Shown: in pieces, positions 1-64,000 of the stretch | Numbering within the stretch: position 1 is the first letter of the stretch | Layout: each line of letters opens with the position of its first letter | Assembly: GCA_965178125.1 (NCBI GenBank) | Contig: OZ237737.1 | Span: forward strand, 1,488,001 to 1,552,000 | DNA length: 64,000 nucleotides | Direction: 5' to 3' | Origin: Bilabrum cf. latius | Taxonomy: Eukaryota | Made by a program: the position numbers and the translations under genes | The notes under the pieces: model-generated | Seen by the model: the letters and a program-made list of their open reading frames with translations, nothing else | Told to the model about the DNA's origin: nothing | Database searches by the model: none

Positions 1-2
1 CG

Positions 3-3000
3 GGCAACGTGAGCGACCTCATCTCGCGGATGCAGACGACTGAGAAGCCAAAGGAGAGGGAGTTCCTGGCTGGCCTGCTGTCCAACCTGGCCCTCGAGGA
101 CGAGTCAGCCCAGAAGATCGTGTCCGGCGGCGGCGTCAGCGCGCTGATGGGCTGCTTCGACAGCACCTCCAAGAAGACCGTCAAGGCGGCGTCCAAGGCC
201 ATCGGCCGCATCGCCGATGACCCCGCGAACATCGATGAGCTGGTGGACAGCGGAGCCGTGGGAGTGCTGGTGAAGACCATGGAGGAGAACAAGGGCGACG
301 CCGAGGTCTCCGCCTCCGTGGTGCCTACCCTCCTGCGCTTCGCCACCTCCCTGTCCAACGTGGCCAAGATTACGGAGCAGAGGGGCGTCAAGGCCATCCT
401 GCAGCAGATGGCAGAGCACCCCTAGGATGCCCAGCTGGCAGAGCAGGGCCTCGCTTTCATCGAGAACCTTCCCACCATCGGCTTCAGCACGTCCCTGCTC
501 GTGGGCGAGGGCGCTGTGCCGGCCACGGTGGCCTGCCTGAAGGCGCACCCCGACAGCCCCACCATCCAGCTGAACGGCGCCCGGTGCCTCGTGTACATGG
601 CCGACTGCGAGGACCACGTGGACAAGATCATGGCAGAGGACGCGCTCGACCACATCCTGGCCGTGCTGGCCAGCATCACCGAGGGCAAGGGTCGCATCGG
701 GGGGGGCGCTGGGGCCGCCTCGGGTGCGGGTGCCAGCGGGGCGAGCAAGGGCAGCAAGCGCCGCGGCAAGTCGGCAGCCGCTGCCAGCGCGAAGAAGAAG
801 GAGAAGAAGCAGCGCGAGCAGCTCGTCTCTACCTTCATGTACCTTCTGACGTCAGTGTCCATGTGCGACGACCACAAGACCTAGCTGCTGAACTCGGGCG
901 GCGTGGACACTGTGCTGTCTGCCATCGCCCACTTCGCCCGGCACGAGTCCGTGCGCGAGGGCGCCCAGGAGCTCATGCAGGCGGTGGTGGGTGCAGAGGA
1001 GGTCGCAGAGACACTCGCGGCGCTGGGGAGCACCCTGGAGTCGCTGATGAAGAGCAAGAGCGCGAGCGACGCGAAGGCCGCGATCGAGCAGATCGGACGG
1101 TGCAACGCCTTTTCTATCCTGCCCAGCAACGCCGACATCATCGTGCGGTCCGGTGCCAACGCCCCCAAGGGCGAGGTGGCAGGCCTGGGCGTGATCGTGA
1201 AGGCCATGATGGATGTGTCAAAGGCCGGGCACACCATCCCCAAGTAGGAGAGCATCCTCGCCGCGTGCTCCAACTGCCTCTTCGGCATCTCGTCTTGCGT
1301 GGGTGACGACGAGGAGCTCCGGGACATGCTGGGGAACAGCGGGGCCCTCGAGGGCGTCATCAAGGCCATCAAGGCCAACCCCAGGCTCAAGAGCTCCGTG
1401 GCGGCGGGCGTCGAGTTCCTCGACAAGTACGCCACCGTGGGCAATGCCTCCAAGGTCATCCTAGAGACGGGCGGCGTGGAGTCTCTCGTGGCTGCCATGC
1501 GCGCCAACCCGACCGACCCCAAGGTGACTCTCGCGGCCGTGGACACCATGTGCCGGCTCGCCTCAACGGACGAGGGCGCTATCGCTGTGGCCAAGCACGG
1601 CGGCGCCAGGCAGGTCGTCGCCGCCGTGACCTAGAACACGAGCACTCCGGGATTCCGGGAGCCCATGGAGCGCATGCTCAGCCTGCTGCAGCGGGTGGCG
1701 GGCACCAACGAGGGCAGCGACCAGCTGGTTCGCGTCGGCGGCGTGGATGCCGTGATCGCGGCTGCGGATGCCGTGTCGGACTCGGCCCGCGTGGCCCAGT
1801 CATCGAGCCGCGTGCTCGGCAGGCTGCTCATGGATGAAGACGTGGAGATGGCCGTGGACGACCTGGACGAGATGATGAAGCTCGTGCGCAAGGGCAAGGT
1901 GCCTCCGGTGGACCAGCTGAAGCCCATGCTCAGCCGGATGGGGCACATGGCAAACGTGGGCGACTTTGGCGCCTTCATCAGCAGCAAGGGCGGGGTGGAG
2001 AACCTCGCCAAGGTAATCGAAGTGGTCCTCAAGTCCGAGGACCCGGCCGTGCAGGAGGAACTGCTGCCCGTGGCGTTCCAGGCGCTTGCCAACTTGAGCC
2101 AGGCGCCTGGCGTGACGATCGAGGACGGGCTCGGCATTGACGCTCTCATCTCGCAGACGGTCGAGAAGGGGGTGGCCAGGACCGAGTCCATGGACTGCAT
2201 CCGCAGCATCGCCGGGAACTCCCCCGCCGCGGCCGCTCGGCTGGCCGGGGACGGCAAGACCATGGACATGGTCCTGGACGTGCTCAAGCAGAACATGAGG
2301 AACCCCGACATCGCGACCGCCGCTTTCGGTGCCATCTCCTCCCTGGCAGCACACGCCGACACGGCGGCCGTGGTGGCCGAGACGCAGGCCCCCCGACTCG
2401 TGTCGGAGTGGATCGACGACATGGACGAGGCCCCGCCGGCCGCCATCCAGGTCGCCCTGCAGGCCTACGGCAACATGCTGCAGTCAGAGGCGCTGAGGGA
2501 GCGCACCGTGGGCGACCACGCCCAGATGGATCTGATCAAGCAGGTGATTACGACCCACTGCATCGACGCCGAAGACGCTAACCCCGAGATCCTCCAGGGC
2601 ACCGTGCAGGTGGTCTCGCGGCTGGCTTCGGACAGCGCGTCGGTTGCCAAGCTGAACGAGAGCGGCGTGCTGCGCAAGGTGGTGCGCGGCGTGTCCTCCC
2701 ACAACGCGTACGTGCGGGACGCCGACGCCATGTCGCAGACCCTGGGACTCATCGAGAAGTGCGCCAAGGCGGACGAAGAGACTGGCCGCCAGCTCGCGGA
2801 CCAGGGCTCGCAGGAGCTCATCGTGGCTGCCATGAACGCCAACACCACCTCGTCCAGCGTCGTGGACGGCGGGGCTCAGGCGCTGCAGGCGCTGGGTGCT
2901 GGGGCCGAGGCAGGGCGGCTCGCCTTGGAGGAAGTCAACACGCTCACGCAGGAGATCGAGACGTCTGCGGAAACGACTGCCGAAGACGTGGAGCAGCTGG

Positions 3001-6000
3001 GCGATGCAGTGCAGAAGCTCTCGAACTTTATGCTCATGGACGGCGTGGTGGACGTGGAGAACGTGGACAACTACATCTCCGCGGTCAGCAACGCGATGAG
3101 CCTCATGTCGGACAGCATGGTTGCCAGACCGGAGCAGCTCGCCAGCGCAGTCTCCAGTGTAGGCCGCCTCCTGGGTATGTCGACCCAGATGGGTGCCCAG
3201 TCCGATGCGATCGGCTCGCTGGAGATGGTGCTGGACGTGCTTAGCGCAAACGACGAGCACCCAGCGGTGCGCGACGCTGCCATCCACACGGTGGGCAGCG
3301 TGGTGGAGGCCGGCGGGGCGGGAGTAATCCAGCAGCTGTCCAGCTTCGGCGTGATGGACGCCATCGTGGACGCCGGCAAGAAGGACGCGGGCAACCAGGA
3401 GTTGCAGGACCTGGTGACCGGCACTGTCAAGAAGATCACCACGGAGGCGAGGGCGTGCACCGCCACGCTCGTGCGGGCGGAGGGCGGTGCCACAGCGCTC
3501 GCCAGCGTGGTCGCGGCCAACGCCGGGGACCCTGCCGCGCTGAGCGCCACGGTCGAGTCCATCGGAGAGGCCGAGGGCGGACAGGACGCGCTGTGGCAAG
3601 TCCTGGCAGCGTCCAAGCAGGCGACCGTGTCGGACGAGGAGGGCGGACCCGAGGGCGCCACCGCTAAGTCAAGCGCACAGGCCAAGGAGGTGACCTGCGA
3701 GGCGCTGCGCGTGCTGTCGGAGAGCCTGCAGGCCAGCGACGTGAAGACCATCAAGGGCGACGCCATGCGGATGGCTGGACTGGCCGAGGCCATCGGTAGC
3801 GCGCTGGAGGCGCAGGAGGGCCTGACCGCCCAGAGCGACACCCGCTCTCGCCTGAACGCCCTCAAGCTGGCCGAGTTCTCGCTCAACCTGCTGGAGAGCA
3901 CCGAGGTGGAGAGGGACGGCGCCACGGAGATGCAAAAGAGGGGCGGGCTCACCAGCCTGCTGCGGCTGCTCGAGGCCAACCTGGGCGATGAGGAGACCAG
4001 TGCGAGGATCCTCAACATCCTGGCCAACCTCATGCGCTCCGGCGACGCTGAGGTGTCCAAGATCGTGGGCTCGGAGCAGAACGTCAAGCTGATCACCGAG
4101 GCCATCAAGATCCACCCAGGCGATGCCGAGGTGGCCTCCGGCGCGGTGCAGGTCCTCGAGCTGGCCCTGGAAGCCGTTGGGATGGAATCCTTTGGCATGG
4201 ATCGCGACGGTGTGCGCGCCATCATGGCCACGCAGGCTAGCCATGGGACCATGTCCGAGGTGGGCAGCGGCACCAGCAAGATCCTGCAGGCAATGGGCAA
4301 CAAGTTCTCGGACGAGCCTGCCAAGCTCATGCGCAGGCAGCTCTCATCCGCGGCCACCACCGCCGGCAAAGCGCTGCAGGCCGTAAAGGCGGAGCAGGGC
4401 GAGGACGGTCAGACCTACTACGTAACCGCCGCTGGCCGCAGCACGGAGGTGCCGCCCGAGATGGTGGAGCTCAGGGCCAGCGTGATGGCCGCGGCGGAGA
4501 CCGCCACCGCCCAGGACGCCGCGGAGGTGGAGGTTGTCCAGGAGGAGACCGTGAAGGGCATCACCAGCGTGCTCGAGAGCTTCTCGGGGGGTGACGCCGA
4601 CGTTGCAACCGCGTGCGCCAAGACCCTGACCAAGCTGTCCTCCAACACGGAGAACGTGGGGGTGATCGCGCAGGCGGGCGGCATCAAGGCTGTGATCAAG
4701 GCCATCCAGTCGCAACCCGACCAGACGGAGCTGCTCGAGGTGCTGCTGGTGCTCCTGGAGCGCATCTCTCGTGACGATCAGTTCAAGCAGCCCGTGGCGG
4801 AGCAGGGCGGCATCGACGTTGTCGTCAACATCGCGATCGGGCGGCACGTGGAGCGCAAGGAGGTCGCCTCCCGCTCCCTATCGGTGCTCGCAAACTGCGC
4901 CTTCAACAACGAGAAGCTGTGCCAGCTGGTCATTGACAAGGAGGGCGTGCCCGCCATCCAGAAGGCCATCATGGCCCACCTGGACGCCCCCCGCCTCGTC
5001 GAGAACGGCATGTGCGCCCTGTCCAACCTGCTGTACGCCAGCGACGACGCCAAGGTGATGATCGCCGAGCTTGCCGGCGAGATGGTGTGCAGCATCTGCG
5101 CCGAGCAGAGCTCCACCGACGCCGCCCTCGCCAAGATGACCCTGCGCGCCATCGGCAACCTCGCTTTCGTGGACCACAACATCCGGTACCTGGCCGACGA
5201 GCAGCACGCCACGGCAGCCATCGTCAAGGTCATGGCGGCGCATCCAGACGACGACGAGCTGCAGCAGACGGCCGTGGAGGTGCTGAGTAACTTCGCCGCC
5301 AAGGAGGAGACCGAGGAGGAAATCGCCGAGGAGCTCGCATCCATCCAGTACATCATGATGGAGGAGGGCGGCACCCAGGCCGTGCTGCACCTGCTGGAGA
5401 CCAAGCGGTCCAACAGCTCCATCGCCGCTGCCTGCCTGCAGTGCCTGCTCAACGTGTGCACGGACATCGAGGTGGCCACGATGCTGGCCGAGGACCAGAA
5501 CCTCCCCGAGAAGGTCATCGAGACTCTCACAGAGCTGGACTGGGACTCGGAGCTCGTCTCGCACTGCCTGCCGCTCATCGCCACAATGACCGACTCGCCG
5601 GTGGCGGCCAACGCCGTGGCTGAGCTGGACGGCGTGCAGCTGGTGCTCGACGCCATGGAGACGCACGGCGGTGACGCCGAGCTGGGCGAGGACATCTTGC
5701 TCAACGGATCCATGACTCTGTCCAACCTCGCCAGGTACCCCGACGCTCGCAAGATGATCCTGGACACGCGCGCTACCGAGCCGATGTTCGCGCTCATCGA
5801 GCAGCACGTGACTTAGAAGCTCTTCGTCTCCGAGATGCTCGCCGCCTTCACTTGCATGGCTCAGGACGACGAGCTGTCCAAGGTAATCGGGGAGTCCCTG
5901 CACATCGTGATGGCCGCCATCGACAGGTACAACGGGGACGCTGAGTTCCTGACCCGTGCCTTGCAGTGCATCGCCCTGCTGGCCTTCAACAGCGACAACT

Positions 6001-6716
6001 TGCGGTCCATCTGCCAGGCCAATGGCATCACCATCATCATCAACGCTGCGATCAACCACCCCGACAGCCGAGCCCTCATCCTCCGCGGCGTCAAGACCCT
6101 CGACTCTCTGTCCATGTCAAGCAGGGAGACGGCGCAGCTGGTGCAGGACGAAGGCGGCCTGGAGCTGATCTAGACCATCCTAGAGAGCTACCCCAAGGAC
6201 CTCGAGATCCAGCGGGCGGGCAAGAGCGCAGTTCTGTCGATGCAGGCGCTTGACAACCTCAACAAGTCGGCCAAGATCACGGCCAAGGCAGCCAAGGACG
6301 CCTCCAAGCGCAAGAAGGCCGGTGGCGGCGGTGACATCACCACGGATCCACTCAAGGAGGTCCGCACGATGCTGGCGGCGGGCAAGCTGATGAACGTGTG
6401 GAACGGGGGTAGCAAGAGCTCTTGCCACGTGCTCGTGTCGCCAGACTTCCGGTCGATCGTGTGGCAGAATCCCTCCAGCAAGGCCAAACTGGGCGCGATG
6501 GACCTCAGGACCATCGTGTCGGTGAAGAAGGGCACTGGAGAGGGGCACAAGCCCCGTCTGTTTGGACCCACCCCTGAGACGAAGAACTGCTTCACGGTGC
6601 AGGGCGAGCGGTCGTCGCTCGACCTGGAGCTCGCTGTCACCCGGGAGGTGGACTCGTGGGTGGATGCTCTAAACCTGCTGCTGGTGACCTTCAAGACCAA
6701 CCCGGCCGCGCTGTGA
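3..6716 (+). CDS. Large armadillo-repeat protein with a degenerate WW-like motif and a C-terminal PH domain (5'-partial, >2,230 aa; 6 in-frame TAG read as sense)
   Basis: ORFs 9-425, 501-884, 903-1247, 1299-1634, 1665-5816, 5835-6173 and 6240-6716 share one frame and are separated only by TAG at 423, 882, 1245, 1632, 5814 and 6171. ARM-like helices run across them (GGVSALM, GGIKAVIKAI, GGLELI*TILESYP). WW-like DGQTYYVT..GRST..P at about 4392-4460. PH-like end (LVSPDFRSIVW...CFTVQG.RSSLDL...WVDALNLL) at about 6345-6690. Ends at TGA, then composition drops to AT-richer sequence. Confidence 0.85.
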
Positions 6717-6897
6717 TTGGACTTCAGTTGATACGACAAGTGGTTTTTCGATTTTCGCATTTGTAACGAGCGATTTCGTCTCGTGCTAAAAAACCAGACT
6801 TGCCGAGCTTGCCGCCGAACCGTGGCACACATCTTGGCAAGGGTCGAGCCCCCGAGCCGCAGCGATTTTACGAACAAACTGTGCCAATTTAGGAAAC

Positions 6898-9800
6898 ATG
6901 AATGTTAATTATCGGAGCGCTAGGGTGCTCAATCAGCTTGACGGCCCTGCCAAGGCCTCGAGCAGCTCTCTGCAGCGCACGAGCCAAGAGGCAGAGCGTG
7001 CCTCTGACGAGAGCGCACACTCTCTACCTTCTGCGGCATCCCTGCACAAAGCTTCTACGGTCAAGTCGTAGCACCAGGGCCGGTTCGCTGCCATATCTGG
7101 CGCGGCTGGGACATCAAATCCTTTGGTACAGGCTAGCGGCAGGTCGACTGGGCGGTTGATGACGACGACAGAGGTAGTGGACGCCTCGAACTTGCGTCCC
7201 ACAGGTTCATCTGCCCGGTACAAAGCTTCTCTGGGGTTCGATAGGTGCCCTGCCAGTAGCACTTGCGCTGCCGGAAGCGCGGCGGCGGTGCTCGTCGTGT
7301 TTTGCTGTAGTTTAGCGATCGCTGCTCTGGTGCAGCAGGGAAAGATACGTAACGATGTAAAGAGCGGCCAATTGCACGCAGGAAGCACATCGATACAGGG
7401 TGACGATGGGCATGCGCAGGACGCCCTTGATATATACTAGCCTGTGTCATCATCAACAGCTGCGATGACCAACGTCTTCTTGACAACGCCAGTGAGTAGC
7501 AACTAGCAGCCTGGCAACGCGAGCAACTACGGCACCGATAGGAATTCCACGTAGCACATTGGTACCAGTGTGCTGAGCTCCGTGCGCGTGCCGGACCTAG
7601 CCAAGCTTGCGCAGGCTGAGAGGCAGCAGGGCGTTGAGGACCCTCTGGCGCACTTGCAGGTTCACGCAACGTTGCTGGGTGCAAGCAGCGAGGCTATTCG
7701 CGCGAGGATCGGTGCGGAGGCTCTTCGGCTGGCTTTAGAGGTGCAGCAGCTGCGGGAGGAACTAGATGCGAGCAGGGCAAAGGATTAGGCGAACGAGCGC
7801 AGGATGGAGCAAGTGCTGGGGCGCCTAGACCGAGCAGTGGCAGAGCAGGAGGCAGCGAGGCAGGAGCGCGAAGAGCTGCGAGCGGGCATCCTCTCCACCA
7901 ATGCCACGGCGGCATGGCTGCATGTGAGGGCCCTCGCCGAGGACAGGGCCAGGGAACAAGCGAGGCTCGAGGCGGAGAAGGCTGCCAACGCCACCCACGG
8001 GGGAGCGGGAGGCGGCGGCCCCGCGCTCCCCTCTCAGCTGGTGAACGCGAGCGACCCGGCTCAGTTCAACCGCACCATGACGCTTGTCATGGACACGCTC
8101 GACAGGCTCTTCCTGGACACGGCCGATGCCACGCAGGACGCCAAGAAGGCTGCCGATGCCGCTGCTGGGGCCTCAAACGCGAGCGCCATCGCAAAGGAGG
8201 GCGCCTTAAGGGCGCTCAATGAGTCCGCCCTGGCGCTGGCTGCTTCACAGAGCGCGAGCGGTGCTGCTTCCAGCGCGGTATATGTGGCAGCGGCGGCAGC
8301 CCAGAATGCATCGATCGCGGCAGCCACGGCCGCCGCTGCTCTCGAGCAGGCCTCGGCCGCTGGAAGCACCGTGCGTGAGGTCAGCCGAAGCCTGAACGCA
8401 ACGGTGCGAAGCGCAGTCGCCGACGCGGCCAGCCAGGCATAGGCGGCCGGCAGCGCCGCATCCGATGCGCAAAGCTCAGCCGATCGTGCCGTCCGCGCCT
8501 CCGAGGCGACGAGCGAGCTGTTCCAGTCCAACATCGGTGCTCTGTCGGGCGCCATAGGGGCGATTTCGACCACGCTGGCTGTGTCTCAGACAGCGACAGA
8601 GTAGCGGGTGCGGGAGGAGGGCACCTCTGGCGTGACCGGCGTGCGCACCTACCTTGCTGGCGTGGAGCCGTACAACGAGGCAACCCACGTGGGCCCGGGT
8701 AGCATCCTCAGCGTGCACGACCATGCAGACCTGGAGAGGACGATCGGCATGGGGGAGATATCAGCGGTGCTCAACGGGGTCCAGTTCCAGACGAGACACA
8801 ACGACTACAGCCTCAGGGACCCGGATGCTGGTAGCAACTTCGATTTCCCGCCGGTGCCGCCGGCCGTGCTGGCCAAGGGCTCCAACGTGACCGCACAGGT
8901 GCTCGAGATGAGAGAATGGTTTCGTGCGTGGCAGGAGGACGACTGGAGCGTGCGAGACTTCCGGCCGTATTTCCGGCCGGCCATGTGCGTGCTCGAGGGT
9001 GCGTGGCTGGAGGACGACCGCTTCAAGGACCCGTTCGACTCGGACCGGCACCAGATCGACGCGAAGTCTTGGAGCGACCTCTACAACAAGGCTTGGTACA
9101 CGTTCTCGAGCGGGGGCAAGCACTCGGGAGAAAACCTCAGCTTCATGCCCACCTCCATTCGAAACCTGGTGAACGGCACGTGGCCAATGCTGAGCCGGTG
9201 GGACTATCGCATCAAGTGCCACCGTCTCAAGGAGTCCACGCACCTGCCCCCCAGAGCATTCCGGGTGGCCAAGGACCTGAGCTCTTTGCTACAGGCGGCC
9301 ACCGCAGAGACGCCAGAGTCGCAGTACTTGTCCAGAGCCGCGCGCTTCGAGCTGCCGCCCTACCCCAACAACTTGAACGTGCCCACCCCTCGGTGGGTGG
9401 GCTGGACATGGATGGACGAGCTGATGCACGAGGTGCCCGGCCGGAAACGGTCGGGTCCCCTGCGCGACCAGACGGTGCTATCCAGCAACGGCGAGGTCGC
9501 CTACGAATACAACAACGCGTCCCAGCTGCTGGACACGTCCAAGTACACGAGGTACTACCGGTTCGGAGGGCTGGACGCGATGGGCAGGAGCGCGGTGAAC
9601 CGTGGCTTCAGGGACACGAACATGTACTCTGCCATGACGTCGGACGAGCGGGTGACCCCCGTGCGGTACACGGGCGACTCTGGCACGGACCAGTACGAGC
9701 AGAGGTGGACGTGGTCCATCCCGCTGGAGGTCATCTACCTTACCCCGCTCAACGACTGGAATCCCCACAACCTGACGTGGATGAGCGGCAGGGGAGCAAC

Positions 9801-10470
9801 GGGGCCCCACAGCAACCGAACGGGCAGCCTTACCGACCCCAACGACGCCTTCTTGGGCGTGGGCTACTGGCACAACTACAAGACCCCCGTGGAGCTATAC
9901 GAAGGATATGGGGTGGGCAACAATGGAGACCCCGCAGACACGTCGACTAACCCGAAGGGCGTGCTCGCGGGCGACGGCAGCATCAAGAAGGTGGTCGCGT
10001 CGGGGACGTGGGTTGCGCTCCCCGCGATCGGGTCCGGCGTGGGGCGGGTGAGGATGCGGTACCCCGTGGCTCCCGTGCACTGGCATGGCAGCACGGGGTA
10101 CAAGGAAACCAAGGCACTGACTCGGGTGGTAGATGCCTCGCTTGAGCAGCAGGGCAAGGGTGGCGTGGTGAGCGTGCTAGACGGGATCCGGGCGACCAGC
10201 ATCGGCGCTCGAGCGCAGCTGTCTGTGAGCAGCCCCGGCGCGCCGGTGCCGTCGCACATCCACGATATATTCATCCCGGGGGGCTGGGTGTCGCTGCTGG
10301 AAGACGGAAGCACGTTCACGGTGGAGACCTCCTCGGAGGAGGGCCACACTCACAGGGTTGCGATCAAGAGAGATCTGGCGACCGGGAACCTCGTGATGCT
10401 CACCTGCGATGGTACTGCAGGCGAGTGCTGGGATGGACATGACACCGTGCAGAACGAAAGGACTTCCTAA
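6898..10470 (+). CDS. Type II membrane protein (about 1,190 aa): N-terminal anchor, Ala-rich coiled-coil stalk and a large globular C-terminal domain of an uncharacterised family; 7 in-frame TAG
   Basis: One frame from aaacATG at 6898 (alternative start 7159) through TAGs at 7069, 7438, 7504, 7552, 7786, 8440 and 8602 to TAA at 10468. Hydrophobic segment AAAVLVVFCCSLAIAALV, many N-x-S/T sequons. Globular part contains SVHDHAD..TIGMGEISAVLNGVQFQTRHNDY, WTWSIPLEVIYLTPL, RMRYPVAPVH and a His-rich end (HIHDI...GHTH...CWDGH). Confidence 0.8.
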
Positions 10471-10618
10471 TGAAAGTGCGAGTGATGCCTCCGTCGAATT
10501 TTTGCATTAAATGATGGAACAGCACAAAGGTCATGAACAATCAATCCATCTTTGCCTAAATATGTATCCCCGCATAGGGGTTTAAAACTTAAGTTTACAA
10601 GCAGCTATTGTGGTATTA

Positions 10619-13600
10619 TCATCCTTCGCAAAAGTGCGCGACTGCACTCGCATCTTTGCCTGGTCCGTAGTCCGTGATGGTGCGTCCAAGTTCTGGAAGG
10701 CTCTTCCGATCTCCAGGTAGCTTTACACTCTTTACTACAACTCGATTGTTGGGATCTACCGCCGTGATGGCGATGGTCTCTCCGCTCGCACCCACGATCT
10801 CGACGGAAAGGCAGGCTTTGTACTTAGTAGTTTCGGCGGCGACGCTCCTGAAGCGCTGCTTCGCAAGGGGCACCCACTTGTCCAGCTCACCGAGAAGGAT
10901 CCACCCGTTCGAGAACTTGCGGAAGAATCGGAACAAGCGCCACGCGTACATGCCTCGAGCCGGGTCGCCTTCCACCCTGCTGCGGCCCGTGGTCACGTCG
11001 GGGGCCTTGCTGAGGCTGTTGTTGGCCACCGCAGCGTGCCACATGATGCACCCGGACTCATTGGCATCGTCACCATCCCGACACTTGCCAGCTGCTGTGC
11101 GGGCCTCCTGCACAGCATACACGCTGCCCTCTGGCAGCATAGGGTAAAAGTCCGGGGCATCAAGCTCGAAGGATCCCACGTTCACAGAGACAAAATACCG
11201 GGCCTCTGCAGGCTCTGCAGCTGCATCCTTCGAATCGCCGGAGGGTGGGATGTACGAGTGGGTCTGCCACAAGGCGGCCGGGCACGGATGGAACCTGCAC
11301 TTGCCGTTTTCAGGGGCGGTCGGTAGCCCTGGCTTGCCGATACCGACAGTGTAGTACGTTGAATCGACGGCAGTAAGGGGCTTGTCGGGTTTTAAGAGGA
11401 CCCCATCGGACCTCGCGGCCATCCTCGCAAGAGATGCATTTGTGAGGAATGGCGCGTCACCGATGCCGACAGGCCCGGTGCTCAAGGCAGCAATGGCCAC
11501 GGTCATCTCGACGCTCGAATGGTTGTGCTCGTTGCCGCACTGGGCGGGAACACCCACCTGGTCGGCAGTGGTCCACGTCACGTCCTTGCTCGGCGGCAGC
11601 CCCACTGCATAGAACAGCAAGCCCGACTGCCCGATCTCGAAGTTGTCCCACTCGTTGGTGCTGTTACCGCCCTCACACGCGTAGTCGTTGGATGCGCGCC
11701 CGTTCGTCACTCCAGGAAGTCGCATGGTTTCCATGATTTGACCTGGGTTTGCCATGCAGATCTGCGTTGGGACGGCGGCTGCCGCCCCTGCCCCGTACAT
11801 GCCGTGGAACCACTCTGCAGCAGTGCCAGTCACGTTGGAAATGCCTGGAGTCTCGTCCAGGTTCTCGAGCATGAAATCCGTCTCAAAGTTGGTCCCACCG
11901 AAGTTGTCCTTGATGCTCTTCATGATCTATCCGAAGAACCGCTTTGATTCAGACGGGGCAGGGTTGTGGTAGGTGTCGTCGAACGAAGGCTACACAGAGT
12001 AATCACCCGACTCGAAAAGATCGAGTTGCTTGGAGAAGCAGCCTGCATACAGCACGAGACCGGGACTGCCTAGCTATTTCAGACTCTCAAACAGTGCGGG
12101 CACGCCATCAGGAAAGTACTTGGGGTTTCCGGTCCATTCCTTCACACAGAGAAACCCCTCCACGTTCACGGACCACCAGTCATCCAGCTGCGTGGCCCGC
12201 GATGGCACGTCGTTCTGTGCGTACCATTTCTGAATCTCCAAGAGCAAGTCTGCTGGAGTCTTATCGGGCAATGGAGGGTAAATCGCGCGACCGAGAGCAG
12301 CACCGTTGTCCGTGTACGTCTGCGAGCAAGCGACACGGAAGAGAATGAGACGGAAGGAGATTATAGGCCTAGTGCCATCACTGCGTTCGAAACGATTCAC
12401 AGCTTAGCACTGCCAGCTGCACACTGTAGCAAACTAGGATAAAGGTCTTACCGACAGCATCATGAGGGCAAGGTCCCCGATACGGGGCAGCATCGGCAGG
12501 GTCGGCTCGGCCCCCAGGTGCTGCTTGACCCCTTGCGACGTAGTAGATGCGCCGTCGTAATGGTACTGGTACGGGTCACCGGGGACGCCGTCCGGAATTG
12601 GCAGCATCGTGTTGTACTTTCTGGCCAGCTCTGCCCAAGACGCCAGGGCACGCGTGGTACCTGCCTCCGACATGGCAATGATCCCGCCCTGGTAGCCTTG
12701 CGGCAGGGAGGTGAGCCGGCCGCTCGGGCCCGTCACCCAGGCGTAGTCGTGAGTGTCTGAGCAGGCCTTAAAATCATCATCACCATCGTTAGGATTTGCA
12801 CCAGGCGCAGTTATGTTGACGATGGCCCAGGTGGTGTCCAACAGGTGCTGCAGGGGGCCCAGAACCAGAGCCGAGCCGGGAGCGGGGTGCTCGAACGGGG
12901 GGTCTGGATCGTACGGATCAGAGGCGAGCACAATGGGACCTCTCTCGATCTCTCCCCCGGGGTCATGGCCCTGACGAGCGCTCGGGATCCCCTGGTTCGG
13001 GAACCCCCTCACGGGGTTCGCCTGGCTAAAGGTGCCGTGCCACAGCAGCGTGGTCGACTGCGCGGAGCCCGCCTGGCTCGTGCCGCATCCCGAAAACACG
13101 GGAAATCGCACGCTCGGCTCTCGAGCTTTCAGACCGACCAGCGTGTTGTCTGCATCGCTGCCCTCGATCCTCCAGTCGAACCGAGCGGCCATCCTGGGCT
13201 CGAAGTACTGCATGAACCTCGTGACTAGCCGGGCTTTCGACCTCGCCGGGTCGCCTGCCGCCCATTCCAGCTCGGTGAAGTTTCCCATGAAATCAATGAT
13301 CGTATTGTTGTATATACCCCCGGTAGAGTTTGTGAGCACCAACGGGTAGGCGGTATCGGCCGGGCTGTACCAGCTTCCACGTACAAACCACGCGACGGGT
13401 TGTAGCTTGGAGTGGGCAACGTAGGACAGGCCATCCGCCACGATGGAATATTGAAGGGAGCTTCCATTCTGCTCATCATATGCGATGTCGATCCAAGTTT
13501 CCCCGGGCTCGTACCCAGAGCTAATTTTCTGGCGAGACCTCCGGGTGCTCCAAGCTGGTCGCTTCGGTTGCAGAAGCATAGCAGATGCACACAAGCATCC

Positions 13601-13633
13601 CAAACTAAATACAATACACGTCCCAACGCGCAT
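10619..13633 (-). CDS. Secreted glycoside-hydrolase-like protein resembling clan GH-D (GH27/31/36); join(13633..12452,12319..10619), about 960 aa, 3 in-frame TAG
   Basis: Signal peptide MRVGTCIVFSLGCLCASA. Splicing yields LS-TYTDNGA. Motifs QLDDWW, YFPDG, LSTGPVGIGD and DGVLLKPDKP resemble raffinose-synthase/alpha-galactosidase-like barrels. TAG at 12074, 11990 and 11927; ends at TGA 10619-10621. Confidence 0.7.
12320..12451 (-). other. Spliceosomal GT-AG intron (132 nt) in the glycosidase-like gene
   Basis: Donor GTAAGA at 12451, pyrimidine tract TCTCCTTCCGTCTCATTCTCTTCC, acceptor CGCAG ending at 12320. It contains an in-frame TAA (12404-12406), so it has to be removed. Confidence 0.75.
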
Positions 13634-14552
13634 TGCGGCGAGCTTGTCTGATCAAAGGCTTCGATCGCGATGAAACACCGTGCGATCTTTCGTGCTTTCC
13701 AGATTCCCCAGAGTGAGATAGATTATTTGGGGTAAGATTCTCTGGCAGTTTACCTGTTCGATACCAATAGGCGAGAAATAAGGCGGCTGTTCAGCACAAG
13801 AAAGCTTCACGATTGTGAGGCCCACCTCATCGATGGAGTTGCAGTTCGTCCGGATCCCTCGATCCTCTAGCCGAGACACCATTCGCATTATCGCGAGCAT
13901 CAAAGAAGTGCAGTCTATAGTATGTCATAATTTTTGAAAGTAACCCGCTCTAGTTCGGCAAGTGAGCAACTCGGGCGAACACCCTCGGCAACCATTCAGT
14001 CTCTACGGGATTCTGGGGCTGTGGCTGTGCCTTGGGCGCGGAGGGCTCAACGACTATCGCAAGCTTATGTGTTGCTCATGATTATACCAATTATGGTCTG
14101 TTGCGTCTGTAGACAAAGCCTGGATGGCCACACGACAGGAGATCAAACTCTACTAGTCTTTTTAGTAATCGAAAATCTGTGTACATAGCAACCAACTTTG
14201 GCAATTAATAATCGAGAGATCTCCCTGGGAGAAGATCGACAGTTAACTGGAAGGGAGCTTCTATGTGGTGCAACCCTGCCCCGAGCCCCGCTGTCGAGTC
14301 ACGGACCACCGCGCGCCGAAGCACGGCACGAAGCCAGTGCTCTGTCGCGCGACGCGACTCGACAGCATCAAGACCACAAGACAAGGTGCAGCACCAGCAG
14401 CGCTTCCAACTAGCGTCTTCTCATACCAACAGAAGTGTCTCTTTGGCAGGATCCCCCCGATCCTCTGCCAGCGCCTCCTCACATCGTACCACCCTCTGCC
14501 CTACCAGCACGCCTCCTCCTCCGCGGTAACAATCGAGTGCGCGTCTCAACAC

Positions 14553-17500
14553 TCACACTCGGCTACCGCCCGACCGCCTGCCTCCAAGCTTGGCGGCCCC
14601 GCCCTCTACCTTGGACCTGTACGCACCCAGGCCCCTCTGCCCCACCAGCTTCTTCCGGATGTCCTTCAGCGACTCAGAGTTTGGACCCACCCTGCTCAGC
14701 GCGCGCTGGGACCCTTGGCTCTCCACGGGCCCGAACCCCCTCAATGGGGACGCAACCCCTTTCATCTCCTTCTCATCCCCCCCCATGGACCCCGCAGCGC
14801 CCTGCCCTCGCAGCAGGGGGTTGGAGGCGGAAGCGGTCGTCCCCTTGCCCCTGCTGCCGCCCTGCATCGGCTCGCCGGCCCGCGATGCCATCATGGAATC
14901 GAACGCGCGGCGCGTCTTTGCCTTGCTTGCCTTGCCGCTATCGCCCGCCAGACCGCGAGCATGGGCAGCGCCCCTGCGCTCCTCTTCCTTCTGACGAGCC
15001 AGCCGCTGCTCGCGACGGGCCTTGAGCGAAGAACCGCCGTGGCCAGCACCGCCCAAACCGCCCTTCGCGGCCAGAGGGTTCACTGCCACCAACCCGCCCA
15101 TCTTCTCCACCTCGGGGTCTGCTGGGTCAACCAGCGCGGCGAACATGGGGTTGCTCTTGGCGCGCATCGTGGCGCCGGCAAGCAGCTCCACGTGGGACTT
15201 GGGTCTCTTGAGAGACCGGGCTCCCGATGTGGATCCTCCGTCTTCTAGTGCAGGCACTGCCCCGGCCATTGGCTTCTTGGCGGCGTCAATCCTGCCCTTC
15301 TTGTCCCCCTTCTTCTTGCCCATCCCGCAGCACCCGCACTGCTTGGCCAACCAGACTCCCAGTCGCTTGATCTTGATCAGAAGCAGGATCAGGATCGCCA
15401 GCAGCACCAGCAAGTGCAGCACGGCGATCGTCCATCCGATCGCCTCGAACACCTCGTCCCGCGTGCCCACGCCGAGAACACCCGGCGCCAGCAGCATCAT
15501 ACAGAACAAGATCACGGCGCGAGCCAGACCAGTCAGCACGGTGATCCGGAAGATGAAGTAGTGCTGGATCGGCGCGGTAGCGATGACCACGGCCACGTAA
15601 ACCACCTGCTTGAGCAGCAGCACCAGCGTCTGCAGCACGGGCCAGCCCGACAGGAGCACCAAGATGAGCGCAGACAAGAACCGGTCTGCGAGGATGACCA
15701 CGAAGAAGAGCCTATCCTTACCGTGGTACCTCTTGTACAAGGGCCCCAGCGCCAGCCGCATCGTCGGCGACGTCTTGAGGTCCTCAAGAGATTTGGACTG
15801 GATCCAGTAGGCTGCGATGATCACGGCGCCCACGAGGTAGAAGATCATCCAGAACCAGCCGAAGATGTCCATGCCCTCGCCCGAGCACGACTCGCTCAGC
15901 TCGTACACGACCAGCACACTCAACAGGAGGTAGAATGCCATGCAAGTCTTCACGCCGAAACCCACGAAGCGCCAGAACAGCTTGCCGCGCTTGTTGGACG
16001 CCCACTCGTCCGTGTACTTGGAGTACTTGCTCCGCGGGGACGCCGCGGCACCGCCGTCCGGCTTGCTTTCGCCCTCGTCGTCGCTGTTCAAATCGGACTG
16101 CTCCCTGGCCTTGGCCTCCTCCTCGCCATCCATGCCAGCAGCGCCCTTCTCCTCATTATCAGCGCCGGCTTGGCGCAAGTTCAGGCTGGATGCGCCCGCT
16201 GATCCTGGCTTGGCGCGTTCCAGGGCACGCTGCCTGTCCTGGCCAGACCCAGCAGCGATGTTCTTCCGCAGCTTGCCCTGGATGTACCACTCGAGCACTC
16301 CGCACGAGATCACGCCCACCACGGCCACGAGCAACAGAACGATCACCAGTGCGACCACCGCGTACATGAACAAGCTCCTGGGATGGATGCCCAGCGGGTA
16401 CGCTAGCGTGGAAATGGCCGACGGCACGTTCTGGTTGTCGCAGCCCTCGATGGGTTCGAAGGGGAAGCCGCTCTCGGGGTCGATCCACACGTAGTCGAGG
16501 GCATCGGGACCACCGGATGGCCCAGAGCCGAAATCGTCGACTGCTCCATCGCCAGTTGAGTTTCCGACGCCGCTGCCGCCATCCCCTGGGGAATCGCTCG
16601 TACCGTTGTTCTGACCTGCTCCGTCACCGCTCTGGCTCCCGCTGCCGCCTGTGCCTTCGCCGCGGTCTCCCACGGTTGCGTTGCCTCCATCTCCACTGCC
16701 GCTACCGCTTCCGCCGAGCCTTGACCCGTAGCCAGATCCGTACGGCGTGCGGTTGTGTTCTTCGGGCTCGTAATCTGCGAGGCCGGGCGGCGCGCGGGCA
16801 TCATCAACAGCATTCAGCACCGCAGGCATTGGAATCGCGCCGGTAAACGGCACAAACGCAGCCGTCATTGCCTTCAGCACGGGCGGCTGCGTCACATCCA
16901 GCTGTCCGCACATCACGATGAACTGCGCCTAGTCAAGTACGTCAAGCAGTCCGAAGTCGAAGCCGGCCATGCCTCCAACCACGCTCGAGCCAGCACCAAG
17001 TGCTGCCGCTGAGGCGCCACTCGTCGCCCCTGCGGCTGCAGCCACCCCGGCGCCGCCCTGCACCACGGCGATACTGCCCGAGACCCATCCCACGGCTGCT
17101 GCCGTCGCCGCCATGCCATCGTCAGGCGAGGCAGGAGGACCCATCGGCCGGGGTCGTAGGTCGACCGTGTCCACCTTCCCGCCGACCTCACCGCCAGTGT
17201 CGTTGTCCTCGCCGCTGCTGCCGTCGCCGCCGCCACTGTCGGATCCAGGGGTAGGGGTTGGCACAGGCGGAGAGGATGCCTGCGGGGTGGGCTGGGCCGA
17301 TGGCACAGGTCCAACCGTAGGCGGCCTGTGGTCAGGGTCCGTGCCCGGGGGCGCGGCGTCCTCACAGTCGGCCGCACAACTGCTCGCCTCCTCGCCGACC
17401 TCGCACACGCCGTTCCCGCAGATGCCGATCCGGGATGCCGTCGGCGGGAAACTGCGCTGCCTGCAGCTCGTTGCGGTTCCGTTGTTGAGCGGGGACGACA

Positions 17501-20500
17501 TCAAAGCGCTCTGGTCTGCCAGCACAGCGTCCAACTCATGGCTGCCGGGCTCGTTCGACCCGGGAGCAGCAGGCGCCACCTCAACGGTCACCGAGACAGC
17601 ACCGGGAGCGCCTATGACCACAGACCTCACAATCACCCGCTGCACTGACACACCGAGCGCCGCACTCACGTCCCCGGCCACAGCCGCGTTCAGTCGCTGC
17701 CGGAGCGGAGACAGAGCGGACGCATCTGCTACTGCCTCAGCATCTTGGATGAGGCACTTGCTGTGGACTCCCGAAGGGTGTTCCGTGCCGAGCATCAGCA
17801 CAAAGGACGCGGCGCACGAGCTGTCATCGCCTCCGCATACGCCGCAGGCATCGATGGCCTCGGCGCCCGCTTCGCAGCACGAACCGGAAGCATCAAAGGC
17901 AGCACAAGCAGCACCTCCACCCTCACCACTGGGTGCGGGCGCCCACAGCGTGAACGGCTGCGAGTACTGCGTGACCACCTCGGGCTCGCTTGAGCCAGGC
18001 GGCACGATGCTGCACGTGAAGCGCAAGGCGTGGCCAGGGCCTGGGTCGGCTGCCCCGATGCGCACGCCGAGGCCCGGCCAGGACGCCACGCCGTTGCTGG
18101 CTGGAACATCCAATGGTGCGGCACCGTCGATCTCACCGCCGGCACCGTAGCGCACCAGTCCACCGACGCGCAGGTAGCCCGGCTGCTCACCCGAACCTGA
18201 CCCGTCTCCGTCGGTCTTCTTGACCAGGTCCACGCGAACAATAGTGCGGCTGTCACCGGTGACGACCTGCCCGGTGCCGTCCACTAGGCCGATCGACGGA
18301 GTGATTCCCATGGGCCCGCCCAGCACCACGCTGCCAGGTTGTTTGCTCACGCTCACACCAGAGGCAGAACCCGTCGCGTAGATCACAGTGTACCTCGGGA
18401 AACGGCCATCAGCGGTAAGCAGCTGTGCAGAGGTCCAACCCTGGCTCAGCCCGCTGCCCGTCGAGCTCCGGAGGGCGTACTGCGCATCGAAGACGAAGGC
18501 AGCCGGCTTGGTCTCCGGCACCGAGCACCGCAGCATCTCGTCATTCACAACCTTGCATTCCTCGTACAGAGGCACCGCAGACGCGAGGGCCTGGCCTGTC
18601 AGCGGGTCGATGGGAATCATCTAGCACCTGTACACTGCAGCGCCGTTGAACGCAAAGTCGTGGCCCATGACGTCGATCGAGGAGGAGCCGCCGCTGGGAC
18701 CCTCGCGCGGCGTCAGGCCAACCACTGTCGGCGTATCGTCAGCAAGCAGCCCACCGCCAGTCGCACCCCCGGTCCCGCCAGACCCACCGCTAGATCCGCC
18801 AGAGCTGCCACCGGTCGTGCCACCGCCGCCAGTACCCCGGTCGCTCGGGATAGACGGAGGCGCGCACACGCCGAACGAACACTGGAACGTTACGCAGTCA
18901 GAGTCGGCAGAGCAGCTCTCACCCACGGGGCACGGTGGGCAGATGCCACCACCGCAGCGGGCCGTGCAGGCAGACGCATCCGTCGGCGGCACGCAAACTC
19001 CTTGGGCGTTGCACGTCTACGAGAAGCAGTCAATGCCGCTGTTACACCTGTAGTACAGCGGGCAGAGCTTGCCAGCCCCGCAGCCCGCACCGCAGTCAAC
19101 ATCTGACTCACCAATGGCCGGCGTGTGGATCGAGTCGAAGCAGGTGCCAGGGGCACATTGCCCGGGGACACTACCTGCACCCGCGTATCCAACGCACCTC
19201 TGGCTGCCGCATTGACTGCTGGCCGTGCACGCGCCTCCCACAGCCGTGGGCCCGCAGCCCGGCCCGACATCCACGCCAACCTCATTACCGTCCTTCACTC
19301 CGTTGGAGCAGCTCGATGGCGCGGTGCATCGCATGGTTGTGGCATCACACACGATGTCACCACCAACAGCACCGGCACAATCGCTGTCCACGAGGCACGT
19401 GTCGCCAGTATCGCACTTGGCCGGGCAGCTTCCGCTGCAATCCACGCCTGTCTCGTCGCCAGACCGAATGCCGTCGAAGCAGTGCTGCACGGCGCACTGC
19501 AGGTCTTCAGGATGGCAGAAATCTGACTGGCATTCCGAGTGCCGCCGGCAAGCTTCACCAGCCGCCTTCAAGTCCTCCTCGTCATCAGGGTTACTGGTAT
19601 CGGCCGAGCAAATTCCATTGAGGCATAGTCCGACGCAGTCCCCGTGGCTAAGGCAACCGGAAGTGCCGATGGGGCACGGCGAGCACGTGCCACCACACGT
19701 GTTGTTGCCCATCGGGCACGTGAAGACGGGCGTGCCCCCGCCGCCCGTGCCTCCACCTCCGGTCCCGCCGCCACCGGTCCCACCACCGCTGCTACCACCG
19801 CCTGTTCCACCGCCAGTGCCGGACCCAGTGCCACCGCCACCACTACCGCCGCCAGAAGCCGGGGGCTCCGAGCATCTTCTCACGGTTGTGCCGTTCGAAA
19901 GGCTTTCGTCCCTGCAGAATCCGCTGGCGCAGTCAAGATGCGAGTTTGCCTCGCAGCTGTCCCCCACCGAGCACAACTGGCTCGTGCCGAAGCCGCACGA
20001 CAAGCCGGTGCCACTGCTGCCCTCGCACCTCCCGGCAACACAGTCACCGATGCAGTCGGAATCCCGTTCACAAATGCGGCCATCCGCGCATGCATCGCAG
20101 CTCGGCCCACCGCAGTTCCAGTCAGTCTCCTGGCCGTCCTTCTTGGCGTTAGCGCATGAAGGGGCCGCGCAGAACCCAGCAGTGGTGGGTACACCTGCGG
20201 GCGACCCAGCGCCAGCGTCCGTCTGGCAATTCAAAGACTCGCAGTCGGTGTCCAAATTGCAACGGAATTCAGTTCCAATGGGACATCGGCCACAGGTGCC
20301 GCCGCACTCCAAGGCGCCTTCCGAATGGCCGACAGCCCGCACAGAAGCGGTCTCACCCAGCTCAGCTGGAGACATCCTGCCGTCTCTGCACGTGGGTGCC
20401 GCACACTGACCCGAGGAGGTGTCGCAGATACCAGTCGTGCACACATCGTCTCCACCGTTGCCGGCGCAAGTGGTGCCCACGGGGCACTCGTTGTCGCACG

Positions 20501-23500
20501 CAGGCCCACAATCAATACCTGTCTCAAGAACACCACCAGGTGAGTTTCTCACTCCATCCGTGCATGTGGGATCCAGGCACACTCCGAATAGTTGCACGCC
20601 AGAGTTGCAATTCCTCGGATCGCCGCCAGACGAGGATCCAGAACCACAGAGCAGGTCGCAGCCAGAGGATGCGCCACCATCCACGCAAGCCTCGAGACCG
20701 TTCTTCACGCCGTCGCTGCACGACGGTGCCGAGCACTACCCGGGGCTGTCGCTGTCACCCGAGCACACGCCGCTGATGCATTGGGTCCCGATCGTGCAAG
20801 GCGTCGAGTCTGGGCACCTGGCAGCGCATGGACCAGCACAGTCCACCCCGAGCTCGCCCTGATTTTGCACGCCATCCGAGCAGCTCGGGTCTACGCACAG
20901 CCCGAACCGGCAGATGTTGCTCGTGCACTGGGACGCAGCACTGCACTGGGAGCCAGTGCTGCAGCTGGGGCACCTGCCAGCAACATCTCCGCAGTCACCC
21001 TCGGGTGCCTCGCCCTGGTTCACGATCCCGTCGTCGCAAGTTGGCAGTGACACCGCCTGGCAGCGGCCCTCGAAGCATGAGTTCGACTAGCAGTCGCGAG
21101 GCGTGCTACAAGTCTCTCCCACGCCGCATAACCTCGGCTGCCCTTCACCACCATCCGTGCATGCCTCATCGCCGTTCTTGATACCGTCATCATCACTGGG
21201 TGCTAGGCAAATTCCCGTTATGTTGTTGCAGTTCATGCTGGTGCAGTCCTGACTGATCTCGCACTGCAGGCCGGTCGAGCACCCGCCGCACACGATGCCT
21301 CCGCAGTCCATGTCGGTCTCGTCCTGGTTCCGGATGCCGTCGGTGCAGCTTGGCGGGCGGCAGAAACCACCGCCAGAGACATCGCACACCGAACCAATCG
21401 AGCAGTCACTGGCGCTGGCGCAACGCTGCTCTGCGGTGGGCAAGTAGAGCATGATATCGTCGTCAGGTGTGTTGCCAGACGCATCCTCGACCGTGTCGGC
21501 CTCAACCAACACAGCGTACCGAGTGGAGGGCGCCGAGAAGAGCTTGGGACCCGTGCCGCTTTCAGGGTCGGGCAGCGTCAGGATGACGCTCGACCCGCTG
21601 ATCTGGGTGCCCCCGGCAGCATCTGAACCAGCCCCCGGAGCGGGCGCGGTCCAGAGCACAGCCCACGTCTTGACCTCGTCAACAGTGGGTGTCACGAGCT
21701 GGGGCACCACCTGGAGCTGCCGGCGCCCACCGGCATCCACGGATGTCCCGTTCGTCGATTCGCTTGCGGCACCGCGATCAACTCGGATCGAAACACCATC
21801 GATAGTCGTGTCGGTGGATTGAAGGCCCGCAAATAGCACACGCTCGTTGAATGTCAGGCGGATCTCCGACAGAGGGTCACGAGTGCTGACAAAGGATGAG
21901 TTCGGGCCCACTGCTGCAGGCACCGCAGCGCCTGCCCTCGGCACAGTGCTGACCAAGATTGGGCCATCCACGTCAGCTGCGGTTGTGAAGGTCCAGAAAG
22001 AGCGAGATCCATCCCCGAGGGATGTGAACGCATTCCCGGCTGCATCGAGCAGACTAGCAGTGACAGTCGTGCTGGTGCCCTCGATGGTGGTCTCAGCAGC
22101 GTCGATCGTCACCGAGTAGGTCGCTCCGGGGTCCGCAATGCTGCTGCTGTCCAACGCAATTGACAAGCGTCTATCACCCACAACGGAGACTCTAAAATCG
22201 TCGCCAATTGTCATTTCAACAATCCTAGTCCATGTCGGGTCCGTGGTCGCATCGCCTGCAGTCAGCTGTTTCCATACCGAGACGACGCCTGCACCCAGCA
22301 GGATCTTCTCGTTGAACGTGATGGACAGCTGAGTCAGGCCAGTAGCCACACCTGTGGTATCCCTAGCGGGCACAAAGGTGGCGGGCTCGGGCGCTGACAC
22401 ATCCACAGTGTCGAAAGACATGTACCGGATGGGAGCCGTCGTAGCTAATTGCAGGCTCCACGTCGAAGGCACGCTGCCAAAGATGCCGCCGAACTCAAGC
22501 TCGGCACCATCGATGATGAACCCGCGAGACATGGTCACTTCGTACCGAGACGACTCATCAAGAGACTGCCCTGCAGGCAGGGACACGAGCAGAGTGTCGT
22601 CACTGATGCTGACCGCATCGCTAACATCCGAGTCTCCAAGACGCACGTCCAGTGCACTCGTGCCCGTCCGCGTGTTGCGAACGCGCAGACGCGCCGTGTC
22701 CGTGTCTCCAAGGCTGACACGCTCTGAGAACACAATGCGGATGGTCGACAGCGTGATCGCCACGTCCTCCTCCATGGGGCTCGGAGACGTTGACAGGACC
22801 GTCGGCGCAGTTGCATCCGGAACGGTAACGAACTGCCACTCGCCTGCATCGATTCCCTCGAAGTAGTTGCTCTGTGAGTCGCGGAAGGCCGTACCCGACA
22901 CGCGAACCTCGTATCTGGTGAACTCCTTGCTGACTGTAGTCGTGGAGAATCTGACGTACACGAATCGCCCGCTGAACGAGAGAGAGCTAGACGTGGCCGA
23001 CAGAGACTGGAGTGGCGCCGCACCGCCCTGCTCCCAGACCTCCACAGCGCCCCCACCAGTGCCGCGCCTGACGCTCTCATCAAACTCGATAGTGACCGTG
23101 CGGAGGCCAACCGAAACATTCCTTGTGTCGTGCACCGGCACAATGGAGCTCAGAGTGGGAGCGATCCAGTCAGCCGTACGCACCAGCCAGGCGGCGTTCG
23201 AGGCTGTCACATCCTAGTTGGATCCGCTGCCAGACGTGGCATTCAGCGGACCGACGCCAACGAAGGCGTTCCCGCTCAAGTCTTGAACGAACCCTCGGTC
23301 GATCACAATGGCATACTGCGTGTCAGAGCGTGCCCAAGAATCCATGTCAAGGTCGACGGCCAGGAAGGTGCCAGTCGTCGGAGCTAACACAGCCCCGTCA
23401 CCTGCCGAGTCGGCACCTGATGCAGCGTCCCGCGATGCGACAACTTGCTCGGTTGCACCTGACGCACTGCCACCAACGAATGCCATTCGCGATCCGTCCG

Positions 23501-26500
23501 AGGCAGCCGCGGCTGGAATGGACGCCACCTAGGCTCCGTCCGGCATGCGGTACACGTGCAGCTGTGCACCACTGCCGCGAGCCGGCAGTCGCACCGTCTC
23601 CCCGAAGGACAGCACCACGGCGCTCTCACCGCCGTCCATGCCGGTGTCTTCCAGTCGCAGCACCTGGCTACTGGACGACACGGAGGTGCGCCGAGAGGAC
23701 AGCGACGGCGGGTACGTGTCAGGCTCCACCCTGTAGCTGGGTGCTCCGGCTGCCACCGTCAGCACACCCTGGAATGGGTTGCCCGCCTGATCCTCCACGA
23801 AACCGGTGGGCAACCGGAGGGCGAACCGCAGGCCGTACGAACGCAGCGTGGATGAAGGGAGCCTCAGCTCAACGGTTCTGGCAGCAGCACCGAGCGCGCT
23901 CGTGATGCGCACTACTGACGGGCGCGATGCGTCCAGCACGGCGACAGCCAGACCAGATTCCGTGTTAACTACTTCGATCGTGCCTTCTCCCTGCTGCACC
24001 GCCTCGGACATGAGGAGCCGGAGGGTCGTGGTACCGAAAGCGACATCGGTGCTGTCGATGGCGGGCGAGCCCGACACGATTGTCGGTGCCACCGTGTCAA
24101 GGGACGAGAAGCGCCAAACCACATCCGCGAGCGGGTTGCGAGCCGGACTGGCATCCGTGATGGCCGACCCAGCCCCGCTGCTAGCTCCAGTGCGGATAGC
24201 TACCTCGTAGGTGCCACTGGACTCTGCCACTGTCTCGAGGAAGCCTGGAGCGTCCAGGACCAGCACCCTGCCCGCCTGGATGAAACCGTCGAAGCTGGTA
24301 GACACAGTGCTCTCACCCGTGTACGCGGGATCCAGCGAGTCCTCGTCCGATGGCGGCACAACGGCCCCATTGCTTGACACAGGCACAAGGACCGAATCCA
24401 CGCGAACTTGTGATGTGTTCGTCATCGACAAGGACACACTGGCACCAGTTCGAGTGTTTGTAATGGTGGCGTTTGCGTTGGCCAGTGCACCCTGGTGGAC
24501 CAACACCGCCTCGCTAAGAACCGCAGCCACCCTTAGCTCAGTGGCAGACAGATCCAGAGGAGCTGACGCCGGTCCAGGCACAAGCTTAACGGCACCGGGC
24601 GCAGTCGTGTCGGCAACTGTTTCAAAGGTCCAAGAGAACATTCCGAGAGACTTCCCGGATAGATCCGCGAAAGCTCCTGGTACGTCGTAGACCGGGACAC
24701 TTGAGTTGTACGCTGCGTTGTACGACTCGCTTAAATTGGCGGCGTTCCACGCGGCTTCTGCGACTTCCATGACTGGCATGGTGCGAGGTGCTGCAGTCAC
24801 GTTGACCATGTACATTTCGCCGTGCAATGAAGTTGCAGCTGCACGGAGGCGCAGGCTTACGGTGTCGCCAGAGATGGACACTCTCGTCGAATCATCCGTT
24901 GCGAAACGCTCCACCAGCTCCCACCCGTTCTCGCCAGCACCGCGCCCCGCCTTGGCACTCGCACCCGAGTGGATGTCAGCGATCGTGCGGGGCACAAACA
25001 GACCCGTGTCTGAGCCGAGCTCACCGAACGCCAACGCCTCGGCGTAGGAAGAGCTATCTGCGATCACATCCGCTGCCTTGAGCGCCTGGGCACCCGCCAC
25101 CTTGCGGTACACAGAGATTCGGCCGCCGGGCATGGGCTGCACCTCCTCGCTCATCTTGAGCTGAGCGCTGGTGAGACGCACCTGCACGTCGCTGGCACCC
25201 GAGATGGGCGTGCTCTGCGCAACGGAAGGGGGCAGCACGTCCGAGGTAGAGAAGACCCAGGAGGTGGAGGACCGGAATCCGAGGAACGAGTTGCCCGACA
25301 TGTCTTCCAGCAGCCCGCTGTCCACGCGGATGTGGTACTCCGTGCGGTCGAGAGCCACGGCTGTCGACGGCAGCTGCACGGACACGTGAGCCCTAGCAAA
25401 TGGACCGGCCGCATCGTTGATGAGCCTGTCGTTCCGGGAATCGCGCAGGGTGATGTTCAGGCGATCCGGCTGTGCGGTGAAGGTGACCAAGCTGCCGACG
25501 CTGCGCACCACCCTGAGGGAAAGGCCTCGATCCGACGCGGTGGAAGACACTCGAGCGGCTTCATCCAATACGAAGCTGATGCTGCGCACCTGCGTGGGCA
25601 CATCGGTACGGCCGCGGCGAGGAGTGAGAACCAGCACCCTTGGTGGCACCCTGTCGGGCTCGGTTCGGAACGACCACTGCGAAGCACCGGCAATGCCTGG
25701 CAGCGGCAGGCCATCGCTGTCCACCAGCTTGTTCGACCCTACAGTTACACGGTAAAGCGCAGAATAGTAGCCGAGCGCACCCTCGGGCACGGGCACAGTG
25801 ATGGCACTGCACCCGATCGAGAGCTCCTCGGCTGCCACGGTGGCCACCTAATGCAGAACTTCGTTGCCGCCCGAGTCGTACGCCACTCTATGCACAGTGA
25901 CAACGGTGTCGCTCCCGGCCACTGACGAGGCGGCCTTGACCTGTTCGGACACGCGGATGGTCAGCTGCCTCGTTGAGACAAGCACTCCGCTTGCTCCGTG
26001 GGCGGGCACAGTGGAAACGACCTTGGGAGGCTCACCCGATGCACTCGTTCTGATGGTCCATGCAGATGCCTCCTGCACACTAGAACCCACCGACTCGCCA
26101 GGGAATGCCCCGAAGAAGTGCACACCCGTTGCAGCGTCCACCAGACTTGAGTTGTCCATCAGCACTCGGTACCATGCCGATGAGCGACCCAAAGCTTCGT
26201 TACTCTTGAACGTAAAGTGAAGCTTCGAAGCCATACCGGCGATGGATTGCAAGCTGGTGCCAACATCGCCCGCTGAGACGTTCCATGTCGGCTGCACCCC
26301 GTCCCACTGCGAGTGGTACATGGCGCCGCTTGCTCCGCCCCACCAACCGAGAGACGCACCGCTGGTCTCCAACGGGATCGAGGGTGCGCTGGAGAGCCGG
26401 GAGCGGAGTGCAACGTGGCGAGCGAACTCGTCCTGCGTTTGGCGAAGTCCTGCGGTGAGCGCCAGGTCTTCACCTGCCTCCAGGATTTCTTTCGCAGCGT

Positions 26501-29500
26501 CGCTATCCGGGGCCACGTTGAGCGTGGGACGGCCAGAGACTTGAGCCAGAGGAGCATTGCGGGCCTTCTGCTCCTGGCCAATCCATGCACCAACGGAGCT
26601 TCGGCGCATAGTGCCAGCCAATGTTTGCTAAGAGCCCATCGCGTGCGAGATGGGCAAGATCGTAGACACGGCGTGCTGGGCCCCGCCCACGAGCAAACGG
26701 TCCACCATCACATCCACGTAACGGCTGACAACTGGCTTCTGCAGCAGCCCCACCCTGAACGGGCCAAGAGCCTCAACGCCATTCGGCACCGTGTGATCGC
26801 ACACCACGGTGCCATCCGGCTTGTGCACCTGCACTCGCATCGAGCCTGCCTCGCTACTGACACTGGGGCCACTCACCATGGTGACCAGGCGCTCGTGCCC
26901 GCCATGCTCCCAGCATGACTAGCACGTGTGCGAGAACCCGAAGGAAGTTTCGATGCGGCACTGACCAGATTGTTCATAGAATCGCAATGTGATATGGCTG
27001 CGGTGCCCAAAGCGCCCGGAGTCGTCCTGCAGGTCGCCAGCGCGGCGGCGAAGGCGCTCCACGACAGACTTGAGAGCAGCCTTGGACTGCTGGTGCCTGC
27101 TTCCCATCATACCACCACCGTGGAGACCTGTACCCTCAGAACCCAAAGAAATGGACAAAATCTCACCTCGGTTGTCGTTGACGGTGGTTCCCGTTGGTCG
27201 AGGTTCAGCACCGCTGTTCCTGCTCGGGAAAATCACACGCGTGTGCAATGCGAACGAACCATCAGGAGAGTCGAAGAGCCTGCCGCTCTGCATGCCCCGC
27301 CAGAACGACCCACCGGGCGAGTATGTAAGCATCCGCATGGCGGTCCGATCGAGCGCAAGACCATGATCATCCGTGGTACTGACGAGCTCACCAGCGTGTG
27401 GCACGCCTGACGACCCGCCAAACCCACCGGCCTCGGCCCCCTCTGACATGATTCCCCAGCCTCCGCGGCTGCCGCCACGTCCGTAGAAGGATGGATCGAA
27501 GTCTGCAGAGCCATAGGGACCCATTCCCGCCTCGGTTCTGTTTGCGAGACGCACGATACCCACGTAGTCCGGTTGCAGCAGCTCGTACGAAGTGGGAGTT
27601 CTTAGGCCGGTGTACTCCAGCAGGCCCTCTGCCGTCACACTCTACCAGCCCATCGAACCGAACGCGCGACTTCCGCTACCAGTTGATGCATAGGTGCTTG
27701 TACCGGGCTGCAGCAGGTCCGCTGCAAACCAGGACTGAGTTGCGAGGGTAGTCTGGCCAGCCTTGAGGCCCAGACGCGTGCCCAAGTCGATTTCAGATAA
27801 AAGTCCATCCCGCACGTCAGACATGTCCCAAGTCTGCGGCTCAGAGCCTCCAGACTGCAGATTGTCTGACGCTAGGCGCATCCGCTCCACAGCGCCTGCG
27901 AGTTGCATGCGCGCCTACACAGTTCCAAATTCCTGCCGCACCTCTAGTGAGTCGGAGGCAAATCCCGTGCCCTGCACCTGCACGGCATTCGCTTGCACCA
28001 GAGACACTGAGGGCCACCTGGCCACTCCAGCTCCCGGCAGCCTCACTCCGGTGCTGAGAGTCAGCTCGAGGCTAGCGTTCCCAGGGCTAACTGCGCTTGC
28101 CATGGAGCTATTTGTGGGAGATGCAGCAGTCACAGTCGGCAGAAGTTCCGGCACAGAAGTAACGACACGGAACGTCGCTCCGTTCCAGCGAGCCGATGAC
28201 TGGCCACCCTTGAGCATCAGCAAACCTCGAGGCACAACCACGGCGTACTCGGTCCATGCGGTCGGCAGAGCGGCGGCAGGCAGCAGCAGGCTGGCACACC
28301 TATCGTTCTCAGATAGAACCACATGCGGGGCATCCGTGGCGGCACTGACGCCCGATGATGCAGACACCGAGGCAGAGAAAACAACTCCAGAGGTGGTCTC
28401 GTCTACGACTCCGCCGGGTCCGGACACCTTCCGGACCGCAACCGTGACCGCAGACGTGCCGAGCTGAACTTGTCTGTCGAAGCACATCGTCAGCGGCTGG
28501 TTCAAGCCTGGTCGAAGTGCGCCACCAAGCGAGTGTCGCGTGCGTGAGAGCAGGATAGGCGCAGACCCGCGCATGGCAGCAGCTCGCCTTAGCTGCTCAG
28601 GGCTGATCGTGTCAGCGCTGCTGGCTCCTGCCGCGAAACTGGAGTCAACCACGCTGCCGTGCTGCAGTTGGGAGAAACCGGTGGTTGCAATCGCAGCCCT
28701 CAACGTGGCTGAGCCCTTGGCTGCCATCAGATTGGACACGGAGACCGACTCGAGTGCCGCTGAGAAGGTAAGACGCGCCATGGGGCCATCCGTCTTGGTC
28801 ACGGGTGAGTCCATCCACAAGGCGCCCTGCTACGCGCTTGCAGCCACCTATAGCCCGCCAGTACCCGGCGATACAGAGGTCAGCACAGGCGCCCTGCCAT
28901 CAGCCGGAGATACCGCACCTGATTCCGAGGACCAGTCAGAGAATCCAGAAGGACCAAAGGACCGGACCCTGAAGGTGGCTGATTGCGCCCACTACAAGGG
29001 CGAATCAGACTCCCCGTCAAATGGCAGCGCAGTGCCCCAGCGGAACTCTACACTGCGCGGGAGCTCATCGGTACCCGCAGACTCCGTCGAATTGTCGCGG
29101 CTGGTGCCAAAGACCCGACCCACAACGCGGGCATCGTCGCGAAGCACAGCGAGGGATCGTCCAGACTGCACGTGCTGCACCTCGTAACCCCAAATGGACG
29201 CTGCAGACCCGCCTGCGTCCGCAGATCCTTCTCCAGAGCTGGGCCTGGTCCACTGCACCTCGATACCATGGGCTGCGAGCGAAGCAAGTACAGTGCGGGG
29301 GGCGTCCGGCATGGCCTTCGGTAGAGTGGATAGCGATGAGGCCAGCGAGTTGCCGTCCACAGCACCGACACAGCCTGTCCCGGCGGTGACGAGTCGACTT
29401 GCGCCGCTGATCGTCCCGCCATAGTATAGAGCAACAGCACCCCCCGCACCTCCTCCAGCATCGACCACGCTGTAATCGCCAGTCCCACCGGCCGCCATGA

Positions 29501-32500
29501 GCCTGCTGGAGCCTTCCACATCCCCTCCGACGATGCACAAAATAGACCCACCAGCTCCGCCACCAGAGGCGCTGCTGCTAGTGCCCTCTCTGACAGCTCC
29601 AGACGCGATGATGTCAGCGCCAAGCTGCAGACGCTTGGCAATCACAAGGTGGACGGCGCCACCGCCAGCGCCACCCATGAGTTCCCGTCGGTTGCTGCCG
29701 AACCCACGACCACCAGCACTACCGAACGTCATCGGCCAAGCCGAAGTGCCATACGTGCTAGTCGACGGCTGGGCAAGCTCGCGGCAGGTTTGACTGCGGT
29801 AGCACGACGGGCCACCCTATCCAATGTGACCTCCACCGGCAGCTGATCCGTGGGGGATTCCAGAGCACCTGCTGACCTGTGCGGTGTCCTCGAAAGACTC
29901 CCCGAGAGCAGGCCCACCTGCAATTAGTCCGGTGCTAGTCTGTCCGTACTGTCCTTCTTCGTAGGTGTGCAGTGGGTAATACGTGTCCTCTTGCTACCAC
30001 ACGGTGACCGGGTCATTTTCGCTGTGTCCTCGCCCTGCAGTGGTGATGGTGGCACTACTGTCTAGCTCCAGATCATTCACGATTACCACGATACGGCTCG
30101 CCTGCCAGCTAGCCGACGACACCACGGTAGCGTTGGCGTGCGGCACCAGCACTCGGATCTCACACCGTGGCGCAGAACACAGTAGCCTGCTGCCAGACCC
30201 GGAGAAATCCAGCACTCTGTTGTCAGGCCGCACCGAGGCTCGTGGTGTCTCGGTGTTCATGGACAGAGCCCGTACTGAATACGCTGTGGTTGGAACCACA
30301 GCGATGCCACCCATCGCGCTGATGTGCCCTTGCACGTCCATGGCATCGGCAGCGATGGTCAGCGTAAGGTTGCCAGACAAAGTCGGGTCGGCGATGCGGA
30401 AGGACTCGCCCTCATACTACCGCTCGTCGAGAGTTGTGACGAGTGCGGTGGCCAGGAAGGCACCAGTCCTAACAGCCTCTTGCTTGCGAGCCCGAATCTC
30501 GGCATCCAGTGGGTAATCGTAGGCAGAATCGCCATCAACAAGCCGCTGCGCGAACTTCCACTGGGCCTCGGCGAGAGCTTGCAGCTCGGGCATGATCTTG
30601 CAGCCGCTAGCAACCTGCACCATGGTGGCAGCTACTGCTGTCGATGCGTGAGCTGAAGCATCACCATCATTCAAGGACTAGACTGAGCTACTGAATGCAC
30701 CATACATACCACCAATGTTGGCAGGCGACGCCACTGCCCCAGTCGAGACATTCAGATAGGCCAATTCCAGCGATGCCATGTTGGGAGGCAAGATGGTCGG
30801 CTGCAGCGTGGTCCAGCTGTTCCTTACGTCCAGAGATGCATAGCCTGTGCTGGCCTCCTCACGGTACCAGGTGCCGGCAGCGCCAGTGCTACGATGCTAG
30901 GAGATGTGCGGCCCGTTGCCGTGCACGATGGCATTGATTCCACGGTGCAACGTGTCCTGGGCGAGGTAGCTCACTCGCCCACCAGACCCACCGCCCCCGC
31001 CGTACGAACTAGACCCAGCACTTCCACCACCGCGAGCATACGCAACACCGTGGCCCGTAATCTCGCGCGCTTGGAGCAGAATACTACCGCCAGCACCACC
31101 ACCGCCCGCCGTGCTAAAGAAAGCCTTGCCAGCGCTGCCGTCTGCCGTTGCGAAGGTTCCACCACTTGTTTCGATTGCTACCAACTCAACGGCGGTGATG
31201 TTGATCACGCCGCCTCCAGGCCCGCCGATTGCCACCCGCGGTCGCGGGCTGTTCGTGTCAATGCTCGAGCCGCCCGCACTGCCTGGCAAGCTCGGCATAC
31301 GGGCATCACCGTAGGCAGGCATCGGTTCAGAGGGCTCAAGGTCACGAAGAGCGTTGCAGGCAGGCGTGTGACTATTGAACAGGATAGGGAACCCGCCTCT
31401 GCCGGCGTGGGAAGCGCCTGTCCCCGAGATCTCCGCCTGGCATTCTCTGGCCTCGGGAGCAGCCAAGGGGCCACCGGGTCCTCGCGTCTGGCTGGGGCGG
31501 TCGTCGTGGAAGACTCCGAGGTGATCAACGGGCCAGTAGTCGCTGCGGGCACCGTACCTGTACGCAGGCGACCCGTCGTCAAGCACTAGGCCCGGCATCG
31601 AAGTGTCGCCCACGCTCTTGGCAGCAAGGGGCTCCGTCTGCCTTGCCTCATTTAAGATGTCTCTGAGCTCCTCCACGGGCTGGAAGCCCATGCCTGTCGC
31701 GTCGAATGAGCCAGAGACTCTGACTACCTGACCGCTTGCTGATGCGAACGCGCCACGCACGGTACCGTCCACCCGTAACACGCTTGCGGGTACTTGGCTG
31801 TCGAGGTGTGCTCTGCAGGTAGCAAACTCGCGGCATTCCACCAGGCCGGTCTCCGCTACCTAAGACTGGACAATCCCACCACAGCCGAAGGAGAGCTCTC
31901 CGATGCCCACCGCGAAGCTGTCCCTGAATCTGACGAACCTGGCAGTGATTGGCCGCTTGAATGTGTAGGTCATCGTCTTGTAGCGATCCTGCGTCGTGGA
32001 AATCAAGTTGCTGGGGATCCTCTCAATGTTCACAAAGCCCGCATCTGATGCTTCCGGGTCGGTGCCAGGGCCGGTCGAAGTGTTCGATGCATCAATGTAG
32101 ACGCTCTCCAGCGATTCATACCAAACATATGAGTTACCACCCTGCTGATTCAAAGGCATGAAAGTCATGTGCGTGACGGTCACGACCTCGCCGAAATCAA
32201 CCTCGATGATCTCCCCAGAGGTCCGGTGCACTTCCACGCCCGTCCGGCCGTCCCCATCTCGAAGGCTCTCCACTGTCTACTAGTACCAAGCATCGGTATC
32301 TGCTCTGTCAGATGCGGGGATCTTTATGGTGAAGTTTGTCAGCGGGTCTTGGAGGTCTTGCTCAGTCAAAGACGAGGCCCCGGCACCTCTCAAGATGGCA
32401 GCGCGCCAGGCCCAGCCAGACGTGCCCATGCCACGGGTGGCAAGACCAGTCGCGGAATGCGAAGCAGAGGACAGCGCCAGGTCGCCATCGGCGCCGAACC

Positions 32501-35500
32501 ACTTGCTCGCGGTGTCTGCACCGAGCAAAGAATCACCGGCGGCTTGCCTAGCGAGGCGACGCACCTGTGCGGCATGGGCGGGGCACGCCTACTTGTGCAG
32601 TCTGCCGTCCGACATGATGCGGGCATGATGCTGCCTGAAGGCGTCATCCGTCACCACCACGGAGGCATTCGCCCACACGTGTCCCTTGATCGAGTACTCG
32701 TGGGCGTCTAGTCTCAGGGCACGGGAGGCCGACGTTACGGTGGCATGCAGAGCGATGTCCACGTGCATGGCCCCCATCCTGGCCTCGCTCGAGTTGTCAA
32801 TCATAGTACGTCCATCGTCGAACCATGGAGCCCGCGTGCTGTTGAATACCTGTGGCACAAGCGCGGTAGAGTCTCCATCGGCAATGCGGACATCGCCGGA
32901 TCGCGCGTCTACAGCGAGCCTCCGAAGCAACCTCGCTGTGACAACCACATGGGAGTACGCACCGACAGTGAGCTTCCATAGGCGGTCGGGTAGCAGGGCC
33001 CCCCCATCGTCATCCAACCCGTCCGCATCCTCGTCTCGGAATGCAGACAAGACGGTGACCGACTGGTCCGCACGAGAGTTGGGTGAAATCGCGTTAGAGA
33101 CCACCAGCTCCCCCATCCCCTCCGACTCAAGGTAGACAGAGCCAGCTCCACCGATTGGGTTGGAGGAATACGAACCGCCATGGGCTCGCACCAAAGCACG
33201 ATTCAAACCGTGAAGCGACCTGCCAGACACAATGGCAATCCGCCCGCCTGATCCACAGCCGGCGTGTATGGTGCAGGCCCCGTTTGCAAACACGTTGCCC
33301 TGGACGTCGACGACTCGGCCATGAAGAGCGATGGAGCCGCCGCTGCCTCCGCCTCCATAAGCAGTAGATGATGCGCTGCCGCGCTGGCCAATTGCACCAT
33401 TCGAGGTTATGTGCGCGTTTTGCTCCGCTCTGAGCCTATCCATCGCAACCACACGGATACGACCTCCACCAGCACCGGGGGGGCCCACGAGTCGGCCGGC
33501 TCGGAAGCCCCAGCCACCAGCAGAGCCGAATTCGAAGGGATCCACGATGGAGCCGTACCCCTCCCTGGCTCTGGAGAACGAACATCCAGTGGGCAATGTA
33601 GACGGAGTAATAGGATATGACCCGCGCCCGCCGAAGCTTCCTCCCACTCCGGGCAGATCACACGCCCCGCCGCAGTCAAGACGATCACCGTTCTGCGAGT
33701 CGCCGGCACCTTGAGCATCAGCAACAAGCTCCGCAGGAGTCTCCTCAAAGGCCTCAGTGGGACCGATGCCTGGCAAGACCAGCGGGGACCCAGGGCCTGC
33801 AAAACCACGAATGGATCCCCCCAGTCCATCTGCGTTGAGGTGAGCGCTGGCGCCATCCAGTAGGAAATCCTTGACGGTGATATCGATCGAGCTGCCTCGG
33901 ATGGCACCCTCCACGACGACCTCAGTGTCAGGCATGGTCATGTTGACGCTGCAGAACGTTGCCCAGCACTCTACCCGCGACGTAGTGTGGAACCTGAGCC
34001 TGCGCCTAGGCATGGAGGACGAGCACTGCGACTCGCTAGAAGCTCCAGACCCGGCATCCCGCGGCCCAACCAGGGCCCTCTTGGCCGTTGCCTCTGCCAA
34101 GTTGGTCGACTAGCGACTGGTACTCTTCTGTCCAAATACAACTCCATCCCTCGCAGCGATCTTTCCGCGGACGTCTGCCTCGAACACGCTCAGCGCGAAC
34201 GAGCCCTCCTCGCTGGTGATCTCGCTCGTCGAATCGATCTCCAGGAAGTCAGGGTCGATGACCATGCCGTCCGGCACGCGCACGCGCGCGTAGCTTTTCA
34301 GCACTAGCCGGGAGATGCCGTCGATATCTGACGGGTTCAACTGCACCGTAACATTCCATGTCGTCTGACCGGGGACGGTACCGTCCACTCTGAGGGTCTT
34401 CAGTCCGCCTTCTTCGATGAGCACAGTACCAGACTGCGAGTGCAAACAATGAGTCGATGCGGAGCCCGGGGCGGCAAGAGAAATCCGGCGAGACAAGCCT
34501 CCATAGTAGTCAGTCTTTACGTGGATCCGCCCACCACTGCCACACCCTCCCGGTCCGTTGCTGCTGCTGCCAGAGTGCGACCCTGAGGCCCGCACGTTGC
34601 CTGTTCCAGTGATATATTGGGCAGCCACCTGGACAGACCCGCCGCTCCCGCCGCCACCTTGCGCATGGGCAACGTACTGCCCGTTAAACCCATTGGCTTC
34701 GATCAGCGTGCTGCCTTGTCCCATGTGAAGAGGTCCTCTTGCGACTATCCGGACGCGACCGCCACCACGGCCACCGCGGCCACCCTCCCCGTCGTGGTCC
34801 ACACCTGTCATACCAGGCTCGCCGTACAACCACGGCTCTGCCACTGTGCCGCGGCCGTCCGTTGGCCCCGGAGGCGCCGCGCAGTCCGGTCGCTCCGAGT
34901 ACGAACTGGGACCCCCACTGCCGCCGTAGGAACCTCCGATGCCGGAGATCTTCAGCGTGCCCAGTTCGCAGGCATCGCTGTGCTGCTGCAGTGCCTCACC
35001 GCGATCAGCGAAGGGACCCTAGCCCGTAGTGCTCACTGGGCTCACCAGGTTAATTTCCTGCGCGTTGATGTCTACAGTTGAGCCCTGCACTGATCCGCGC
35101 ATCTCTAAATAGCTGAATCCGGCCTGCAGATCCACCGCGGCCCTGCACATGGACCCTGTGCATCCGAAGAAGGAATTCTCCTCGAGCACGTGGGCCTGCC
35201 GCCCGCAGAAGAACTCGATCCCGTCGAGGCCAATCGGGTTCTATGGAGCGTCTAGCCGAACGTATCGGGTTGTTACCGCGAGGCCAAAATCAACGTAGAA
35301 CTGCTGGTAGTCAATTCTGGTTCTTGTAAGGCTGCTTGGCGTCTTGACAGCAACTGTGTAGTTCAGGCTGTTGAACGTGTCATCCGTAATGTTTGACACC
35401 TTCACCTCCATGTTGTTGACATTGTTCCAGTAGGTGTACGAATTGTGTCGCCACCTGGTCGGCTCGATGAAGAAACCAGTGAGCGTGACTGGCGTTCCAA

Positions 35501-38500
35501 AGTCAAACTCAAACTCGGCGTTATTGTGGGTCCTGATCCCAGTGCGGTCGTCGTGGTCCATAAGTGCCAGCTTGGCGTCGTGCTCCGGCTGCTCGCTGCT
35601 CCCAACAACGCCGAACTCACCATGCGCAACACCCCCGACCAAATCCCCTCCGACGCTTCTTACGGTCCAGTTGCCGAGCCTCCACATCTGCTCTTGCGCA
35701 GTCTCTTCGGCCGACGCAAAGCAGGACGGCTGCGCGTTGTACAGTCGCTCTTGCAGTGCCCGCTCCTCTCTCGAGCTGGCATAACCGTCACCGCCAGCAG
35801 TGGTAGCCGCATCGGTCAGAACCACCTGCTCGGTGGCCTCGATGCGTCCCTTGGAGGTCAGCCCTCCGGTGATGATGCGGTAGTCCCGGCCCACGATGCG
35901 GTCAGAGGTCCCATACATCCAGATCCGACCGACCTTGATGCTCTCGCCGGTCGCTGTGCGGGACACGCCGATAGCATAATCATCGGATCCGTCCATGCCA
36001 CCCCTCCAGGTTTCCGGATCCGCAGCATCCGAGCCCGATAGAGCGGTGAGTGCGCTGCTATCGTAGGTCCACGCGTCGGGGGCCTCCACTGTGGCTGCAC
36101 CACTGATGTGCAGCCAATCAAGGTCAGCCGGAACGGAATCAATGGGCCAGGGCGTTGAAGCGTTGATGGAGTCTTGGTGCACGGAGTAGCCAGCATTGCT
36201 AATGTTCAGATGCGTCACGCCGGCGCGGCTCTCAAAGATGGTACCGGCGCCGGCGTATCTGTACCCATTGCCTGCGTCGCCACCATGCGCACGGACCGTC
36301 AGGTCGCTCGAGATGGTCTCCGTTGCGTAAAGCGCGATTCGCCCACCAGCACCGGCGCCTACCTTTGCGTTCCTCACCAAACCCCTGGCTCCGCGAGCGT
36401 TGATGTTGCCAACGCTACCTAGAATCTGAGCGGAATGGACCTGGATAGACCCGCCAGCGCCCGACCCGGCCGGGATAGATCCAGACGATGTGTAGGTGCC
36501 TTCTGCTCCGTCGGCCTGGATCGTCCCCGACTCGATTTCCACAAAGTTGGCACCTTCCACGCGGATGCGGCCTCCTCCCGCACCGCCCATCCCATTGGTG
36601 AACCCTGTCTCATAGGAAGAGTTCGAACCTGCCGCACCATACTCCCAAGGAAGCACCACGGATCCGTACGCGTCACCGTTGCGCGAGAGCGTGCCACATG
36701 CAGGGACGGGGGGGAGCTGCGCGATGCCGCCGCGTCCACCATGACCCCCGCCTGCGCCCGCCGTCCACACTCCGCTGCCGCACTGGTCACCACTTCGGTC
36801 CCGCCCTGACACAGCGAAACCCTTCCGGGCTTCGGTTGAAATAGCCCCCTGGACCCGCAGGTCAGCCTCGTGGTATCCTTTCCCAGAGGCGTCCAATGTC
36901 CCGTAGATACTCACGTGGCGGTCCTTGATGACAACGGTGGAGCCCTCGACGATTGCGTTCAGCGAAGAGTAGTCGCTGTCGACAATAGTGTGGTGGAACG
37001 TGGATGCGGCATCGATCTCCACGGTGCAGAACCTGCTCTTGCATCTCAGCCTTGAGACGTCTCTGAACCTGTACAAGGGGCCCAGGCACCCAAACTGCAC
37101 GTATGAAAAGCTCGTGATACCATTGCTCCTTCGCTTGATCCTCCACATGCTGGCTTCCACGGGCTCGAAGAAGTAGGGCTTGGGATACCTCCACGACGCC
37201 CTGTCGATGTTGGTGGCCAGCTCCCAAGTAGTGCCTCCGTCCTGCGAATACTCAAGCATATGGGACGATAGACCGGTCGTATACGATCGGTGCGACTGCA
37301 CCCTGACATTGCTCAGCTGCACTGGCTGAGGGAACGTGAAGAGGATAGCTGCCGTGGTTGTGCTGCTGGTTCGCACACCGGTGTAGTAGTCTCTGTCCTG
37401 GATGGACTGCTTGGTTTGAGGGTACCATCTGGACGATGCGATCGGGGAGTCCATCGTCATTCGCCAAGACTCAGCCAGTCCGCCTGCCAGGCACCTGCCT
37501 GCATCCGAAAGCGAGGCAGCGGCCGCTCGGAACGGCTGGTCCGACATCTCCAGCCTGGAGTTGGCTTCTATCTCTCCTTGAATGTCCGCCTCGAACGCGT
37601 CTAGCCTGTAGGCCTCGCCCTGGACCTTTCCGGACCGTCCCACGAATAGGCGCTCTGCCTGCACAGAGGCAGATTCAGGCACCTGCATGATCCCGCTCGA
37701 GTCGACGTGCAGGTAGTGCAGGGCGGGGAGCAGCTGCCGGGGCACGGGGGTGTATGCGTGCTCCCCTGTTGCCTAATTCGAGTTCACGATGTACACGCTA
37801 CGGTTGCCCCGCGACTCGACGTACACGGAACCAGCGCCACCGTAGATGGACGCAGTCGAAGGAGTTGCGGTTGAAGCTCGGCTACGGATGCTGCCGAACG
37901 GCATGGTGACTCCACTCCCACGGCTCGACTGTGAAATCACTGCGATCCGACCACCAGACCCCTTGCCTGGCTACGAATTGCCGGGTCTGCTATTACACGT
38001 GCCGCCACCATCCGCTGTGATTGTCCCTTGGCCAAACACCCCTGCCCGCCCGATCACGACGATCGAACCGCCGGACCCAGACCCTCCGCATGCGTGATAC
38101 ATATACTCACCGCTCTCGCCAACAGCAGTAACCGCTGAACTCGACTCGAGCCTGACCGTCTCGGTTGCATTCAGATACGCACGACCGCCGCCGTAGCCGC
38201 CCCTGCCACCCACACTGTTCTCTCGCGAGTGCTCATAGCCATTTCCACCACCGGAGCCAAACAGACGAGGCAGGTAGATCTGGTCAAGGCCGTACGGCTC
38301 CTTGCTTGGAGTCGTGGGGTGGCCAGTGACGCTGCAAGAGGGAGAGTACACGGCCGAATTAGAGCCGCCCTTCCCACCGTACGAGGCGCCCGTTCCGGCT
38401 GAGAATGCGGCACAGGTCTGGATGACTGCATCGCCGGGTGCCCCAGGGCCTTGGTTGGGCCCGTAGCCTCGGTAGTTGGTGTTAATCTTGCCGGTAATCG

Positions 38501-41500
38501 ATAGCAAAGCTGAGCCTGTATCAACTCTGACATCCGACGCAGGACCGATGGTGCCAGTCACGTAAGTGCTCGTTCCTTCTGTCTGCATGTGCACCTTGCA
38601 CAGCTCTCCCGTGCACCCGATGGAAGACCCGAGCTCAATGTTGTGCTCGAACGGATTACAATTGAAGCGGAGCTCCCGGAATCCGACGCCGCTATTATAT
38701 GTAGTAAACCTAATCGCGTCGATGTTGGCGAGTGGATTGACAAAGTGGTGCTTGTACCAGCGCTTGTCCCCTGTCGTCGAAGGAGACGAGTCGGGCAACA
38801 CCTGCTGGAACGTAACACCGCCATCTGTCGATACGTGGATGTCCATCTCATGCCCCCGCGAGCTATACGCCTGGAACTCGAACGACGAAATATTTACGGG
38901 AGAATCGAAGATGGCGGAGAGCCACTACCATCTGGATGTTGAGGTCGAATAGTAGGTGTCCTCGTCGCCGTCTCTGAGTGTGCCATCGTCCAAGTACCCC
39001 ACAGGATCAGATGCAGACCTGGCTGATGAGTCCATCGTCCACTTCCCAAGATCCGAGTAAGGTGCCTGGTTCGATGGGCGAGCCAGCTCGTACCTGCCGC
39101 ACGCCCTGGCGAAGTCTGTCCTAGACCGGCCCTGGCGAAGCACGTCTGCGGTGCCTCCACTCAGCATCACACCATCGCCGACCCTGCCGTCTTCCACCGC
39201 TCCGCGAATCTTCACCGTCGCACCAGCCGTGATCCCACCGTTCGGCATCAGATGAAGGGAGTGAATCCCGAGCGAAACTTCGTTATCTGCCACGATGTCT
39301 CCATCGATAGAAGCTCGGTCGAATCGACCATCCACGATGCCACCGCGCACGATGGAAGTGGAGACCTGTTCCAGCCTTGCTGCGCGCATGGGCTCCGGAT
39401 TGTCACCACCACTGGTAGACGGCTGGGGAGCCAGGACGGTTGCCCTGGGACCGATCCGGAAGAACGACAGCGTGCTGCCCACATCGGTTGGATACGGGGT
39501 GTCCGCCTCGGGCGTGTACTACCCGGAGTTCTCGATGTAGAGCTGCTCTCCGTCCTGCGACACTACGTAGGCAGTGCCAGCGGCCCCCAGGCACTCAAAC
39601 GAGTTCGTTGATCCCCCTTGCACGTCCCAGCTAATGTCAGCGCTGAACGAACGCGGCGACCGTATGCTCAGCCTGCCACCGCTACCACCACCGGCCGCCT
39701 GGGCTATTCCGCTGCCCGCGCTCCCGCCGCCCGAAGCTGAGAGCTTGCCCTCGCCCCATATCTGCTGCGCGACCACCTGAGCTGACCCTCCGGCTCCGCC
39801 ACCGCCAGATGTGGAAGACACGAGGGTTCCCCGCTCACCGTTTGCAGAGATCACCGGCGTTGAACTCGGCTTTGCCAACACGATCTGTCCGCTCGTAGCC
39901 TCAAGCTTGATCTTGCCTCCTCCTGCTCCGCCTCGGCCGGCCACGCGACCAAAAGCAAAACCATCGAAGCCACCGCTGCCATATTCCCACGGGTTAGTAG
40001 CCAGTCCGTAAGGCGTACCAGTGACGCCCATCGGGGCGCACGGCTGAGATGCAGAGCAGAATCTCCCACCACCTCCGCCGTACGAAGCACCCAGCCCGTT
40101 ACGGATGGAAGTGTTGGCACACACAGCATCCGGCCCGTCCTCCACTCCTTGTGGAAGGCCTACCGGATTCCACGTTCGAGAGTTGTCGAACCGTGCAACG
40201 CCGGGGCCTGAATTGGCTCTGTAGCCCCTCAAATCGGCATTGATCTGACCAGAGTTCGTCAGGTCGATCTGGGCGTCCTGACCCGTGAAACCGATACTGA
40301 CGGTCGATCCAAGGACGTTCCCGGCCAACACCCCGAAGCTTTCATCCCTCTCGAACTGACCAGCCACGGAGCAGTCGTCGCCCGTGCACTGCACCACTCC
40401 GCCACTACCCAGCTGCGCGAAGGAGGGCGTGCACCTGAACCTCCAGTCGCCCAACGTGATGTGGCCGGAGGTGGTGTGCCTCCTGATCCGGATGTGGTAT
40501 GCGTTCATGATCGGATGAGACAGCACCACCCACGACACACCCGGGGTGGTCGGCATGTTTGGTAGCGTGCTTGGTTGCATCAACCTAGTCCAGTTGCCCT
40601 CTGTGTCGGGGTCAACATTCCGCAAAGTACTGTACTCGATGTACATCGTGCTGCCGCCCTGTTCGACAAGGTTATACTATCGGGAGGCGTACATGGCGAT
40701 GGCACTCACCGTTACGGGCGAGTTCCACGACGCCATGATCCAAGCAGATTTGTCGAATCCAGAGGAAGAACGATCGGTTCGAACGAAAGTCCTCATGTTC
40801 CCGTCGGTCAGCAACTCCTTTGCCTTGGACACTTCGAATGGCGCATTCACCATGGGTTCACTCAGAGAGACAGAGTGCGAGTCCAACACACGCTGCGAGG
40901 TGCACATGGGCTGCTGGTAGCCCTGCGCGCCGCTGCCTGAGGACCAAACGTGCGAATGCGGACCGGACCTCCACATGAACTCGTCGGGATCAACACCGCT
41001 CCTCGTATTGAGCGAGTCACGCACCACGACGGTGTTCTCACCCTGGATGGTGCCGTCCACGTGGAATTGAAGAGCATCTACCGCAAACGCCCGTCCTTGG
41101 ATGTAGGCAGTAGAGAGCACGTCCACACGCTTGGCGAGTACCAGCCCGCCTTCCGGTGGATGCACCCTGGCTCCCGACTAGACGATCAGGTGGTCGACCT
41201 CGAACGGGTCCTTGTCAGCGTCGGCAGTTCCGTCCGGCGCGTCTTCATACTCTGGCAGGTTGGTGGTGGCGTGCTCCGCGGCGATGTGATTGGCGTTGTC
41301 CATAATGAGAGTTTCCCATCCCTCGCTCTTGACGTAGATGGTGCCAGCACCGGCGTGGCAGGAGGCATGCACGTTGTGATTGCCGCCATAGGCCTGTGCG
41401 CTCACTGCAGGACTCATGTGGTCCTCAACCACGTAGGCGACGCGACCACCTGATCCAGCTCCGGTGCGATAGGTGCTGGATGCCGCAGCTGCCCCGATTG

Positions 41501-44500
41501 CCTGCGACCTACCGCCGCCGTACATCCGTTGGGCCTTCACCAGCACACTGCCGCCACTGCCAGCGCCGCCGAATTGGTCGCCCCCCGACAGCCTGCTGCC
41601 TTGGCCTCCGTTAGATCGGACAAGGACGGTACCAGCGGTAGCTCCGAACCATAGCGTGTCCGCGCGTATGCTGACAGCCCCACCGCCTGGTCCACCATGG
41701 CCGGAGATGCCACCGGGCATCGTGTCTTTGAGTGCAGCTCCACCAGGGGACCCAAAGTCGGTGGGATTTTTTATGCTGCCGTACACCGTTTCAACCGACG
41801 AGTACGACTCCGGGGTGTCTGCGGCGGAGCATCCGGAGCGACGGTCCACATAGCAGGACCGAGAACCGACGCCGCCATACGTCCCTCCGGCTCCAGGCTC
41901 GTTCTCTACGCACGTGCGGCGGGTCGGGGCCACGGGGCGACCTGGCGCGTTCGTGTCGGAAAACCTGAAGCCCCGGAGATTCGTGTCGATGATTTCGTTG
42001 ACGTACACGTGCCCAGTGCTCTCGATTGAAGCGCGAGAGGCAGAGAACGAGGCACCTGAAATGTGCAGGTGCGACTCCGGCACCTCTCGAGCCAACTCCA
42101 CGTCGCAGAGGTGCCCATAGCATCTGGTCTCGGACGAATAGGCGGCATGCCACCTGGGAACACCGCAGCCGAAGCGTATCTCGGACACCCCGACATATCT
42201 GTAGGACGAACTAGAGTGGCGCATGCGCCACAGGGCCGTCTTGACTGGCTCAAAGTGAAGCACGCCCGATGCACCTTCGCGGCGGACCTCGTTGTGATCG
42301 TGAGCTCTGAACTAGCCTGGGGCGAGCCTCCAGCTGGCACCATTGTCGATGGAGTATTCAAAGAACATGTACCGCGTATGAGTTGCCCAAGAGTGCCAAG
42401 CGGTAAGATGAATGGAATCGAACCAGACAGGCTCCGTAAAGTTGAACACGATCATCGCATCGATCGCACCCATGATCCCAGTCTCGATGTCGTTGTCCAC
42501 AAGAGCAGCCTTTGTCTGAGAAATAGGATTGGCTACCCAGGTGCCGGCTGTCTAAAGAGCAGTAGCCTAGACATCAAACGCGCTGATAGGGTAGACCCCC
42601 CCTGTACCCAGCTTCTGACTGCTCTCGGCACAGTAGGGCGCCAGCTTGGCGGCATGCTGGCTGCTCCCGGATGCGTACGACGAATCGACGACGCGAACTC
42701 TGCGAGTGGCCCTGAGTTTCCCCTCCAGCCTCATGGAAAGCGCGTCCACCTCGATGGAGGAGGGCCCTGTGATCTCTGCGGCGCTGGTCACGTGCACCTT
42801 CCGGGCCCTCAGAGAGCGGCCGTCAGGGATGTCTGCCCGGGCGGCACTGGACACGACCACTTCGTCGATGTAGTCGGGCTGCTTCGGCAAGAGCTCACCT
42901 GCGTGAACACCGAACAAGGGGTCATTCTCCGTTGCTTGCGCCCCGAGCATCTGCAGAAGAGCTGTGCGCTGCGTGCTCGACATGGAGGAGTTCTGGCCAG
43001 CATACGCAGACACCGAATCGACGTACGGGCGATCGCTGGATGGCCAGGGGGTCAGGGCCGAAGTGGAATTGTGCGATGTCTGCAGCACCACCTGTGCATA
43101 CCCTCCCACGTCAAGAAGCTAGGTACCTGCAGAACCATAGCACACGAACGTCTGACTGGTGCCCCCGTTGGCGGTGGCGGTGACAACGGCCTTCTCCCAC
43201 GTGGCACTTCGAACAGCGACTCGGCCTCCAGATCCACCACCACCGTGGTAGCTGCTCGTCCATGACCCGCCTCCAGTCACGTCGATGTCAAAACCACCTT
43301 CCAGGCTGCCAGCTTCGATCACCACAGTGCCTCCCGAGCCACCACCGGCATTCACCAGGCCACCCGAATGACCTCTGCCGTTCTATGCCCGGGATTCAAG
43401 CTAATCCGCGATTCTACCCGCATGGATCACGCCTCTGGGTCGGCCCCTGCTTGCCATGGACTCGCCAGCTCTGGGACCCGATGGGGCTGACCGCTCGCTC
43501 CATGGCATCGAATCCGGCAGCAGGCCTCGCCTGAACGCCTAAAGCTCTGCCTCCGACGGCACCTTGGCAGGCGCCGCGAGGGGGTAGGAGGCACCCATCG
43601 CGTGGAGTGTGGCATTCGTCACAGATGCAGCCACTGCCGCGCCGTGCGTCGCGTTGATCACAATGCGACCTCCACCACGCCCCCCGCGACCCACCTACGA
43701 GTCAAGAGTCTTCGTGTAGTCAAAACTGGACCCACCGCCCGAGCCCCAGCCCATGGAACCAGCATACATCTCAAACCATGCCACGCTGGAGTTGTACTGC
43801 CCGTTGGAAGCGCTCTCGTACGTGCTGAACCCGAGCATCTCGATGCCGTTCCCGGCAGGGTGCTCCATGCTGCCCGTGGCGAACCCACCGCGTGAGTGGT
43901 GCGACGGGTTGCTGTTGCTCGGCGTCCCGCACTCGGCCTGGTCCAAGTAGCACGACCGGGAGCCGCTGCCACCGTGCCCCGCACCAGCACCAGAACGCCT
44001 CGTGCGGCACCTGCTGCCAGTGAGGCGGGGAGGCGCGCCAGGGCCCTCGTCCGAATCGAAGCCCCGCTCGCTCACGCTGACCTGTCCGTTGAGCACGACG
44101 CGGGGAGCGCTGATGGTCACGTTAGATCCTTGGATCAGCCCCTCGTGCAAAAAGATGCTGTCGGGTCTGCCAATGTCCACGCGCACAGCGCATCCGTCTC
44201 CGTTGCAACCCAACTGTGACGTCGGTTCGAGCTCGAGAAGCATAGGCCGGCACATGAACTGCATTTCCCCGACCCCAGTAGATCCAGACGACCTATACTG
44301 CAGCTTAATGTGGCGAGTGAGCGATGGCTACGGCTCATCGTGGCTGTGTATGCCGGTCTGGTAGTACCGCGCCGACCAAGTGCCCTCGGGCCGGGCATGG
44401 CCCGTTAGATCGGTGATAGCCCAGCCGTTGTTGCTTCGCAGATTGCCGGAGCTGTAGTCGTTTGTATGGTGAACGCTCTGCCAGTCCAATGACGATGGAT

Positions 44501-47500
44501 CAGACTCTCTGATGGAATGCGTCGTCACCATCCAGTCGTGGTTGTTCATCAGTGACAATTGATTGATCGAAGTGCCCGTGACCAGCACGTGCGAAACAGG
44601 CACCACGGACGGGAACTTGACGGCAATAAAGCTCCTTGATTGACCTGTGGTAACCAAATATGTATCCCTGCGACCGTCTTTCGTTGCGTTGGGGCTCCTG
44701 TACGGGTATGAAGAAGTCGTTGTGTGCCAAGGGGTGTGGTCGTAGATCTCATAATCCAGCTCCAGGGTCGCGTCAGGCCTGCGCACGACGCGTCCGTGGT
44801 ACGAACTGTTGACGCTGCGAACAGTGCACGACTCAGCAATCCCGGGGTCCTCAGGCCCAGGGTAAAAGGCACTCGTCCCAAGCGCTTGAGCGGAGAGGAT
44901 AGGCAGCTCACCCTTGAGCGTGTCCTCTAGCTGGAGCGGCTCGGCAGGCAGCAACGAGCTGCCCGTGGTAGACACAGCCATGGAGCGCGTGGCCCACTCT
45001 GCCAGCTTGGCTGCTCGGCGAGCACGCTCCGCGTCCAGGTATGCCTTGCCTCGGTGGGAGACGTCAGTGAGTGTCAGGTCGTCTTCGGCCGTGATGTGCC
45101 CAACGGCGTGGATCTGAGCAGCATCCAGGGTCCACCGGTGGCCGGTGAGAATCGAGCCGGATTCTACCTCGACACGGTGTGCCACCAGCCAGCCCTTGTC
45201 CGCCGGCATGCGCACGTAGCCAGACCCGGTGATGACCAGCCGATCCAGCGGGATGCGCCGGGTGAGGACATCATCAGTGATCGGCGTGTACACATCGGGG
45301 TCGTACGCAGACACGCCGCTTGTGGTACGGGCAGTGATACGAGCATGGTCTTTGAGGACCAGAGAGTGGTGCACCGCCCCTGTGGTAGAATTCCCGGTCG
45401 CATTCTTTCGCAGCAGCGAGATCCACAGGGTCCCGCTTGCGCCGTACGCGGGCCGGTTGTCTACTCCCCAGCCTTCGCAGTTCGACCAGCCACCGCGGGT
45501 CAACACACTAATGCTCTGGTGCGACCAACGGGTGGCCTTGATCAGGACGCGCCCACCGGCACCGCAGCCGCTCTCGTACGAACTGTGCCAGCCGCCGCCA
45601 CCGTCGGCGCTCACCTACCCGCGGCCCTCCACGGCCCCCCTCGGACTTTCCACGCGAATGGTGCCGGCGGAGCCGCCTCCACCACCCACGTTGCTGCTTG
45701 TCACCCGGGTGCCACTCCCGCCACTTGCTCTGATCGCGTTGGAAGTAGAAATACCGACGTCACCGTCTTCAGCGACGATCCGCACAAAACCGCCGCCGCG
45801 CCCGCCGCTGCCGCTGCGCATCACACGGTTCTCGTCGTGGTGCGCAGCGCGCCCACCACCGGACCCGGAGGTCCACGGATCGGACGAGTACCCGTACGCC
45901 AACCCACCCTCGGTCAGTGGGTTGTCCCTGTAGTCATCGATAGCAGACACAGCGTAGCGATTCGCGCCGCCGACGCCACCGTGCCCCGCTCCAGGCCCAC
46001 TGACCTCGCCGACGCAGATCTCGTTGCGGGTCGTCACCGGGGCGCCTTCGCCTTCGTTGCTGGCTGGTCCCAGCCCCGATGAATCGATACTGCCCCGAAT
46101 ATCTACGGACGACGACCGAATGGTCACGTTGCCAGCTTGGATAGTGCCTGACACGCTGGTCCGCACGAGCAGAGGCTGTGCTGCCGAGTAGGTGGGGAAC
46201 TGGTCCGGCTCCTCCACCCCACCAGCAGACTCGAGCTTGTCTGGGGCATCCAAGGCGGGATAGGTGGTCTCTCCCAGTGGACCGGCCTCGATCCGTACAG
46301 AGCACACGCTGTCCGGTTGGTCGGTCTACACGGCTGCCGCAGCCTCATTTGCTTCGTCTTCACTGCGCCCGAGGGCCAGTGCCGCCCGCTTTGCCTCCTC
46401 CTGCAGCCTGTGAAGCCTAAGGTCCTCCCCGGTGCACTCCATCCTCGCAGAGTCCAGCAGCTGCACCGACCGGGCCCTGCACTCGAATGCCGCCTCCTCA
46501 AGCCGAAGCCATTGCCTCATCGTGTGCGACACTACCCTGAAGCTTCGCGTTCGAATAGGTTTGAAATGCATCTGAGACCACGCGCTAGGGGCATGGGTAA
46601 TAGAAAGCGTACTGCCACCCGCACCAGTATCCACCGGCTGGTATGCGTTCGTGTTGCCAGTCAGGCTGGCAGGAAGATCATCAGGCTCAGGAAGGTAATC
46701 CAGCCGCTATTCCTCAATACCGCCGTTTGTAGGCTCCCTGAAACGGAAGGTGTTGATGACGACGGGCGTCTCCCATCGGAACTCGATGATGCTCCAACCA
46801 GACGAGTACACTTGGATGTTGGTGCTGGCCCTGTTGTCCTTGAGCTCGTGGCCAGGTCCTCCTAGATTCGTGCCTTCACCTTCTCTCAGTGTATTCGAAT
46901 ACCATCCCAGCGTGTAATTGCGAAGCATCGCCGCCTCCTAATGGGGAGTCAGCACTCCGGTAGCACCAGACATCATGCGCTGCCCTTCTGGGCACATGTG
47001 CCAGGACGCCGTGCTCTCAACGTGCCGAGACATGGGAGCCATCGTGGCATCGGGCTAGGGTACTACCTCTGCCCCCGACTTGACGGGCGACGTGTCATCG
47101 GACTGCAGGCCCTCCAGCCCATCGTTGCCCTCAAACGTGCCGTTGCCGGTGGCCACACGGACCACCGCTCGGCGCCTCCCCCGCACCGTCCCCTCCAGCT
47201 TGACCTCGTCGGCGTTGAGCACCAGCGCGTCTGTTTCGATCCGGGCAGCAGCGCTGACACGCACCGCGCCGACACGAACCTCGGAGGCGTTCGGGAAACG
47301 GACCACCGCATTGGAGGCGACTGCAAGCACGCCAAGGTCACGGGGCAGGCGGCCTGCCGGGCCACCCCCACGGTGGGCAGCAGGAACCAGGGGCGTGTGC
47401 TCCCCGTGCGTCGACTGCCCGTATGGTTGCGTCACGATGAGGTCCTTACGCCTGTCTCCGTCTTCGATCCACACGGTGCCAGATGCTGCCGAACACGCCG

Positions 47501-50500
47501 AGCCGCCGGAACCACCGGTGGCTTGCAATCGTGAATCGAGAATGCGCATCCATTCGGTACCAACAGCGCTGACTCGGCCACCGGCACCACTCCCGGCGTA
47601 ATTGTTGCTGGATCCGCGAGATCCAATGGCCCGCAGATGCCCGCGGCCGGCCAGGTACTTGCCCATCAGAGTCACGCTGCCTCCCGCGCCGCCGCCACCG
47701 CCAGCAGCAGCCGAGTAGGGCGCCACTTCGCCGTAGGCGTGTAGCGTGGACGACGAACCCAAACTGACGAAGCTCTCAGCTTGCAGCCAGATCCTGCCAC
47801 CGCCAGAACCACCGCGACCGCCACGCACGTACGATGCTTGGGCTGCACCGGACCCGCCACCGCTGCCGTAGGCGAATGGCCGGTCGATCGAACGGGTCGA
47901 CAGAAGAGCGCCCGCGCCAGACGCAACAGTGGTGGGCGACGTGTCAAGCGCCTGCAGCACCACGATGGCAGACCCAGTGCCACTAGTCACGTCCTGCGAT
48001 TCGTCGTTTCCGGCGTAAGCCGCCCCACCGATCGGCCGCGGGCTGCACGCGTCGGAGGACGAGCACGAGGCACCGCCAGTGCCGGCGTGACCAGCCCCAC
48101 CCCCGCCTGCAGTGGTGTACCCGCAACGAGGCACCCGCAGCGGCGGTCGACGCCCCGCCCCCGGCCCCGAATCGCTGGGGTGCCCCCTCGCCGATACGTC
48201 AATGGCCCCTTCGATCTCCATCTCCCGGGCGTTCACCAGCACAGTGGAGCCGTGGATCGATGCCACCTGCTCGATGGCAAGCCTGCCGCCGAGGGAGGAC
48301 ACGTCTGCGGCCACGGCGCAGTACCTCGACTTGCAGTGCACCTCGCCGTGGTACGTGGTTGAGATGAACCGCAGGCGCATGCCAGCCATCACCATGCCGT
48401 CGCCTGCACCCGCTGACGGGTCGGAAGAGTCAACTCCTGCAGCGTCCACGCCACGGCCCTGCTGGCGCGTCCCGCACTCGAAGCTGAGGTGCGAGAGGGC
48501 GATGTAGCTATTGGACGGCTTGTACAGCTCGAAGGCCACCACCTTTACAAGGGCCCGGTCAAACGGCACCGTGAAGGGCTCCCCGTCGGCGGCCTGCAGC
48601 GAGGTCAGCGTGGAGAGGCGCACGTGCGGAGCTACCTTCCACACGGTCGTGCCCTGCTCCCGGGTGGTCTGGTACCTCAGCTGGGAAGTTTGAAGCCAGC
48701 TGGGACCGCCATGCGAGTCGCCTCCACCGCGTTTCCGAATAGCGAGCCGCACCGCACTGATGGTCACGGGGTTCTAGAAAGTAGCCCTGACAAAGTTGTG
48801 CGACTGCCGGGCCGTCACGACTCCAGTCTCGCTGTCCTCGTCGTCCTGCAGGCTCTCCCTGGACGGCTTAAGCTTGCGATCAAAGAAGTCCGTCGAGTCG
48901 TCCCAGGCCGAAGTGTTGGAGAGGGTCCAGGCTCGCAGTGCCCCCCTGCCTGGACAAGTTGGCACCTCGTCCCCGACCAGAGGGCCCTCGTCGTTGACAC
49001 CGCTGCCCATGGTGCTGACGGCCACCTGGTCTCCGTCCGGATCGTCGTCTGCATAGCTGGAAGCAGGCAGGGCACGGGCGGCGTCCTCGTCCTCGATGCC
49101 CTGCGTGGTTTGCAGCACGCCAGAGAGACCCACAAGAGTGCCCATCGCGTCCACCGAGGCAGAGCGCATGAAGAGCAGCGGGCCCACAGGCACGCGCCGG
49201 CCCTCTGCAATGGTGCCGTTGGGCAGGGGCAGAACGGCGCCGGCCGCCACGGACGCATCGAGCATGAGCTTGCGCGGCTGCGAAAACACCGCGCCAGCAG
49301 GCAGATGCGGGTACGCGTTGCCCCTCCACGGGTTTGAGTTGGTCCCCAGCAGCCAGGGCTGCCTGCTGTCGGCCTCGCTGCCCGGGATGCCGCTCCCGAT
49401 GAGTGGAAGAGACCCAGTGCCTCCCCCCTGCGCGATATACGACTCACCAGGTAGCTCGTAGTCGGGCTATGCGGCGACCCGTCCGTCCATCATGGCTTCG
49501 TCCGAGTAGCGGGAGCCGGAGGCTGGGTCTGCCGCGAGCAGGGACATCTGCTGCACCCTGACCCGAGTGGCAGCGAGCTCAATCACGGGGGCCCATGCCA
49601 GCGCGTCCTGTGGGGCGTTCGAGATGGACGCGGGTGACGAGGAGGAGGAGATCGGCGGCGGGTTCATGCCAAACTTTAGCTGCTCCTCGACCGGCACATC
49701 CTTGGCAGCAGAGGCGGCTCCCCCAAGGGCCGCCGCCCGCCGCCAGAGGGCTGCCTTGGCTCCGGAGCGAAGCACCGCAAGGCCCAGTTCATCCGCGCTC
49801 GCGGCAGACGAGATCGAGACCGTCCCGCCCGCCTCAGGCGCGGCGTTGGCGTCCTCCGCGGCCCAGTTGACCCCGGGGTGCGGCGCAGTGGCGTTGACCC
49901 CTCCCGTGGCGAGCACCTCGTCCCAGGCGAAGAGGCCGGCGGCGGTGCACGGGGGCAGCGGGGTGGCGTGGTAGCGAGTGCTGGTAGCGTAGCGCCCGTT
50001 GTAGCTGCCAATGCCGCCGTCCAGTCGCAGCTGCCCGCTCGCCGCGCTGCTCGTGTCTCTCCTGTAGAGGTAGGCAGCCTCCGAGGCGCTGATGCCCTGG
50101 GAGTTGGCCAGGTTGAGCACCGCAGTGCAGTGCCCCAGCTCGTCGTAGTCCGCCTCGAAGGGCTCAGGGGCGTTCGTGAGCACCACCACGGTGCCTCCCG
50201 CCCCTGTGCCCCAGGCAGCGCTGTTCCCCACGGCCGATGTCCTCGCGATGATGGACTGCGGGAGGTGCTTCTGACCCCCGCTGCTCGCCAGGTGCACGGC
50301 GATGCGGCCGCCGGAGCCGGTGCCCGCGCGGTAGCTGGGGTGGCAAAAAGTACCGCCAGATGCGATCAGGTGTCCCCTGCCGCGCACCTGCTGGGCGTGG
50401 ATGCGGATGGTGCCGCCCGCGCCGCCACCGCCGCACGCTCCTCCGCTGAAGCTGCCGCCTGTGCCGCTGCTATCGATGCGAGAGCCAGAATCCATTGAAA

Positions 50501-51188
50501 CATTGACGGCAGAACGTAAAATCACCACGCCGCCGCCGCGTCCGCCGCGGCCAAGGCGCTCGGAGAAAGTGCCGTCCAGCCTGTATCCCGCGCCACCCCC
50601 GCTTCCAGCCGAGTTTGGCACAATGGCAGAGCCGAATGCGTTGCCACCGACTGGCAGGTCCGTGTCTGATGTAGAACAGCCAGATCCAGCCGTGCGGTAC
50701 TGGCTGGTGCCACCTTTCCCGCCGTGCCCGCCGCCTCCCCCCGAGACGACAGCGTCGCAGCCAGCTAGGCTTCCGTTCGATGGCTTTCCAGGCCCCTCTT
50801 CTTCCGCAAGTCCCCGGCCGGTGGTCAGCAGCTGGGCGCTATCTTGAAGATATATGTTTCCTGAAGTTGTGTTGATTTCGATTCGACCAGCGGTCAGTTG
50901 GCCGTCGATTTGGGCGCTTCCCGCGACCACGGTGATGCGGCACTGCACATTCGAGCACGTCACCGAGCCTCCTTGGCGAATTTCAAGGTTCCCGGATCCA
51001 GACGCGTGCACTGCAAGCTCATTGTCAATAACATGGGCGCTGGAAACGACACATGTGGTATCCAATGTCCCGCTGTCGCAGGGGAAGGCGGCTTGTCCCG
51101 CGGCCATCATCGGCAGGAAGCACGCGCTGAATGCCAGAACCGCAAGGGTTGCTAGATTCGCGCGAGCCTTGCCCGTGTGCAGCCTCAT
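14553..51188 (-). CDS. Giant single-exon multidomain cell-surface/multipass membrane protein, about 12,211 aa, 49 in-frame TAG
   Basis: The chain of minus-strand ORFs from 51494 to 14553 lies in one frame. I read every gap and found only TAG: 49467, 48774, 47055, 46938, 46707, 46326, 45615, 44328, 43695, 43539, 43401, 43383, 43119, 42567, 42552, 42312, 41178, 40677, 39519, 38925, 37971, 37773, 35241, 35019, 34110, 32589, 32280, 32277, 31860, 30897, 30678, 30417, 29994, 29817, 28992, 28848, 28830, 27915, 27642, 26919, 26628, 25848, 23529, 23214, 21087, 20736, 19017, 18621, 16929. The start at 51188 gives the signal peptide MRLHTGKARANLATLAVLAFSACFLPMMAAG (the frame stays open a little further upstream). 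Ends at TGA 14553-14555. Confidence 0.88.
15310..16960 (-). other. Multipass (about 7 TM) TRP/FLC-like membrane domain of the giant protein, followed by a basic cytoplasmic tail
   Basis: LD*AQFIVMCGQL, then hydrophobic helices and the pattern LGPLYKRY....FFVVIL..RFLSALILVLL...PVLQ......VYVAVV...AP, typical of the Pfam TRP (fungal FLC/Pkd2-like) region. The tail has NPM/NPL motifs. Confidence 0.6.
18860..21420 (-). repeat. Cys-rich disulfide repeat array within the giant CDS
   Basis: Many copies of C.DG..N..E[TS][DG]VDCG..C..C..G..C....[DQ]C.S..C...C, interrupted by Gly/Thr linkers (GGGTGSGTGGG). Confidence 0.85.
21430..28890 (-). repeat. About 12 bacterial-type Ig-like (Big_5/SbsA-like) repeats within the giant CDS
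   Basis: Repeated D..[AP]P.[VI].S..P......V...I.[LI].F[SN]E.V ... Y.V.[VI]..G...D..GN.F.G....W.F.T (e.g. DTVAPTIVSGSP, DATAPTVLSTSP, DWIAPTLSSIVP, DVDGPILVSTVP). Several carry long insertions. Confidence 0.75.
28900..29320 (-). other. Fibronectin type III-like domain within the giant CDS
   Basis: PDAPRTV...IEVQWTRP...IWGYEVQ...FRVRSFGPSGFSDWS. The last strand is visible only when the TAG at 28992 is read through. Confidence 0.7.
29350..51080 (-). repeat. 12 diverged Gly-rich protein modules within the giant CDS, most followed by an F5/8-type-C (discoidin/galactose-binding)-like domain
   Basis: Recurring consensus G.G....GPG / GGG[HY]GG.GG / YG....P..[FY]GSGGG / GG.GGG.I.[LI] / GGG[AS]GG[ST][IV] / G[AS]GGR[IV]A[IV] / G.AGT, with cores near 50420, 47690, 45670, 43340, 41560, 39790, 38070, 36450, 34640, 33340, 31090 and 29550. 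Spacers carry L.DG...T, F..PV.[IV]..[IF], [LF]EYS.DGG.TW, F.P......[WI]R and G..E..F.C. Boundaries are approximate. Confidence 0.75.
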
Positions 51189-51578
51189 GCTGGGCTTCAC
51201 CGATGCCAGATTTACTTGGGAGGCCAGATAAGTCTCTCTCGTTGCTCTATCTGCGAGATATGGCGCGACGTTTGCAAGGGCAAGGCGTGGAGGCATTATC
51301 GTGCAAGTTTCGGCCATCCAATTCCCATCACGTACCTCCAGTATCGAAACTTGGTAAATATTATCCTTTGTGTGGAAGCTCTCCTGAATTGAAGGCCAAA
51401 TAAAGTTGGAGCAGGGTTGTTTCCCTGCGCAACTATGCGATCGTCGGTGCGCCGTGGGCAACGTTGCACTTGGTCGCAAAAAAGAAAGTGGCAAACTTGA
51501 AGCCCGTCACTCATTTGTCCCGATTATTTCTTAAATGAATGTCCCTGGTGGGCACTGTCAAGCTATCTGTTCAAACAA

Positions 51579-53034
51579 TCACAAAATTTCCTTAGTGAGC
51601 GGGTCCACCGAATCGTAAGGCGCGATCAGCTCGAACGCGGGAGGGTCCACAGGGGCGCCGTCAGGCAGCATGCCTCGATCCCGCATGGCCCTCGCTGCCA
51701 TTGGAGAGAACCCGTCCATCGCATCCAGCACCTCCCTTCTCTCCTGAAGCGCTGTCATCTCCGACTCGTAGCCTTCGGTGCCGGGCATGCCCCCAAACGT
51801 AGGCGTCGGGAGCGGCAGCGCCTCGGTCGGCTTGCGCTTGTTGCTATCCCGGACAAATACGAAGGAGCCCGCAGGCCCCGGAATGGCTCCCTGCACGTAG
51901 ATTAGGTCTCTCCACTCGTCCACCTTGTACACTCGCAGCCCCTGCGTGGTGGTGCGCTCGTTGCCCAGCCGCCCCGCCATTTTCTTGCCCTTCCAAACCT
52001 TGCCCGGCGTCGTCGAGTTGCCGATCGAGCCCGGCTTTCGGTGCGCCTTGGAATTGCCGTGGCTGGCCGGCTACCCCGCGAAATTCCATCGCTTCATCAC
52101 GCCCGCGAACCCCTTGCCCTTGCTCCACCCCACAACGTCCACCCTCTGCCCCGGCACGAAGTGCCTCGCCGTCAGCTCTGTTCCCTCAGGCAGCAGCCCG
52201 TCTTCGCTGACCTCAAACTCGGCCAGCCGGTAGTTGGGCTCGAGGCCCCTCTTCTCGAACTGCCCCAGGTGGGGCTTGTTGGCCCGCTTGGCCTTGAGGA
52301 AGCCGCCCCCGATCTGCAGCATGTTCTTGCCCTGCGCGTGCTCCTCTGCTCGCTTCACCTGTACCACCTGGCAGCGTTCTAGCTGCGGATCGTGAGAGGG
52401 GAATTGGAGCAAGTTTTGCGAGACTGGAGGAGTGATGATAAAGTCTTGACGAGAGGCGCGCTGCCAGGGGGGATGCCTTTCTCACTTTGATTACCGTCAA
52501 TGCCATCCGCCTCCCCCAGGGGTCCCACTCCGGAAGCATTCCGCATTTCAATCCAATAAGAGCAGTTCGTTTCGTCTGCGGTGTCCAGCCTGCTTCGTCC
52601 AGGCTGAGCGGCTCGGCAACCTTTTGATGGGCCATCATGGCAGGTTCCGTCATAGCAAACTAAGACTTCCGATTCACAGCTTTGGGCTTATTGATATCTC
52701 TCCATCGATCTCTGCCGCTATACACGGTGTGCACTTCCCGTCGTACATCGATGCCCTCCTCGCCGTCATGCTTGGCTTCCTCAAGCAACTACTTGGCCAT
52801 TGCAGCCGACTCTGGCGACCCATCGAACACAAAGTTGTTATCCATTGCACCAGACTATGTCTTAACGGCAGAATCGCTTGCTCGTGCTCCGGAAGAGAAG
52901 CTTCGAGCCCGGCCGGTTATAAACTATCTCTCTGGCGCTGCACATACGGCACTCAACGAAGCTGCCGACCTATGAAGGATACGATATCCCTTTGATAACC
53001 CAAATCGAGCGCGCGACAGTCGCATGCACGCCAT
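51579..53034 (-). CDS. MRPL3: Nucleus-encoded mitochondrial ribosomal protein uL3m; join(53034..52486,52382..51579), about 450 aa, 5 in-frame TAG
   Basis: Clear L3 motifs: [84 protein letters not shown]. Start gccATGG at 53034 gives an Arg/Ser/Ala-rich presequence with RSFSS. TAG at 52924, 52855, 52789, 52660 and 52071; ends at TGA. Confidence 0.93.
52383..52485 (-). other. Spliceosomal GT-AG intron (103 nt) in uL3m
   Basis: Donor GTGAGA at 52485, acceptor CCGCAG ending at 52383. Removal repairs the frame change and joins LTVIK to LERCQVVQVK, as expected for L3. Confidence 0.9.
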
Positions 53035-53171
53035 GGCCGGTAGCTACGCAGGTATATTTGACTTGTGAACACGATCAGGCTTTTGCTGAAACAGCTCGTT
53101 ACCAATTACTCATCACACCGGCCGTGGCATCAAGAAAACTGTTCACCGCATTATTGCAGCTTAGTTCCGCG

Positions 53172-53498
53172 ATGAATGGTATGGGGATGCCAATGGGAAT
53201 GCCAATGGGAATGGGAGGTCCTGGCATGGGGGCTCCCGGGGGAATGCAGATGGGAGGGATGCCCGCCGGAGCGCACCTCCGCGGAGGCCCGGGGTTGAAG
53301 CAGGCCGAGACTGAGAAGAAAGCAGAATATGCAACGCTAGGCGAAGTGGTTGAAGGTGCACGGGCTGAGATTGGAGGTCAGCTGCATTGGGTTGCGCACA
53401 ACGTTGGGCCAGCCATGCTTGTTGTGTTCGGGGCTTTCAATGCCGGTCTTTCCCTCACCGACTTGTGGGACACATACGCCAGGATCCCGTTTTCGTGA
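53172..53498 (+). CDS. Small hypothetical protein (108 aa) with a Met/Gly/Pro-rich N-terminus and one C-terminal hydrophobic segment
   Basis: MNGMGMPMGMPMGMGGPGMGAPGGMQMGG...VGPAMLVVFGAFNAGLSL. Fills the gap between uL3m and the next gene and ends at TGA. No family recognised. Confidence 0.55.
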   Translation: MNGMGMPMGMPMGMGGPGMGAPGGMQMGGMPAGAHLRGGPGLKQAETEKKAEYATLGEVVEGARAEIGGQLHWVAHNVGPAMLVVFGAFNAGLSLTDLWDTYARIPFS

Positions 53499-53605
53499 AC
53501 TGTCCGCGGGGCGCCCAAAGTTATACATGTATTGCGTGTCTTGAAGTTGCACAGAATGACTGGGAACAGGACAGACCGAACGAACTGGCGCAGTTGCCGC
53601 AATGC

Positions 53606-56600
53606 TCATCTTGACGCGTGCGCAGCCTGCAGCTGCCTCAAGAACTGCGCGATGACCCTGCTCCCCTGCACGAGATTCATGAGGCGCACGCTCTCGTTGG
53701 GCAGGTGCGGCCGGTCGCAGGGCTGGCCGAGCGGTATGTGCACCGCCCTGCAACCGAGCACCCTCTCGAGCATGGGAGCCGTCCGCATCGTGCCTCCCTC
53801 CTTGACCATCTGCGGGACCTGACCCCAGACCCTCTCCACCGCCCTGGCCGCCGCCCGGTAGGCCTCCCCTCTCAGGTCCGCCTGCCACCACCCCGCCTGG
53901 GACTCCTCGTCGGCCGACACCACCAGGCGGTTCCGGCTGCGCCGCGATGCGTGCACGTGCTCCAGGTGGGCCTGGATGGCGCCAACCACCAGTTCCGGTT
54001 TCTGGTCAGGCACGATCCTCGCCGACACGGTTGCAACCGCGCGGGAGCCGATGAGGCTGGCGTTCCCCGCGGTGGTGTCGACCGAGTGCACCGTGACTGT
54101 GGGCTCCCGCCAGCGCCGCGCCAGGGCCTGGGCCCCGGGACCGAGGCCTGCGGAATCGTACTGCGCCTGTGGCGCGGGGCTCAGACTACCACTGGCCCCA
54201 CCAATCCCCCTGCCCCAACCGCCACTGCTGCAGCCACCCCTTCTGGCGCCCGCCATTGCATTGTCCTCGCTGCTGCTACCCCTCCTGGCGCCCGCCATTG
54301 CATTGTCCTCGCTGCTGCTACCCCTCCTGGCGCCCGCCATTGCATTGTCCTCGCGGGTCTCGACACTCCCTGCCGATGGAGACGAGGCCGGACCAGCATC
54401 GGTAGCGGTCAGTTCCCTGTGTTCCCCAGCCAATTCTCTGTGTTCCCCAGCCAGTTCTCTGTACATGGCCGCCTCCTCAGTCCCCAGCGGCCGCACCGCG
54501 CCCCATATCCCGGGGACCGCCGGCCTCCCATCGTCTCCTGCTTGCAGAATACCAAGAAGGGCGCACAGGTCGACGAGTGGCTCGGCACCAAACCCGCCAT
54601 CCACGCCAGAATGCAGGCCGCCCTCGCCATCCTCTCCCGCGCCGGCATCGTCCCGCCCCTCCCCTTGCCGCGGGCTCCTGTCAGGCGACGGGGGCGGCTG
54701 CTCCATGCTGCGCAGGGTGGTGGCCGTGCCTGCGCACGCTGTGCGGCGGGCGGCATTCCCCGTCGCCGCGTCTGCTGCCCGTTGAGGCGCCATCGCGACG
54801 GCCCCTGGGACCTTGCCCCTGCTCACATCGTTGCCCAGCCACGGCAACTCAACGGACACCTGCATGCTGACGTGGCCTCGCATCCCGGTGACAAGGCTGG
54901 GCCTCTCGTCCGAGTGCCACAGGGAGTTGCACGCCACGATCGCGTCCACTCCGTCCAGCCAGCCCTTGCGGCGCGCTGCCTCCACGGCCTTGCGGTAGCC
55001 CACGGAGCCGTTCTCCCCCTCGCCCTCGACGATGAAGACCACGTCGGGCGGGGCCGCGCGATCGCCGTCGAAGCCCCTGTGCACGGCCACCGCGGCAAGC
55101 AGCGCCGCCAGGATGGGCCCTTTGTTGTCCGTGGCCCCTCGGCCGAAGAGCCTCCCGTCTCTTGCCACCAGCTGAAAGGGCGGGCTCTTCCAGGCATGGG
55201 CGGGGGCCTCCGGCTGCACGTCGTAGTGCCCAAGGAACAGCACCGTCCTGCGGCGGCTAGCACCAGCACCAGCACCGGCACCAGCACCAGCACCAGCACC
55301 GGCACCAGCACCAGCACCAGCACCAGCACCAGCACCAGCACCAGCACCAGCACCAGCACCAGCACCAGCACCAGCACCAGCACCAGCACCAGCACCAGCA
55401 CTGGCACCAGCAGCTCTCGTCTCGGCCGTCGAAAGATCCGTTGTACTCGTCACACGATCAGCGTCAGCGTGGATGAGTCGCCCCACCACCACGGGATTGC
55501 CGCCCTCCTGCCCCTGCACCGTACCGACGCTCATGCCGGCCTGCGCCATCCAGCCGCTGAGGAGGTCAGCCGCGGCCCAGCACGCATCCCTGCGCCTGGG
55601 GTCCTGGCTGACGCTCTGCACGGACACGAACTGACGCAGGAGGGACACCATGGGCGAGTGGTCTCCCGCGTGCAGGGACAGGGCAGCGTCAACCACAGGG
55701 AGGGCGCGTGCTGCCCCTCCCAGACCACGCGATTCTATGGGTGATGCCCCGTCTGCGGCGCGGCTCCCAGTGCCACCGTACGAGACCCCACCTGAGGCAC
55801 CGACTTGCAACCCCCCGGCGGACATCGGCAGCGAAGGGGGCACAACGCCGTGACCCATGCCGCCAACAGCCAGCGTACCCCCATCCCGACCTACGACATC
55901 GAGTCTGAGTACCGCCGCCCCCGCGTCCCCAAGCCCCGCCACTAGACGGATGGGGCCACCGCTGGCTGCACTAGTGCCGGCTCGGATGCCCGTTCCCTGC
56001 CTGACGGTGGTGGGAGCAGGACACAGTGCCTCAAGGCGGGGCAGGGCCGGTCCTGCCTGCGATGCCGCGCGCGAGCTGCGGCCGTCGTGAGAAGCCGCCC
56101 CTGCCCCGCTCCCGCCGGCGCCCCCGCCCCTTCCGTCAGCAAGCTCCATGCCAGCGACAAACTCGAGCGACGGCAGCGAGCGCAGCTCCACGCCGCCGTC
56201 GCTCGTACCGCACGCAACGAAGCGACTTGTGCATGGGCTGGAAGTTTCGGCGGAACTCTAGTAGGCTGTGGTAGAACGTAGCGATTGCGATGTAAAGCTA
56301 TCGTGCACTGCCAGGAGGCAGCTGACCTGACCACCTGTGCCTACAGCACTTGTACCTGGATCTGCACCTGCACCCGCTAGAGGTCCAGACGCAAGGCCAA
56401 GCCCCTCCTGTCCCCGCCCGCCGCCGGGCTGCTGCCCCCGCCCCCTGCCCCCCACATGCACGACCCGCCTGCAGTGCCCCTTGACGGGGTCCCACAGCCG
56501 CAGCGACCCGTCCATCCCCCCCGTGCAGAGCATCCAGGCGGGGCTGGGCCCCTGGGCAGGACGGGCGAAGGTCATGGCCTGCACGGGACCGCGGTGACCC

Positions 56601-57574
56601 GCCAGCTCCCGCTCCAGGGACATCTCGAAGCGGACTGTCCCGTCCACGCCGGCGGGGGCTGGTAGAGACAGGCTTCCGTCCGTTGGTGTGGCAGATGGCG
56701 CGGGGGCGTGCGCCGGGAGGAACGGGGGGCTGGCCAGCCGGCCGTCTTTCGCCATCGCCGACTGCCCTGACTCTGACTCTGGCTCTGGCCCTGGTCCTCC
56801 ACCTCCACCCCGTCCGCTGGCCTCTTCGGCGGGGCGTGGTGATCGGAGGGTGGCCGAGGCCCTCCAGATCCGCACCATCCCGTCGGTGCCCCCGGTTGCA
56901 ACCAGTGCGCGCTCCCCGGGGAGGGCTGGGGGCACGGCATCCAGAGAGTACACCAGCCCGTTGTGCGCCCGCACGCAACGGATGCAGCCGTCTAGGGCGA
57001 CCCGAAGGGGGCAGCTGCTGCCGCCACCACCACCACTCGCTCTGACTCCACTGGGTGGTCCGCTGGCCGCACGGTCCGATGGCTTGGGTACCTCCACGGA
57101 TGACACTCGCAGGGTCGCAAGTGCGACCACGGTGCTCTGGCAGCCGAGCAGAATCCCGAGCACGGTTTCGTTCGGAGTCACCCCGCCACCCAGCGATGGA
57201 GTAATATCTATCAACTTCGCGCACTGAATCATACCTTGTCCTATACGAAGCTAGAGCTTGCGGGTCAGCCGGGGGGCCCCCGGCAAGTCGGTGCGCTAAT
57301 GAAGCACGAACACGCGCGCCAGTCCGCCAGCGCAGCCGGACACAACGACGCTGGCTGAGCTACCGTTGATACGTTCAGACGACGATACGCATATGACAGA
57401 GTGTTCGTGAGCTGCCCCGTCGCGAGACTCTGCTATAAGGGTCTGCATTGAGGACAGCAATTGCAAGCTCCCGTTCGCCATTCCGAGCACCGTGCACCTC
57501 AGCGGATCGGGTGCGCCACAGGCGGATACTACGCCCTAAAATGATGGCATTGCCATTTCGATTTCATGCTGCAT
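53606..57574 (-). CDS. WD40 + M20 metallopeptidase fusion (Dug2-like architecture), about 1,320 aa, 4 in-frame TAG
   Basis: ORFs 57296-57490, 56258-57232 and 53606-56191 share a frame, joined by TAG at 57536, 57296, 57251 and 56258. WD repeats: AHNGLVYSL..ATGGTDGMVRIW, GHRGPVQAM..CTGGMDGSLRLWD. M20 motifs: GHYDVQP, GRGATDNKGP, EGEGENGS, LHSGVDGG, EGGT, HLPNE. Start uncertain (57574, 57556 or 57550); ends at TGA. Confidence 0.82.
54237..54354 (-). repeat. 42-bp coding tandem repeat, about 2.8 copies (EDNAMAGARRGSSS); a nearby 21-bp repeat (ELAGEHR) lies at about 54408-54461
   Basis: Near-identical copies of CTGGCGCCCGCCATTGCATTGTCCTCGC on the + strand, in frame inside the M20 region. Confidence 0.9.
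55259..55408 (-). repeat. Hexamer microsatellite (AGCACC)n, about 25 units, encoding (Ala-Gly)n
   Basis: Directly visible; in frame just before the TVLFLGHYDVQP strand of the M20 domain. Confidence 0.95.
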
Positions 57575-57729
57575 ATCGCAGGAATGCGGCTGATTGCTCG
57601 ATTCTGAAATCGAAGCATGTGACGAGGACTGCAAGTGCCTCGGCAGCGTTCACAAGAACAGTGCTGCAGACTTAGTCCGAAGCAGATTACTTCATTTCGG
57701 CGGCAAGTTTGCATTGAAATAGTACTAGC

Positions 57730-59754
57730 ATGGCTGACGGCGGGTTGTTGCCCCGTCTGAACTTGGAAACTGCAAGGAAATCTTTCGGTGTGGACCGCGA
57801 GGCCGCAAGCGACCCTTCCAAGCTAGAGTCTGCCGCAGAGGAGCAGCAAAACGAGCTGGAGGCGCTGCAGAGTATATATGGCGAGCTAAGCGACCGCGAA
57901 GCCAAGGTTCCTGGCCCTAAGTCGGGTGTGCTCGTTCTGGCGGCAGCCGAGGGTGTTGGGCCCAGGGTGTTTGACGTCGCGATCACTGCAGAGGACAACC
58001 CAGACGCGAAACCGGGTGACACTCCTGCATCTTGCATGCTCCGGGTGGCGTATTCCCCCTTGTATCCAGACAGCGCGCCGCTGCTCGAAATTGTCGGACC
58101 TTTTGGGGGGTTTCGAGCGAACGAGGGCATGCGAGACCGCATGGTGTCTGGCCTCAGCGACCTTTCTCGGCGCAACGTTGGCATGAGTCACATTCATCTG
58201 TTAGTAGACGAAGCTGCGAGCAGGCTGAAGGACGAGGCGAGGCTGGCGGCGGGCGGAGGGGGTAGTTTGTACGAGCAGCTTATGCGCAAGCGGGACGAGG
58301 AGCGCGCCGCGGTGGAGGCAGCCGAGAAAGAAGTCGCCGATGCCAAGAAGAGAGCCGCTGCCGATGAGCTGGAGAGGCAGGCGCGCGCGTCGAGGAGCGT
58401 GGCGGGGCTGAGCCAGGCTCGTCGCGACGACGCGGACGAGGAGGACGACGAGGACGGGCTGGCGGCTCGGGCCCGCCGAGGCTGGGGCACGCAGGTGACC
58501 AAGGAGTCCTTCGCGGCGTGGAGGCTGGGCTTCTTCCGGTAGAAGGTGCAGGCGTTCGTGGACGGTGGCGAGTCTCTGGCCGCATCGGAGAGGATGGCAG
58601 CCAAGTTGGATGGCGAGGACGGCGAGGACGGCAAGGGCGAGGGGGAGGGAGCCGAGGGGGAGGGGGGTGCGGCGGCAGGGGGCGCGGCGAAGTCCGCTGC
58701 TTAGGAGGCGCGGGAGGCGGCAGTGGAGGAGTTCGAGAACACTTCCAAGCTGCCTGTGCCCCCCACCGCGGAGGAGGCGCGGGAGCTGTGGAAGCGAGCG
58801 GCCGACAAGGGCATGGTGGAGGGCGGGCTGGGTACTCTGGTGGTGGGCGGGCTCGTGGTGCCCGGGTCCAGGCTGCCGCCCATCATGGGTAAGATGCAGG
58901 GAGAGCCCGTGTCTGCGTCCACCGGCAAGCAGCATTTCCTGGACTAGGCCGCCAAGGGGGGGGCTGGCACTATGGCTGTGGGGGCAGACCAGGCGGCGGC
59001 GCTTGCTGAGGCAGCCGCTGCCCTCAGAGCAAAGGACGCCGCTGCTGCCGCTGCTCCTGTGGTTGCAGGAGACGAGGACCAGAAGTAGGCAGGCGCTTCT
59101 TCCTCCGCTGCCTCCAAGTCGAGTTCCGGTGCCGGTGGTGCGGCTGGGGGGGCCTCGTTGCTGGAGGGTGTTGACGTCGGTCTCATGGAGGCAGTGGCGG
59201 CTGGACTGGGCGATGAAGGGGACTTGGATTTAGATTTGGAAGATGACGATGACCTGGATGATGATGATGATGATGATGGCGGCGGCGGCGATGGGAGCGG
59301 GGATTCGGGTGCGGGTGCATCCAGCGGGGCAGGTGCCAGGGCGCCTGCGCCCGCTCCCGCGGCCTCGACCAGCGGGGGAATCGAGCGATCCGTGTCTGGC
59401 TCGACTGGGGCAGCGACGCCGGGCGGCAATAGCGCGGCGGGCGAAGCCGACTACCGCGCGATGCTGGTCCGGACGGCCATCGAGGGCGCAGAGGCGGCTG
59501 CGATTGCCACGGGGGCGGGGAGGGAGGTGCTCGTGAGCGCGGTGGAGCGGGCCAAGACGCAGCTCGAGGAGCTCAGGAAGGAGGCGGAGGAAGGCACGGC
59601 TCCTGCATCTGCGGCTCCAGCAGAAGCGGGTGCTGGGGCGGGCTAGGGCAGTGCCAAAGAGGCTGACGAGGGCGCGGCGGGCGGCGATGCAGCCAGCAGG
59701 CGAGAGCGAAGACGCGCTCGTCGGGCGAAGCGGAAGGAAAAGAAGGCGTCATGA
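57730..59754 (+). CDS. RWDD1: RWD-domain protein, RWDD1/Gir2 (DFRP2)-like, with low-complexity expansions; 674 aa, 5 in-frame TAG
   Basis: EEQQNELEALQSIY, YPDSAP, VGM.HIHLLV (RWD); GTQVTKESFAAWR and TGKQHF (DFRP C-terminal motifs); acidic tail. TAG at 58540, 58702, 58945, 59086 and 59644; ends at TGA 59752-59754. Confidence 0.8.
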
Positions 59755-59841
59755 AGACAAACATTTCATTTTCATTTGGACTCGCGTAGCACAACAATCA
59801 ATATATCCCGCTAGAAAAGGCTGCTGCGTCACCCGACGAGG

Positions 59842-61368
59842 TCAGCCCGACGCCGACATCGTTTCCAGGTGCAGCAGAAATTTAACCAGAGTGCGCGCAT
59901 TCCTGTCGACCGGACATGCGTATACCTGCGGGCGAGTGGTGGAATCCAAGCAGCCGTTGCGGCCCCAAACCCCGTTGCATGAGGAGGCACCGTGACCGTC
60001 CAAGCGGGCAACTGCTTCGGCTGCGGGATGCTTGGAGTTGGCGCGTGCCTGGTCAAGTCGCTGCCCGTTACGAGCACCATTGGAAATATGCATGCGTTTC
60101 TGGTTTCTGTACAGCGTCAGCGGGTGAATGTACATCCGTAGCTTGTTGGCCAAGGCTGCGTCGAGCTGCAGCACCCGATCCGTCCACTCCGAGCACAGAG
60201 ACCTGTTGCCAAACCGAAGGATTCCGTCCGGCGTCCAAGCACCACCGCTGGCAGAGTCATCCTCCGGCAAGGCGGATGCATTGGTCACCACTCCCACGGT
60301 CCTCAAGACCTCGAGGGCGTGCCGCCGCACCTCTGGCCTCTACCACTGCTTGCTCTCGCCTACGAGAGCGTCGGTGCCAGCGACCGAGGGCGATGCTTTG
60401 GATGCCTGTGATACCACTAGTTTTGGTGCCTTGAGTGGCTTCCAGCACCTGTCCTGGTCGATGGTGACCCACGCCCCGGTGTCGGCGTCGACAAAGTGGC
60501 CGTGGTCGGCCCTCTCCTCATGCCGGCACCCGCTCAGAAAGAGGAACACCATGTATCTCGCCAGCGAAGCAAGGCACTTTTCGTACCTTTGATTGATCTG
60601 AAGGGCGTCCTTCGAGCTCCCTTCGGAGCTCCCGGCCAGCAGCAACCGGCTTGGAGCCGTGGTCCGTACGCACTGCATGGCCCGCGGCGGCGGAGGGGCA
60701 CCGGCCTGCACCGCCACATCGGTGTGCCGTGGATTTGTGTCCGGCGCTTGAGTGCTCTTGAATGCGTCCGCTCCCACGGGCTATTCAAAAGGTCGCAAAA
60801 GCTGTAGCAAACGCCCTTCATACCACATCACCGCCGACCCAGACACTGCAGCATCTCCACCCGGCGCATTCCCCCGCATCTCTCCGGAAGTCGGTTGCCT
60901 CAACACTGACGATAATATGGATCGAAATCGTGGAGGCCCTGCGCACTTTTTGAGAAAATCCCTCGCGCAGTTCGGGTTTGAATTGCTGCAACGACTCGAC
61001 ATCAATTTTCCAAGCGGTAGCGTCATCCAAGCGGTGCATGGAACAAGGCCAATTCCACCTAGCACCTGATCCAAGTGCCATACTGCGCTCTATCTCCAAG
61101 CTAGCTCTCCATTTTCCTACTATCCTGGCTTAAAGAGGGCTGCCGTGCTGTAGTTGCCGCCCGCTAGATAGCGGCTCCGCGACGTAAGCCTTACTCGTGC
61201 GGCGCAGCGACCCAAGAAGAATTCATCTACTTGATTTATATCAGGATGAGGGCACACGATGCCGTTGGTGCCGATGCCATCGTTGCGACCTGTTGTAGGA
61301 ACAGCGCAAAGCATCTGCCCGACGATGTAAGCTAGCAGTGGGGAAAGACGAAGAACGCGTCCCCGCAT
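59842..61368 (-). CDS. Secreted FAM20/four-jointed-like atypical kinase-fold protein, possibly a pseudokinase; 508 aa, 5 in-frame TAG
   Basis: ORFs 61120-61368, 60781-61074, 60340-60777 and 59842-60330 share a frame, joined by TAG at 61120, 61117, 61090, 60781 and 60340. Signal-like N-terminus; ALFKP, R*SAVWHLDQVLG..LVP, YMVFLFLSG and WVTIDQDRCW parallel the FAM20/PI4K-type motifs FKP, E.AA[FY]HLD..L..VP, .FDFL.GN and LDNGR.F. Ends at TGA. Confidence 0.62.
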
Positions 61369-61550
61369 GCCCTTGATTTAAGACAAATGCAGATGCTGCA
61401 TTGGATACGTAAGTGTTGCGAAAGTGGTGCTGTCGGTCCGCGGCGGCCCAGAGTTTGCATATCCGGAACTCATCCACGAGAGGCTGCCAAGATCCATGGT
61501 TCTGCTGAGCTTGATGCAGGAATTCAGCATCGCAGAGGTTGGTGCAGTGT

Positions 61551-63716
61551 TTAATCCACTCGAAGCGCAAACACCAGCCCCGCAGCTCCGAGGACGGTAG
61601 CCACGGCCAGGGCGCCGGCAGCGGCGGCGGCCGAGCGGTCCGCCCCGCTGCCATCGTCCGTATCATCATCCGCCTGAGACACCCCGTCCGACGTCGCCGA
61701 GAAGGACACCCCGTCCGTGGTACTCAGCAAAGCATCAGCCCGGTTTTCGATGAGGTACTGCTCGGTGTCCGGCATGAACAGCGTCGAGTCCGCAGCGTCC
61801 TCCTCCACCTACGCAGCTGCCGCTGCCGTGGCAGCCTCGCTCTCCAGCCTGAGCTGGAGCTCGATCTGCACCCCCTCCGAGTTAGACCGGTAGTCCGACA
61901 GCCGACACGCATGCTTGGGCCCCCCTACCTGGTTCATGATATCGGTGCAGGCCCGCTGCCCCACGATGGCCCGCTGCGCGTCGTCCACCAGGTACGACGG
62001 CTTGACGTTCTGGATCGTGATTGTCACGGTGGCGACGGTGCTGCCCCGGCACAGCCTGGGGAACTAATCCGCAGGCAGCTCGCAGGACTCCGAAATGCGC
62101 GACTGGAATGCCTCCGGACTGGTCCTGACCTCCCCTGTCCTGAAGTTCTCCCACATCGCCAGGGCTGTGTCCCAGCAGCACTCTGCCTCCTCGGACCACT
62201 GCTCCATCTGGTTGGCGCACTGCGCCGAGCACTGGGGGGACGCTACTTCCGGGTTGAGCGGGCTCCGGGTCCTCCTCCCGCACGACCCCGTGATCTCGTA
62301 CGTGGCGTAGAACTGCACGGCCAGGCTCTGGCTGAACACGAGCGCGCAGTACTTGTCGTCAGACGGCCGCTTCCCGCAACCGTACTGGGCCATCACGCTC
62401 ACCCCGAGGAGATCGACGTGGGCGGCCTGCTCCGCAAACGAGAAGAATGCGCGGGCGCAGGGGATGCAGAATTCGTCCAGGAAAGCCTCGCTCAGCTGGT
62501 TCTGCAGGGCCTCTTCGTCAGCGTCGGCCAGGAAGAGCTCCTCCGTCAGCACCTGCGGGAGGCAGAAGTCGGCCGGCACCCCGGCCTTGAGGCACACGAG
62601 GTCGTAGAGCACCTCGATGTCTTCCACGTTTGCGACCAAGTCGCCTGCGCCCGCCGCCACGCCCGCGGCCTCGAGGACCACGGAGGTAGTGGACTGGATA
62701 TTCGAAGAGATCAGGTTCCTGCACTCGTTGTTGCCGCACGCGTCCGTGACGAGCGCCCTGACGTTGTCGGGCAGGGGCGTATCCGTTGAGTTCCCCACCA
62801 GGCCGAGGTCTCGCATGATATCGGTGATTTCCTGGAAGCAGTACTCGCCCCCCTCGTTCTGCGTGCAGAGCACGTCCACCACGGTCACGGCCTGGGCCAG
62901 GGCCGCGGGGCACACGCCGCCTGACAGGCTGCCGTCCTCGATGGCGTCCATCGTTGACTGCATGGAGGCGTAGCATGCGGAAGTAGTCACGCAAAGCTCC
63001 CCGGGGTTCAGTTCGATGTTGCTGGAGAACGTCTGCTCGCAGGCCCGGTCCATGTCCTGAATCAGTGAGCAGCACGCAGTCGAATTGTCCCGATCGCAGA
63101 TGCTCTGGACCGGATCGTCGTCGATCTGGAGCCTCCGGCCCGGCAGTATAGAGTAAGACTGCAAAGGAATAGAAAAAGAAGCGTCGTGTGGCGTTGCCAT
63201 GGGATCACATGACTGTTGGGTGCTCGAAAGAGGGCCACAGAAGAACCCGACAGGATCCACCGGTAGGTGCCGCGTGCCTCCTCAATATCCACTGCCAGTG
63301 CTTGCATTCCGGGCACCCAACGCGCTGGCGGAGTCAATGGTAAACGACTAGAATGGTGGTATCAGTTGAGGGCAAAATTGGCTGCCATGATCTCATGGGT
63401 TTGCCTAGTTTTCTTTTGAGTCTGACCCGCCGACCGATTCGGTTTCCCCGCCGTTGTCCGGGGAAGCCAAATACAGCGGCACATACGGCAAAACCAAGGC
63501 CCACATTAGACAATTGCTATCGGAGTTTTCATCAGGTGGTGCACTCACACTGGGATTTAGAACGCGGGCGGCGGTTTGGCCGACTAATTGTCTGGCTTGC
63601 TGCACAGCATCTTTTGCGTCGCTTAGTAGGTGCTCCCCAAAAGATGGAGATGATCCGACAGCGCAATTGGCAAAGACAATTGCGGTTATCATAAATGATA
63701 CTCGTCCGGTCTTCAT
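61551..63716 (-). CDS. Cys-rich secreted, probably GPI-anchored surface protein; tentative join(63716..63549,63158..61551), about 590 aa, 2 in-frame TAG
   Basis: Exon 1 gives the signal peptide MKTGRVSFMITAIVFANCAVG. The main exon has three C.....G.[YF]C units (VLCTQNEGGEYC, LVCLKAGVPADFC, YGCGKRPSDDKYC), TAG at 62064 and 61809, an acidic linker and the C-terminal tail SGADRSAAAAAGALAVATVLGAAGLVFALRVD ending in TAA. The 5' structure is less certain. Confidence 0.7.
63159..63548 (-). other. Putative GT-AG intron (390 nt) in the GPI-protein gene
   Basis: Consensus donor GTGAGT at 63548 and strong acceptor TTCTTTTTCTATTCCTTTGCAG ending at 63159, both phase 0. It removes an in-frame TGA at 63282. 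A small internal exon cannot be excluded. Confidence 0.5.
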
Positions 63717-64000
63717 GGCTTTCAGGCGGAGTGCTGTGGTGGAAACGAACACCCACAGTCCACTGGTAGGCGCCGCGCGGACGAGTTGGCGGAACCACTG
63801 CTGTTGCACACGAGTGCAATAAAATTGAATTTGCCAAGAGAACAGACAACTCTGTTCAGTGTACGTTTGCTTGGGGTGATGCTTGTTTGAGTCTATGAGA
63901 AGGCTCAAGCCTACGGCGCCTCATTGGTTCGTACATTGGCTGTCATGAACAGAGCGTGGAAGCGACAATGGCTGGAACGAGCGTACAACAGAGGCGGCGA

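Follow-up and report, generated by a model that had tools for sequence, protein, structure and literature searches.

We consider it likely that the DNA analysed here, a stretch of 64,000 nucleotides (hereafter, the window), comes from the nuclear genome of an aerobic, GC-rich and intron-poor protist, and that this protist has completely reassigned UAG, most likely to glutamine, with UAA and UGA remaining stop codons, as in NCBI translation table 15. The same UAG = Gln code is already known in several other lineages, and it seems to occur here in a lineage where it had not been reported before: in the literature that we covered, which was incomplete, we found no report of a UAG = Gln code in such a lineage.

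In-frame TAG codons in nine gene models

The window holds 86 in-frame TAG codons over nine gene models on both strands. Among the 20,211 codons of these models there is no internal TAA or TGA; each model has a single TAA or TGA, at its end (TGA in seven of the nine, TAA in two, TAG in none). This recount bears out the first-pass annotation of the sequence, which had given 86 in-frame TAGs in nine genes on both strands, no internal TAA or TGA in about 20,000 codons and no gene model ending in TAG. The gene models and their introns are:

3..6716, + strand: gene of an ARM-repeat protein, its 5' end cut off at the window edge; 6 TAG (first bases 423, 882, 1245, 1632, 5814 and 6171), ends in TGA
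6790..10470, + strand: gene model g2; 7 TAG, ends in TAA; open frame only with TAG as sense
10619..13651, - strand: gene with two exons, member of an unnamed conserved family; 3 coding TAG (first bases 12076, 11992 and 11929), ends in TGA
12320..12451, - strand: 132-nt GT..AG intron of the two-exon gene, inferred from sequence (boundaries GTAAGA...TCGCAG)
14553..51188, - strand: single-exon giant gene encoding a secreted or membrane protein of 12,211 residues; 49 TAG, ends in TGA
51251..51335, - strand: 85-nt GT..AG intron (CT..AC when read on the + strand) located in the giant gene's 5' UTR, skipped by a single contig of run X5
51579..52382, - strand: uL3m exon 2; TAG at 52071-52073 in KRWNFAG-TAG-PASHG; the gene ends in TGA
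52383..52485, - strand: 103-nt GT..AG spliceosomal intron of uL3m, skipped in runs X5, X6 and X7
52486..53034, - strand: uL3m exon 1, an N-terminal extension with 4 TAG, counted from the first ATG that the transcript contigs contain
53606..57649, - strand: WD40 and peptidase M20 fusion gene; 4 TAG, ends in TGA
57718..59754, + strand: RWD-domain protein gene (Pfam RWD at 6.4e-09); 5 TAG, ends in TGA
59842..61377, - strand: gene model g9, a putative gene; 5 TAG including a TAG-TAG pair, ends in TGA; open frame only
61551..63281, - strand: gene model g10, with a cysteine-rich product that has a hydrophobic stretch at its C-terminus; 2 TAG, ends in TAA

With TAG treated as sense, the raw frames between stops contain 88 in-frame TAGs, two of which are non-coding: one lies in the 132-nt intron of the gene at 10619-13651 and one in the uL3m 5' UTR. 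The sole other in-frame TAA is inside that same intron, across which the reading frame is kept. The start codons of g2, the M20 fusion gene, the RWD gene, g9 and g10 are predicted, and a few TAGs near their 5' ends may be non-coding.

The ARM-repeat gene matches Pfam ARM_ARMC5 (1.2e-39) and has 15 homologues at about 41% identity, Cafeteria among them; the C-terminus of its protein ('FKTNPAAL') is conserved and, like the TAG columns, can be aligned with the homologues. The two-exon gene has 38 homologues, with which its TAG columns were compared, and blastp matches to the long ones span both exons. The giant protein contains 12 internal repeats and a Pfam Big_5 match (1.2e-39), and its orthologue lies on a metagenome contig, L001. 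The spliced uL3m coding sequence has 450 residues and 5 TAGs; its splice junction (...RMALTVIK|LERCQVVQ...) gives a continuous L3 domain (Pfam Ribosomal_L3 at 1.8e-20; 120 homologues aligned), and the TAG in the motif that had been singled out earlier, KRWNFAG-TAG-PASHG, was seen as described, inside this domain. The fusion gene matches Peptidase_M20 at 7.4e-22 and WD40 at 2.8e-10. Pfam searches found no family for g2 (GC of 0.61, 0.53 and 0.77 at the three codon positions) or for g9, the weakest of the models; g10 is an open frame with a GC3 of 0.84.

The longest open frame in the window reaches 12,317 codons when TAG is sense; the standard code gives 1,393 codons, as does reading TGA or TAA as sense instead. 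This frame carries 49 TAGs and no internal TAA or TGA before its terminal TGA, against an expectation of about 253 (log10 P about -110); the two off-frames of the giant gene contain TGA 206 and 246 times and TAA 26 and 29 times. In-frame TAG is about as frequent as TAG in the two off-frames (52 and 76). TAG accounts for 0.43% of codons and is found in all nine genes, which together with its off-frame-like frequency led us to reject site-specific recoding of the pyrrolysine or selenocysteine type. A code in which both UAA and UAG encode glutamine (table 6 type) was rejected on the lack of any in-frame TAA in 20,211 codons and the two models that end in TAA.

Translation and termination

Contigs assembled from four runs in three studies matched the region compared without differences, with an empty table of other letters in four of four runs. 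The matches, with 0 other letters, include contigs of 62,198 nt (X1) and 33,930 nt (X5), and contigs of X1 and X5 cover the giant gene with 0 differences. One contig in each of X5, X6 and X7, which come from two studies, skips the uL3m intron at 52383-52485, the shorter flank being 255 nt long, and the TAG region is unchanged in these spliced contigs from three runs; the X1 contig reads straight through the intron. The labels of run type are guesses ('RNA?' for X6 and X7, 'RNA? (probably DNA)' for X5), and we infer that the spliced contigs are transcripts from their spliced form and from contig ends that fall at gene boundaries.

The relative L001 shares 58% protein identity over 2,495 aligned positions. 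Over 2,516 codons, its reading frame contains 19 TAGs, no TAA and no TGA, and its two off-frames contain TAA 8 and 20 times and TGA 55 and 60 times. Further environmental relatives, at least three in number and with 46-86% protein identity, are present as short gene fragments, at least some of them cut at TAG; the 86%-identical fragment P0182 spans two of the window's TAG sites and stops just before a third. A search of viral contigs for relatives found none.

UAA and UGA still terminate translation. In three conserved genes, TGA falls 0-11 residues from the C-terminal ends of homologues; frequent TAG at true C-termini, named in advance as an outcome that would count against reassignment, was thus not seen where ends could be checked.

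These observations bear on two accounts that do not take UAG as an ordinary sense codon. Under the standard code the TAGs would be untranslated, as products of assembly or sequencing error, RNA editing, missed introns or pseudogenes, and this we regard as extremely improbable; we found nothing in its favor. The agreement of contigs from independent runs, with no CAG or GAG in place of TAG, speaks against error, and TAG is kept in spliced contigs rather than edited or spliced out. Missed introns would bear TGA and TAA and shift the frame, and the real 132-nt intron does bear a TAA; the gene models are open for TAA and TGA throughout and keep the codon-position pattern of GC, and the same pattern recurs, at other sites, in the 58%-identical relative. 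Alternatively, UAG may be ambiguous, sense inside genes yet a context-dependent terminator of some, which is compatible with UAG = Gln. Context-dependent codes appear in published accounts of Condylostoma, karyorelict ciliates and Blastocrithidia, and the nine gene ends seen here leave room for occasional or rare termination at TAG. We nevertheless think it quite improbable, given that no model ends in TAG, including the three whose ends were compared with homologues, that in-frame TAGs are scattered along whole genes and reach 11,526 residues into the giant frame, and that TAA and TGA are fully available as terminators.

The amino acid encoded by UAG

We decoded UAG with a calibrated empirical-matrix likelihood at 24 TAG sites aligned to orthologues. 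Relative to glutamine (0), the next residues were N (-5.8), S (-7.1), T (-11.1) and E (-12.4) in log units, and glutamine won 1,451 of 2,000 bootstraps (73%), followed by serine (294) and asparagine (228). For calibration, codons were left out of the matrix and decoded from 24-site subsamples, and 188-199 of 200 subsamples were decoded correctly for the five test codons. Left-out decoding returned the standard assignment for 60 of 61 sense codons; the exception, ATA, had 7 sites only, too few to count, at which V scored 2.3 log units better than I. Leucine, the meaning of UAG in the rhizarian 'exLh' and in some ciliates, was rejected, as it fell outside the eight best residues, more than 19.5 log units below glutamine, and won a single bootstrap.

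Opposite 14 window TAG sites, L001 has Q 4, S 4, N 2, G 1, L 1, R 1 and H 1; glutamine is more frequent than its 2.5% background predicts (P = 3e-4), and serine is not significantly enriched (P = 0.056). In the reverse direction, the window has serine at four and glutamine at three of the 17 L001 TAG sites. Opposite window CAG codons, L001 has a profile resembling that of TAG (Q 31%, R 13%, S 12%, E 10%, TAG 6%). Individual columns vary: the uL3m TAG column holds L 58, Q 27, G 22 and M 13 among all 120 homologues, and Q in five of the seven sequences of the window's clade in the uL3m tree, and two ARM-repeat sites do not favor glutamine (site 2057, E in 12 of 13 homologues; site 544, A or S in 14 of 14). 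The internal repeats of the giant protein were uninformative (R 0, N -0.5, Q -0.6, S -1.8).

The main competitor is that UAG encodes serine, as published for the nuclear code of the green alga Scotinosphaera (PMC11687900, among the cases described there), or asparagine; we consider this reading unlikely. Serine stands opposite TAG about as often as glutamine in the L001 pair (4 of 14 and 4 of 17 sites), it trails glutamine by only 1.0 log unit under plain BLOSUM62, and serine and asparagine won 294 and 228 of the 2,000 bootstraps. Set against this are the empirical likelihood deficits of both residues. If UAG were serine, at least four glutamines in 14 sites would have P of about 6e-4, and only four serines P of about 0.06. 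TCG, a codon that a single mutation separates from TAG, is used at three of the four TAG sites with serine in L001, and this can account for the serine excess. P0182 has glutamine at both of the sites it spans, the window lies outside the green-plant clade in the uL3m tree, and the sole named homologue of the ARM protein is from Cafeteria. We conclude that UAG most likely encodes glutamine, with moderate support from these alignments. As TAA and TGA are still stops, this decoding makes the code match NCBI table 15; the equivalence with table 15 proposed in the first-pass annotation thus stands insofar as glutamine is the best-supported reading, and is unproven at 73% of bootstraps with serine and asparagine as runners-up.

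Lineage and comparison with known codes

The eukaryotic nuclear origin proposed from the sequence agrees with the presence of introns (two by spliced contigs, the third from sequence) and of ARM, WD40 and RWD domains. It also agrees with the gene of a mitochondrial ribosomal protein, uL3m, which carries an N-terminal extension. The closest named homologues, at 41-44% identity, are from the stramenopile Cafeteria, and the organism probably belongs to a lineage of heterotrophic stramenopiles with a distant relationship to Cafeteria. This placement is tentative, being based on two genes (41-54% identity) and on a single-gene FastTree of uL3m that is itself unsupported.

UAG-only nuclear reassignments are listed in PMC11687900 for one rhizarian, one fornicate, one green alga and a few ciliate lineages. 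Among the cases described there, Iotanema spirale (Fornicata) resembles the window as a non-ciliate protist with UAG alone reassigned, apparently to glutamine, and UAA as stop (PMC11687900). The window encodes uL3m and has its closest named homologues in Cafeteria; an origin of the code here would therefore be independent of that in Iotanema. Iotanema is an anaerobic metamonad, and metamonads are not known to have mitochondrial ribosomes.

The ciliate Protocruzia tuzeti and two phyllopharyngean lineages, as described in PMC11687900, share UAG = Gln with TAA and TGA stops (table 15). The window differs from these ciliates in its GC content of 60-67%, its genes of up to 36.6 kb and its stramenopile-type homologues; these features and the chromosome-scale contig agree with the earlier impression that the organism is not ciliate-like. 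Scotinosphaera (UAG = Ser, UAA stop) and the uncultured rhizarian 'exLh' (UAG = Leu) are likewise UAG-only nuclear changes, the former outside ciliates (PMC11687900), and are set apart from the window by the low likelihoods of serine and leucine given above. Code-15 bacteriophages (crAss-like, Lak), as far as described in the sources consulted, also read TAG as glutamine but are intronless, whereas spliceosomal introns and eukaryotic genes are present in the window.

Nuclear codes in which UAG has changed while UAA remains a stop are rare. A further independent case would be a data point on the uncoupling of UAG from UAA, with bearing on eRF1 specificity and the origin of suppressor tRNAs, in the setting of a GC-rich, aerobic, probably stramenopile lineage with environmental relatives that share the code. 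Standard gene callers split the genes of this organism, and its relatives occur in public protein sets only as fragments; annotation of the genome and of any metagenome bins with table 15 or an equivalent is called for.

A possible route to reassignment

No tRNA gene was found in the 64-kb window, an Rfam search of the window gave no match, and eRF1 is not among the genes it contains. Full reassignment would involve a dedicated tRNA with anticodon CUA, which probably arose from tRNA-Gln(CUG) by one anticodon change, and a release factor eRF1 blind to UAG. Decoding of UAG would be efficient rather than leaky, because one mRNA of 12,211 codons must pass 49 UAGs. The reassignment would be independent of the known cases.

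A broader reading, which we offer as a tentative possibility that falls somewhat short of even odds, is that this is the first nuclear stop codon reassignment in stramenopiles, an old and clade-wide change of UAG to glutamine in undescribed GC-rich heterotrophic protists that arose without AT-driven 'codon capture'. Such capture could not explain the change in a genome with a GC content of about 63%. With UAG counted as glutamine, TAG makes up 12% of glutamine codons at 63% GC and 23% at 56% GC in the two members sampled.

UAG is a sense codon throughout the window

Under the standard code, the longest open frame in the window (GC content 60–67%) spans 1,393 codons, and treating TGA or TAA as sense brings no gain; treating TAG as sense extends the longest open frame to 12,317 codons. 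Nine gene models, distributed over the two strands, emerge once TAG is read through. Neither tRNA genes nor Rfam families were found in the window.

Gene models and an intron in the window when TAG is read as sense
3–6716, + strand: ARM-repeat protein (Pfam ARM)
6790–10470, + strand: g2, unnamed protein (open frame)
10619–13651, − strand: two-exon gene of an unnamed conserved family (homologues)
12320–12451, − strand: 132-nt GT..AG intron of the two-exon gene, holding one TAG and the sole stray in-frame TAA
14553–51188, − strand: giant secreted or membrane protein, 12,211 residues (Pfam Big_5)
51579–53034, − strand: uL3m, mitochondrial ribosomal protein, two exons (Pfam Ribosomal_L3)
53606–57649, − strand: WD40 and peptidase M20 fusion (Pfam Peptidase_M20, WD40)
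57718–59754, + strand: RWD-domain protein (Pfam RWD)
g9 and g10: two further models

The C-terminal part of g2 (8700–10470, + strand; about 600 residues) is rich in Trp, Tyr and His and has no Pfam match. The family of the two-exon gene (10619–13651, − strand) is without a Pfam model, its layout looks enzyme-like, and its homologues come from environmental eukaryotes, the abalone Haliotis asinina and Actinobacteria-type metagenome bins. The WD40-M20 gene carries a 14-residue unit (EDNAMAGARRGSSS) in three tandem copies and, at about 55250–55410, a GC-rich simple repeat encoding a long Ala-Gly run; summed contig depths reach 1,200–8,900 in the last bin over this region, so these data sets contain the repeat motif in abundance.

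The raw frames contain 88 in-frame TAGs, two of them non-coding: one lies in the 132-nt intron (12320–12451) and one upstream of the uL3m start. The coding TAGs therefore number 86 in 20,211 codons, a total that takes in five models with putative start codons and five TAGs of g9, a candidate model without outside support. The first-pass annotation had arrived at the same figure and had proposed that UAG is a sense codon across the window, which is borne out by these counts and by the terminators: each of the nine models has exactly one TAA or TGA, at its end (seven TGA, two TAA). It had also reported no gene ending in TAG, and we find none among the nine ends. Three genes have C-termini that can be aligned; their ends fall 0–11 residues from those of their homologues and TGA follows in all three, the ARM protein closing on the conserved 'FKTNPAAL'; TAG may occasionally terminate genes beyond these nine ends.

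The giant frame holds 49 TAGs, against 52 and 76 in its off-frames. Before its terminal TGA it contains no TGA or TAA, where about 253 would be expected (log10 P approximately −110); the off-frames have 206 and 246 TGA and 26 and 29 TAA. The codon-position GC pattern also continues through the TAGs (0.65/0.43/0.90 in the ARM gene).

Independent assemblies and spliced contigs retain TAG

Parts of 50001–60000 are contained in 12 public sequencing runs, five of which hold half or more of its words. We compared contigs of four runs from three studies (X1, X5, X6 and X7) with the window over 35301–55290. Two long contigs, one from X1 (62,198 nt) and one from X5 (33,930 nt), show zero differences from the window, and no letter differs in any of the four runs. 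The first-pass annotation had raised the possibility of assembly errors standing for CAG or GAG; neither replaces TAG in any of these contigs.

A stretch of 103 nt (52383–52485) is skipped by one contig each in X5, X6 and X7, from two studies, neither of them that of X1, while an X1 contig contains it uninterrupted; we therefore identify it as a spliceosomal intron of uL3m. It reads CT..AC on the + strand, equivalent to GT..AG on the gene strand, and the shorter side of the joint is 255 nt. Joining the uL3m exons yields 450 residues with a continuous L3 domain and five TAGs. The spliced contigs are identical to the window over 51546–52382 and keep the TAG at 52071–52073, in the conserved motif KRWNFAG-TAG-PASHG, in agreement with the expectation that UAG is retained in mRNA. 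Their spliced form, together with contig ends at gene boundaries, suggests that the X5–X7 contigs are transcripts; none of the matching runs listed is recorded as RNA, the labels being 'RNA?' (a guess) for X6 and X7 and 'RNA? (probably DNA)' for X5.

An 85-nt GT..AG stretch in the 5' UTR of the giant gene is likewise skipped by one X5 contig. The intergenic gaps are without contig cover in X5–X7, a weak hint. The 33,930-nt X5 contig spans the giant gene from 48087 downward and by its length should pass the stop codon; it resembles an almost complete transcript. Elsewhere in the giant gene, the bin containing 50394–50427 (34 nt) is of higher depth because an unrelated X1 contig (depth 327) matches there with three mismatches, probably through a short shared low-complexity motif.

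A relative's giant-protein gene also has in-frame TAGs read as sense

The giant gene is a single exon of 36.6 kb, with a signal-peptide-like start and C-terminal transmembrane segments. Its protein has 12 copies of a glycine-rich repeat of about 260 residues, for which there is no Pfam family, together with Big_5 Ig-like domains and cysteine-rich repeats; a Pfam search of 9,783 residues gave Big_5, a borderline F5/8 type C match, a sub-threshold Reelin match and nothing else. A second repeat module gave only five copies by HMM, and a MAFFT alignment of linker segments was used instead.

A query of 1,200 giant-protein residues, run against 1.84 billion representatives, returned short proteins of 42–87% identity, which in both checkable cases end just before a TAG, in the window's or their own DNA. 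Several of them map to one 7,551-nt metagenome contig, L001 (GC content 56%), whose frame of 2,516 codons contains 19 TAG and no TAA or TGA, against 8 and 20 TAA and 55 and 60 TGA in its off-frames, so at least one relative reads TAG as sense. L001 aligns to residues 1,899–4,433 of the giant frame with 1,449 of 2,495 positions identical (58%), and at most one TAG position is shared. Among presumed glutamine codons, TAG makes up 12% in the window's giant gene (CAG 274, CAA 79, TAG 49) and 23% in L001 (CAG 40, CAA 23, TAG 19). With a query of 4,894 residues, contigs of prokaryote genomes and of viruses yielded no relative of the giant protein. For the ARM protein, 14 of 15 homologues, that of Cafeteria among them, are called full length (2,068–2,528 residues), from which we infer that the gene has no in-frame TAG in those organisms.

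UAG probably encodes glutamine

Single TAG columns disagree on the residue. The uL3m column has L 58, Q 27, G 22 and M 13 among 120 homologues, with Q in the majority of the closest eukaryotic matches; the ARM columns read E6/D4, mixed, Q5/L3, A10/S4, N5/S3/D3 and E12/L1, and those of the two-exon gene mixed, mixed and D9/R3. Opposite 14 TAG sites of the window, L001 has Q4, S4, N2, G, L, R and H; opposite 17 aligned TAG sites of L001, the window has S4, Q3, N2, A2, T, E, D, R, V and K. Because of this disagreement, we used a formal decoding, in which the likelihood of the homologue residues is computed for each candidate residue and calibrated on known codons in the same alignments. For subsamples of 24 sites, the decoding was right in 98.8% of cases with BLOSUM62 and 99.8% with alignment-derived matrices, and in 188–199 of 200 subsamples when the tested codon (CAG, TCG, AGC, AAC or GAG) was left out of the matrix.

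For the 24 orthologue TAG sites, glutamine ranks top with the empirical matrix (in log units, Q 0, N −5.8, S −7.1, T −11.1, E −12.4) and with BLOSUM62 (Q 0, S −1.0, N −3.0, E −3.8), and it leads in 1,451 of 2,000 site bootstraps (S 294, N 228). Serine equals glutamine among the L001 residues facing window TAGs, and TCG, which a single mutation separates from TAG, accounts for three of those four Ser codons; under serine, four Gln in 14 sites would have P of about 6e-4. Window CAG sites give a profile in L001 (Q 31%, R 13%, S 12%, E 10%, TAG 6%) similar to that of TAG sites, and P0182, a 92-residue fragment from a second relative (86% identical), spans two TAG sites (2656 and 2702), carries Q at each and ends immediately ahead of the following TAG. 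From these comparisons we regard glutamine as the probable meaning of UAG, a moderately secure assignment; serine and asparagine are, even jointly, unlikely, and any other residue is less likely still.

Two other procedures were set aside. One, a simple Codetta-like product of column emissions with no correction for background, put S, A and E top for TAG and was correct in 0 of 100 subsamples for each of CAG, ATC, ATT and ATG; it was discarded as biased because it decoded known codons wrongly. BLOSUM applied to the internal repeats of the giant protein put S top, yet decoded CAG correctly in just 6 of 100 subsamples, and the empirical matrix on these repeats did not discriminate (R 0, N −0.5, Q −0.6, S −1.8). 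All remaining codons but ATA decode as standard; for ATA, Val scores 2.3 log units above Ile, which with as few as seven sites is most likely noise.

Frame continuity through UAG is seen in expressed genes and in two related organisms. Leaky readthrough would have to carry ribosomes past 49 UAGs on one mRNA, and we reject it: at 90% readthrough per site, less than 1% of the product would be full length, so the efficiency of UAG decoding would have to be high. By analogy with other reassigned codes, we would expect a tRNA with anticodon CUA, which for glutamine would be one anticodon change from tRNA-Gln(CUG), and an eRF1 without UAG recognition. Introns and eukaryotic domains exclude a bacterial or phage origin of the sequence.

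Placement of the organism and relation to known codes

The best matches of uL3m and the ARM protein are unnamed environmental sequences. The closest named organism is Cafeteria roenbergensis (44% identity for uL3m, 41% for ARM), joined for uL3m by Chrysoparadoxa, and only four hits, Cafeteria included, extend over 98–99% of the query and match the long uL3m C-terminal extension. In a single-gene FastTree phylogeny of 45 uL3m sequences (the top 31 and 14 named of 120 hits), with branching read without support values, the window falls beside an unnamed sequence inside the clade holding Cafeteria, away from green plants and bacteria. Our best guess from these sequence matches is a heterotrophic stramenopile.

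Nuclear codes in which UAG and UAA differ are listed in PMC11687900 for an uncultured rhizarian (UAG = Leu), Iotanema spirale (UAG = Gln), Scotinosphaera (UAG = Ser), an uncultured ciliate (UAA = Lys, UAG = Glu), phyllopharyngean ciliates (UAG = Leu, and UAG = Gln twice) and Protocruzia tuzeti (UAG = Gln). The code proposed here equals table 15 and is therefore of a kind already known; the lineage using it appears to be new. A literature search of incomplete coverage turned up no report of nuclear UAG reassignment in stramenopiles or in any organism that matches this one. The initial interpretation of a nuclear UAG reassignment is supported, with glutamine held at moderate security, and the case is of interest for code evolution and protist genome annotation, with no new category of code.

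The X1–X7 sequences, identical where compared, are filed under three coded organism labels in three studies, and may represent either one organism under several names or one that accompanies or contaminates other cultures or samples. As the runs are from 2025, a description of the organism may be in preparation.

Follow-up and report, generated by a model that had tools for sequence, protein, structure and literature searches.

The window analyzed here, a stretch of 64,000 nucleotides, is in all likelihood nuclear DNA from an intron-poor protist with a GC-rich genome (62%). Its nearest named relative is Cafeteria, a placement based on the single named homolog of the first gene, which comes from the bicosoecid stramenopile Cafeteria roenbergensis. 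Nine gene models, two of which are spliced (G3/4 and the gene for mitochondrial uL3), comprise 20,144 sense codons in total, and an Rfam scan of the window gave no matches. The first gene, G1 (3..6716, plus strand), lacks its 5' end, which lies beyond the window start, and encodes an armadillo-repeat protein with a PH-like C-terminus, which matches the Pfam family ARM_ARMC5 and related families; it contains six in-frame TAG codons and stops with TGA. Its full-length homologs, that of C. roenbergensis among them, are 31-40% identical and share the conserved C-terminus ...FKTNPAAL. G2 (6898..10470, plus strand) encodes a protein of 1190 aa, for which a Pfam scan gave no match, and contains seven in-frame TAG codons; it ends in TAA at 10468-10470, with a TGA immediately after. 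G3/4 lies on the minus strand and consists of exon 1 (12452..13633), a 132-nt GT..AG intron (12320..12451) and exon 2 (10619..12319); the spliced model is in frame over 960 codons, with three in-frame TAG codons, and ends in TGA followed by TAA.

The giant gene G5 (14553..51317, minus strand) has 12,254 codons, including 49 TAG and no TAA, and stops with TGA. Its product contains Gly-rich repeat modules and Cys-rich repeats as well as domains of the F5/8 type C and Big_5 types, and has a C-terminus of the TRP-like membrane type. Orthologous fragments show 42-86% identity, and none of the 448 candidates scored is a full-length relative (5,500-17,500 aa). The next gene, for the mitochondrial ribosomal protein uL3 (51579..53034, minus strand; exons 53034-52486 and 52382-51579), has five in-frame TAG codons and a TGA stop, and was identified by the Pfam family Ribosomal_L3 and by matches to uL3m in PDB (E 5e-56). 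Its 103-nt GT..AG intron (52383-52485) is predicted from homology and reading frame, not from RNA. It is followed by G8 (53606..57574, minus strand), a WD40 and peptidase M20 protein with four in-frame TAG codons, and G9 (57730..59754, plus strand), an RWD-domain protein with five, both assigned by Pfam. G10 (59842..61368, minus strand) encodes 508 aa, again with five in-frame TAG codons, and its product has no match in a Pfam scan. All three stop with TGA. The last gene, G11 (61551..63200, minus strand), encodes a protein that is rich in Cys and has a hydrophobic tail at its C-terminus; it has two in-frame TAG codons and ends in TAA at 61551-61553.

In total, 86 TAG codons are found in frame, together with no TAA and no TGA, and all nine genes contribute to them. 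The initial annotation had counted 86 internal TAG against no TAA, and the corrected gene models reproduce this count exactly. TAG makes up about 12% of the Gln codons when counted with them, and reading through it extends the longest open reading frame from 1,393 to 12,317 codons. The genes that bear TAG have homologs, Pfam domains and a strong GC3 periodicity, with GC3 values of 0.65-0.90. The first 20 kb of the window show no differences from the independent X1 contig or from the X5, X7 and X8 contigs, and no base difference between the runs and the window is listed at any position. The X5, X7 and X8 contigs cover the window genes gene by gene; for example, the X5 contig 1-6861 extends 819 nt past the window start at G1, and the X5 contig 6841-10529 agrees with the limits of G2. 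It should be noted that taking X5, X7 and X8 as RNA is a guess only; X5 is marked 'probably DNA', and no run is recorded as RNA.

Could the lack of in-frame TAA simply reflect the codon bias of these genes? If TAA were used relative to TAG as CAA is relative to CAG, 18.9 in-frame TAA codons would be expected when summed gene by gene, and the probability of seeing none is 6e-9. G5 alone, in which CAA is used 77 times, accounts for 13.8 of the 18.9, while just 0.2 are expected in G1, the most biased gene. The TAG:TAA ratio (86:0) also differs from CAG:CAA (529:105; Fisher p = 8e-7), from AAG:AAA (p = 5e-4) and from TTG:TTA (p = 2e-3). The triplet is nevertheless common off frame, where it occurs 93 times in the nine genes. 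In G5, for example, TAA is missing from the coding frame but has 26 and 28 copies in the others, whereas TAG has 49 copies in the coding frame against 52 and 75. G5 spans 12,317 codons from stop to stop, and its limits are the same with TGA alone or TAA plus TGA as stops. Therefore, the absence of TAA is neither a matter of chance nor an artefact of ORF calling. TAA is excluded from the reading frames as strictly as TGA.

One TAA, at 12404-12406, splits two open reading frames of the same frame on the minus strand. However, it lies within the G3/4 intron, which also contains one TAG. In the X5 contig, position 12319 is followed directly by 12452 and these 132 nt are skipped (CT..AC), while the X1 DNA contig is continuous there without a gap. 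Since the site falls inside the skipped intron, this TAA is not an internal sense codon. It was absent from the list given by the initial annotation. In the metagenome ortholog of G1 (locus L001, 80% identity), no in-frame TAA occurs among 2,016 aligned codons, and an in-frame TAA at a conserved Gln position was sought in all reachable sequence and not found.

The gene ends complement this picture, with TGA at seven of the nine, TAA at two and TAG at none. UGA thus remains a terminator, commoner than UAA and without a single in-frame occurrence. That TAA ends the gene at 10468 was confirmed, together with the earlier caveat that a TGA follows directly; such a tandem cannot by itself tell a stop from a sense codon. 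For the TAA of G11, the next in-frame TGA is eight codons downstream, and the ortholog P0127 (64% identity) stops one residue short of the window's TAA. In L001, the conserved C-terminus ...NPAAL is followed by TAA, whereas TGA stands at this place in the window. The next in-frame TGA of L001 is 84 codons past the TAA, at the end (nt 6531) of the ORF defined by TGA stops alone. Thirteen loci extend to the C-terminus of G1, and in 12 of them the first stop is found no more than six codons from it (23 codons in L014). Consequently, the claim that UAA terminates and UAG is sense finds support in the TAA end of L001, the C-terminus of P0127 and the lack of in-frame TAA. Within this organism itself the direct support for TAA termination is thin, because only two of nine genes end in TAA and each has a TGA close behind (after 0 and 8 codons), so that the case leans on L001 and on one ortholog C-terminus.

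As for the meaning of TAG, the closer alignments favor glutamine. Among 28 pairings of TAG with residues of orthologs at identity of at least 40%, the partner is Q in 14, E in four, S in four, and T, Y, R, H, N and I in one each, although Gln makes up only about 3% of the residues of G5. Summed BLOSUM62 scores over these pairings are 74 half-bits for Q against 42 for E, so that Q is ahead by 32 (2^16). At the codon level, 13 pairings between the window and L001 consist of CAG seven times, GAG three times, and TCC, ACA and TAC once each; for the 12 of these that do not adjoin an alignment gap, the log-likelihood is -22.7 for Q against -37.7 for E. Leucine and serine score far below glutamine by both likelihood and BLOSUM62. 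The distant alignments are uninformative or lean towards E. In uL3, the single TAG of the conserved part lies opposite G, L, M and L in the four best PDB homologs, and the deep homologs of G1 show E/D, A, Q, A, N/D and E in the six TAG columns. Glu also lies opposite TAG codon 379 in P0128, from a strain with 95.5% identity. The internal repeats of G5 were tried as a self-alignment and set aside as too diverged, with the partners scattered (S 9, A 6, I 5 and so on, down to Q 1); a first blastp search returned only the self match. Taken as part of the overall explanation, which we consider highly probable, TAG encodes glutamine.

The use of in-frame TAG extends to close relatives. L001 has eight in-frame TAG codons in ungapped context and two adjoining alignment gaps; when mapped by codon, nine lie opposite window codons and one within an intron-like insert. 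P0126, a relative of G11 with 97% identity, stops at residue 378, where codon 379 of the window is TAG, and the predicted protein P0042 (86% identity) likewise stops exactly at a TAG of the window. In the other 17 related loci, the ungapped parts of the alignment show no in-frame stop, and the 12 other loci that reach the C-terminus of G1 end in TAA (six), TGA (three) or TAG (three). The code is thus common to the window and the close relative and not to the more distant ones, which marks a narrow clade. When contigs of prokaryote genomes were scanned for strays from the lineage, 32 pattern matches were obtained, none of which was confirmed.

Several other explanations of the in-frame TAG codons should be considered. 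If they were untranslated, as in pseudogenes or at assembly errors or edited sites, the domains would hardly be intact, nor would 86 TAG be accompanied by no TAA or TGA in frame. The first 20 kb are moreover identical in the independent X1 contig and in the X5, X7 and X8 contigs, and the TAG positions shift between the window and L001 with the frame open in both. No point in favor of this possibility was found, and it is scarcely credible. Under the ordinary code with UAR=Gln (NCBI table 6 type), TAA would be a sense codon made rare by GC3 bias. The high GC3 of these genes, the expectation of merely 0.2 TAA in G1 and the presence of TGA within eight codons of both TAA stops all speak for this code. 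However, it leaves unexplained the shortfall against 18.9 expected TAA, 13.8 of them in G5, as well as the 93 off-frame occurrences and the departure from CAG:CAA (p = 8e-7). It would also require L001 to overrun by 84 codons a C-terminus that is otherwise kept to within six codons in 12 of 13 loci, and it does not account for P0127 ending at the position of the G11 TAA. We consequently regard it as very improbable.

The two alternatives that remain accept UAG as a sense codon and UAA as a stop. UAG might specify glutamate or another residue, given that E is the partner in four of the 28 pairings and that, in the distant G1 homologs, two of the TAG columns are E/D-rich and one is Q-rich. There are also precedents in an uncultured ciliate with UAG=Glu (McGowan et al., 2024; PMC11687900) and in Blastocrithidia, for which UAR=Glu is described. 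This is improbable in view of the 14 pairings with Q, the advantage of Q by 15 natural-log units of likelihood and 32 half-bits of BLOSUM62, and the seven of 13 window/L001 pairings that amount to a single TAG/CAG transition. Alternatively, UAG might be read as Gln inside genes and as a stop near some 3' ends, as in ambiguous codes of the Condylostoma or Blastocrithidia kind, with UAA and UGA as ordinary stops. No observation speaks for this directly. Nine gene ends are few, which makes the lack of TAG ends weak evidence, and TAG ends G1 in three of 12 standard-code relatives, so that about two TAG ends might be expected here. On the other hand, TAG ends neither any of the nine window genes nor the L001 ortholog, and in every gene homology or coding signal runs out at a TGA or TAA. 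A context-dependent code is unlikely, although a sample of this size could miss an occasional TAG end. The reading that best accounts for the data, and that we hold with considerable confidence, is a cytoplasmic code of the NCBI table 15 type, in which UAG encodes glutamine and both UAA and UGA terminate, UGA more commonly.

How could UAG be reassigned while UAA was retained? UAG would be decoded by a tRNA-Gln whose anticodon, CUA, differs from CUG at a single base. Because this tRNA is unable to pair with UAA, that codon would escape reassignment. In eRF1, recognition of a third-position G after UA may have been lost or weakened, with UAA and UGA still recognized, and most new TAG codons would originate from CAG codons through a C-to-T change. 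This combination of a CUA-only tRNA and a UAG-blind eRF1 is a reasonable proposal, and Panek et al. (2017; PMC5304391) argued likewise for Iotanema. The tRNA scans found no tRNA genes in the window, L001, L004 or L014, and Pfam scans of the window gene products gave no eRF1 match.

It is possible, though we suggest it only tentatively, that the window records an independent and unpublished reassignment of UAG to Gln, with UAA and UGA kept, in a GC-rich relative of Cafeteria, and that it is the first case among stramenopiles in which a nuclear stop codon has been reassigned. No report of nuclear UAG reassignment in a stramenopile was found in the literature searched, which lay mostly outside subscription journals. 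Unlike the published cases, this one combines a GC-rich genome with a preference for UGA as the stop, so that UAG has not been fading here under AT pressure. If the reassignment is indeed independent, UAG would have been captured without prior AT-driven loss, since UGA is the main terminator and standard-code relatives end G1 in UAG (3/12); an ambiguous-intermediate route would then fit better than codon capture. Relatives at 80% and at 27-45% protein identity flank the change, so that the event could be dated and the changes in tRNA and eRF1 could be found by comparison. There is also a practical consequence in that gene callers using the standard code truncate the proteins of this organism at each TAG. 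The public proteomes of the lineage are fragmented for this reason, as seen for P0126 and P0042, which end at TAG sites.

Codes in which UAG and UAA are decoupled are few, and those listed by McGowan et al. (2024; PMC11687900) are from an uncultured rhizarian, Iotanema, Scotinosphaera, some phyllopharyngeans and Protocruzia. Each new independent case tests whether UAA and UAG are tied together by mechanical constraint or by historical habit, and by which route reassignment proceeds. The initial annotation implied that such decoupling is highly novel. This does not hold, since it has been in print since 2017, with UAG=Gln and UAA as stop described for Iotanema, Hartmannula, Trochilia and Protocruzia. 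The code type is therefore known, and is apparently previously unreported from a Cafeteria-like lineage.

In Iotanema spirale (Fornicata), UAG encodes Gln while UAA and UGA are stops (Panek et al., 2017; PMC5304391). The codon assignments are the same as here, and the same logic predicts a tRNA-Gln(CUA) unable to read UAA. However, Iotanema is an unrelated metamonad whose primary stop is UAA, whereas UGA ends seven of the nine genes here. That work is based on a transcriptome and describes T32G in the GTS motif of eRF1, whereas the present case comes from a GC-rich genome and its eRF1 side is inferred. The ciliates Hartmannula sinica and Trochilia petrani, as well as Protocruzia tuzeti, resemble the window in that UAG alone has become Gln and UAA is kept as a stop, and their reassignments are described as independent, recent and narrowly distributed (McGowan et al., 2024; PMC11687900). 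In the phyllopharyngean genomes reported there, including those of Hartmannula and Trochilia, the share of genes ending in UAA is 86.9-98.3%, with UGA as the least used stop; this preference is opposite to that of the window, whose lineage is no ciliate.

In the UAR=Gln codes of many ciliates, Hexamita, Streblomastix, ulvophytes and Amoeboaphelidium (McGowan et al., 2024; PMC11687900), some of which have documented tRNA-Gln(CUA) genes (Panek et al., 2017; PMC5304391), UAG is likewise Gln, but so is UAA, while TAA is in frame at 0 of 20,144 sense codons here. The other UAG-only codes, those of the rhizarian exLh and TARA phyllopharyngeans (Leu) and of Scotinosphaera (Ser), for which McGowan et al. 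(2024; PMC11687900) is among the sources, likewise keep UAA as a stop and differ from the window in the amino acid, which is Gln here. NCBI table 15 ('Blepharisma nuclei; some phages: TAG=Q') gives an identical codon table, and is silent on lineage and mechanism.

The window has a G+C content of 62%, and its longest open reading frame under the standard code is 1,393 codons; once TAG is read through, frames of 12,317, 2,237, 1,347 and 1,226 codons appear. Domain and homolog matches show that it encodes eukaryotic-type products, namely an armadillo-repeat protein that ends in a PH-like part (gene at 3-6716, plus strand), the mitochondrial ribosomal protein uL3, a fusion of WD40 and M20 peptidase, an RWD protein and a surface-type giant of 12,254 residues with F5/8 type C, Big_5 and TRP-like parts, and the uL3 gene is interrupted by a 103-nt GT..AG intron. 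Therefore, the window is nuclear DNA of an intron-poor eukaryote. The tRNA scan found no tRNA genes in the window, and no Rfam family was matched there. Full-length homologs of the armadillo protein share 31-40% identity with it. Among these, Cafeteria roenbergensis/burkhardae is the sole informative organism name; in a different homolog cluster, one member carries the label Symbiodinium sp. KB8.

The initial annotation had counted 86 internal TAG codons and no TAA. The recount on nine gene models, including two spliced ones, with 20,144 sense codons in total, gave exactly the same figures, with no in-frame TGA either. The genes end in TGA in seven of nine cases and in TAA in the other two (10468-10470 and 61551-61553). 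With the TAA:TAG ratio set equal to CAA:CAG gene by gene, 18.9 in-frame TAA would be expected, for which P(0) = 6e-9, and the Fisher p for TAG:TAA is 8e-7 versus CAG:CAA, 5e-4 versus AAG:AAA and 2e-3 versus TTG:TTA. The absence of TAA is not an artefact of ORF calling, since the limits of the giant gene (14553-51317, minus strand; a single gene of 12,254 codons) are unchanged when TGA is the only stop, and TAA occurs 26 and 28 times in its remaining two frames versus 0 in frame. The corresponding TAG counts are 52 and 75 versus 49.

One further TAA, at 12404-12406 on the minus strand, sits between two same-frame ORFs, a site on which the initial annotation was silent. When public contigs were aligned to the first 20 kb of the window, a contig from one sequencing run (X5) joined 12319 to 12452, leaving out 132 nt whose CT..AC ends correspond to GT..AG when read along the coding strand; these 132 nt are contained in a contig from a DNA run (X1) spanning 1-20000 with no gap. 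The skipped segment reads GTAAGA...polypyrimidine...CAG, and its length is divisible by three. Consequently, this TAA is intronic and is ruled out as an internal sense codon, and both ORFs form a single gene with TGA as its stop. Contigs of X5 and two other public runs, X7 and X8, end near gene limits (1-6861, 6841-10529 and 10548-12551), the X5 depth varies by gene (87, 28, 11 and 36), and the weakly covered gene has zero cover in X7 and almost none in X8. These runs behave like transcript assemblies, but their RNA nature is only a guess, X5 being flagged 'probably DNA'. RNA or DNA, the 132-nt segment is dispensable and has intron-like borders. As for gene spacing, two convergent pairs have stop codons 148 nt (10470-10619) and 87 nt (59754-59842) apart; at the first, the X5 contigs terminate 19 nt from one another, which makes the 3' UTRs either very short or overlapping.

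Both TAA ends in the window are weak evidence of termination if taken alone, because a TGA lies soon downstream of each, directly after the TAA at 10468-10470, as the initial annotation had cautioned, and 8 codons further in frame at 61551-61553. A metagenome scan yielded 18 loci with relatives of the armadillo protein, among which L001 (GC 58%) encodes a protein 80% identical to that of the window. Its gene is in pieces under the standard code and open under TAG read-through. Codon mapping placed nine in-frame TAG opposite window codons and one more within an intron-like insert, and showed no TAA; over 2,016 aligned codons, 8 TAG are in ungapped context and 2 adjoin gaps. At the C-terminus, ...FKTNPAAL is followed by TAA in L001 versus TGA in the window. 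The in-frame stops that come after this TAA are TAG at +13 and +66, and the next TGA, 84 codons on, is the one that closes the TGA-only ORF at nt 6531. Thirteen loci can be aligned as far as the C-terminus, and 12 of them have their first stop 0-6 codons past the conserved C-terminal residue (23 codons in L014). The conserved C-terminus and these stop positions show that TAA is the terminator in the L001 organism, a sister. In addition, the database protein P0127, 64% identical to the product of the gene at 61551-63200 (minus strand), aligns with its hydrophobic tail and stops one residue short of the window TAA.

The L001 ortholog also has about four intron-like insertions (about 1838-1990, 2190-2320, 5270-5400 and 5530-5626), two of which were read directly and have GTGAG...CAG ends. 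The window copy lacks such insertions, so introns have been gained or lost rapidly between these close relatives.

Two standard-code protein predictions, P0126 (97% identity) and P0042 (86%), end exactly at window TAG sites, which shows that near relatives have the same TAG sites. These two and P0038, all from public collections, were cut at TAG by standard-code gene calling; therefore, the public proteomes of the lineage are fragmented. The 17 loci besides L001 (27-45% identity, GC 39-71%) have no in-frame stops in ungapped alignment, those of L013 and L016 standing only beside gaps. Twelve of the 17 reach the C-terminus, with gene ends TAA in 6, TGA in 3 and TAG in 3; L009 and L012, which have identical tails, may represent one organism. 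The reassignment is therefore limited to a narrow clade, with outgroups that keep TAG as a stop.

At 13 positions, TAG in the window or L001 faces a standard codon in the partner: CAG 7, GAG 3, and TCC, ACA and TAC once each. The substitution profile of this alignment itself, applied to the 12 pairings that lie away from gaps, gives Gln a log-likelihood of -22.7 and Glu one of -37.7; every other residue scores lower. When 1,200 residues of the giant gene product were used in a full HMMER search, 90 proteins were found, including six short orthologous fragments of 42-86% identity. Adding these fragments, their cluster mates and both orthologs of the gene at 61551 to the L001 positions brings the tally to 28 pairings: Q 14, E 4, S 4, and T, Y, R, H, N and I once each. 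In summed BLOSUM62 scores, Q reaches 74 half-bits against 42 for E. However, the single TAG in the conserved part of uL3 is aligned with G, L, M and L in the top PDB matches, the six TAG columns in the 31-40% armadillo homologs are E/D, A, Q, A, N/D and E, and codon 379 of the gene at 61551 is E in a 95.5%-identical strain. Despite these non-Q results, the alignments point to Gln as the clear best reading, in which case TAG accounts for about 12% of Gln codons in the nine window genes. The recount, L001, P0127 and the ortholog pairings thus support the central claim of the initial annotation, and show a code with UAG as sense (Gln), and UAA and UGA as stops.

In the giant protein, Gly-rich modules recur (GGGGAGG...RV-type runs), along with F5/8 type C domains, Big_5 domains (four copies), an extended stretch of Cys-rich repeats and, at the C-terminus, a TRP-like multi-pass membrane part. 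None of the 448 candidates scored was a relative of 5,500-17,500 aa, the matches being fragments and partial ones at 25-40%. At 53606-57574 (minus strand), a WD40 propeller is joined to a peptidase M20 domain that is broken by a long Ala-Gly run, encoded by (AG)n, and short tandem peptide repeats (a 14-residue unit three times and a repeated RELAGEH unit). For the gene at 61551-63200, annotated initially as GPI-type, the hydrophobic C-terminal tail is present, but no signal peptide is obvious at the predicted N-terminus (MATPHDASFS...), and its 97%- and 95.5%-identical relatives start almost identically (MATPH...). GPI anchoring is therefore only putative, though an upstream exon may be missing from the model. 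At 8600-10470 (plus strand), the C-terminal ~600 residues of a 1190-aa protein look folded and His-rich (HIHDIF...GHTHRV), and matched no Pfam family.

As to mechanism, a tRNA-Gln with anticodon CUA would read UAG and mismatch UAA at the wobble position, and eRF1 would cease to compete at UAG. The same argument was made for Iotanema, whose eRF1 has T32G in the GTS motif, in the account of Panek et al. 2017 (PMC5304391). The dominant TAG/CAG pairings fit an origin of TAG codons from CAG via C-to-T change.

The codon table is identical to NCBI table 15, therefore the kind of code is already known, and what is new is a lineage joining it. Nuclear codes in which UAG is a sense codon and UAA a stop were first shown by Panek et al. 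2017 (PMC5304391), with UAG=Gln in Iotanema and UAG=Leu in a rhizarian; McGowan et al. 2024 (PMC11687900) describe UAG=Leu in one phyllopharyngean ciliate lineage and UAG=Gln in two more, and mention Protocruzia (Gln) and Scotinosphaera (Ser). In contrast to these cases, the closest named relative here is a stramenopile, a group for which the literature searched (few subscription journals, supplements excluded) yielded no nuclear UAG reassignment, and the DNA is high in GC. Moreover, UGA is the preferred stop in the window, whereas UAA is the primary stop in Iotanema (Panek et al. 2017, PMC5304391) and ends 86.9-98.3% of genes in the phyllopharyngeans (McGowan et al. 2024, PMC11687900).

Follow-up and report, generated by a model that had tools for sequence, protein, structure and literature searches.

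The first-pass annotation of a 64,000-nucleotide stretch of contig OZ237737.1 from Bilabrum cf. latius (the window) had proposed that a single frame of 36.6 kb, invisible under the standard code, encodes a surface protein of roughly 12,200 residues and over 1 MDa. We asked whether this frame represents one gene, and what kind of protein it would specify.

Reading frame, genetic code and transcript leader

The coding sequence occupies positions 14553..51188 of the minus strand, exactly as had been annotated. It begins with an ATG at 51188 and ends with a TGA at 14555-14553, and comprises 12,211 codons plus the stop. Within it are 49 in-frame TAG codons and no TAA, and TGA is present only as the terminal stop. 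The predicted product of 12,211 residues has a calculated mass of 1.259 MDa if every TAG is taken as Gln, in agreement with the proposed size. The other two forward frames over the same stretch contain 205 and 245 TGA and 24 and 28 TAA codons, a load that rules out a frame open by chance. Of 40 windows of 900 nt across the frame, 37 had their highest GC content at the third codon position. Under translation table 11 the same frame falls into dozens of pieces, the longest ORF being 834 aa. A loose splice-motif scan of the ORF returned 47 candidate short in-frame introns, none of which had support.

The use of TAG as a sense codon was not particular to this frame. All ten ORFs examined in the window contain in-frame TAG and none terminates with it, the stops being TGA in seven and TAA in three; within their 20,000 codons TAG was found 83 times and TAA and TGA not at all. 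Two sites were informative as to the amino acid. The first was in P0155, a protein fragment 95% identical to the product, which has Gln at a position where the window has TAG. The second was the one TAG of the neighboring uL3m gene, which is aligned with Gln in 58, Leu in 34 and Gly in 24 of 120 homologues; among the best 16 of the 120, Gln is found in 12, five of them in a NFAGQPASHGNSK context. Repeat columns holding TAG favored Arg, Ser, Gln and Lys, and the likelihoods for Arg, Thr, Gln and Val all lay within about 3.4 log units. In the alignment with L001, a homologue that reads under the standard code, none of 18 TAG-aligned positions was Gln (five were Val and three Ser), and ordinary Gln codons stayed Gln at only 9 of 122 positions; distant alignments of this kind do not discriminate the residue. 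No tRNA genes were found in the window. The reading of the locus by NCBI table 15 (TAG as Gln, TAA and TGA as stops) was right in effect: in the host TAG is a sense codon, and the two informative sites make Gln very probably its amino acid.

The gene had also been described as having a single exon, which holds for the coding sequence and probably not for the gene, given an intron that appears to interrupt the 5' leader. In contig record 11 of run X5, position 51250 is followed directly by 51336 and the match continues to 51373, so skipping 85 nt (51251..51335, minus strand) bounded by GT and AG on the gene's strand (GTACGT...TCTCGCAG), with the observed part of a leader exon at 51336..51373 on the same strand; the support is this one contig, with a short side of 38 nt, from runs none of which is recorded as RNA. 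The 3' end of the intron, CGCAG, is the same as in the introns of both neighboring genes. The intron contains all three ATGs found upstream of 51188, and the 38 nt of the leader exon contain none.

An assembly chimera, named beforehand as grounds for rejecting a single gene, was not indicated by independent public assemblies. A single contig of run X1, possibly the source of the window itself, covers 31501-51500 with no differences, and assemblies from three other studies (X5, X6 and X8) are colinear with the window with no differences listed. One X5 contig spans 31501-48087, and X5 contains 0.98 of the words sampled from 14001-24000. Because the module repeats described below are merely 24-29% identical, collapse or chimerism at the repeats is unlikely.

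Domain order of the predicted protein

All features of the protein are on the minus strand. The first 31 residues (51096..51188) resemble a signal peptide with a hydrophobic segment at residues 10-31, and the homologues P0151, P0003 and L001 begin alike. By hydropathy, signal-peptide character is confined to the N-terminus and membrane segments to the C-terminus. Residues 32-7290 (29319..51095) form the Gly-rich modules, which had been put at twelve. The motif G[SAC]GG[RA][IVLA] has 12 matches, the same count as the modules in alignment A1, where they are 24-29% identical and have 22 invariant Gly, Cys or Pro columns. A discoidin/CBM32-like jelly roll follows nine of the twelve, modules 9, 11 and 12 being the ones without.

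An AlphaFold2 model of module 6 consists of a right-handed parallel beta-helix and a jelly roll. In structural comparison the modeled helix was nearest to the HMW1, EtpA and pertactin type, with 2odl_A (Z 13.5, rmsd 5.6, 226 residues aligned), 8cpk_A (Z 12.6) and 2iou_H (Z 9.7) as best matches. The jelly roll (model residues 461-591) was nearest to CBM32, F5/8-C and IFT25 folds at Z 8 to 9, with IFT25 at 9.0 and CBM32 modules at 8.2-8.6; Foldseek matches to the module 6 model were weak, the best having an E value of 1.2e-3. In module 8 Pfam PF00754 (F5_F8_type_C) reached 34.7 bits, above its cut-off of 28.2, though no stretch passed singly. The Pfam score and the modeled fold together point to the F5/8 type C/CBM32 family, which bears out the earlier description of these modules as discoidin-like.

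The region following the modules was in part as had been proposed. The FN3-like segment (residues 7291-7420; 28929..29318) had been called by eye, and residues 7250-7420, searched alone against Pfam sequence profiles at E <= 5, returned chance-level rows only. The Ig-like array proved to be of the Big_5 (bacterial Ig-like) type, PF13205 scoring 69.6 and 108.9 bits (three and four stretches) against a cut-off of 23.6. An HMM built from the protein's own repeats counted ten copies, of which the first (residues 7556-7661; 28206..28523; 69.5 bits) is separated from an array of nine (residues 8384-9706; 22071..26039) by about 720 residues (7662-8383; 26040..28205) lacking Pfam, NCBIfam and PDB-sequence matches.

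Next is the Cys-rich array (18855..21431), present as described, with about 15 repeats of about 52 residues that have the consensus PxCxDG...E...DCGG..C..C..G..C....DC.S..C....G.C..P. Residues 9901-10830 contain 112 Cys in 930 residues, and no family was found for the array in Pfam, NCBIfam or the PDB. An IPT/TIG-like segment (18444..18740) had been recognized by the motif DTPTVVGLTPREGPSGG, which is indeed located at 18687-18737; the corresponding profile, PF01833, scored 11.6 bits (E 0.3), below its cut-off of 20.9. The other quoted motifs were likewise found in place in the juxtamembrane region (17229..17852), which consists of DACGVCGGDDSSC, an alpha/beta segment, CGNGVCEVGEEASSCAADC and a Pro/Ser/Thr stalk and gave no family match. 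The alpha/beta segment had been called SEA-like, and sequence searches returned no Pfam SEA row at E <= 1 and no PDB match. The proposed domain order is coherent and most of its parts stand, including the stalk, the multipass membrane segments and the tail, but the FN3, IPT/TIG and SEA assignments were confirmed by no tool.

The membrane domain (15372..17072) was identified by Pfam and hydropathy. It scored 56.5 bits overall against PF06011, annotated as TRP, which we take to be also the family of fission-yeast Pkd2. The cut-off is 28.5 bits; the N-terminal half alone gave 37 bits and the C-terminal half 29, and they cover the profile colinearly (positions 5-182 and 196-401 of 426). Seven membrane segments are predicted, one spanning residues 11607-11630 and a further six lying within 11741-11940; the AlphaFold2 model of this domain (pLDDT 36.8) was unusable, so the exact helix number is uncertain. 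The score, the colinear coverage and the multipass topology place the domain in PF06011 by a sequence match that is weak in absolute terms. According to PMC9600462, this family is the TRP domain of Flc1-family proteins. The ML-like TRP_N domain (PF14558) was not reported by Pfam ahead of it; according to the same source TRP_N is found in most, not all, homologues, and so it would not be strictly defining. The chain ends in a cytoplasmic tail of 271 residues (14556..15368), basic and of low complexity, with a Cys cluster (KQCGCCGMG) at its start.

Relatives of the modules and comparison with known systems

The architecture had been considered not to be a described one. This stands within the searches made for the protein as a whole, and does not for the N-terminal modules, which belong to a large family with clear homologues. 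A profile of the module retrieved 9,679 cluster representatives at E <= 0.001, with E values down to 3e-282, from bacteria, archaea and eukaryotes. Pfam had no model over the Gly-rich module in this protein or in the ten relatives scanned; judged by these searches, the family is large and without a Pfam model. In L001 an ORF free of TAG extends over 5,262 codons and past the end of the contig; the homologue it specifies has 5,100 residues or more, opens with the same signal peptide and AFTCD.G....CVVS sequence, and keeps the order of the modules. P0151, P0003 and L001 all share this N-terminal start with the present protein, and also the unit of helix plus jelly roll, at 27-39% identity. Other family members are also giants, among them P0151 (5,172 aa), an Auribacterota "CARDB domain-containing protein" (4,985 aa) and a Nanoarchaeota protein (6,614 aa).

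These metagenomic and MAG-derived giants share the beta-helix module with the present protein and differ from it toward the C-terminus. Among 154 collected proteins the membrane domain was matched only by P0155, and the Cys-rich array and the juxtamembrane region by none of the other 153; a Big_5-like match was present in eight of the 154. The searches thus yielded nothing homologous over the C-terminal half, but many of the collected proteins are fragments and absence is accordingly weak evidence.

Very large repetitive surface proteins are no rarity among protists and bacteria. Several known systems resemble this one in part. In polycystin-1 a single chain combines a huge modular ectodomain of lectin-like and Ig-like repeats with a multipass domain akin to TRP-type channels. 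The same logic, a large modular ectodomain fused to a TRP-type-related multipass domain, is apparent here and in the PKD-REJ receptors. The membrane domain of the present protein is in contrast of the PF06011 type, and PKD, REJ, GPS/GAIN, PLAT and PKD_channel domains were not reported by Pfam in any piece of it. The beta-helix modules have their right-handed parallel fold in common with the bacterial adhesins HMW1, EtpA, FHA, pertactin, Vag8 and HxuA, none of which matched the module in sequence. Unlike these, this is a eukaryotic protein that has a signal peptide and carries a membrane domain of its own in place of a two-partner or autotransporter route, and the module is present in 12 tandem copies paired with jelly rolls.

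The fungal Flc1, Flc2 and Pkd2 proteins are alike in having the multipass PF06011 domain (here covered over positions 5-401 of 426) followed by a long cytoplasmic tail. They are described as being of about 766 aa with the ML-like TRP_N domain in front (PMC9600462). The present protein lacks TRP_N and has about 11,300 residues of adhesin-like repeats at that position. Diatom Trailins are likewise very large, repetitive, secreted protist proteins with beta-helical domains common in bacteria; CaTrailin4 is reported at 894 kDa, and Trailins are described as having the CAA domain (PF20597) but not a membrane anchor (10.1101/2023.03.06.531300). The present protein differs from that description in having a multipass anchor and in lacking PF20597 (CAA/pAdhesive_15), which Pfam did not report.

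Possible roles of the filament and its membrane domain

The reading we prefer, to which we assign a probability of about 0.7, is that this is a real nuclear gene of a GC-rich eukaryote and that it encodes a type-I-like, 1.26-MDa giant adhesive and glycan-binding filament anchored by a TRP-like domain. The earlier idea of a long filament tethered to a membrane is thereby retained as to secretion, membrane anchorage and adhesin or lectin folds, and not as to FN3, TIG and SEA. The N-terminal beta-helix and lectin modules would bind glycans or surfaces, be they of prey, substrate, a partner cell or the cell's own coat. A spacer made up of the Ig-like array, the disulfide-rich array and the Pro/Ser/Thr stalk would keep these modules far from the cell, and the PF06011 domain would serve as the membrane anchor.

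Whether the membrane domain does more than anchor is a separate matter. By analogy with polycystin-1, it may also respond to a pull on the filament with an ion (Ca2+) signal within a single chain, a suggestion we make tentatively. The calcium permeability of fission-yeast Pkd2 is reported to be activated by membrane stretch (PMC9727806). The stronger proposal of a tethered mechanoreceptor, in which a filament probably hundreds of nanometers long, by rough reckoning, is covalently continuous with an Flc/Pkd2-type channel domain, a pull on a bound particle, prey or surface opens ion entry directly, and the protein is one of a family of giants that standard-code gene calling conceals in this TAG-recoded protist lineage, appears unlikely. 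A signaling unit, prey capture, flow sensing and mechanosensing we infer, and nothing firmer.

About as plausible as the tentative Ca2+ signal is a purely structural role in a cell coat, scale, extracellular matrix or adhesive, with PF06011 as an anchoring or trafficking module and no signaling. The ectodomain folds are all of structural, adhesin or lectin types, the unusable model of the membrane domain lends no support to a channel, and diatom Trailins are described as giant beta-helical adhesives that lack a signaling part (10.1101/2023.03.06.531300). One helix, however, would suffice as an anchor, yet the colinear PF06011 domain and the 271-residue tail have been kept, and both are 95% conserved in P0155. 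Decidedly less probable is an orientation toward the inside of an internal compartment, for instance the ER, a vacuole or an organelle of secretory or extrusive type; PF06011 would then work as in fungal Flc-type proteins, in calcium or cofactor homeostasis, and the ectodomain would be luminal cargo or matrix. Fungal PF06011 proteins are reported to take part in calcium homeostasis and flavin transport (PMC9600462), and Pkd2 has been reported at both the ER and the plasma membrane (PMC11333956), but the 68 N-glycosylation sequons, the 230 Cys and the lectin and Ig-like arrays fit an exposed surface equally. The idea that several genes, a chimera or a decaying pseudogene with TAG as real stops share the frame, which the fragmentation under table 11 (pieces of at most 834 aa) and the lack of any run on record as RNA would allow, is close to refuted by the absence of TAA and internal TGA from 12,211 codons (the other frames have 205 and 245 TGA), the in-frame and never terminal TAG of every window ORF examined, the uniform coding signal, the colinear independent assemblies, the coherent domain order with a signal peptide and membrane segments at opposite ends only, and the single ORF of more than 5,000 codons in L001.

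If the preferred reading of one anchored filament is true, gene-calling pipelines that miss the TAG reassignment would lose one of the largest proteins of this organism and would cut every other gene in the window as well, and the Gly-rich beta-helix module would constitute a missing family model for a very large family. The fusion of an adhesin-scale ectodomain to a PF06011 TRP-like domain was unmatched in the searches made, and the protein would offer a natural test of the coupling of an Flc/Pkd2-type domain to an extracellular tether, as has been asked for polycystin-type receptors.

An uninterrupted frame and its surroundings

When TAG is read as a residue, a single ORF on the minus strand extends from 51494 to 14553 (12,313 codons, counted from a TTG further upstream). 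Starting at 51188, the ATG named in the first-pass annotation, it has 12,211 codons and then a TGA stop; with 49 TAG codons in either count and neither a TAA nor an internal TGA, the uninterrupted frame claimed in that annotation was confirmed. The gene is hidden because translation with table 11 cuts the frame into pieces of at most 834 aa. A chance open frame was ruled out, since the other two forward frames over the same 36.6 kb carry 205 and 245 TGA and 24 and 28 TAA codons. The mean GC content by codon position was 0.614, 0.564, and 0.704, and the third position was highest in 37 of 40 windows of 900 nt; the coding signal therefore extends over the entire length. A loose splice-motif scan within the ORF returned 47 matches, all of coding-like GC (0.56-0.76, compared to 0.50-0.55 in the three introns seen), and gave no evidence either way.

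Repeat-driven misassembly of this frame is unlikely, because the 12 modules that make up its N-terminal part are merely 24-29% identical. Among the public sequencing-run assemblies compared with the window, X1, which may be the window's source, has one 62-kb contig spanning 31501-51500 with 0 differences. Assemblies from three other studies (X5, X6, and X8) were colinear with the window, with no listed differences, insertions, or deletions. The first 16,587 nt of an X5 contig of 33,930 nt cover 31501-48087; if colinear throughout, its other end would lie near 14158, approximately 395 nt beyond the stop, which fits with the presence in X5 of 0.98 of the sampled words from 14001-24000. Three joints (32486>47683, 45609>50414, and 47696>50412) were rejected as splicing and taken as cross-matches; each was found in a single contig at a spot rich in Gly codons, with a short side of only 20-21 nt.

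One contig of the X5 run joins 51250 to 51336, skipping 85 nt, and continues to 51373. On the strand of the giant gene, the skipped stretch has GT..AG ends (GTACGT...TCTCGCAG), and its 3' end resembles those of an intron in the uL3m gene (...ATCCGCAG) and of the intron at 12451-12320 (GTAAGA...GCTCGCAG). All three ATGs upstream of 51188 fall within the skipped 85 nt, and once the flanks are joined 51188 becomes the first ATG, which opens the signal-like segment MRLHTGKARANLATLAVLAFSACFLPMMAAG. This single contig, from a run of unrecorded type, hints that the giant gene probably has a leader intron, the coding sequence still being single-exon. Of 15 runs, none is recorded as RNA; X5 and X6 may be.

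The gene for mitochondrial ribosomal protein uL3m (51579-52560, minus strand) is located directly upstream on the same strand, and its stop lies only some 200 nt away from the leader observed for the giant gene; it is interrupted by a GT..AG intron that ends at 52383. Also on the minus strand, a single gene comprises the ORFs at 12404-13633 and 10619-12400 as exons, and the intron of approximately 132 nt between them (12451-12320) holds the apparent TAA stop; Pfam found no family in the product of the joined gene (10619-13633). A WD40 and M20-peptidase fusion protein of 1,342 aa is encoded at 53606-57634 (minus strand), and a long stretch of (Ala-Gly)n and the short tandem repeats REL(A/T)GEH and SSEDNAMAGARRG break up its M20 domain. 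The ORFs at 6898-10470 (plus strand), 59842-61368, and 61551-63260 (both minus strand) encode 508-1,190 aa, have in-frame TAGs, and revealed no Pfam family. The product of the last is Cys-rich with a hydrophobic segment at its end, and may be another surface protein.

TAG as a sense codon

Across the whole window, TAG serves as a sense codon. Ten ORFs totaling 20,000 codons were surveyed: the giant ORF, three on the plus strand (3-6716, 6898-10470, and 57730-59754), and six on the minus strand (10619-12400, 12404-13633, 51579-52382, 53606-57634, 59842-61368, and 61551-63260). They contain 83 in-frame TAG codons and no in-frame TAA or TGA, and end in TGA (seven) or TAA (three), never in TAG. 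Eukaryotic genes are represented among them, encoding an ARM-repeat protein, the WD40 and M20-peptidase protein, an RWD protein, and mitochondrial uL3m. The reality of the giant gene is independent of which residue TAG encodes.

That residue is very probably Gln, at roughly nine chances in ten, as named by two sites in alignments with homologues. The first is in P0155: this database fragment, with 95% identity to the giant protein's C-terminus (771 of 814 positions), has Q at the exact site of a TAG in the window. The second is the single TAG site of uL3m, occupied in 120 homologues by Q (58), L (34), G (24), M (2), and H (2). Q is found in 12 of the best 16 homologues, five with the identical context NFAGQPASHGNSK; among PDB chains, the top three show G, L, and Q at this site. 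If TAG encodes Gln, it accounts for approximately 11.5% of Gln codons (83 TAG, 533 CAG, and 104 CAA).

Two further guides to the residue were dropped as not discriminating. Internal repeat columns at TAG sites favored R, S, Q, and K and disfavored Leu, picking out no single residue. The 27% identical homologue on the metagenome contig L001 has Q at none of 18 TAG-aligned positions (V at 5 and S at 3), and the ordinary Gln codons of the window stay Q there at only 9 of 122 positions. The likelihoods for R, T, Q, and V were within approximately 3.4 log units of each other. Scans of the window for tRNA and Rfam families gave 0 matches each, with no suppressor tRNA found within it. The best named uL3m matches are from stramenopiles (Chrysoparadoxa, oomycetes, and Cafeteria), with green algae scoring almost equally, and a full-text search of the literature found no paper on a stramenopile with UAG as Gln.

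Architecture of the giant protein

The predicted protein has a mass of 1.259 MDa and is rich in Gly (13.6%), Ser (11.0%), and Ala (10.7%); its ectodomain has 230 Cys and 68 N-glycosylation sequons. The architecture proposed in the first-pass annotation largely held, including the signal, the 12 modules, the Ig-like and Cys-rich arrays, the stalk, the multipass domain, and the tail, while its FN3, TIG, and SEA assignments were left unconfirmed.

A signal-like segment (residues 1-31, by hydropathy) precedes twelve Gly-rich modules (residues 32-7290) recognized by motif count and by their alignment, A1. The motif G[SAC]GG[RA][IVLA] occurs exactly 12 times in the protein, and A1, drawn from 28929-51098 of the window, has 22 invariant columns, nearly all Gly and Cys. 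AlphaFold2 with A1 as input modeled module 6 (mean pLDDT 68.6, pTM 0.65) as a beta-helix at approximately 1-430 and a beta sandwich at 461-591, with 410-499 poorly predicted. Compared by VIA-align to 48,161 chains, the beta-helix matched best the HMW1 secretion domain (Z 13.5, rmsd 5.6, 226 aligned), followed by EtpA (Z 12.6), Vag8 (10.8), HxuA (10.5), and pertactin (9.7). The sandwich matched IFT25 first (Z 9.0, rmsd 3.1, 109 aligned), and then chitosan-binding and CBM32 modules (Z 8.2-8.6). Foldseek returned no match to the module 6 model at E <= 0.001, its best rows being IFT25, HSPC034, and CBM32 (E 1e-3 to 1e-2). The sandwich block is present in A1 in nine of the 12 modules (modules 9, 11, and 12 are without it), and module 8 is the only one in which Pfam recognized F5_F8_type_C, at 34.7 bits with a cut-off of 28.2. 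A sequence search of the PDB with the whole protein in three pieces gave 0 matches at E <= 0.01.

The segment at residues 7291-7420 appears FN3-like by eye, with no support from Pfam. Ten Big_5-like Ig domains follow, one at residues 7556-7661 and nine at 8384-9706, separated by approximately 720 residues without an assigned family. Some 15 Cys-rich repeats of approximately 52 residues each occupy residues 9920-10778 (112 Cys in the 930 residues 9901-10830), and this array revealed no family in Pfam, NCBIfam, or the PDB. The best PDB match to the repeat profile, a 40-residue peptide (E 0.0087), was not meaningful, and the sole row of the NCBIfam scan was AgmC_N, at 14.4 bits with a cut-off of 275. 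Residues 10817-11330 comprise a TIG-like start below threshold, the two Cys motifs of the first-pass annotation, its SEA-like segment, which had no match in Pfam or PDB sequences, and a Pro/Ser/Thr stalk. Matches in the PDB to this region reached at best E 0.59 and 0.91, the latter to an ADAMTS5 chain at the CGVCGG motif.

By its profile match, the membrane domain (residues 11373-11939) is a member of PF06011, the Pfam TRP (Flc/Pkd2-type) family, with 56.5 bits and a cut-off of 28.5. Taken separately, the two halves of the domain match the profile at positions 5-182 (37 bits) and 196-401 (29 bits), and hydropathy indicated one segment at 11607-11630 and six within 11741-11940. An AlphaFold2 model of the domain from a two-row alignment was unusable (pLDDT 36.8). 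The basic tail of 271 residues begins KQCGCCGMG.

Relatives and predicted function

Searching 1.84 billion cluster representatives with the A1 profile yielded 9,679 matches at E <= 0.001, 5,080 at <= 1e-10, and 1,469 at <= 1e-30, the majority being multi-repeat proteins of 1,000-7,000 aa. On this profile evidence, the Gly-rich beta-helix module represents a very large family across bacteria, archaea, and eukaryotes. Four of 10 clusters looked up were named, two merely as "hypothetical protein" and the others as an Auribacterota "CARDB domain-containing protein" (4,985 aa) and a Nanoarchaeota "LamG-like" protein (6,614 aa). Pfam gave no model over the module, either in the giant protein or in the 10 relatives scanned.

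The closest relatives among the stored database homologues (P0001/P0151, P0003, P0006, P0007, P0024, and P0032) align over the complete unit, jelly roll included, at 25-39% identity, and P0151 and P0003 start as the giant protein does, with a signal peptide and then AFTCD.G....CVVS. A P0151-type gene is present on L001 (4898-20683, plus strand) as one ORF of 5,262 codons with 0 TAG that runs past the contig end; in a relative using the standard code, the homologue is thus unbroken over at least 5,100 residues. L001 is GC-rich, bears upstream on the opposite strand an ORF of 879 codons that is likewise truncated by the contig end, and has no synteny with the window at the uL3m gene.

The membrane domain is matched by just one of 154 stored proteins, P0155. 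Eight of the 154 show a Big_5-like match, and for the Cys-rich array, juxtamembrane region, unassigned middle, and FN3-like piece there was no match in the set. The C-terminal 862 residues had no homologue among longer proteins or JGI metagenome contigs, and nothing but P0155 (95-96% identical) among proteins of comparable length. A homologue sharing the domain order was not found, a weak negative since many database proteins are fragments and the searches depend on shared words or patterns. The literature on PF06011, judged by titles and the starts of abstracts, yielded no giant fused form.

Fission-yeast Pkd2 itself carries PF06011. It is described as a homologue of the budding-yeast Flc proteins (PMC6727746), and its calcium permeability as activated by membrane stretch (PMC9727806); in fungi, PF06011 is described as the TRP domain of the Flc1 family, whose proteins function in calcium homeostasis (PMC9600462). 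A plausible functional reading of the giant protein can be predicted, in which the distal beta-helix/lectin modules would be glycan- or surface-binding, the PF06011 domain would anchor the chain, and the spacer would consist of the stalk together with the Ig-like and Cys-rich arrays. That this domain also transduces pull on the filament is a tentative prediction, less likely than not. Polycystin-1 would resemble the giant protein in logic only; Pfam reported no PKD, REJ, GPS, PLAT, or PKD_channel domain in the latter. Among the giant beta-helical adhesives described from protists, the nearest are the diatom Trailins, which differ in having, as described, a CAA domain (PF20597) and no anchor (10.1101/2023.03.06.531300). 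The giant protein belongs among the giant modular adhesin-like surface proteins, a kind already known, and three features set its gene apart: a recoded frame, a lone coding exon of this size, and fusion with a PF06011 domain.

Follow-up and report, generated by a model that had tools for sequence, protein, structure and literature searches.

UAG as a sense codon, probably for glutamine, in a 64-kb stretch of DNA with a mitochondrial-type uL3 gene

The long frames of the window and their in-frame TAG codons

The window, by which we mean the whole stretch of 64,000 nucleotides that was analysed, is GC-rich (about 62%) and contains nine long frames when TAG is left open. Across their 19,786 codons these frames hold 82 in-frame TAG triplets, a frequency of 4.1 per 1000 codons, and no TAA or TGA; the frames were delimited stop to stop at TAA or TGA, so the absence of these two triplets is partly by construction. 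Under this stop-to-stop definition, seven of the nine frames end at TGA and two at TAA. CAG occurs 523 times in the nine frames, CAA 106 times, GAG 804 times and GAA 200 times. At each of the eight positions listed in the initial annotation (20736, 21087, 45615, 48774, 61090, 58540, 8602 and 43119), a TAG does lie in phase with one of the long frames, as had been claimed.

Most of the TAG sites (49/82) sit in one giant frame on the minus strand (14553–51506), a single intron-free frame of 12,317 codons that lacks TAA and TGA and encodes a repeat protein. An open frame of this size (37 kb) places TAG as a sense codon far beyond chance. The protein is assembled from 12 Gly-rich β-helix and F5/8-type-C modules, Big_5 Ig-like repeats and Cys-rich repeats, and has a TRP-channel-like membrane C-terminus. 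Its residues 7480–8600 match a database fragment, P0007, with 295 of 317 residues identical (93%). Among the matches listed, residues 1480–3070 have two distant homologues (27–29% identity) and residues 3071–7479 have five, including one from Cafeteria. The latter, a Cafeteria roenbergensis protein named hypothetical at NCBI, has 3,978 residues and is 27% identical to the giant protein; among the matches listed it is the only lead with a named lineage and might, weakly, point towards the stramenopiles. Another distant homologue is a metagenome protein of 3,590 residues.

Several further frames accompany the giant one. The frame at 53606–57649 (minus strand) combines WD40 repeats with an M20 peptidase domain; it also contains a long Gly-Ala run derived from a (GA)n-like repeat, together with tandem repeats of 14 and 7 residues. 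In the frame at 57718–59754, the RWD domain alone was matched in solved structures. For the frame at 59842–61377 (minus strand), an exhaustive search of 1.84 billion representatives returned two relatives only, both short fragments, namely P0005 (54% identical) and P0006 (33–34%). Each of the two is recorded on two contigs and they have their longest contig, of 4,446 bases, in common; P0005 and P0006 may be parts of a single gene that stops have interrupted. The frame itself looks like a lineage-restricted gene of no recognised family.

Contigs from four public sequencing runs showed no difference from the window over 27600–47599 (20 kb). The TAG codons are therefore not errors of a single assembly, and by the same token the four runs offer no polymorphisms for exploitation. 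None of the runs recorded as containing this DNA is an RNA run. They carry three coded organism labels and come from three coded studies, and the source may be an organism that is widely associated with other samples or contaminates them. A relative of part of the window was found on a 4.6-kb metagenome contig (L001), which is syntenic with approximately 49000–53100 of the window, encodes a uL3m protein 85–88% identical to that of the window and also has in-frame TAGs. An exact 40-base search of viral_contigs gave 0 matches, and no relative was obtained from genome_contigs with the ARM protein or alignment A1 as query, or from viral_contigs with uL3m or A1.

Explanations that do without translation of TAG itself, such as dead genes, a wrong assembly or editing of UAG in the transcripts, are scarcely credible. 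A dead gene could not have kept 12,317 codons clear of TAA and TGA, the identity of four runs over 20 kb speaks against a wrong assembly, and an in-frame TAG is conserved in the uL3m gene of L001. TAG is clearly a sense codon in the window.

The uL3m gene and its conserved columns

The frame at 51579–52481 (minus strand), with TAG translated as X, gives a product of 300 residues that matches the Pfam family Ribosomal_L3 (PF00297) with an E value of 1.8e-20. The product also matches 76 solved uL3 chains, of which the best four are mitoribosomal uL3m or mitochondrial L3 (E values from 1e-57 to 4e-55). The count of four mitoribosomal chains among the best five follows the molecule names where these are given, the remaining chains being ones that we take to be mitoribosomal. 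An in-frame TAG stands at 52071–52073, where the plus strand reads CTA and the minus strand hence TAG; it is residue 137 of the frame, in the motif WNFAG?PASHG (the question mark denotes TAG here and below).

The gene appears to be split in two. Exon 2 (51579–52382, minus strand) ends with a TGA stop at 51579–51581 and is matched by Pfam and by the solved chains from about residue 33 on; it would start at about 52382, directly after a CAG acceptor. The frame at 52213–53109 (minus strand) carries the conserved N-terminal block of uL3, can be aligned to L001 and is Arg-rich in its N-terminal part. Exon 1 is accordingly placed at 52485–53034 (minus strand), its putative limits being a Met near 53034 and a GTGAGA donor after 52485, and it has in-frame TAGs at 52924, 52855, 52789 and 52660 (minus strand). 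A GT..AG intron of about 102 nucleotides would then occupy approximately 52383–52484 (minus strand). Another gene, at 10619–13651, has an in-frame TAA at 12404–12406 (minus strand) that is probably intronic. The genes of the window thus seem to be intron-poor and not intron-free.

The Ribosomal_L3 domain, the best matches to mitochondrial chains, and the predicted N-terminal extension and predicted intron identify the gene as a mitochondrial-type uL3. It is a real conserved gene with an in-frame TAG (52071), which is found in L001 as well, and its C-terminus is the same in the window, where it is followed by TGA, and in L001, as is expected if UAA and UGA serve as stops.

The residue at the 52071 site was examined in homologues. 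Alignment to the E. coli K-12 record (87 of 196 residues identical) places the site at residue 130 of the 209-residue E. coli L3, as counted from the alignment, and this residue is Gln, in agreement with the initial annotation. By the same alignment, the site is distinct from the methylated Gln150 of the E. coli protein. Five solved chains carry Q, G, L, M and L at the site, which bears out the further claim that other L3 proteins have Leu, Met or Gly there. In a set of 80 uL3 loci from a metagenome scan, the column contains L 58 times, G 10 times, Q seven times, D twice, and H, TAA and TAG once each; Glu is absent, and L001 keeps the TAG. The site is therefore compatible with Gln, Leu or Gly and speaks against Glu; given the dominance of Leu in the column, it carries little weight by itself. 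With 58 of 80 homologues, Leu is the commonest residue at a site where TAG is retained, which counts in favour of UAG encoding leucine.

A second column is dominated by Gln. Residue 38 of uL3m is encoded by a CAG (Gln) codon in the window (52368–52370, minus strand) and by TAG in L001. Gln occupies this column in 59 of the 80 homologues, Arg in eight and Glu in six.

Several other metagenome uL3 loci (L036, L037, L070, L073 and L074) have TAA and TAG in frame, in several cases on near-invariant Gln columns, and these loci look like users of codes in which TAR specifies Gln.

Glutamine and glutamate as the residue encoded by UAG

Codon-level comparison was made between the window and L001, whose alignment comprises 1,187 columns, 12 of them with TAG in either sequence. 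TAGs of the window are paired in L001 with GAG three times (49467, 48774 and 52789), with CAC once (the exon 1 site at 52660), with GTT once in a poorly aligned part, and with TAG once. In the opposite direction, TAGs of L001 are paired in the window with CAG, AAG, AAC, CTG and GCG, the last again poorly aligned. Two of the GAG pairs lie in the giant protein, at residue 680 (49467–49469, minus strand) and at residue 911 (48774–48776, minus strand); the latter is part of an F5/8-type-C module, whose sister repeats have E, D, G, P, N or T at this position. With an empirical matrix drawn from the 1,187 columns, the 10 informative pairs gave natural-log likelihoods of −31.5 for Glu, −33.6 for Gln, −40.1 for His and −45.2 for Leu, so that these pairs alone put Glu ahead of Gln by about 2.2 units. 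Under a Gln code, the synonymous exchange of TAG and CAG should be the commonest partner at the DNA level; it was seen in only one of the 10 pairs, and this rarity counts against Gln.

These data underlie the main rival reading, in which UAG is decoded as glutamate by a tRNA(CUA) derived from tRNA-Glu, with UAA and UGA as stops. Four TAG sites of the window are paired with Glu, three of them as GAG, one base away from TAG, and the 48774 site falls in a column of E, D, G and P. The initial annotation proposed Glu columns at 58540 and 8602 as well. The conservation of true Glu codons argues in the other direction: Glu is kept in 70% of its columns between the window and L001, whereas a TAG is matched by Glu or by another TAG in only four of 11 columns. 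In uL3m, Glu is found in none of the 80 homologues at the column where the window and L001 both retain TAG, and in six against 59 with Gln at the residue-38 column where L001 has TAG.

The frame at 59842–61377 gave a further constrained site. The TAG at 61090–61092 (minus strand) lies in the motif NGELAWR?SAVWHLDQ, and P0006, the sole homologue that covers it, has Gln there within a 16-residue block that is otherwise identical. This fully conserved motif speaks against Glu. The earlier assignment of the site to the Glu of a kinase αC-like helix is not borne out, as the frame matches neither a Pfam family nor a solved chain and its homologue carries Gln. Two adjacent TAGs nearby (61117–61122, minus strand; KPG??ENG) are paired in P0006 with Leu at 61120 and with Gln at 61117.

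In the giant protein, fragment P0007 supplies two more pairs. The TAG at residue 7553 (28848–28850, minus strand) corresponds to Gln and that at residue 7559 (28830–28832, minus strand), six codons away, to Glu. P0007 terminates exactly ahead of a CAG of the window, as it might if the relative had TAG there.

Taken over close relatives, the partners of window TAGs are Glu at four sites (three as GAG at the DNA level) and Gln at three, or at four when E. coli is included; a further Gln comes from the CAG of the window that faces a TAG in L001. The full tally covers 16 partner residues, made up of the 10 L001 pairs, five further pairs and the E. coli Gln at the uL3m site, of which Glu accounts for 4/16 and Leu for 2/16. 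In a combined likelihood, the L001 pairs were scored by the empirical matrix and the five further pairs by BLOSUM62 conditionals, and the uL3m column entered as a profile of reduced weight; the conserved 61090 motif was handled conservatively. Relative to Gln at 0, Glu scored −2.7 natural-log units, His −13.1, Lys −14.1, Leu −16.6 and Tyr −26. A flat prior turns these values into 0.93 for Gln and 0.07 for Glu; the 2.7-unit lead comes from about 16 sites analysed with simple models of substitution. The initial annotation had held Gln to be the best single fit beside a real Glu-like signal, with neither proven, and this judgement stands, Gln being 2.7 units above Glu and at least 13 above the other residues.

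Repeat modules were used as an additional source of columns. The alignment comprised 30 modules, 12 from the window and 18 from the distant homologues P0003, P0004 and P0008, and placed 20 TAG sites in match columns. In controls, the true residue was recovered for 2% of the Gln sets and 11% of the Glu sets, so the test has no power between the two. Consistently, the Q-minus-E score of the TAG set (+1.25) falls between those of true-Gln sets (6.6 ± 5.7) and true-Glu sets (−2.2 ± 5.7). Compared with true single-residue sets, the TAG set had z values from −0.4 (Lys) to −15 (Cys), with −2.8 for Gln and −3.4 for Glu. The repeat columns reject A, C, D, F, G, I, L, P, V, W and Y (z of −4 or lower) as well as S (−3.6), and the residues rejected are those well conserved in the repeats. 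An earlier version of the test based on HMMs mirrored background frequencies alone. At 22 TAG sites, the distant homologues P0003, P0004 and P0008 had mixed partners and gave no signal. A classifier of neighbour composition, applied to 82 sites, assigned the same Q-minus-E score to true-Gln and true-Glu controls. Protein Atlas scores for the C-terminal domain of the frame at 6790–10470 were below 0.9 and not informative.

Individual repeat columns were also inspected. At 43119–43121 (minus strand), the TAG occupies a β-helix column in which the sister repeats mostly have V, I or L, with W twice and A, G and Q once each; the hydrophobic character described earlier for this site is thus evident, V, I and L predominating. 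Altogether, two or three TAGs occupy hydrophobic repeat columns. For the Cys-rich repeat at 20736, sisters with Gln exist as had been reported, although they make up only two of the 11 sisters read by eye. The DC?S repeats around 21087 carry Q or E, just as described. At 39519 and 37773 (minus strand), TAG falls in the same alignment column of two repeat modules, where the residues of the sisters include Y, H, N, V, S and T.

The hydrophobic columns, together with two Leu partners and the Leu-rich uL3m column, are what a reading of UAG as leucine can draw on, and there is precedent for it in a rhizarian and some ciliates (PMC5304391 and PMC11687900). Leucine, or any other single residue such as Lys, His, Tyr, Trp or Ser, is nevertheless highly improbable. 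The combined likelihood sets a distance from Gln of 16.6 units for Leu, 13.1 for His, 14.1 for Lys and 26 for Tyr, and in the repeat control the true sets of Leu (z −4.9), Tyr (−4.2), Trp (−4.3) and Ser (−3.6) score far above the TAG set.

An ambiguous UAG has also to be weighed, inserting both Gln and Glu or read by several near-cognate tRNAs, with TAG tolerated wherever either residue suffices. Equal numbers of Gln and Glu partners, two of them only six codons apart in the 93%-identical P0007, are in line with such decoding, as is the finding that TAG repeat columns are less conserved than nearly any single-residue set (z −0.4 to −15). Against it, TAG is kept at the constrained uL3m column, L001 has a TAG on a Gln-dominated column, and loci that resemble plain TAR=Gln users show a mixed pattern too. 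This reading is very unlikely, and just as unlikely is its corollary, that dual Gln/Glu decoding would represent a living ambiguous intermediate of stop reassignment, possibly in a stramenopile protist.

The uL3 loci with in-frame TAA and TAG provide a control for the mixed pattern. Recoded stops do fall on near-invariant Gln columns in these loci (three of three TAA in L036 and two of nine recoded stops in L073), yet most of them lie on K, E, A, R, L or H columns, including seven of nine in L073. Glu-like sites are thus normal under a Gln code.

From these comparisons, the most probable reading is that UAG encodes glutamine in the nuclear DNA of an intron-poor eukaryote, with UAA and UGA still serving as stops, and we favour it with fair though not strong confidence. 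Glutamate remains the less likely choice, at a level well below that of glutamine and well above that of the other alternatives. The constrained sites, that is, the two uL3m columns and the 61090 motif, all appear to favour Gln, and the Glu partners seem to sit in lineage-specific, less constrained stretches. Glutamine is also the commonest meaning of a reassigned UAG in eukaryotes.

Under the glutamine reading, the residue at 52071 of uL3m would be Gln, as in E. coli L3 and some mitochondrial-type uL3 proteins. UAG would be decoded by a tRNA with the anticodon CUA, most simply a tRNA-Gln(CUG) changed once at position 36 and charged by GlnRS, and the release factor eRF1 would no longer recognise UAG. 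No tRNA gene was detected in the window by ARAGORN or by Rfam at gathering thresholds (0 matches), nor on the L001 contig by ARAGORN, and Pfam scans found no eRF1 gene among the window frames. Many of the TAGs could be recent first-position changes of NAG codons (CAG, GAG and AAG) at weakly constrained sites, which would explain the frequent Glu partners. At such tolerant sites, the partner would reflect mutation and codon abundance, GAG being 1.5 times as frequent as CAG, and not the encoded residue. The control with the other uL3 loci supports this view.

Comparison with known codes and significance

Classical codes in which UAR specifies Gln are used by many ciliates and by hexamitin diplomonads (NCBI table 6). 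The window resembles them in the probable Gln at UAG, and metagenome uL3 loci that look like users of such codes have recoded stops on the same two uL3 columns; the window differs in that these codes also reassign UAA, and only UAG is open here. For glutamate, the ciliate PL0344 reportedly reads UAG as Glu and has UAA reassigned too. In Blastocrithidia UAR encodes Glu (PMC12153298). The main rival reading here, UAG as Glu, has its known counterparts in these two codes. Unlike in both of them, where UAA is reassigned as well, there is no in-frame TAA in the 19,786 codons of the window frames (which were cut at TAA and TGA), and the conserved columns favour Gln.

Codes in which UAG alone has changed are closer to the present case. 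In the nuclear code of Iotanema spirale, UAG encodes Gln while UAA and UGA are stops (PMC5304391). The window likewise has UAG alone reassigned, UAA and UGA as stops and Gln as the likely residue. Iotanema is an anaerobic fornicate, whereas the organism of the window has a gene for a mitochondrial ribosomal protein, a GC content of about 62% and a Cafeteria homologue (27% identity); Gln is its probable but unproven residue, and no tRNA gene was detected in the window. In the phyllopharyngean ciliates Hartmannula sinica and Trochilia petrani, UAG is putatively Gln and UAA is the preferred stop (PMC11687900). Both cases are UAG-only changes with a putative Gln proposed from genome data; in contrast to the UAA preference of these ciliates, TGA is the commoner frame end in the window (seven of nine, against two TAA). 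The UAG-to-Leu codes of the rhizarian exLh and of an uncultivated phyllopharyngean lineage, described in PMC5304391 and PMC11687900, respectively, are UAG-only too, and the uL3m column and a few repeat columns look Leu-like here. Unlike in those lineages, Leu is far behind Gln in the combined likelihood of the window and fails the repeat control.

As far as PMC5304391 and PMC11687900 go, nuclear UAG-only reassignments with UAA as a stop comprise one rhizarian, one fornicate and a few ciliate lineages. A full-text literature search found no report of nuclear UAG reassignment in stramenopiles, and one stramenopile review had genetic codes only in its reference list.

The conflict between Gln and Glu partners is a caution for methods that infer codes from few sites. 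Recoded stops lie mostly at weakly constrained positions, so their partners may reflect mutation more than the encoded residue. The practical consequence is considerable. Without the right code table, gene models and protein predictions break about every 240 codons, in this organism and in its relatives; the database fragments P0005, P0006 and P0007 look as if they had been cut at TAG through use of the wrong table. Few nuclear genomes have UAG alone reassigned while UAA stays a stop, and the case described here would mean that the change also arose independently in a further part of the tree.
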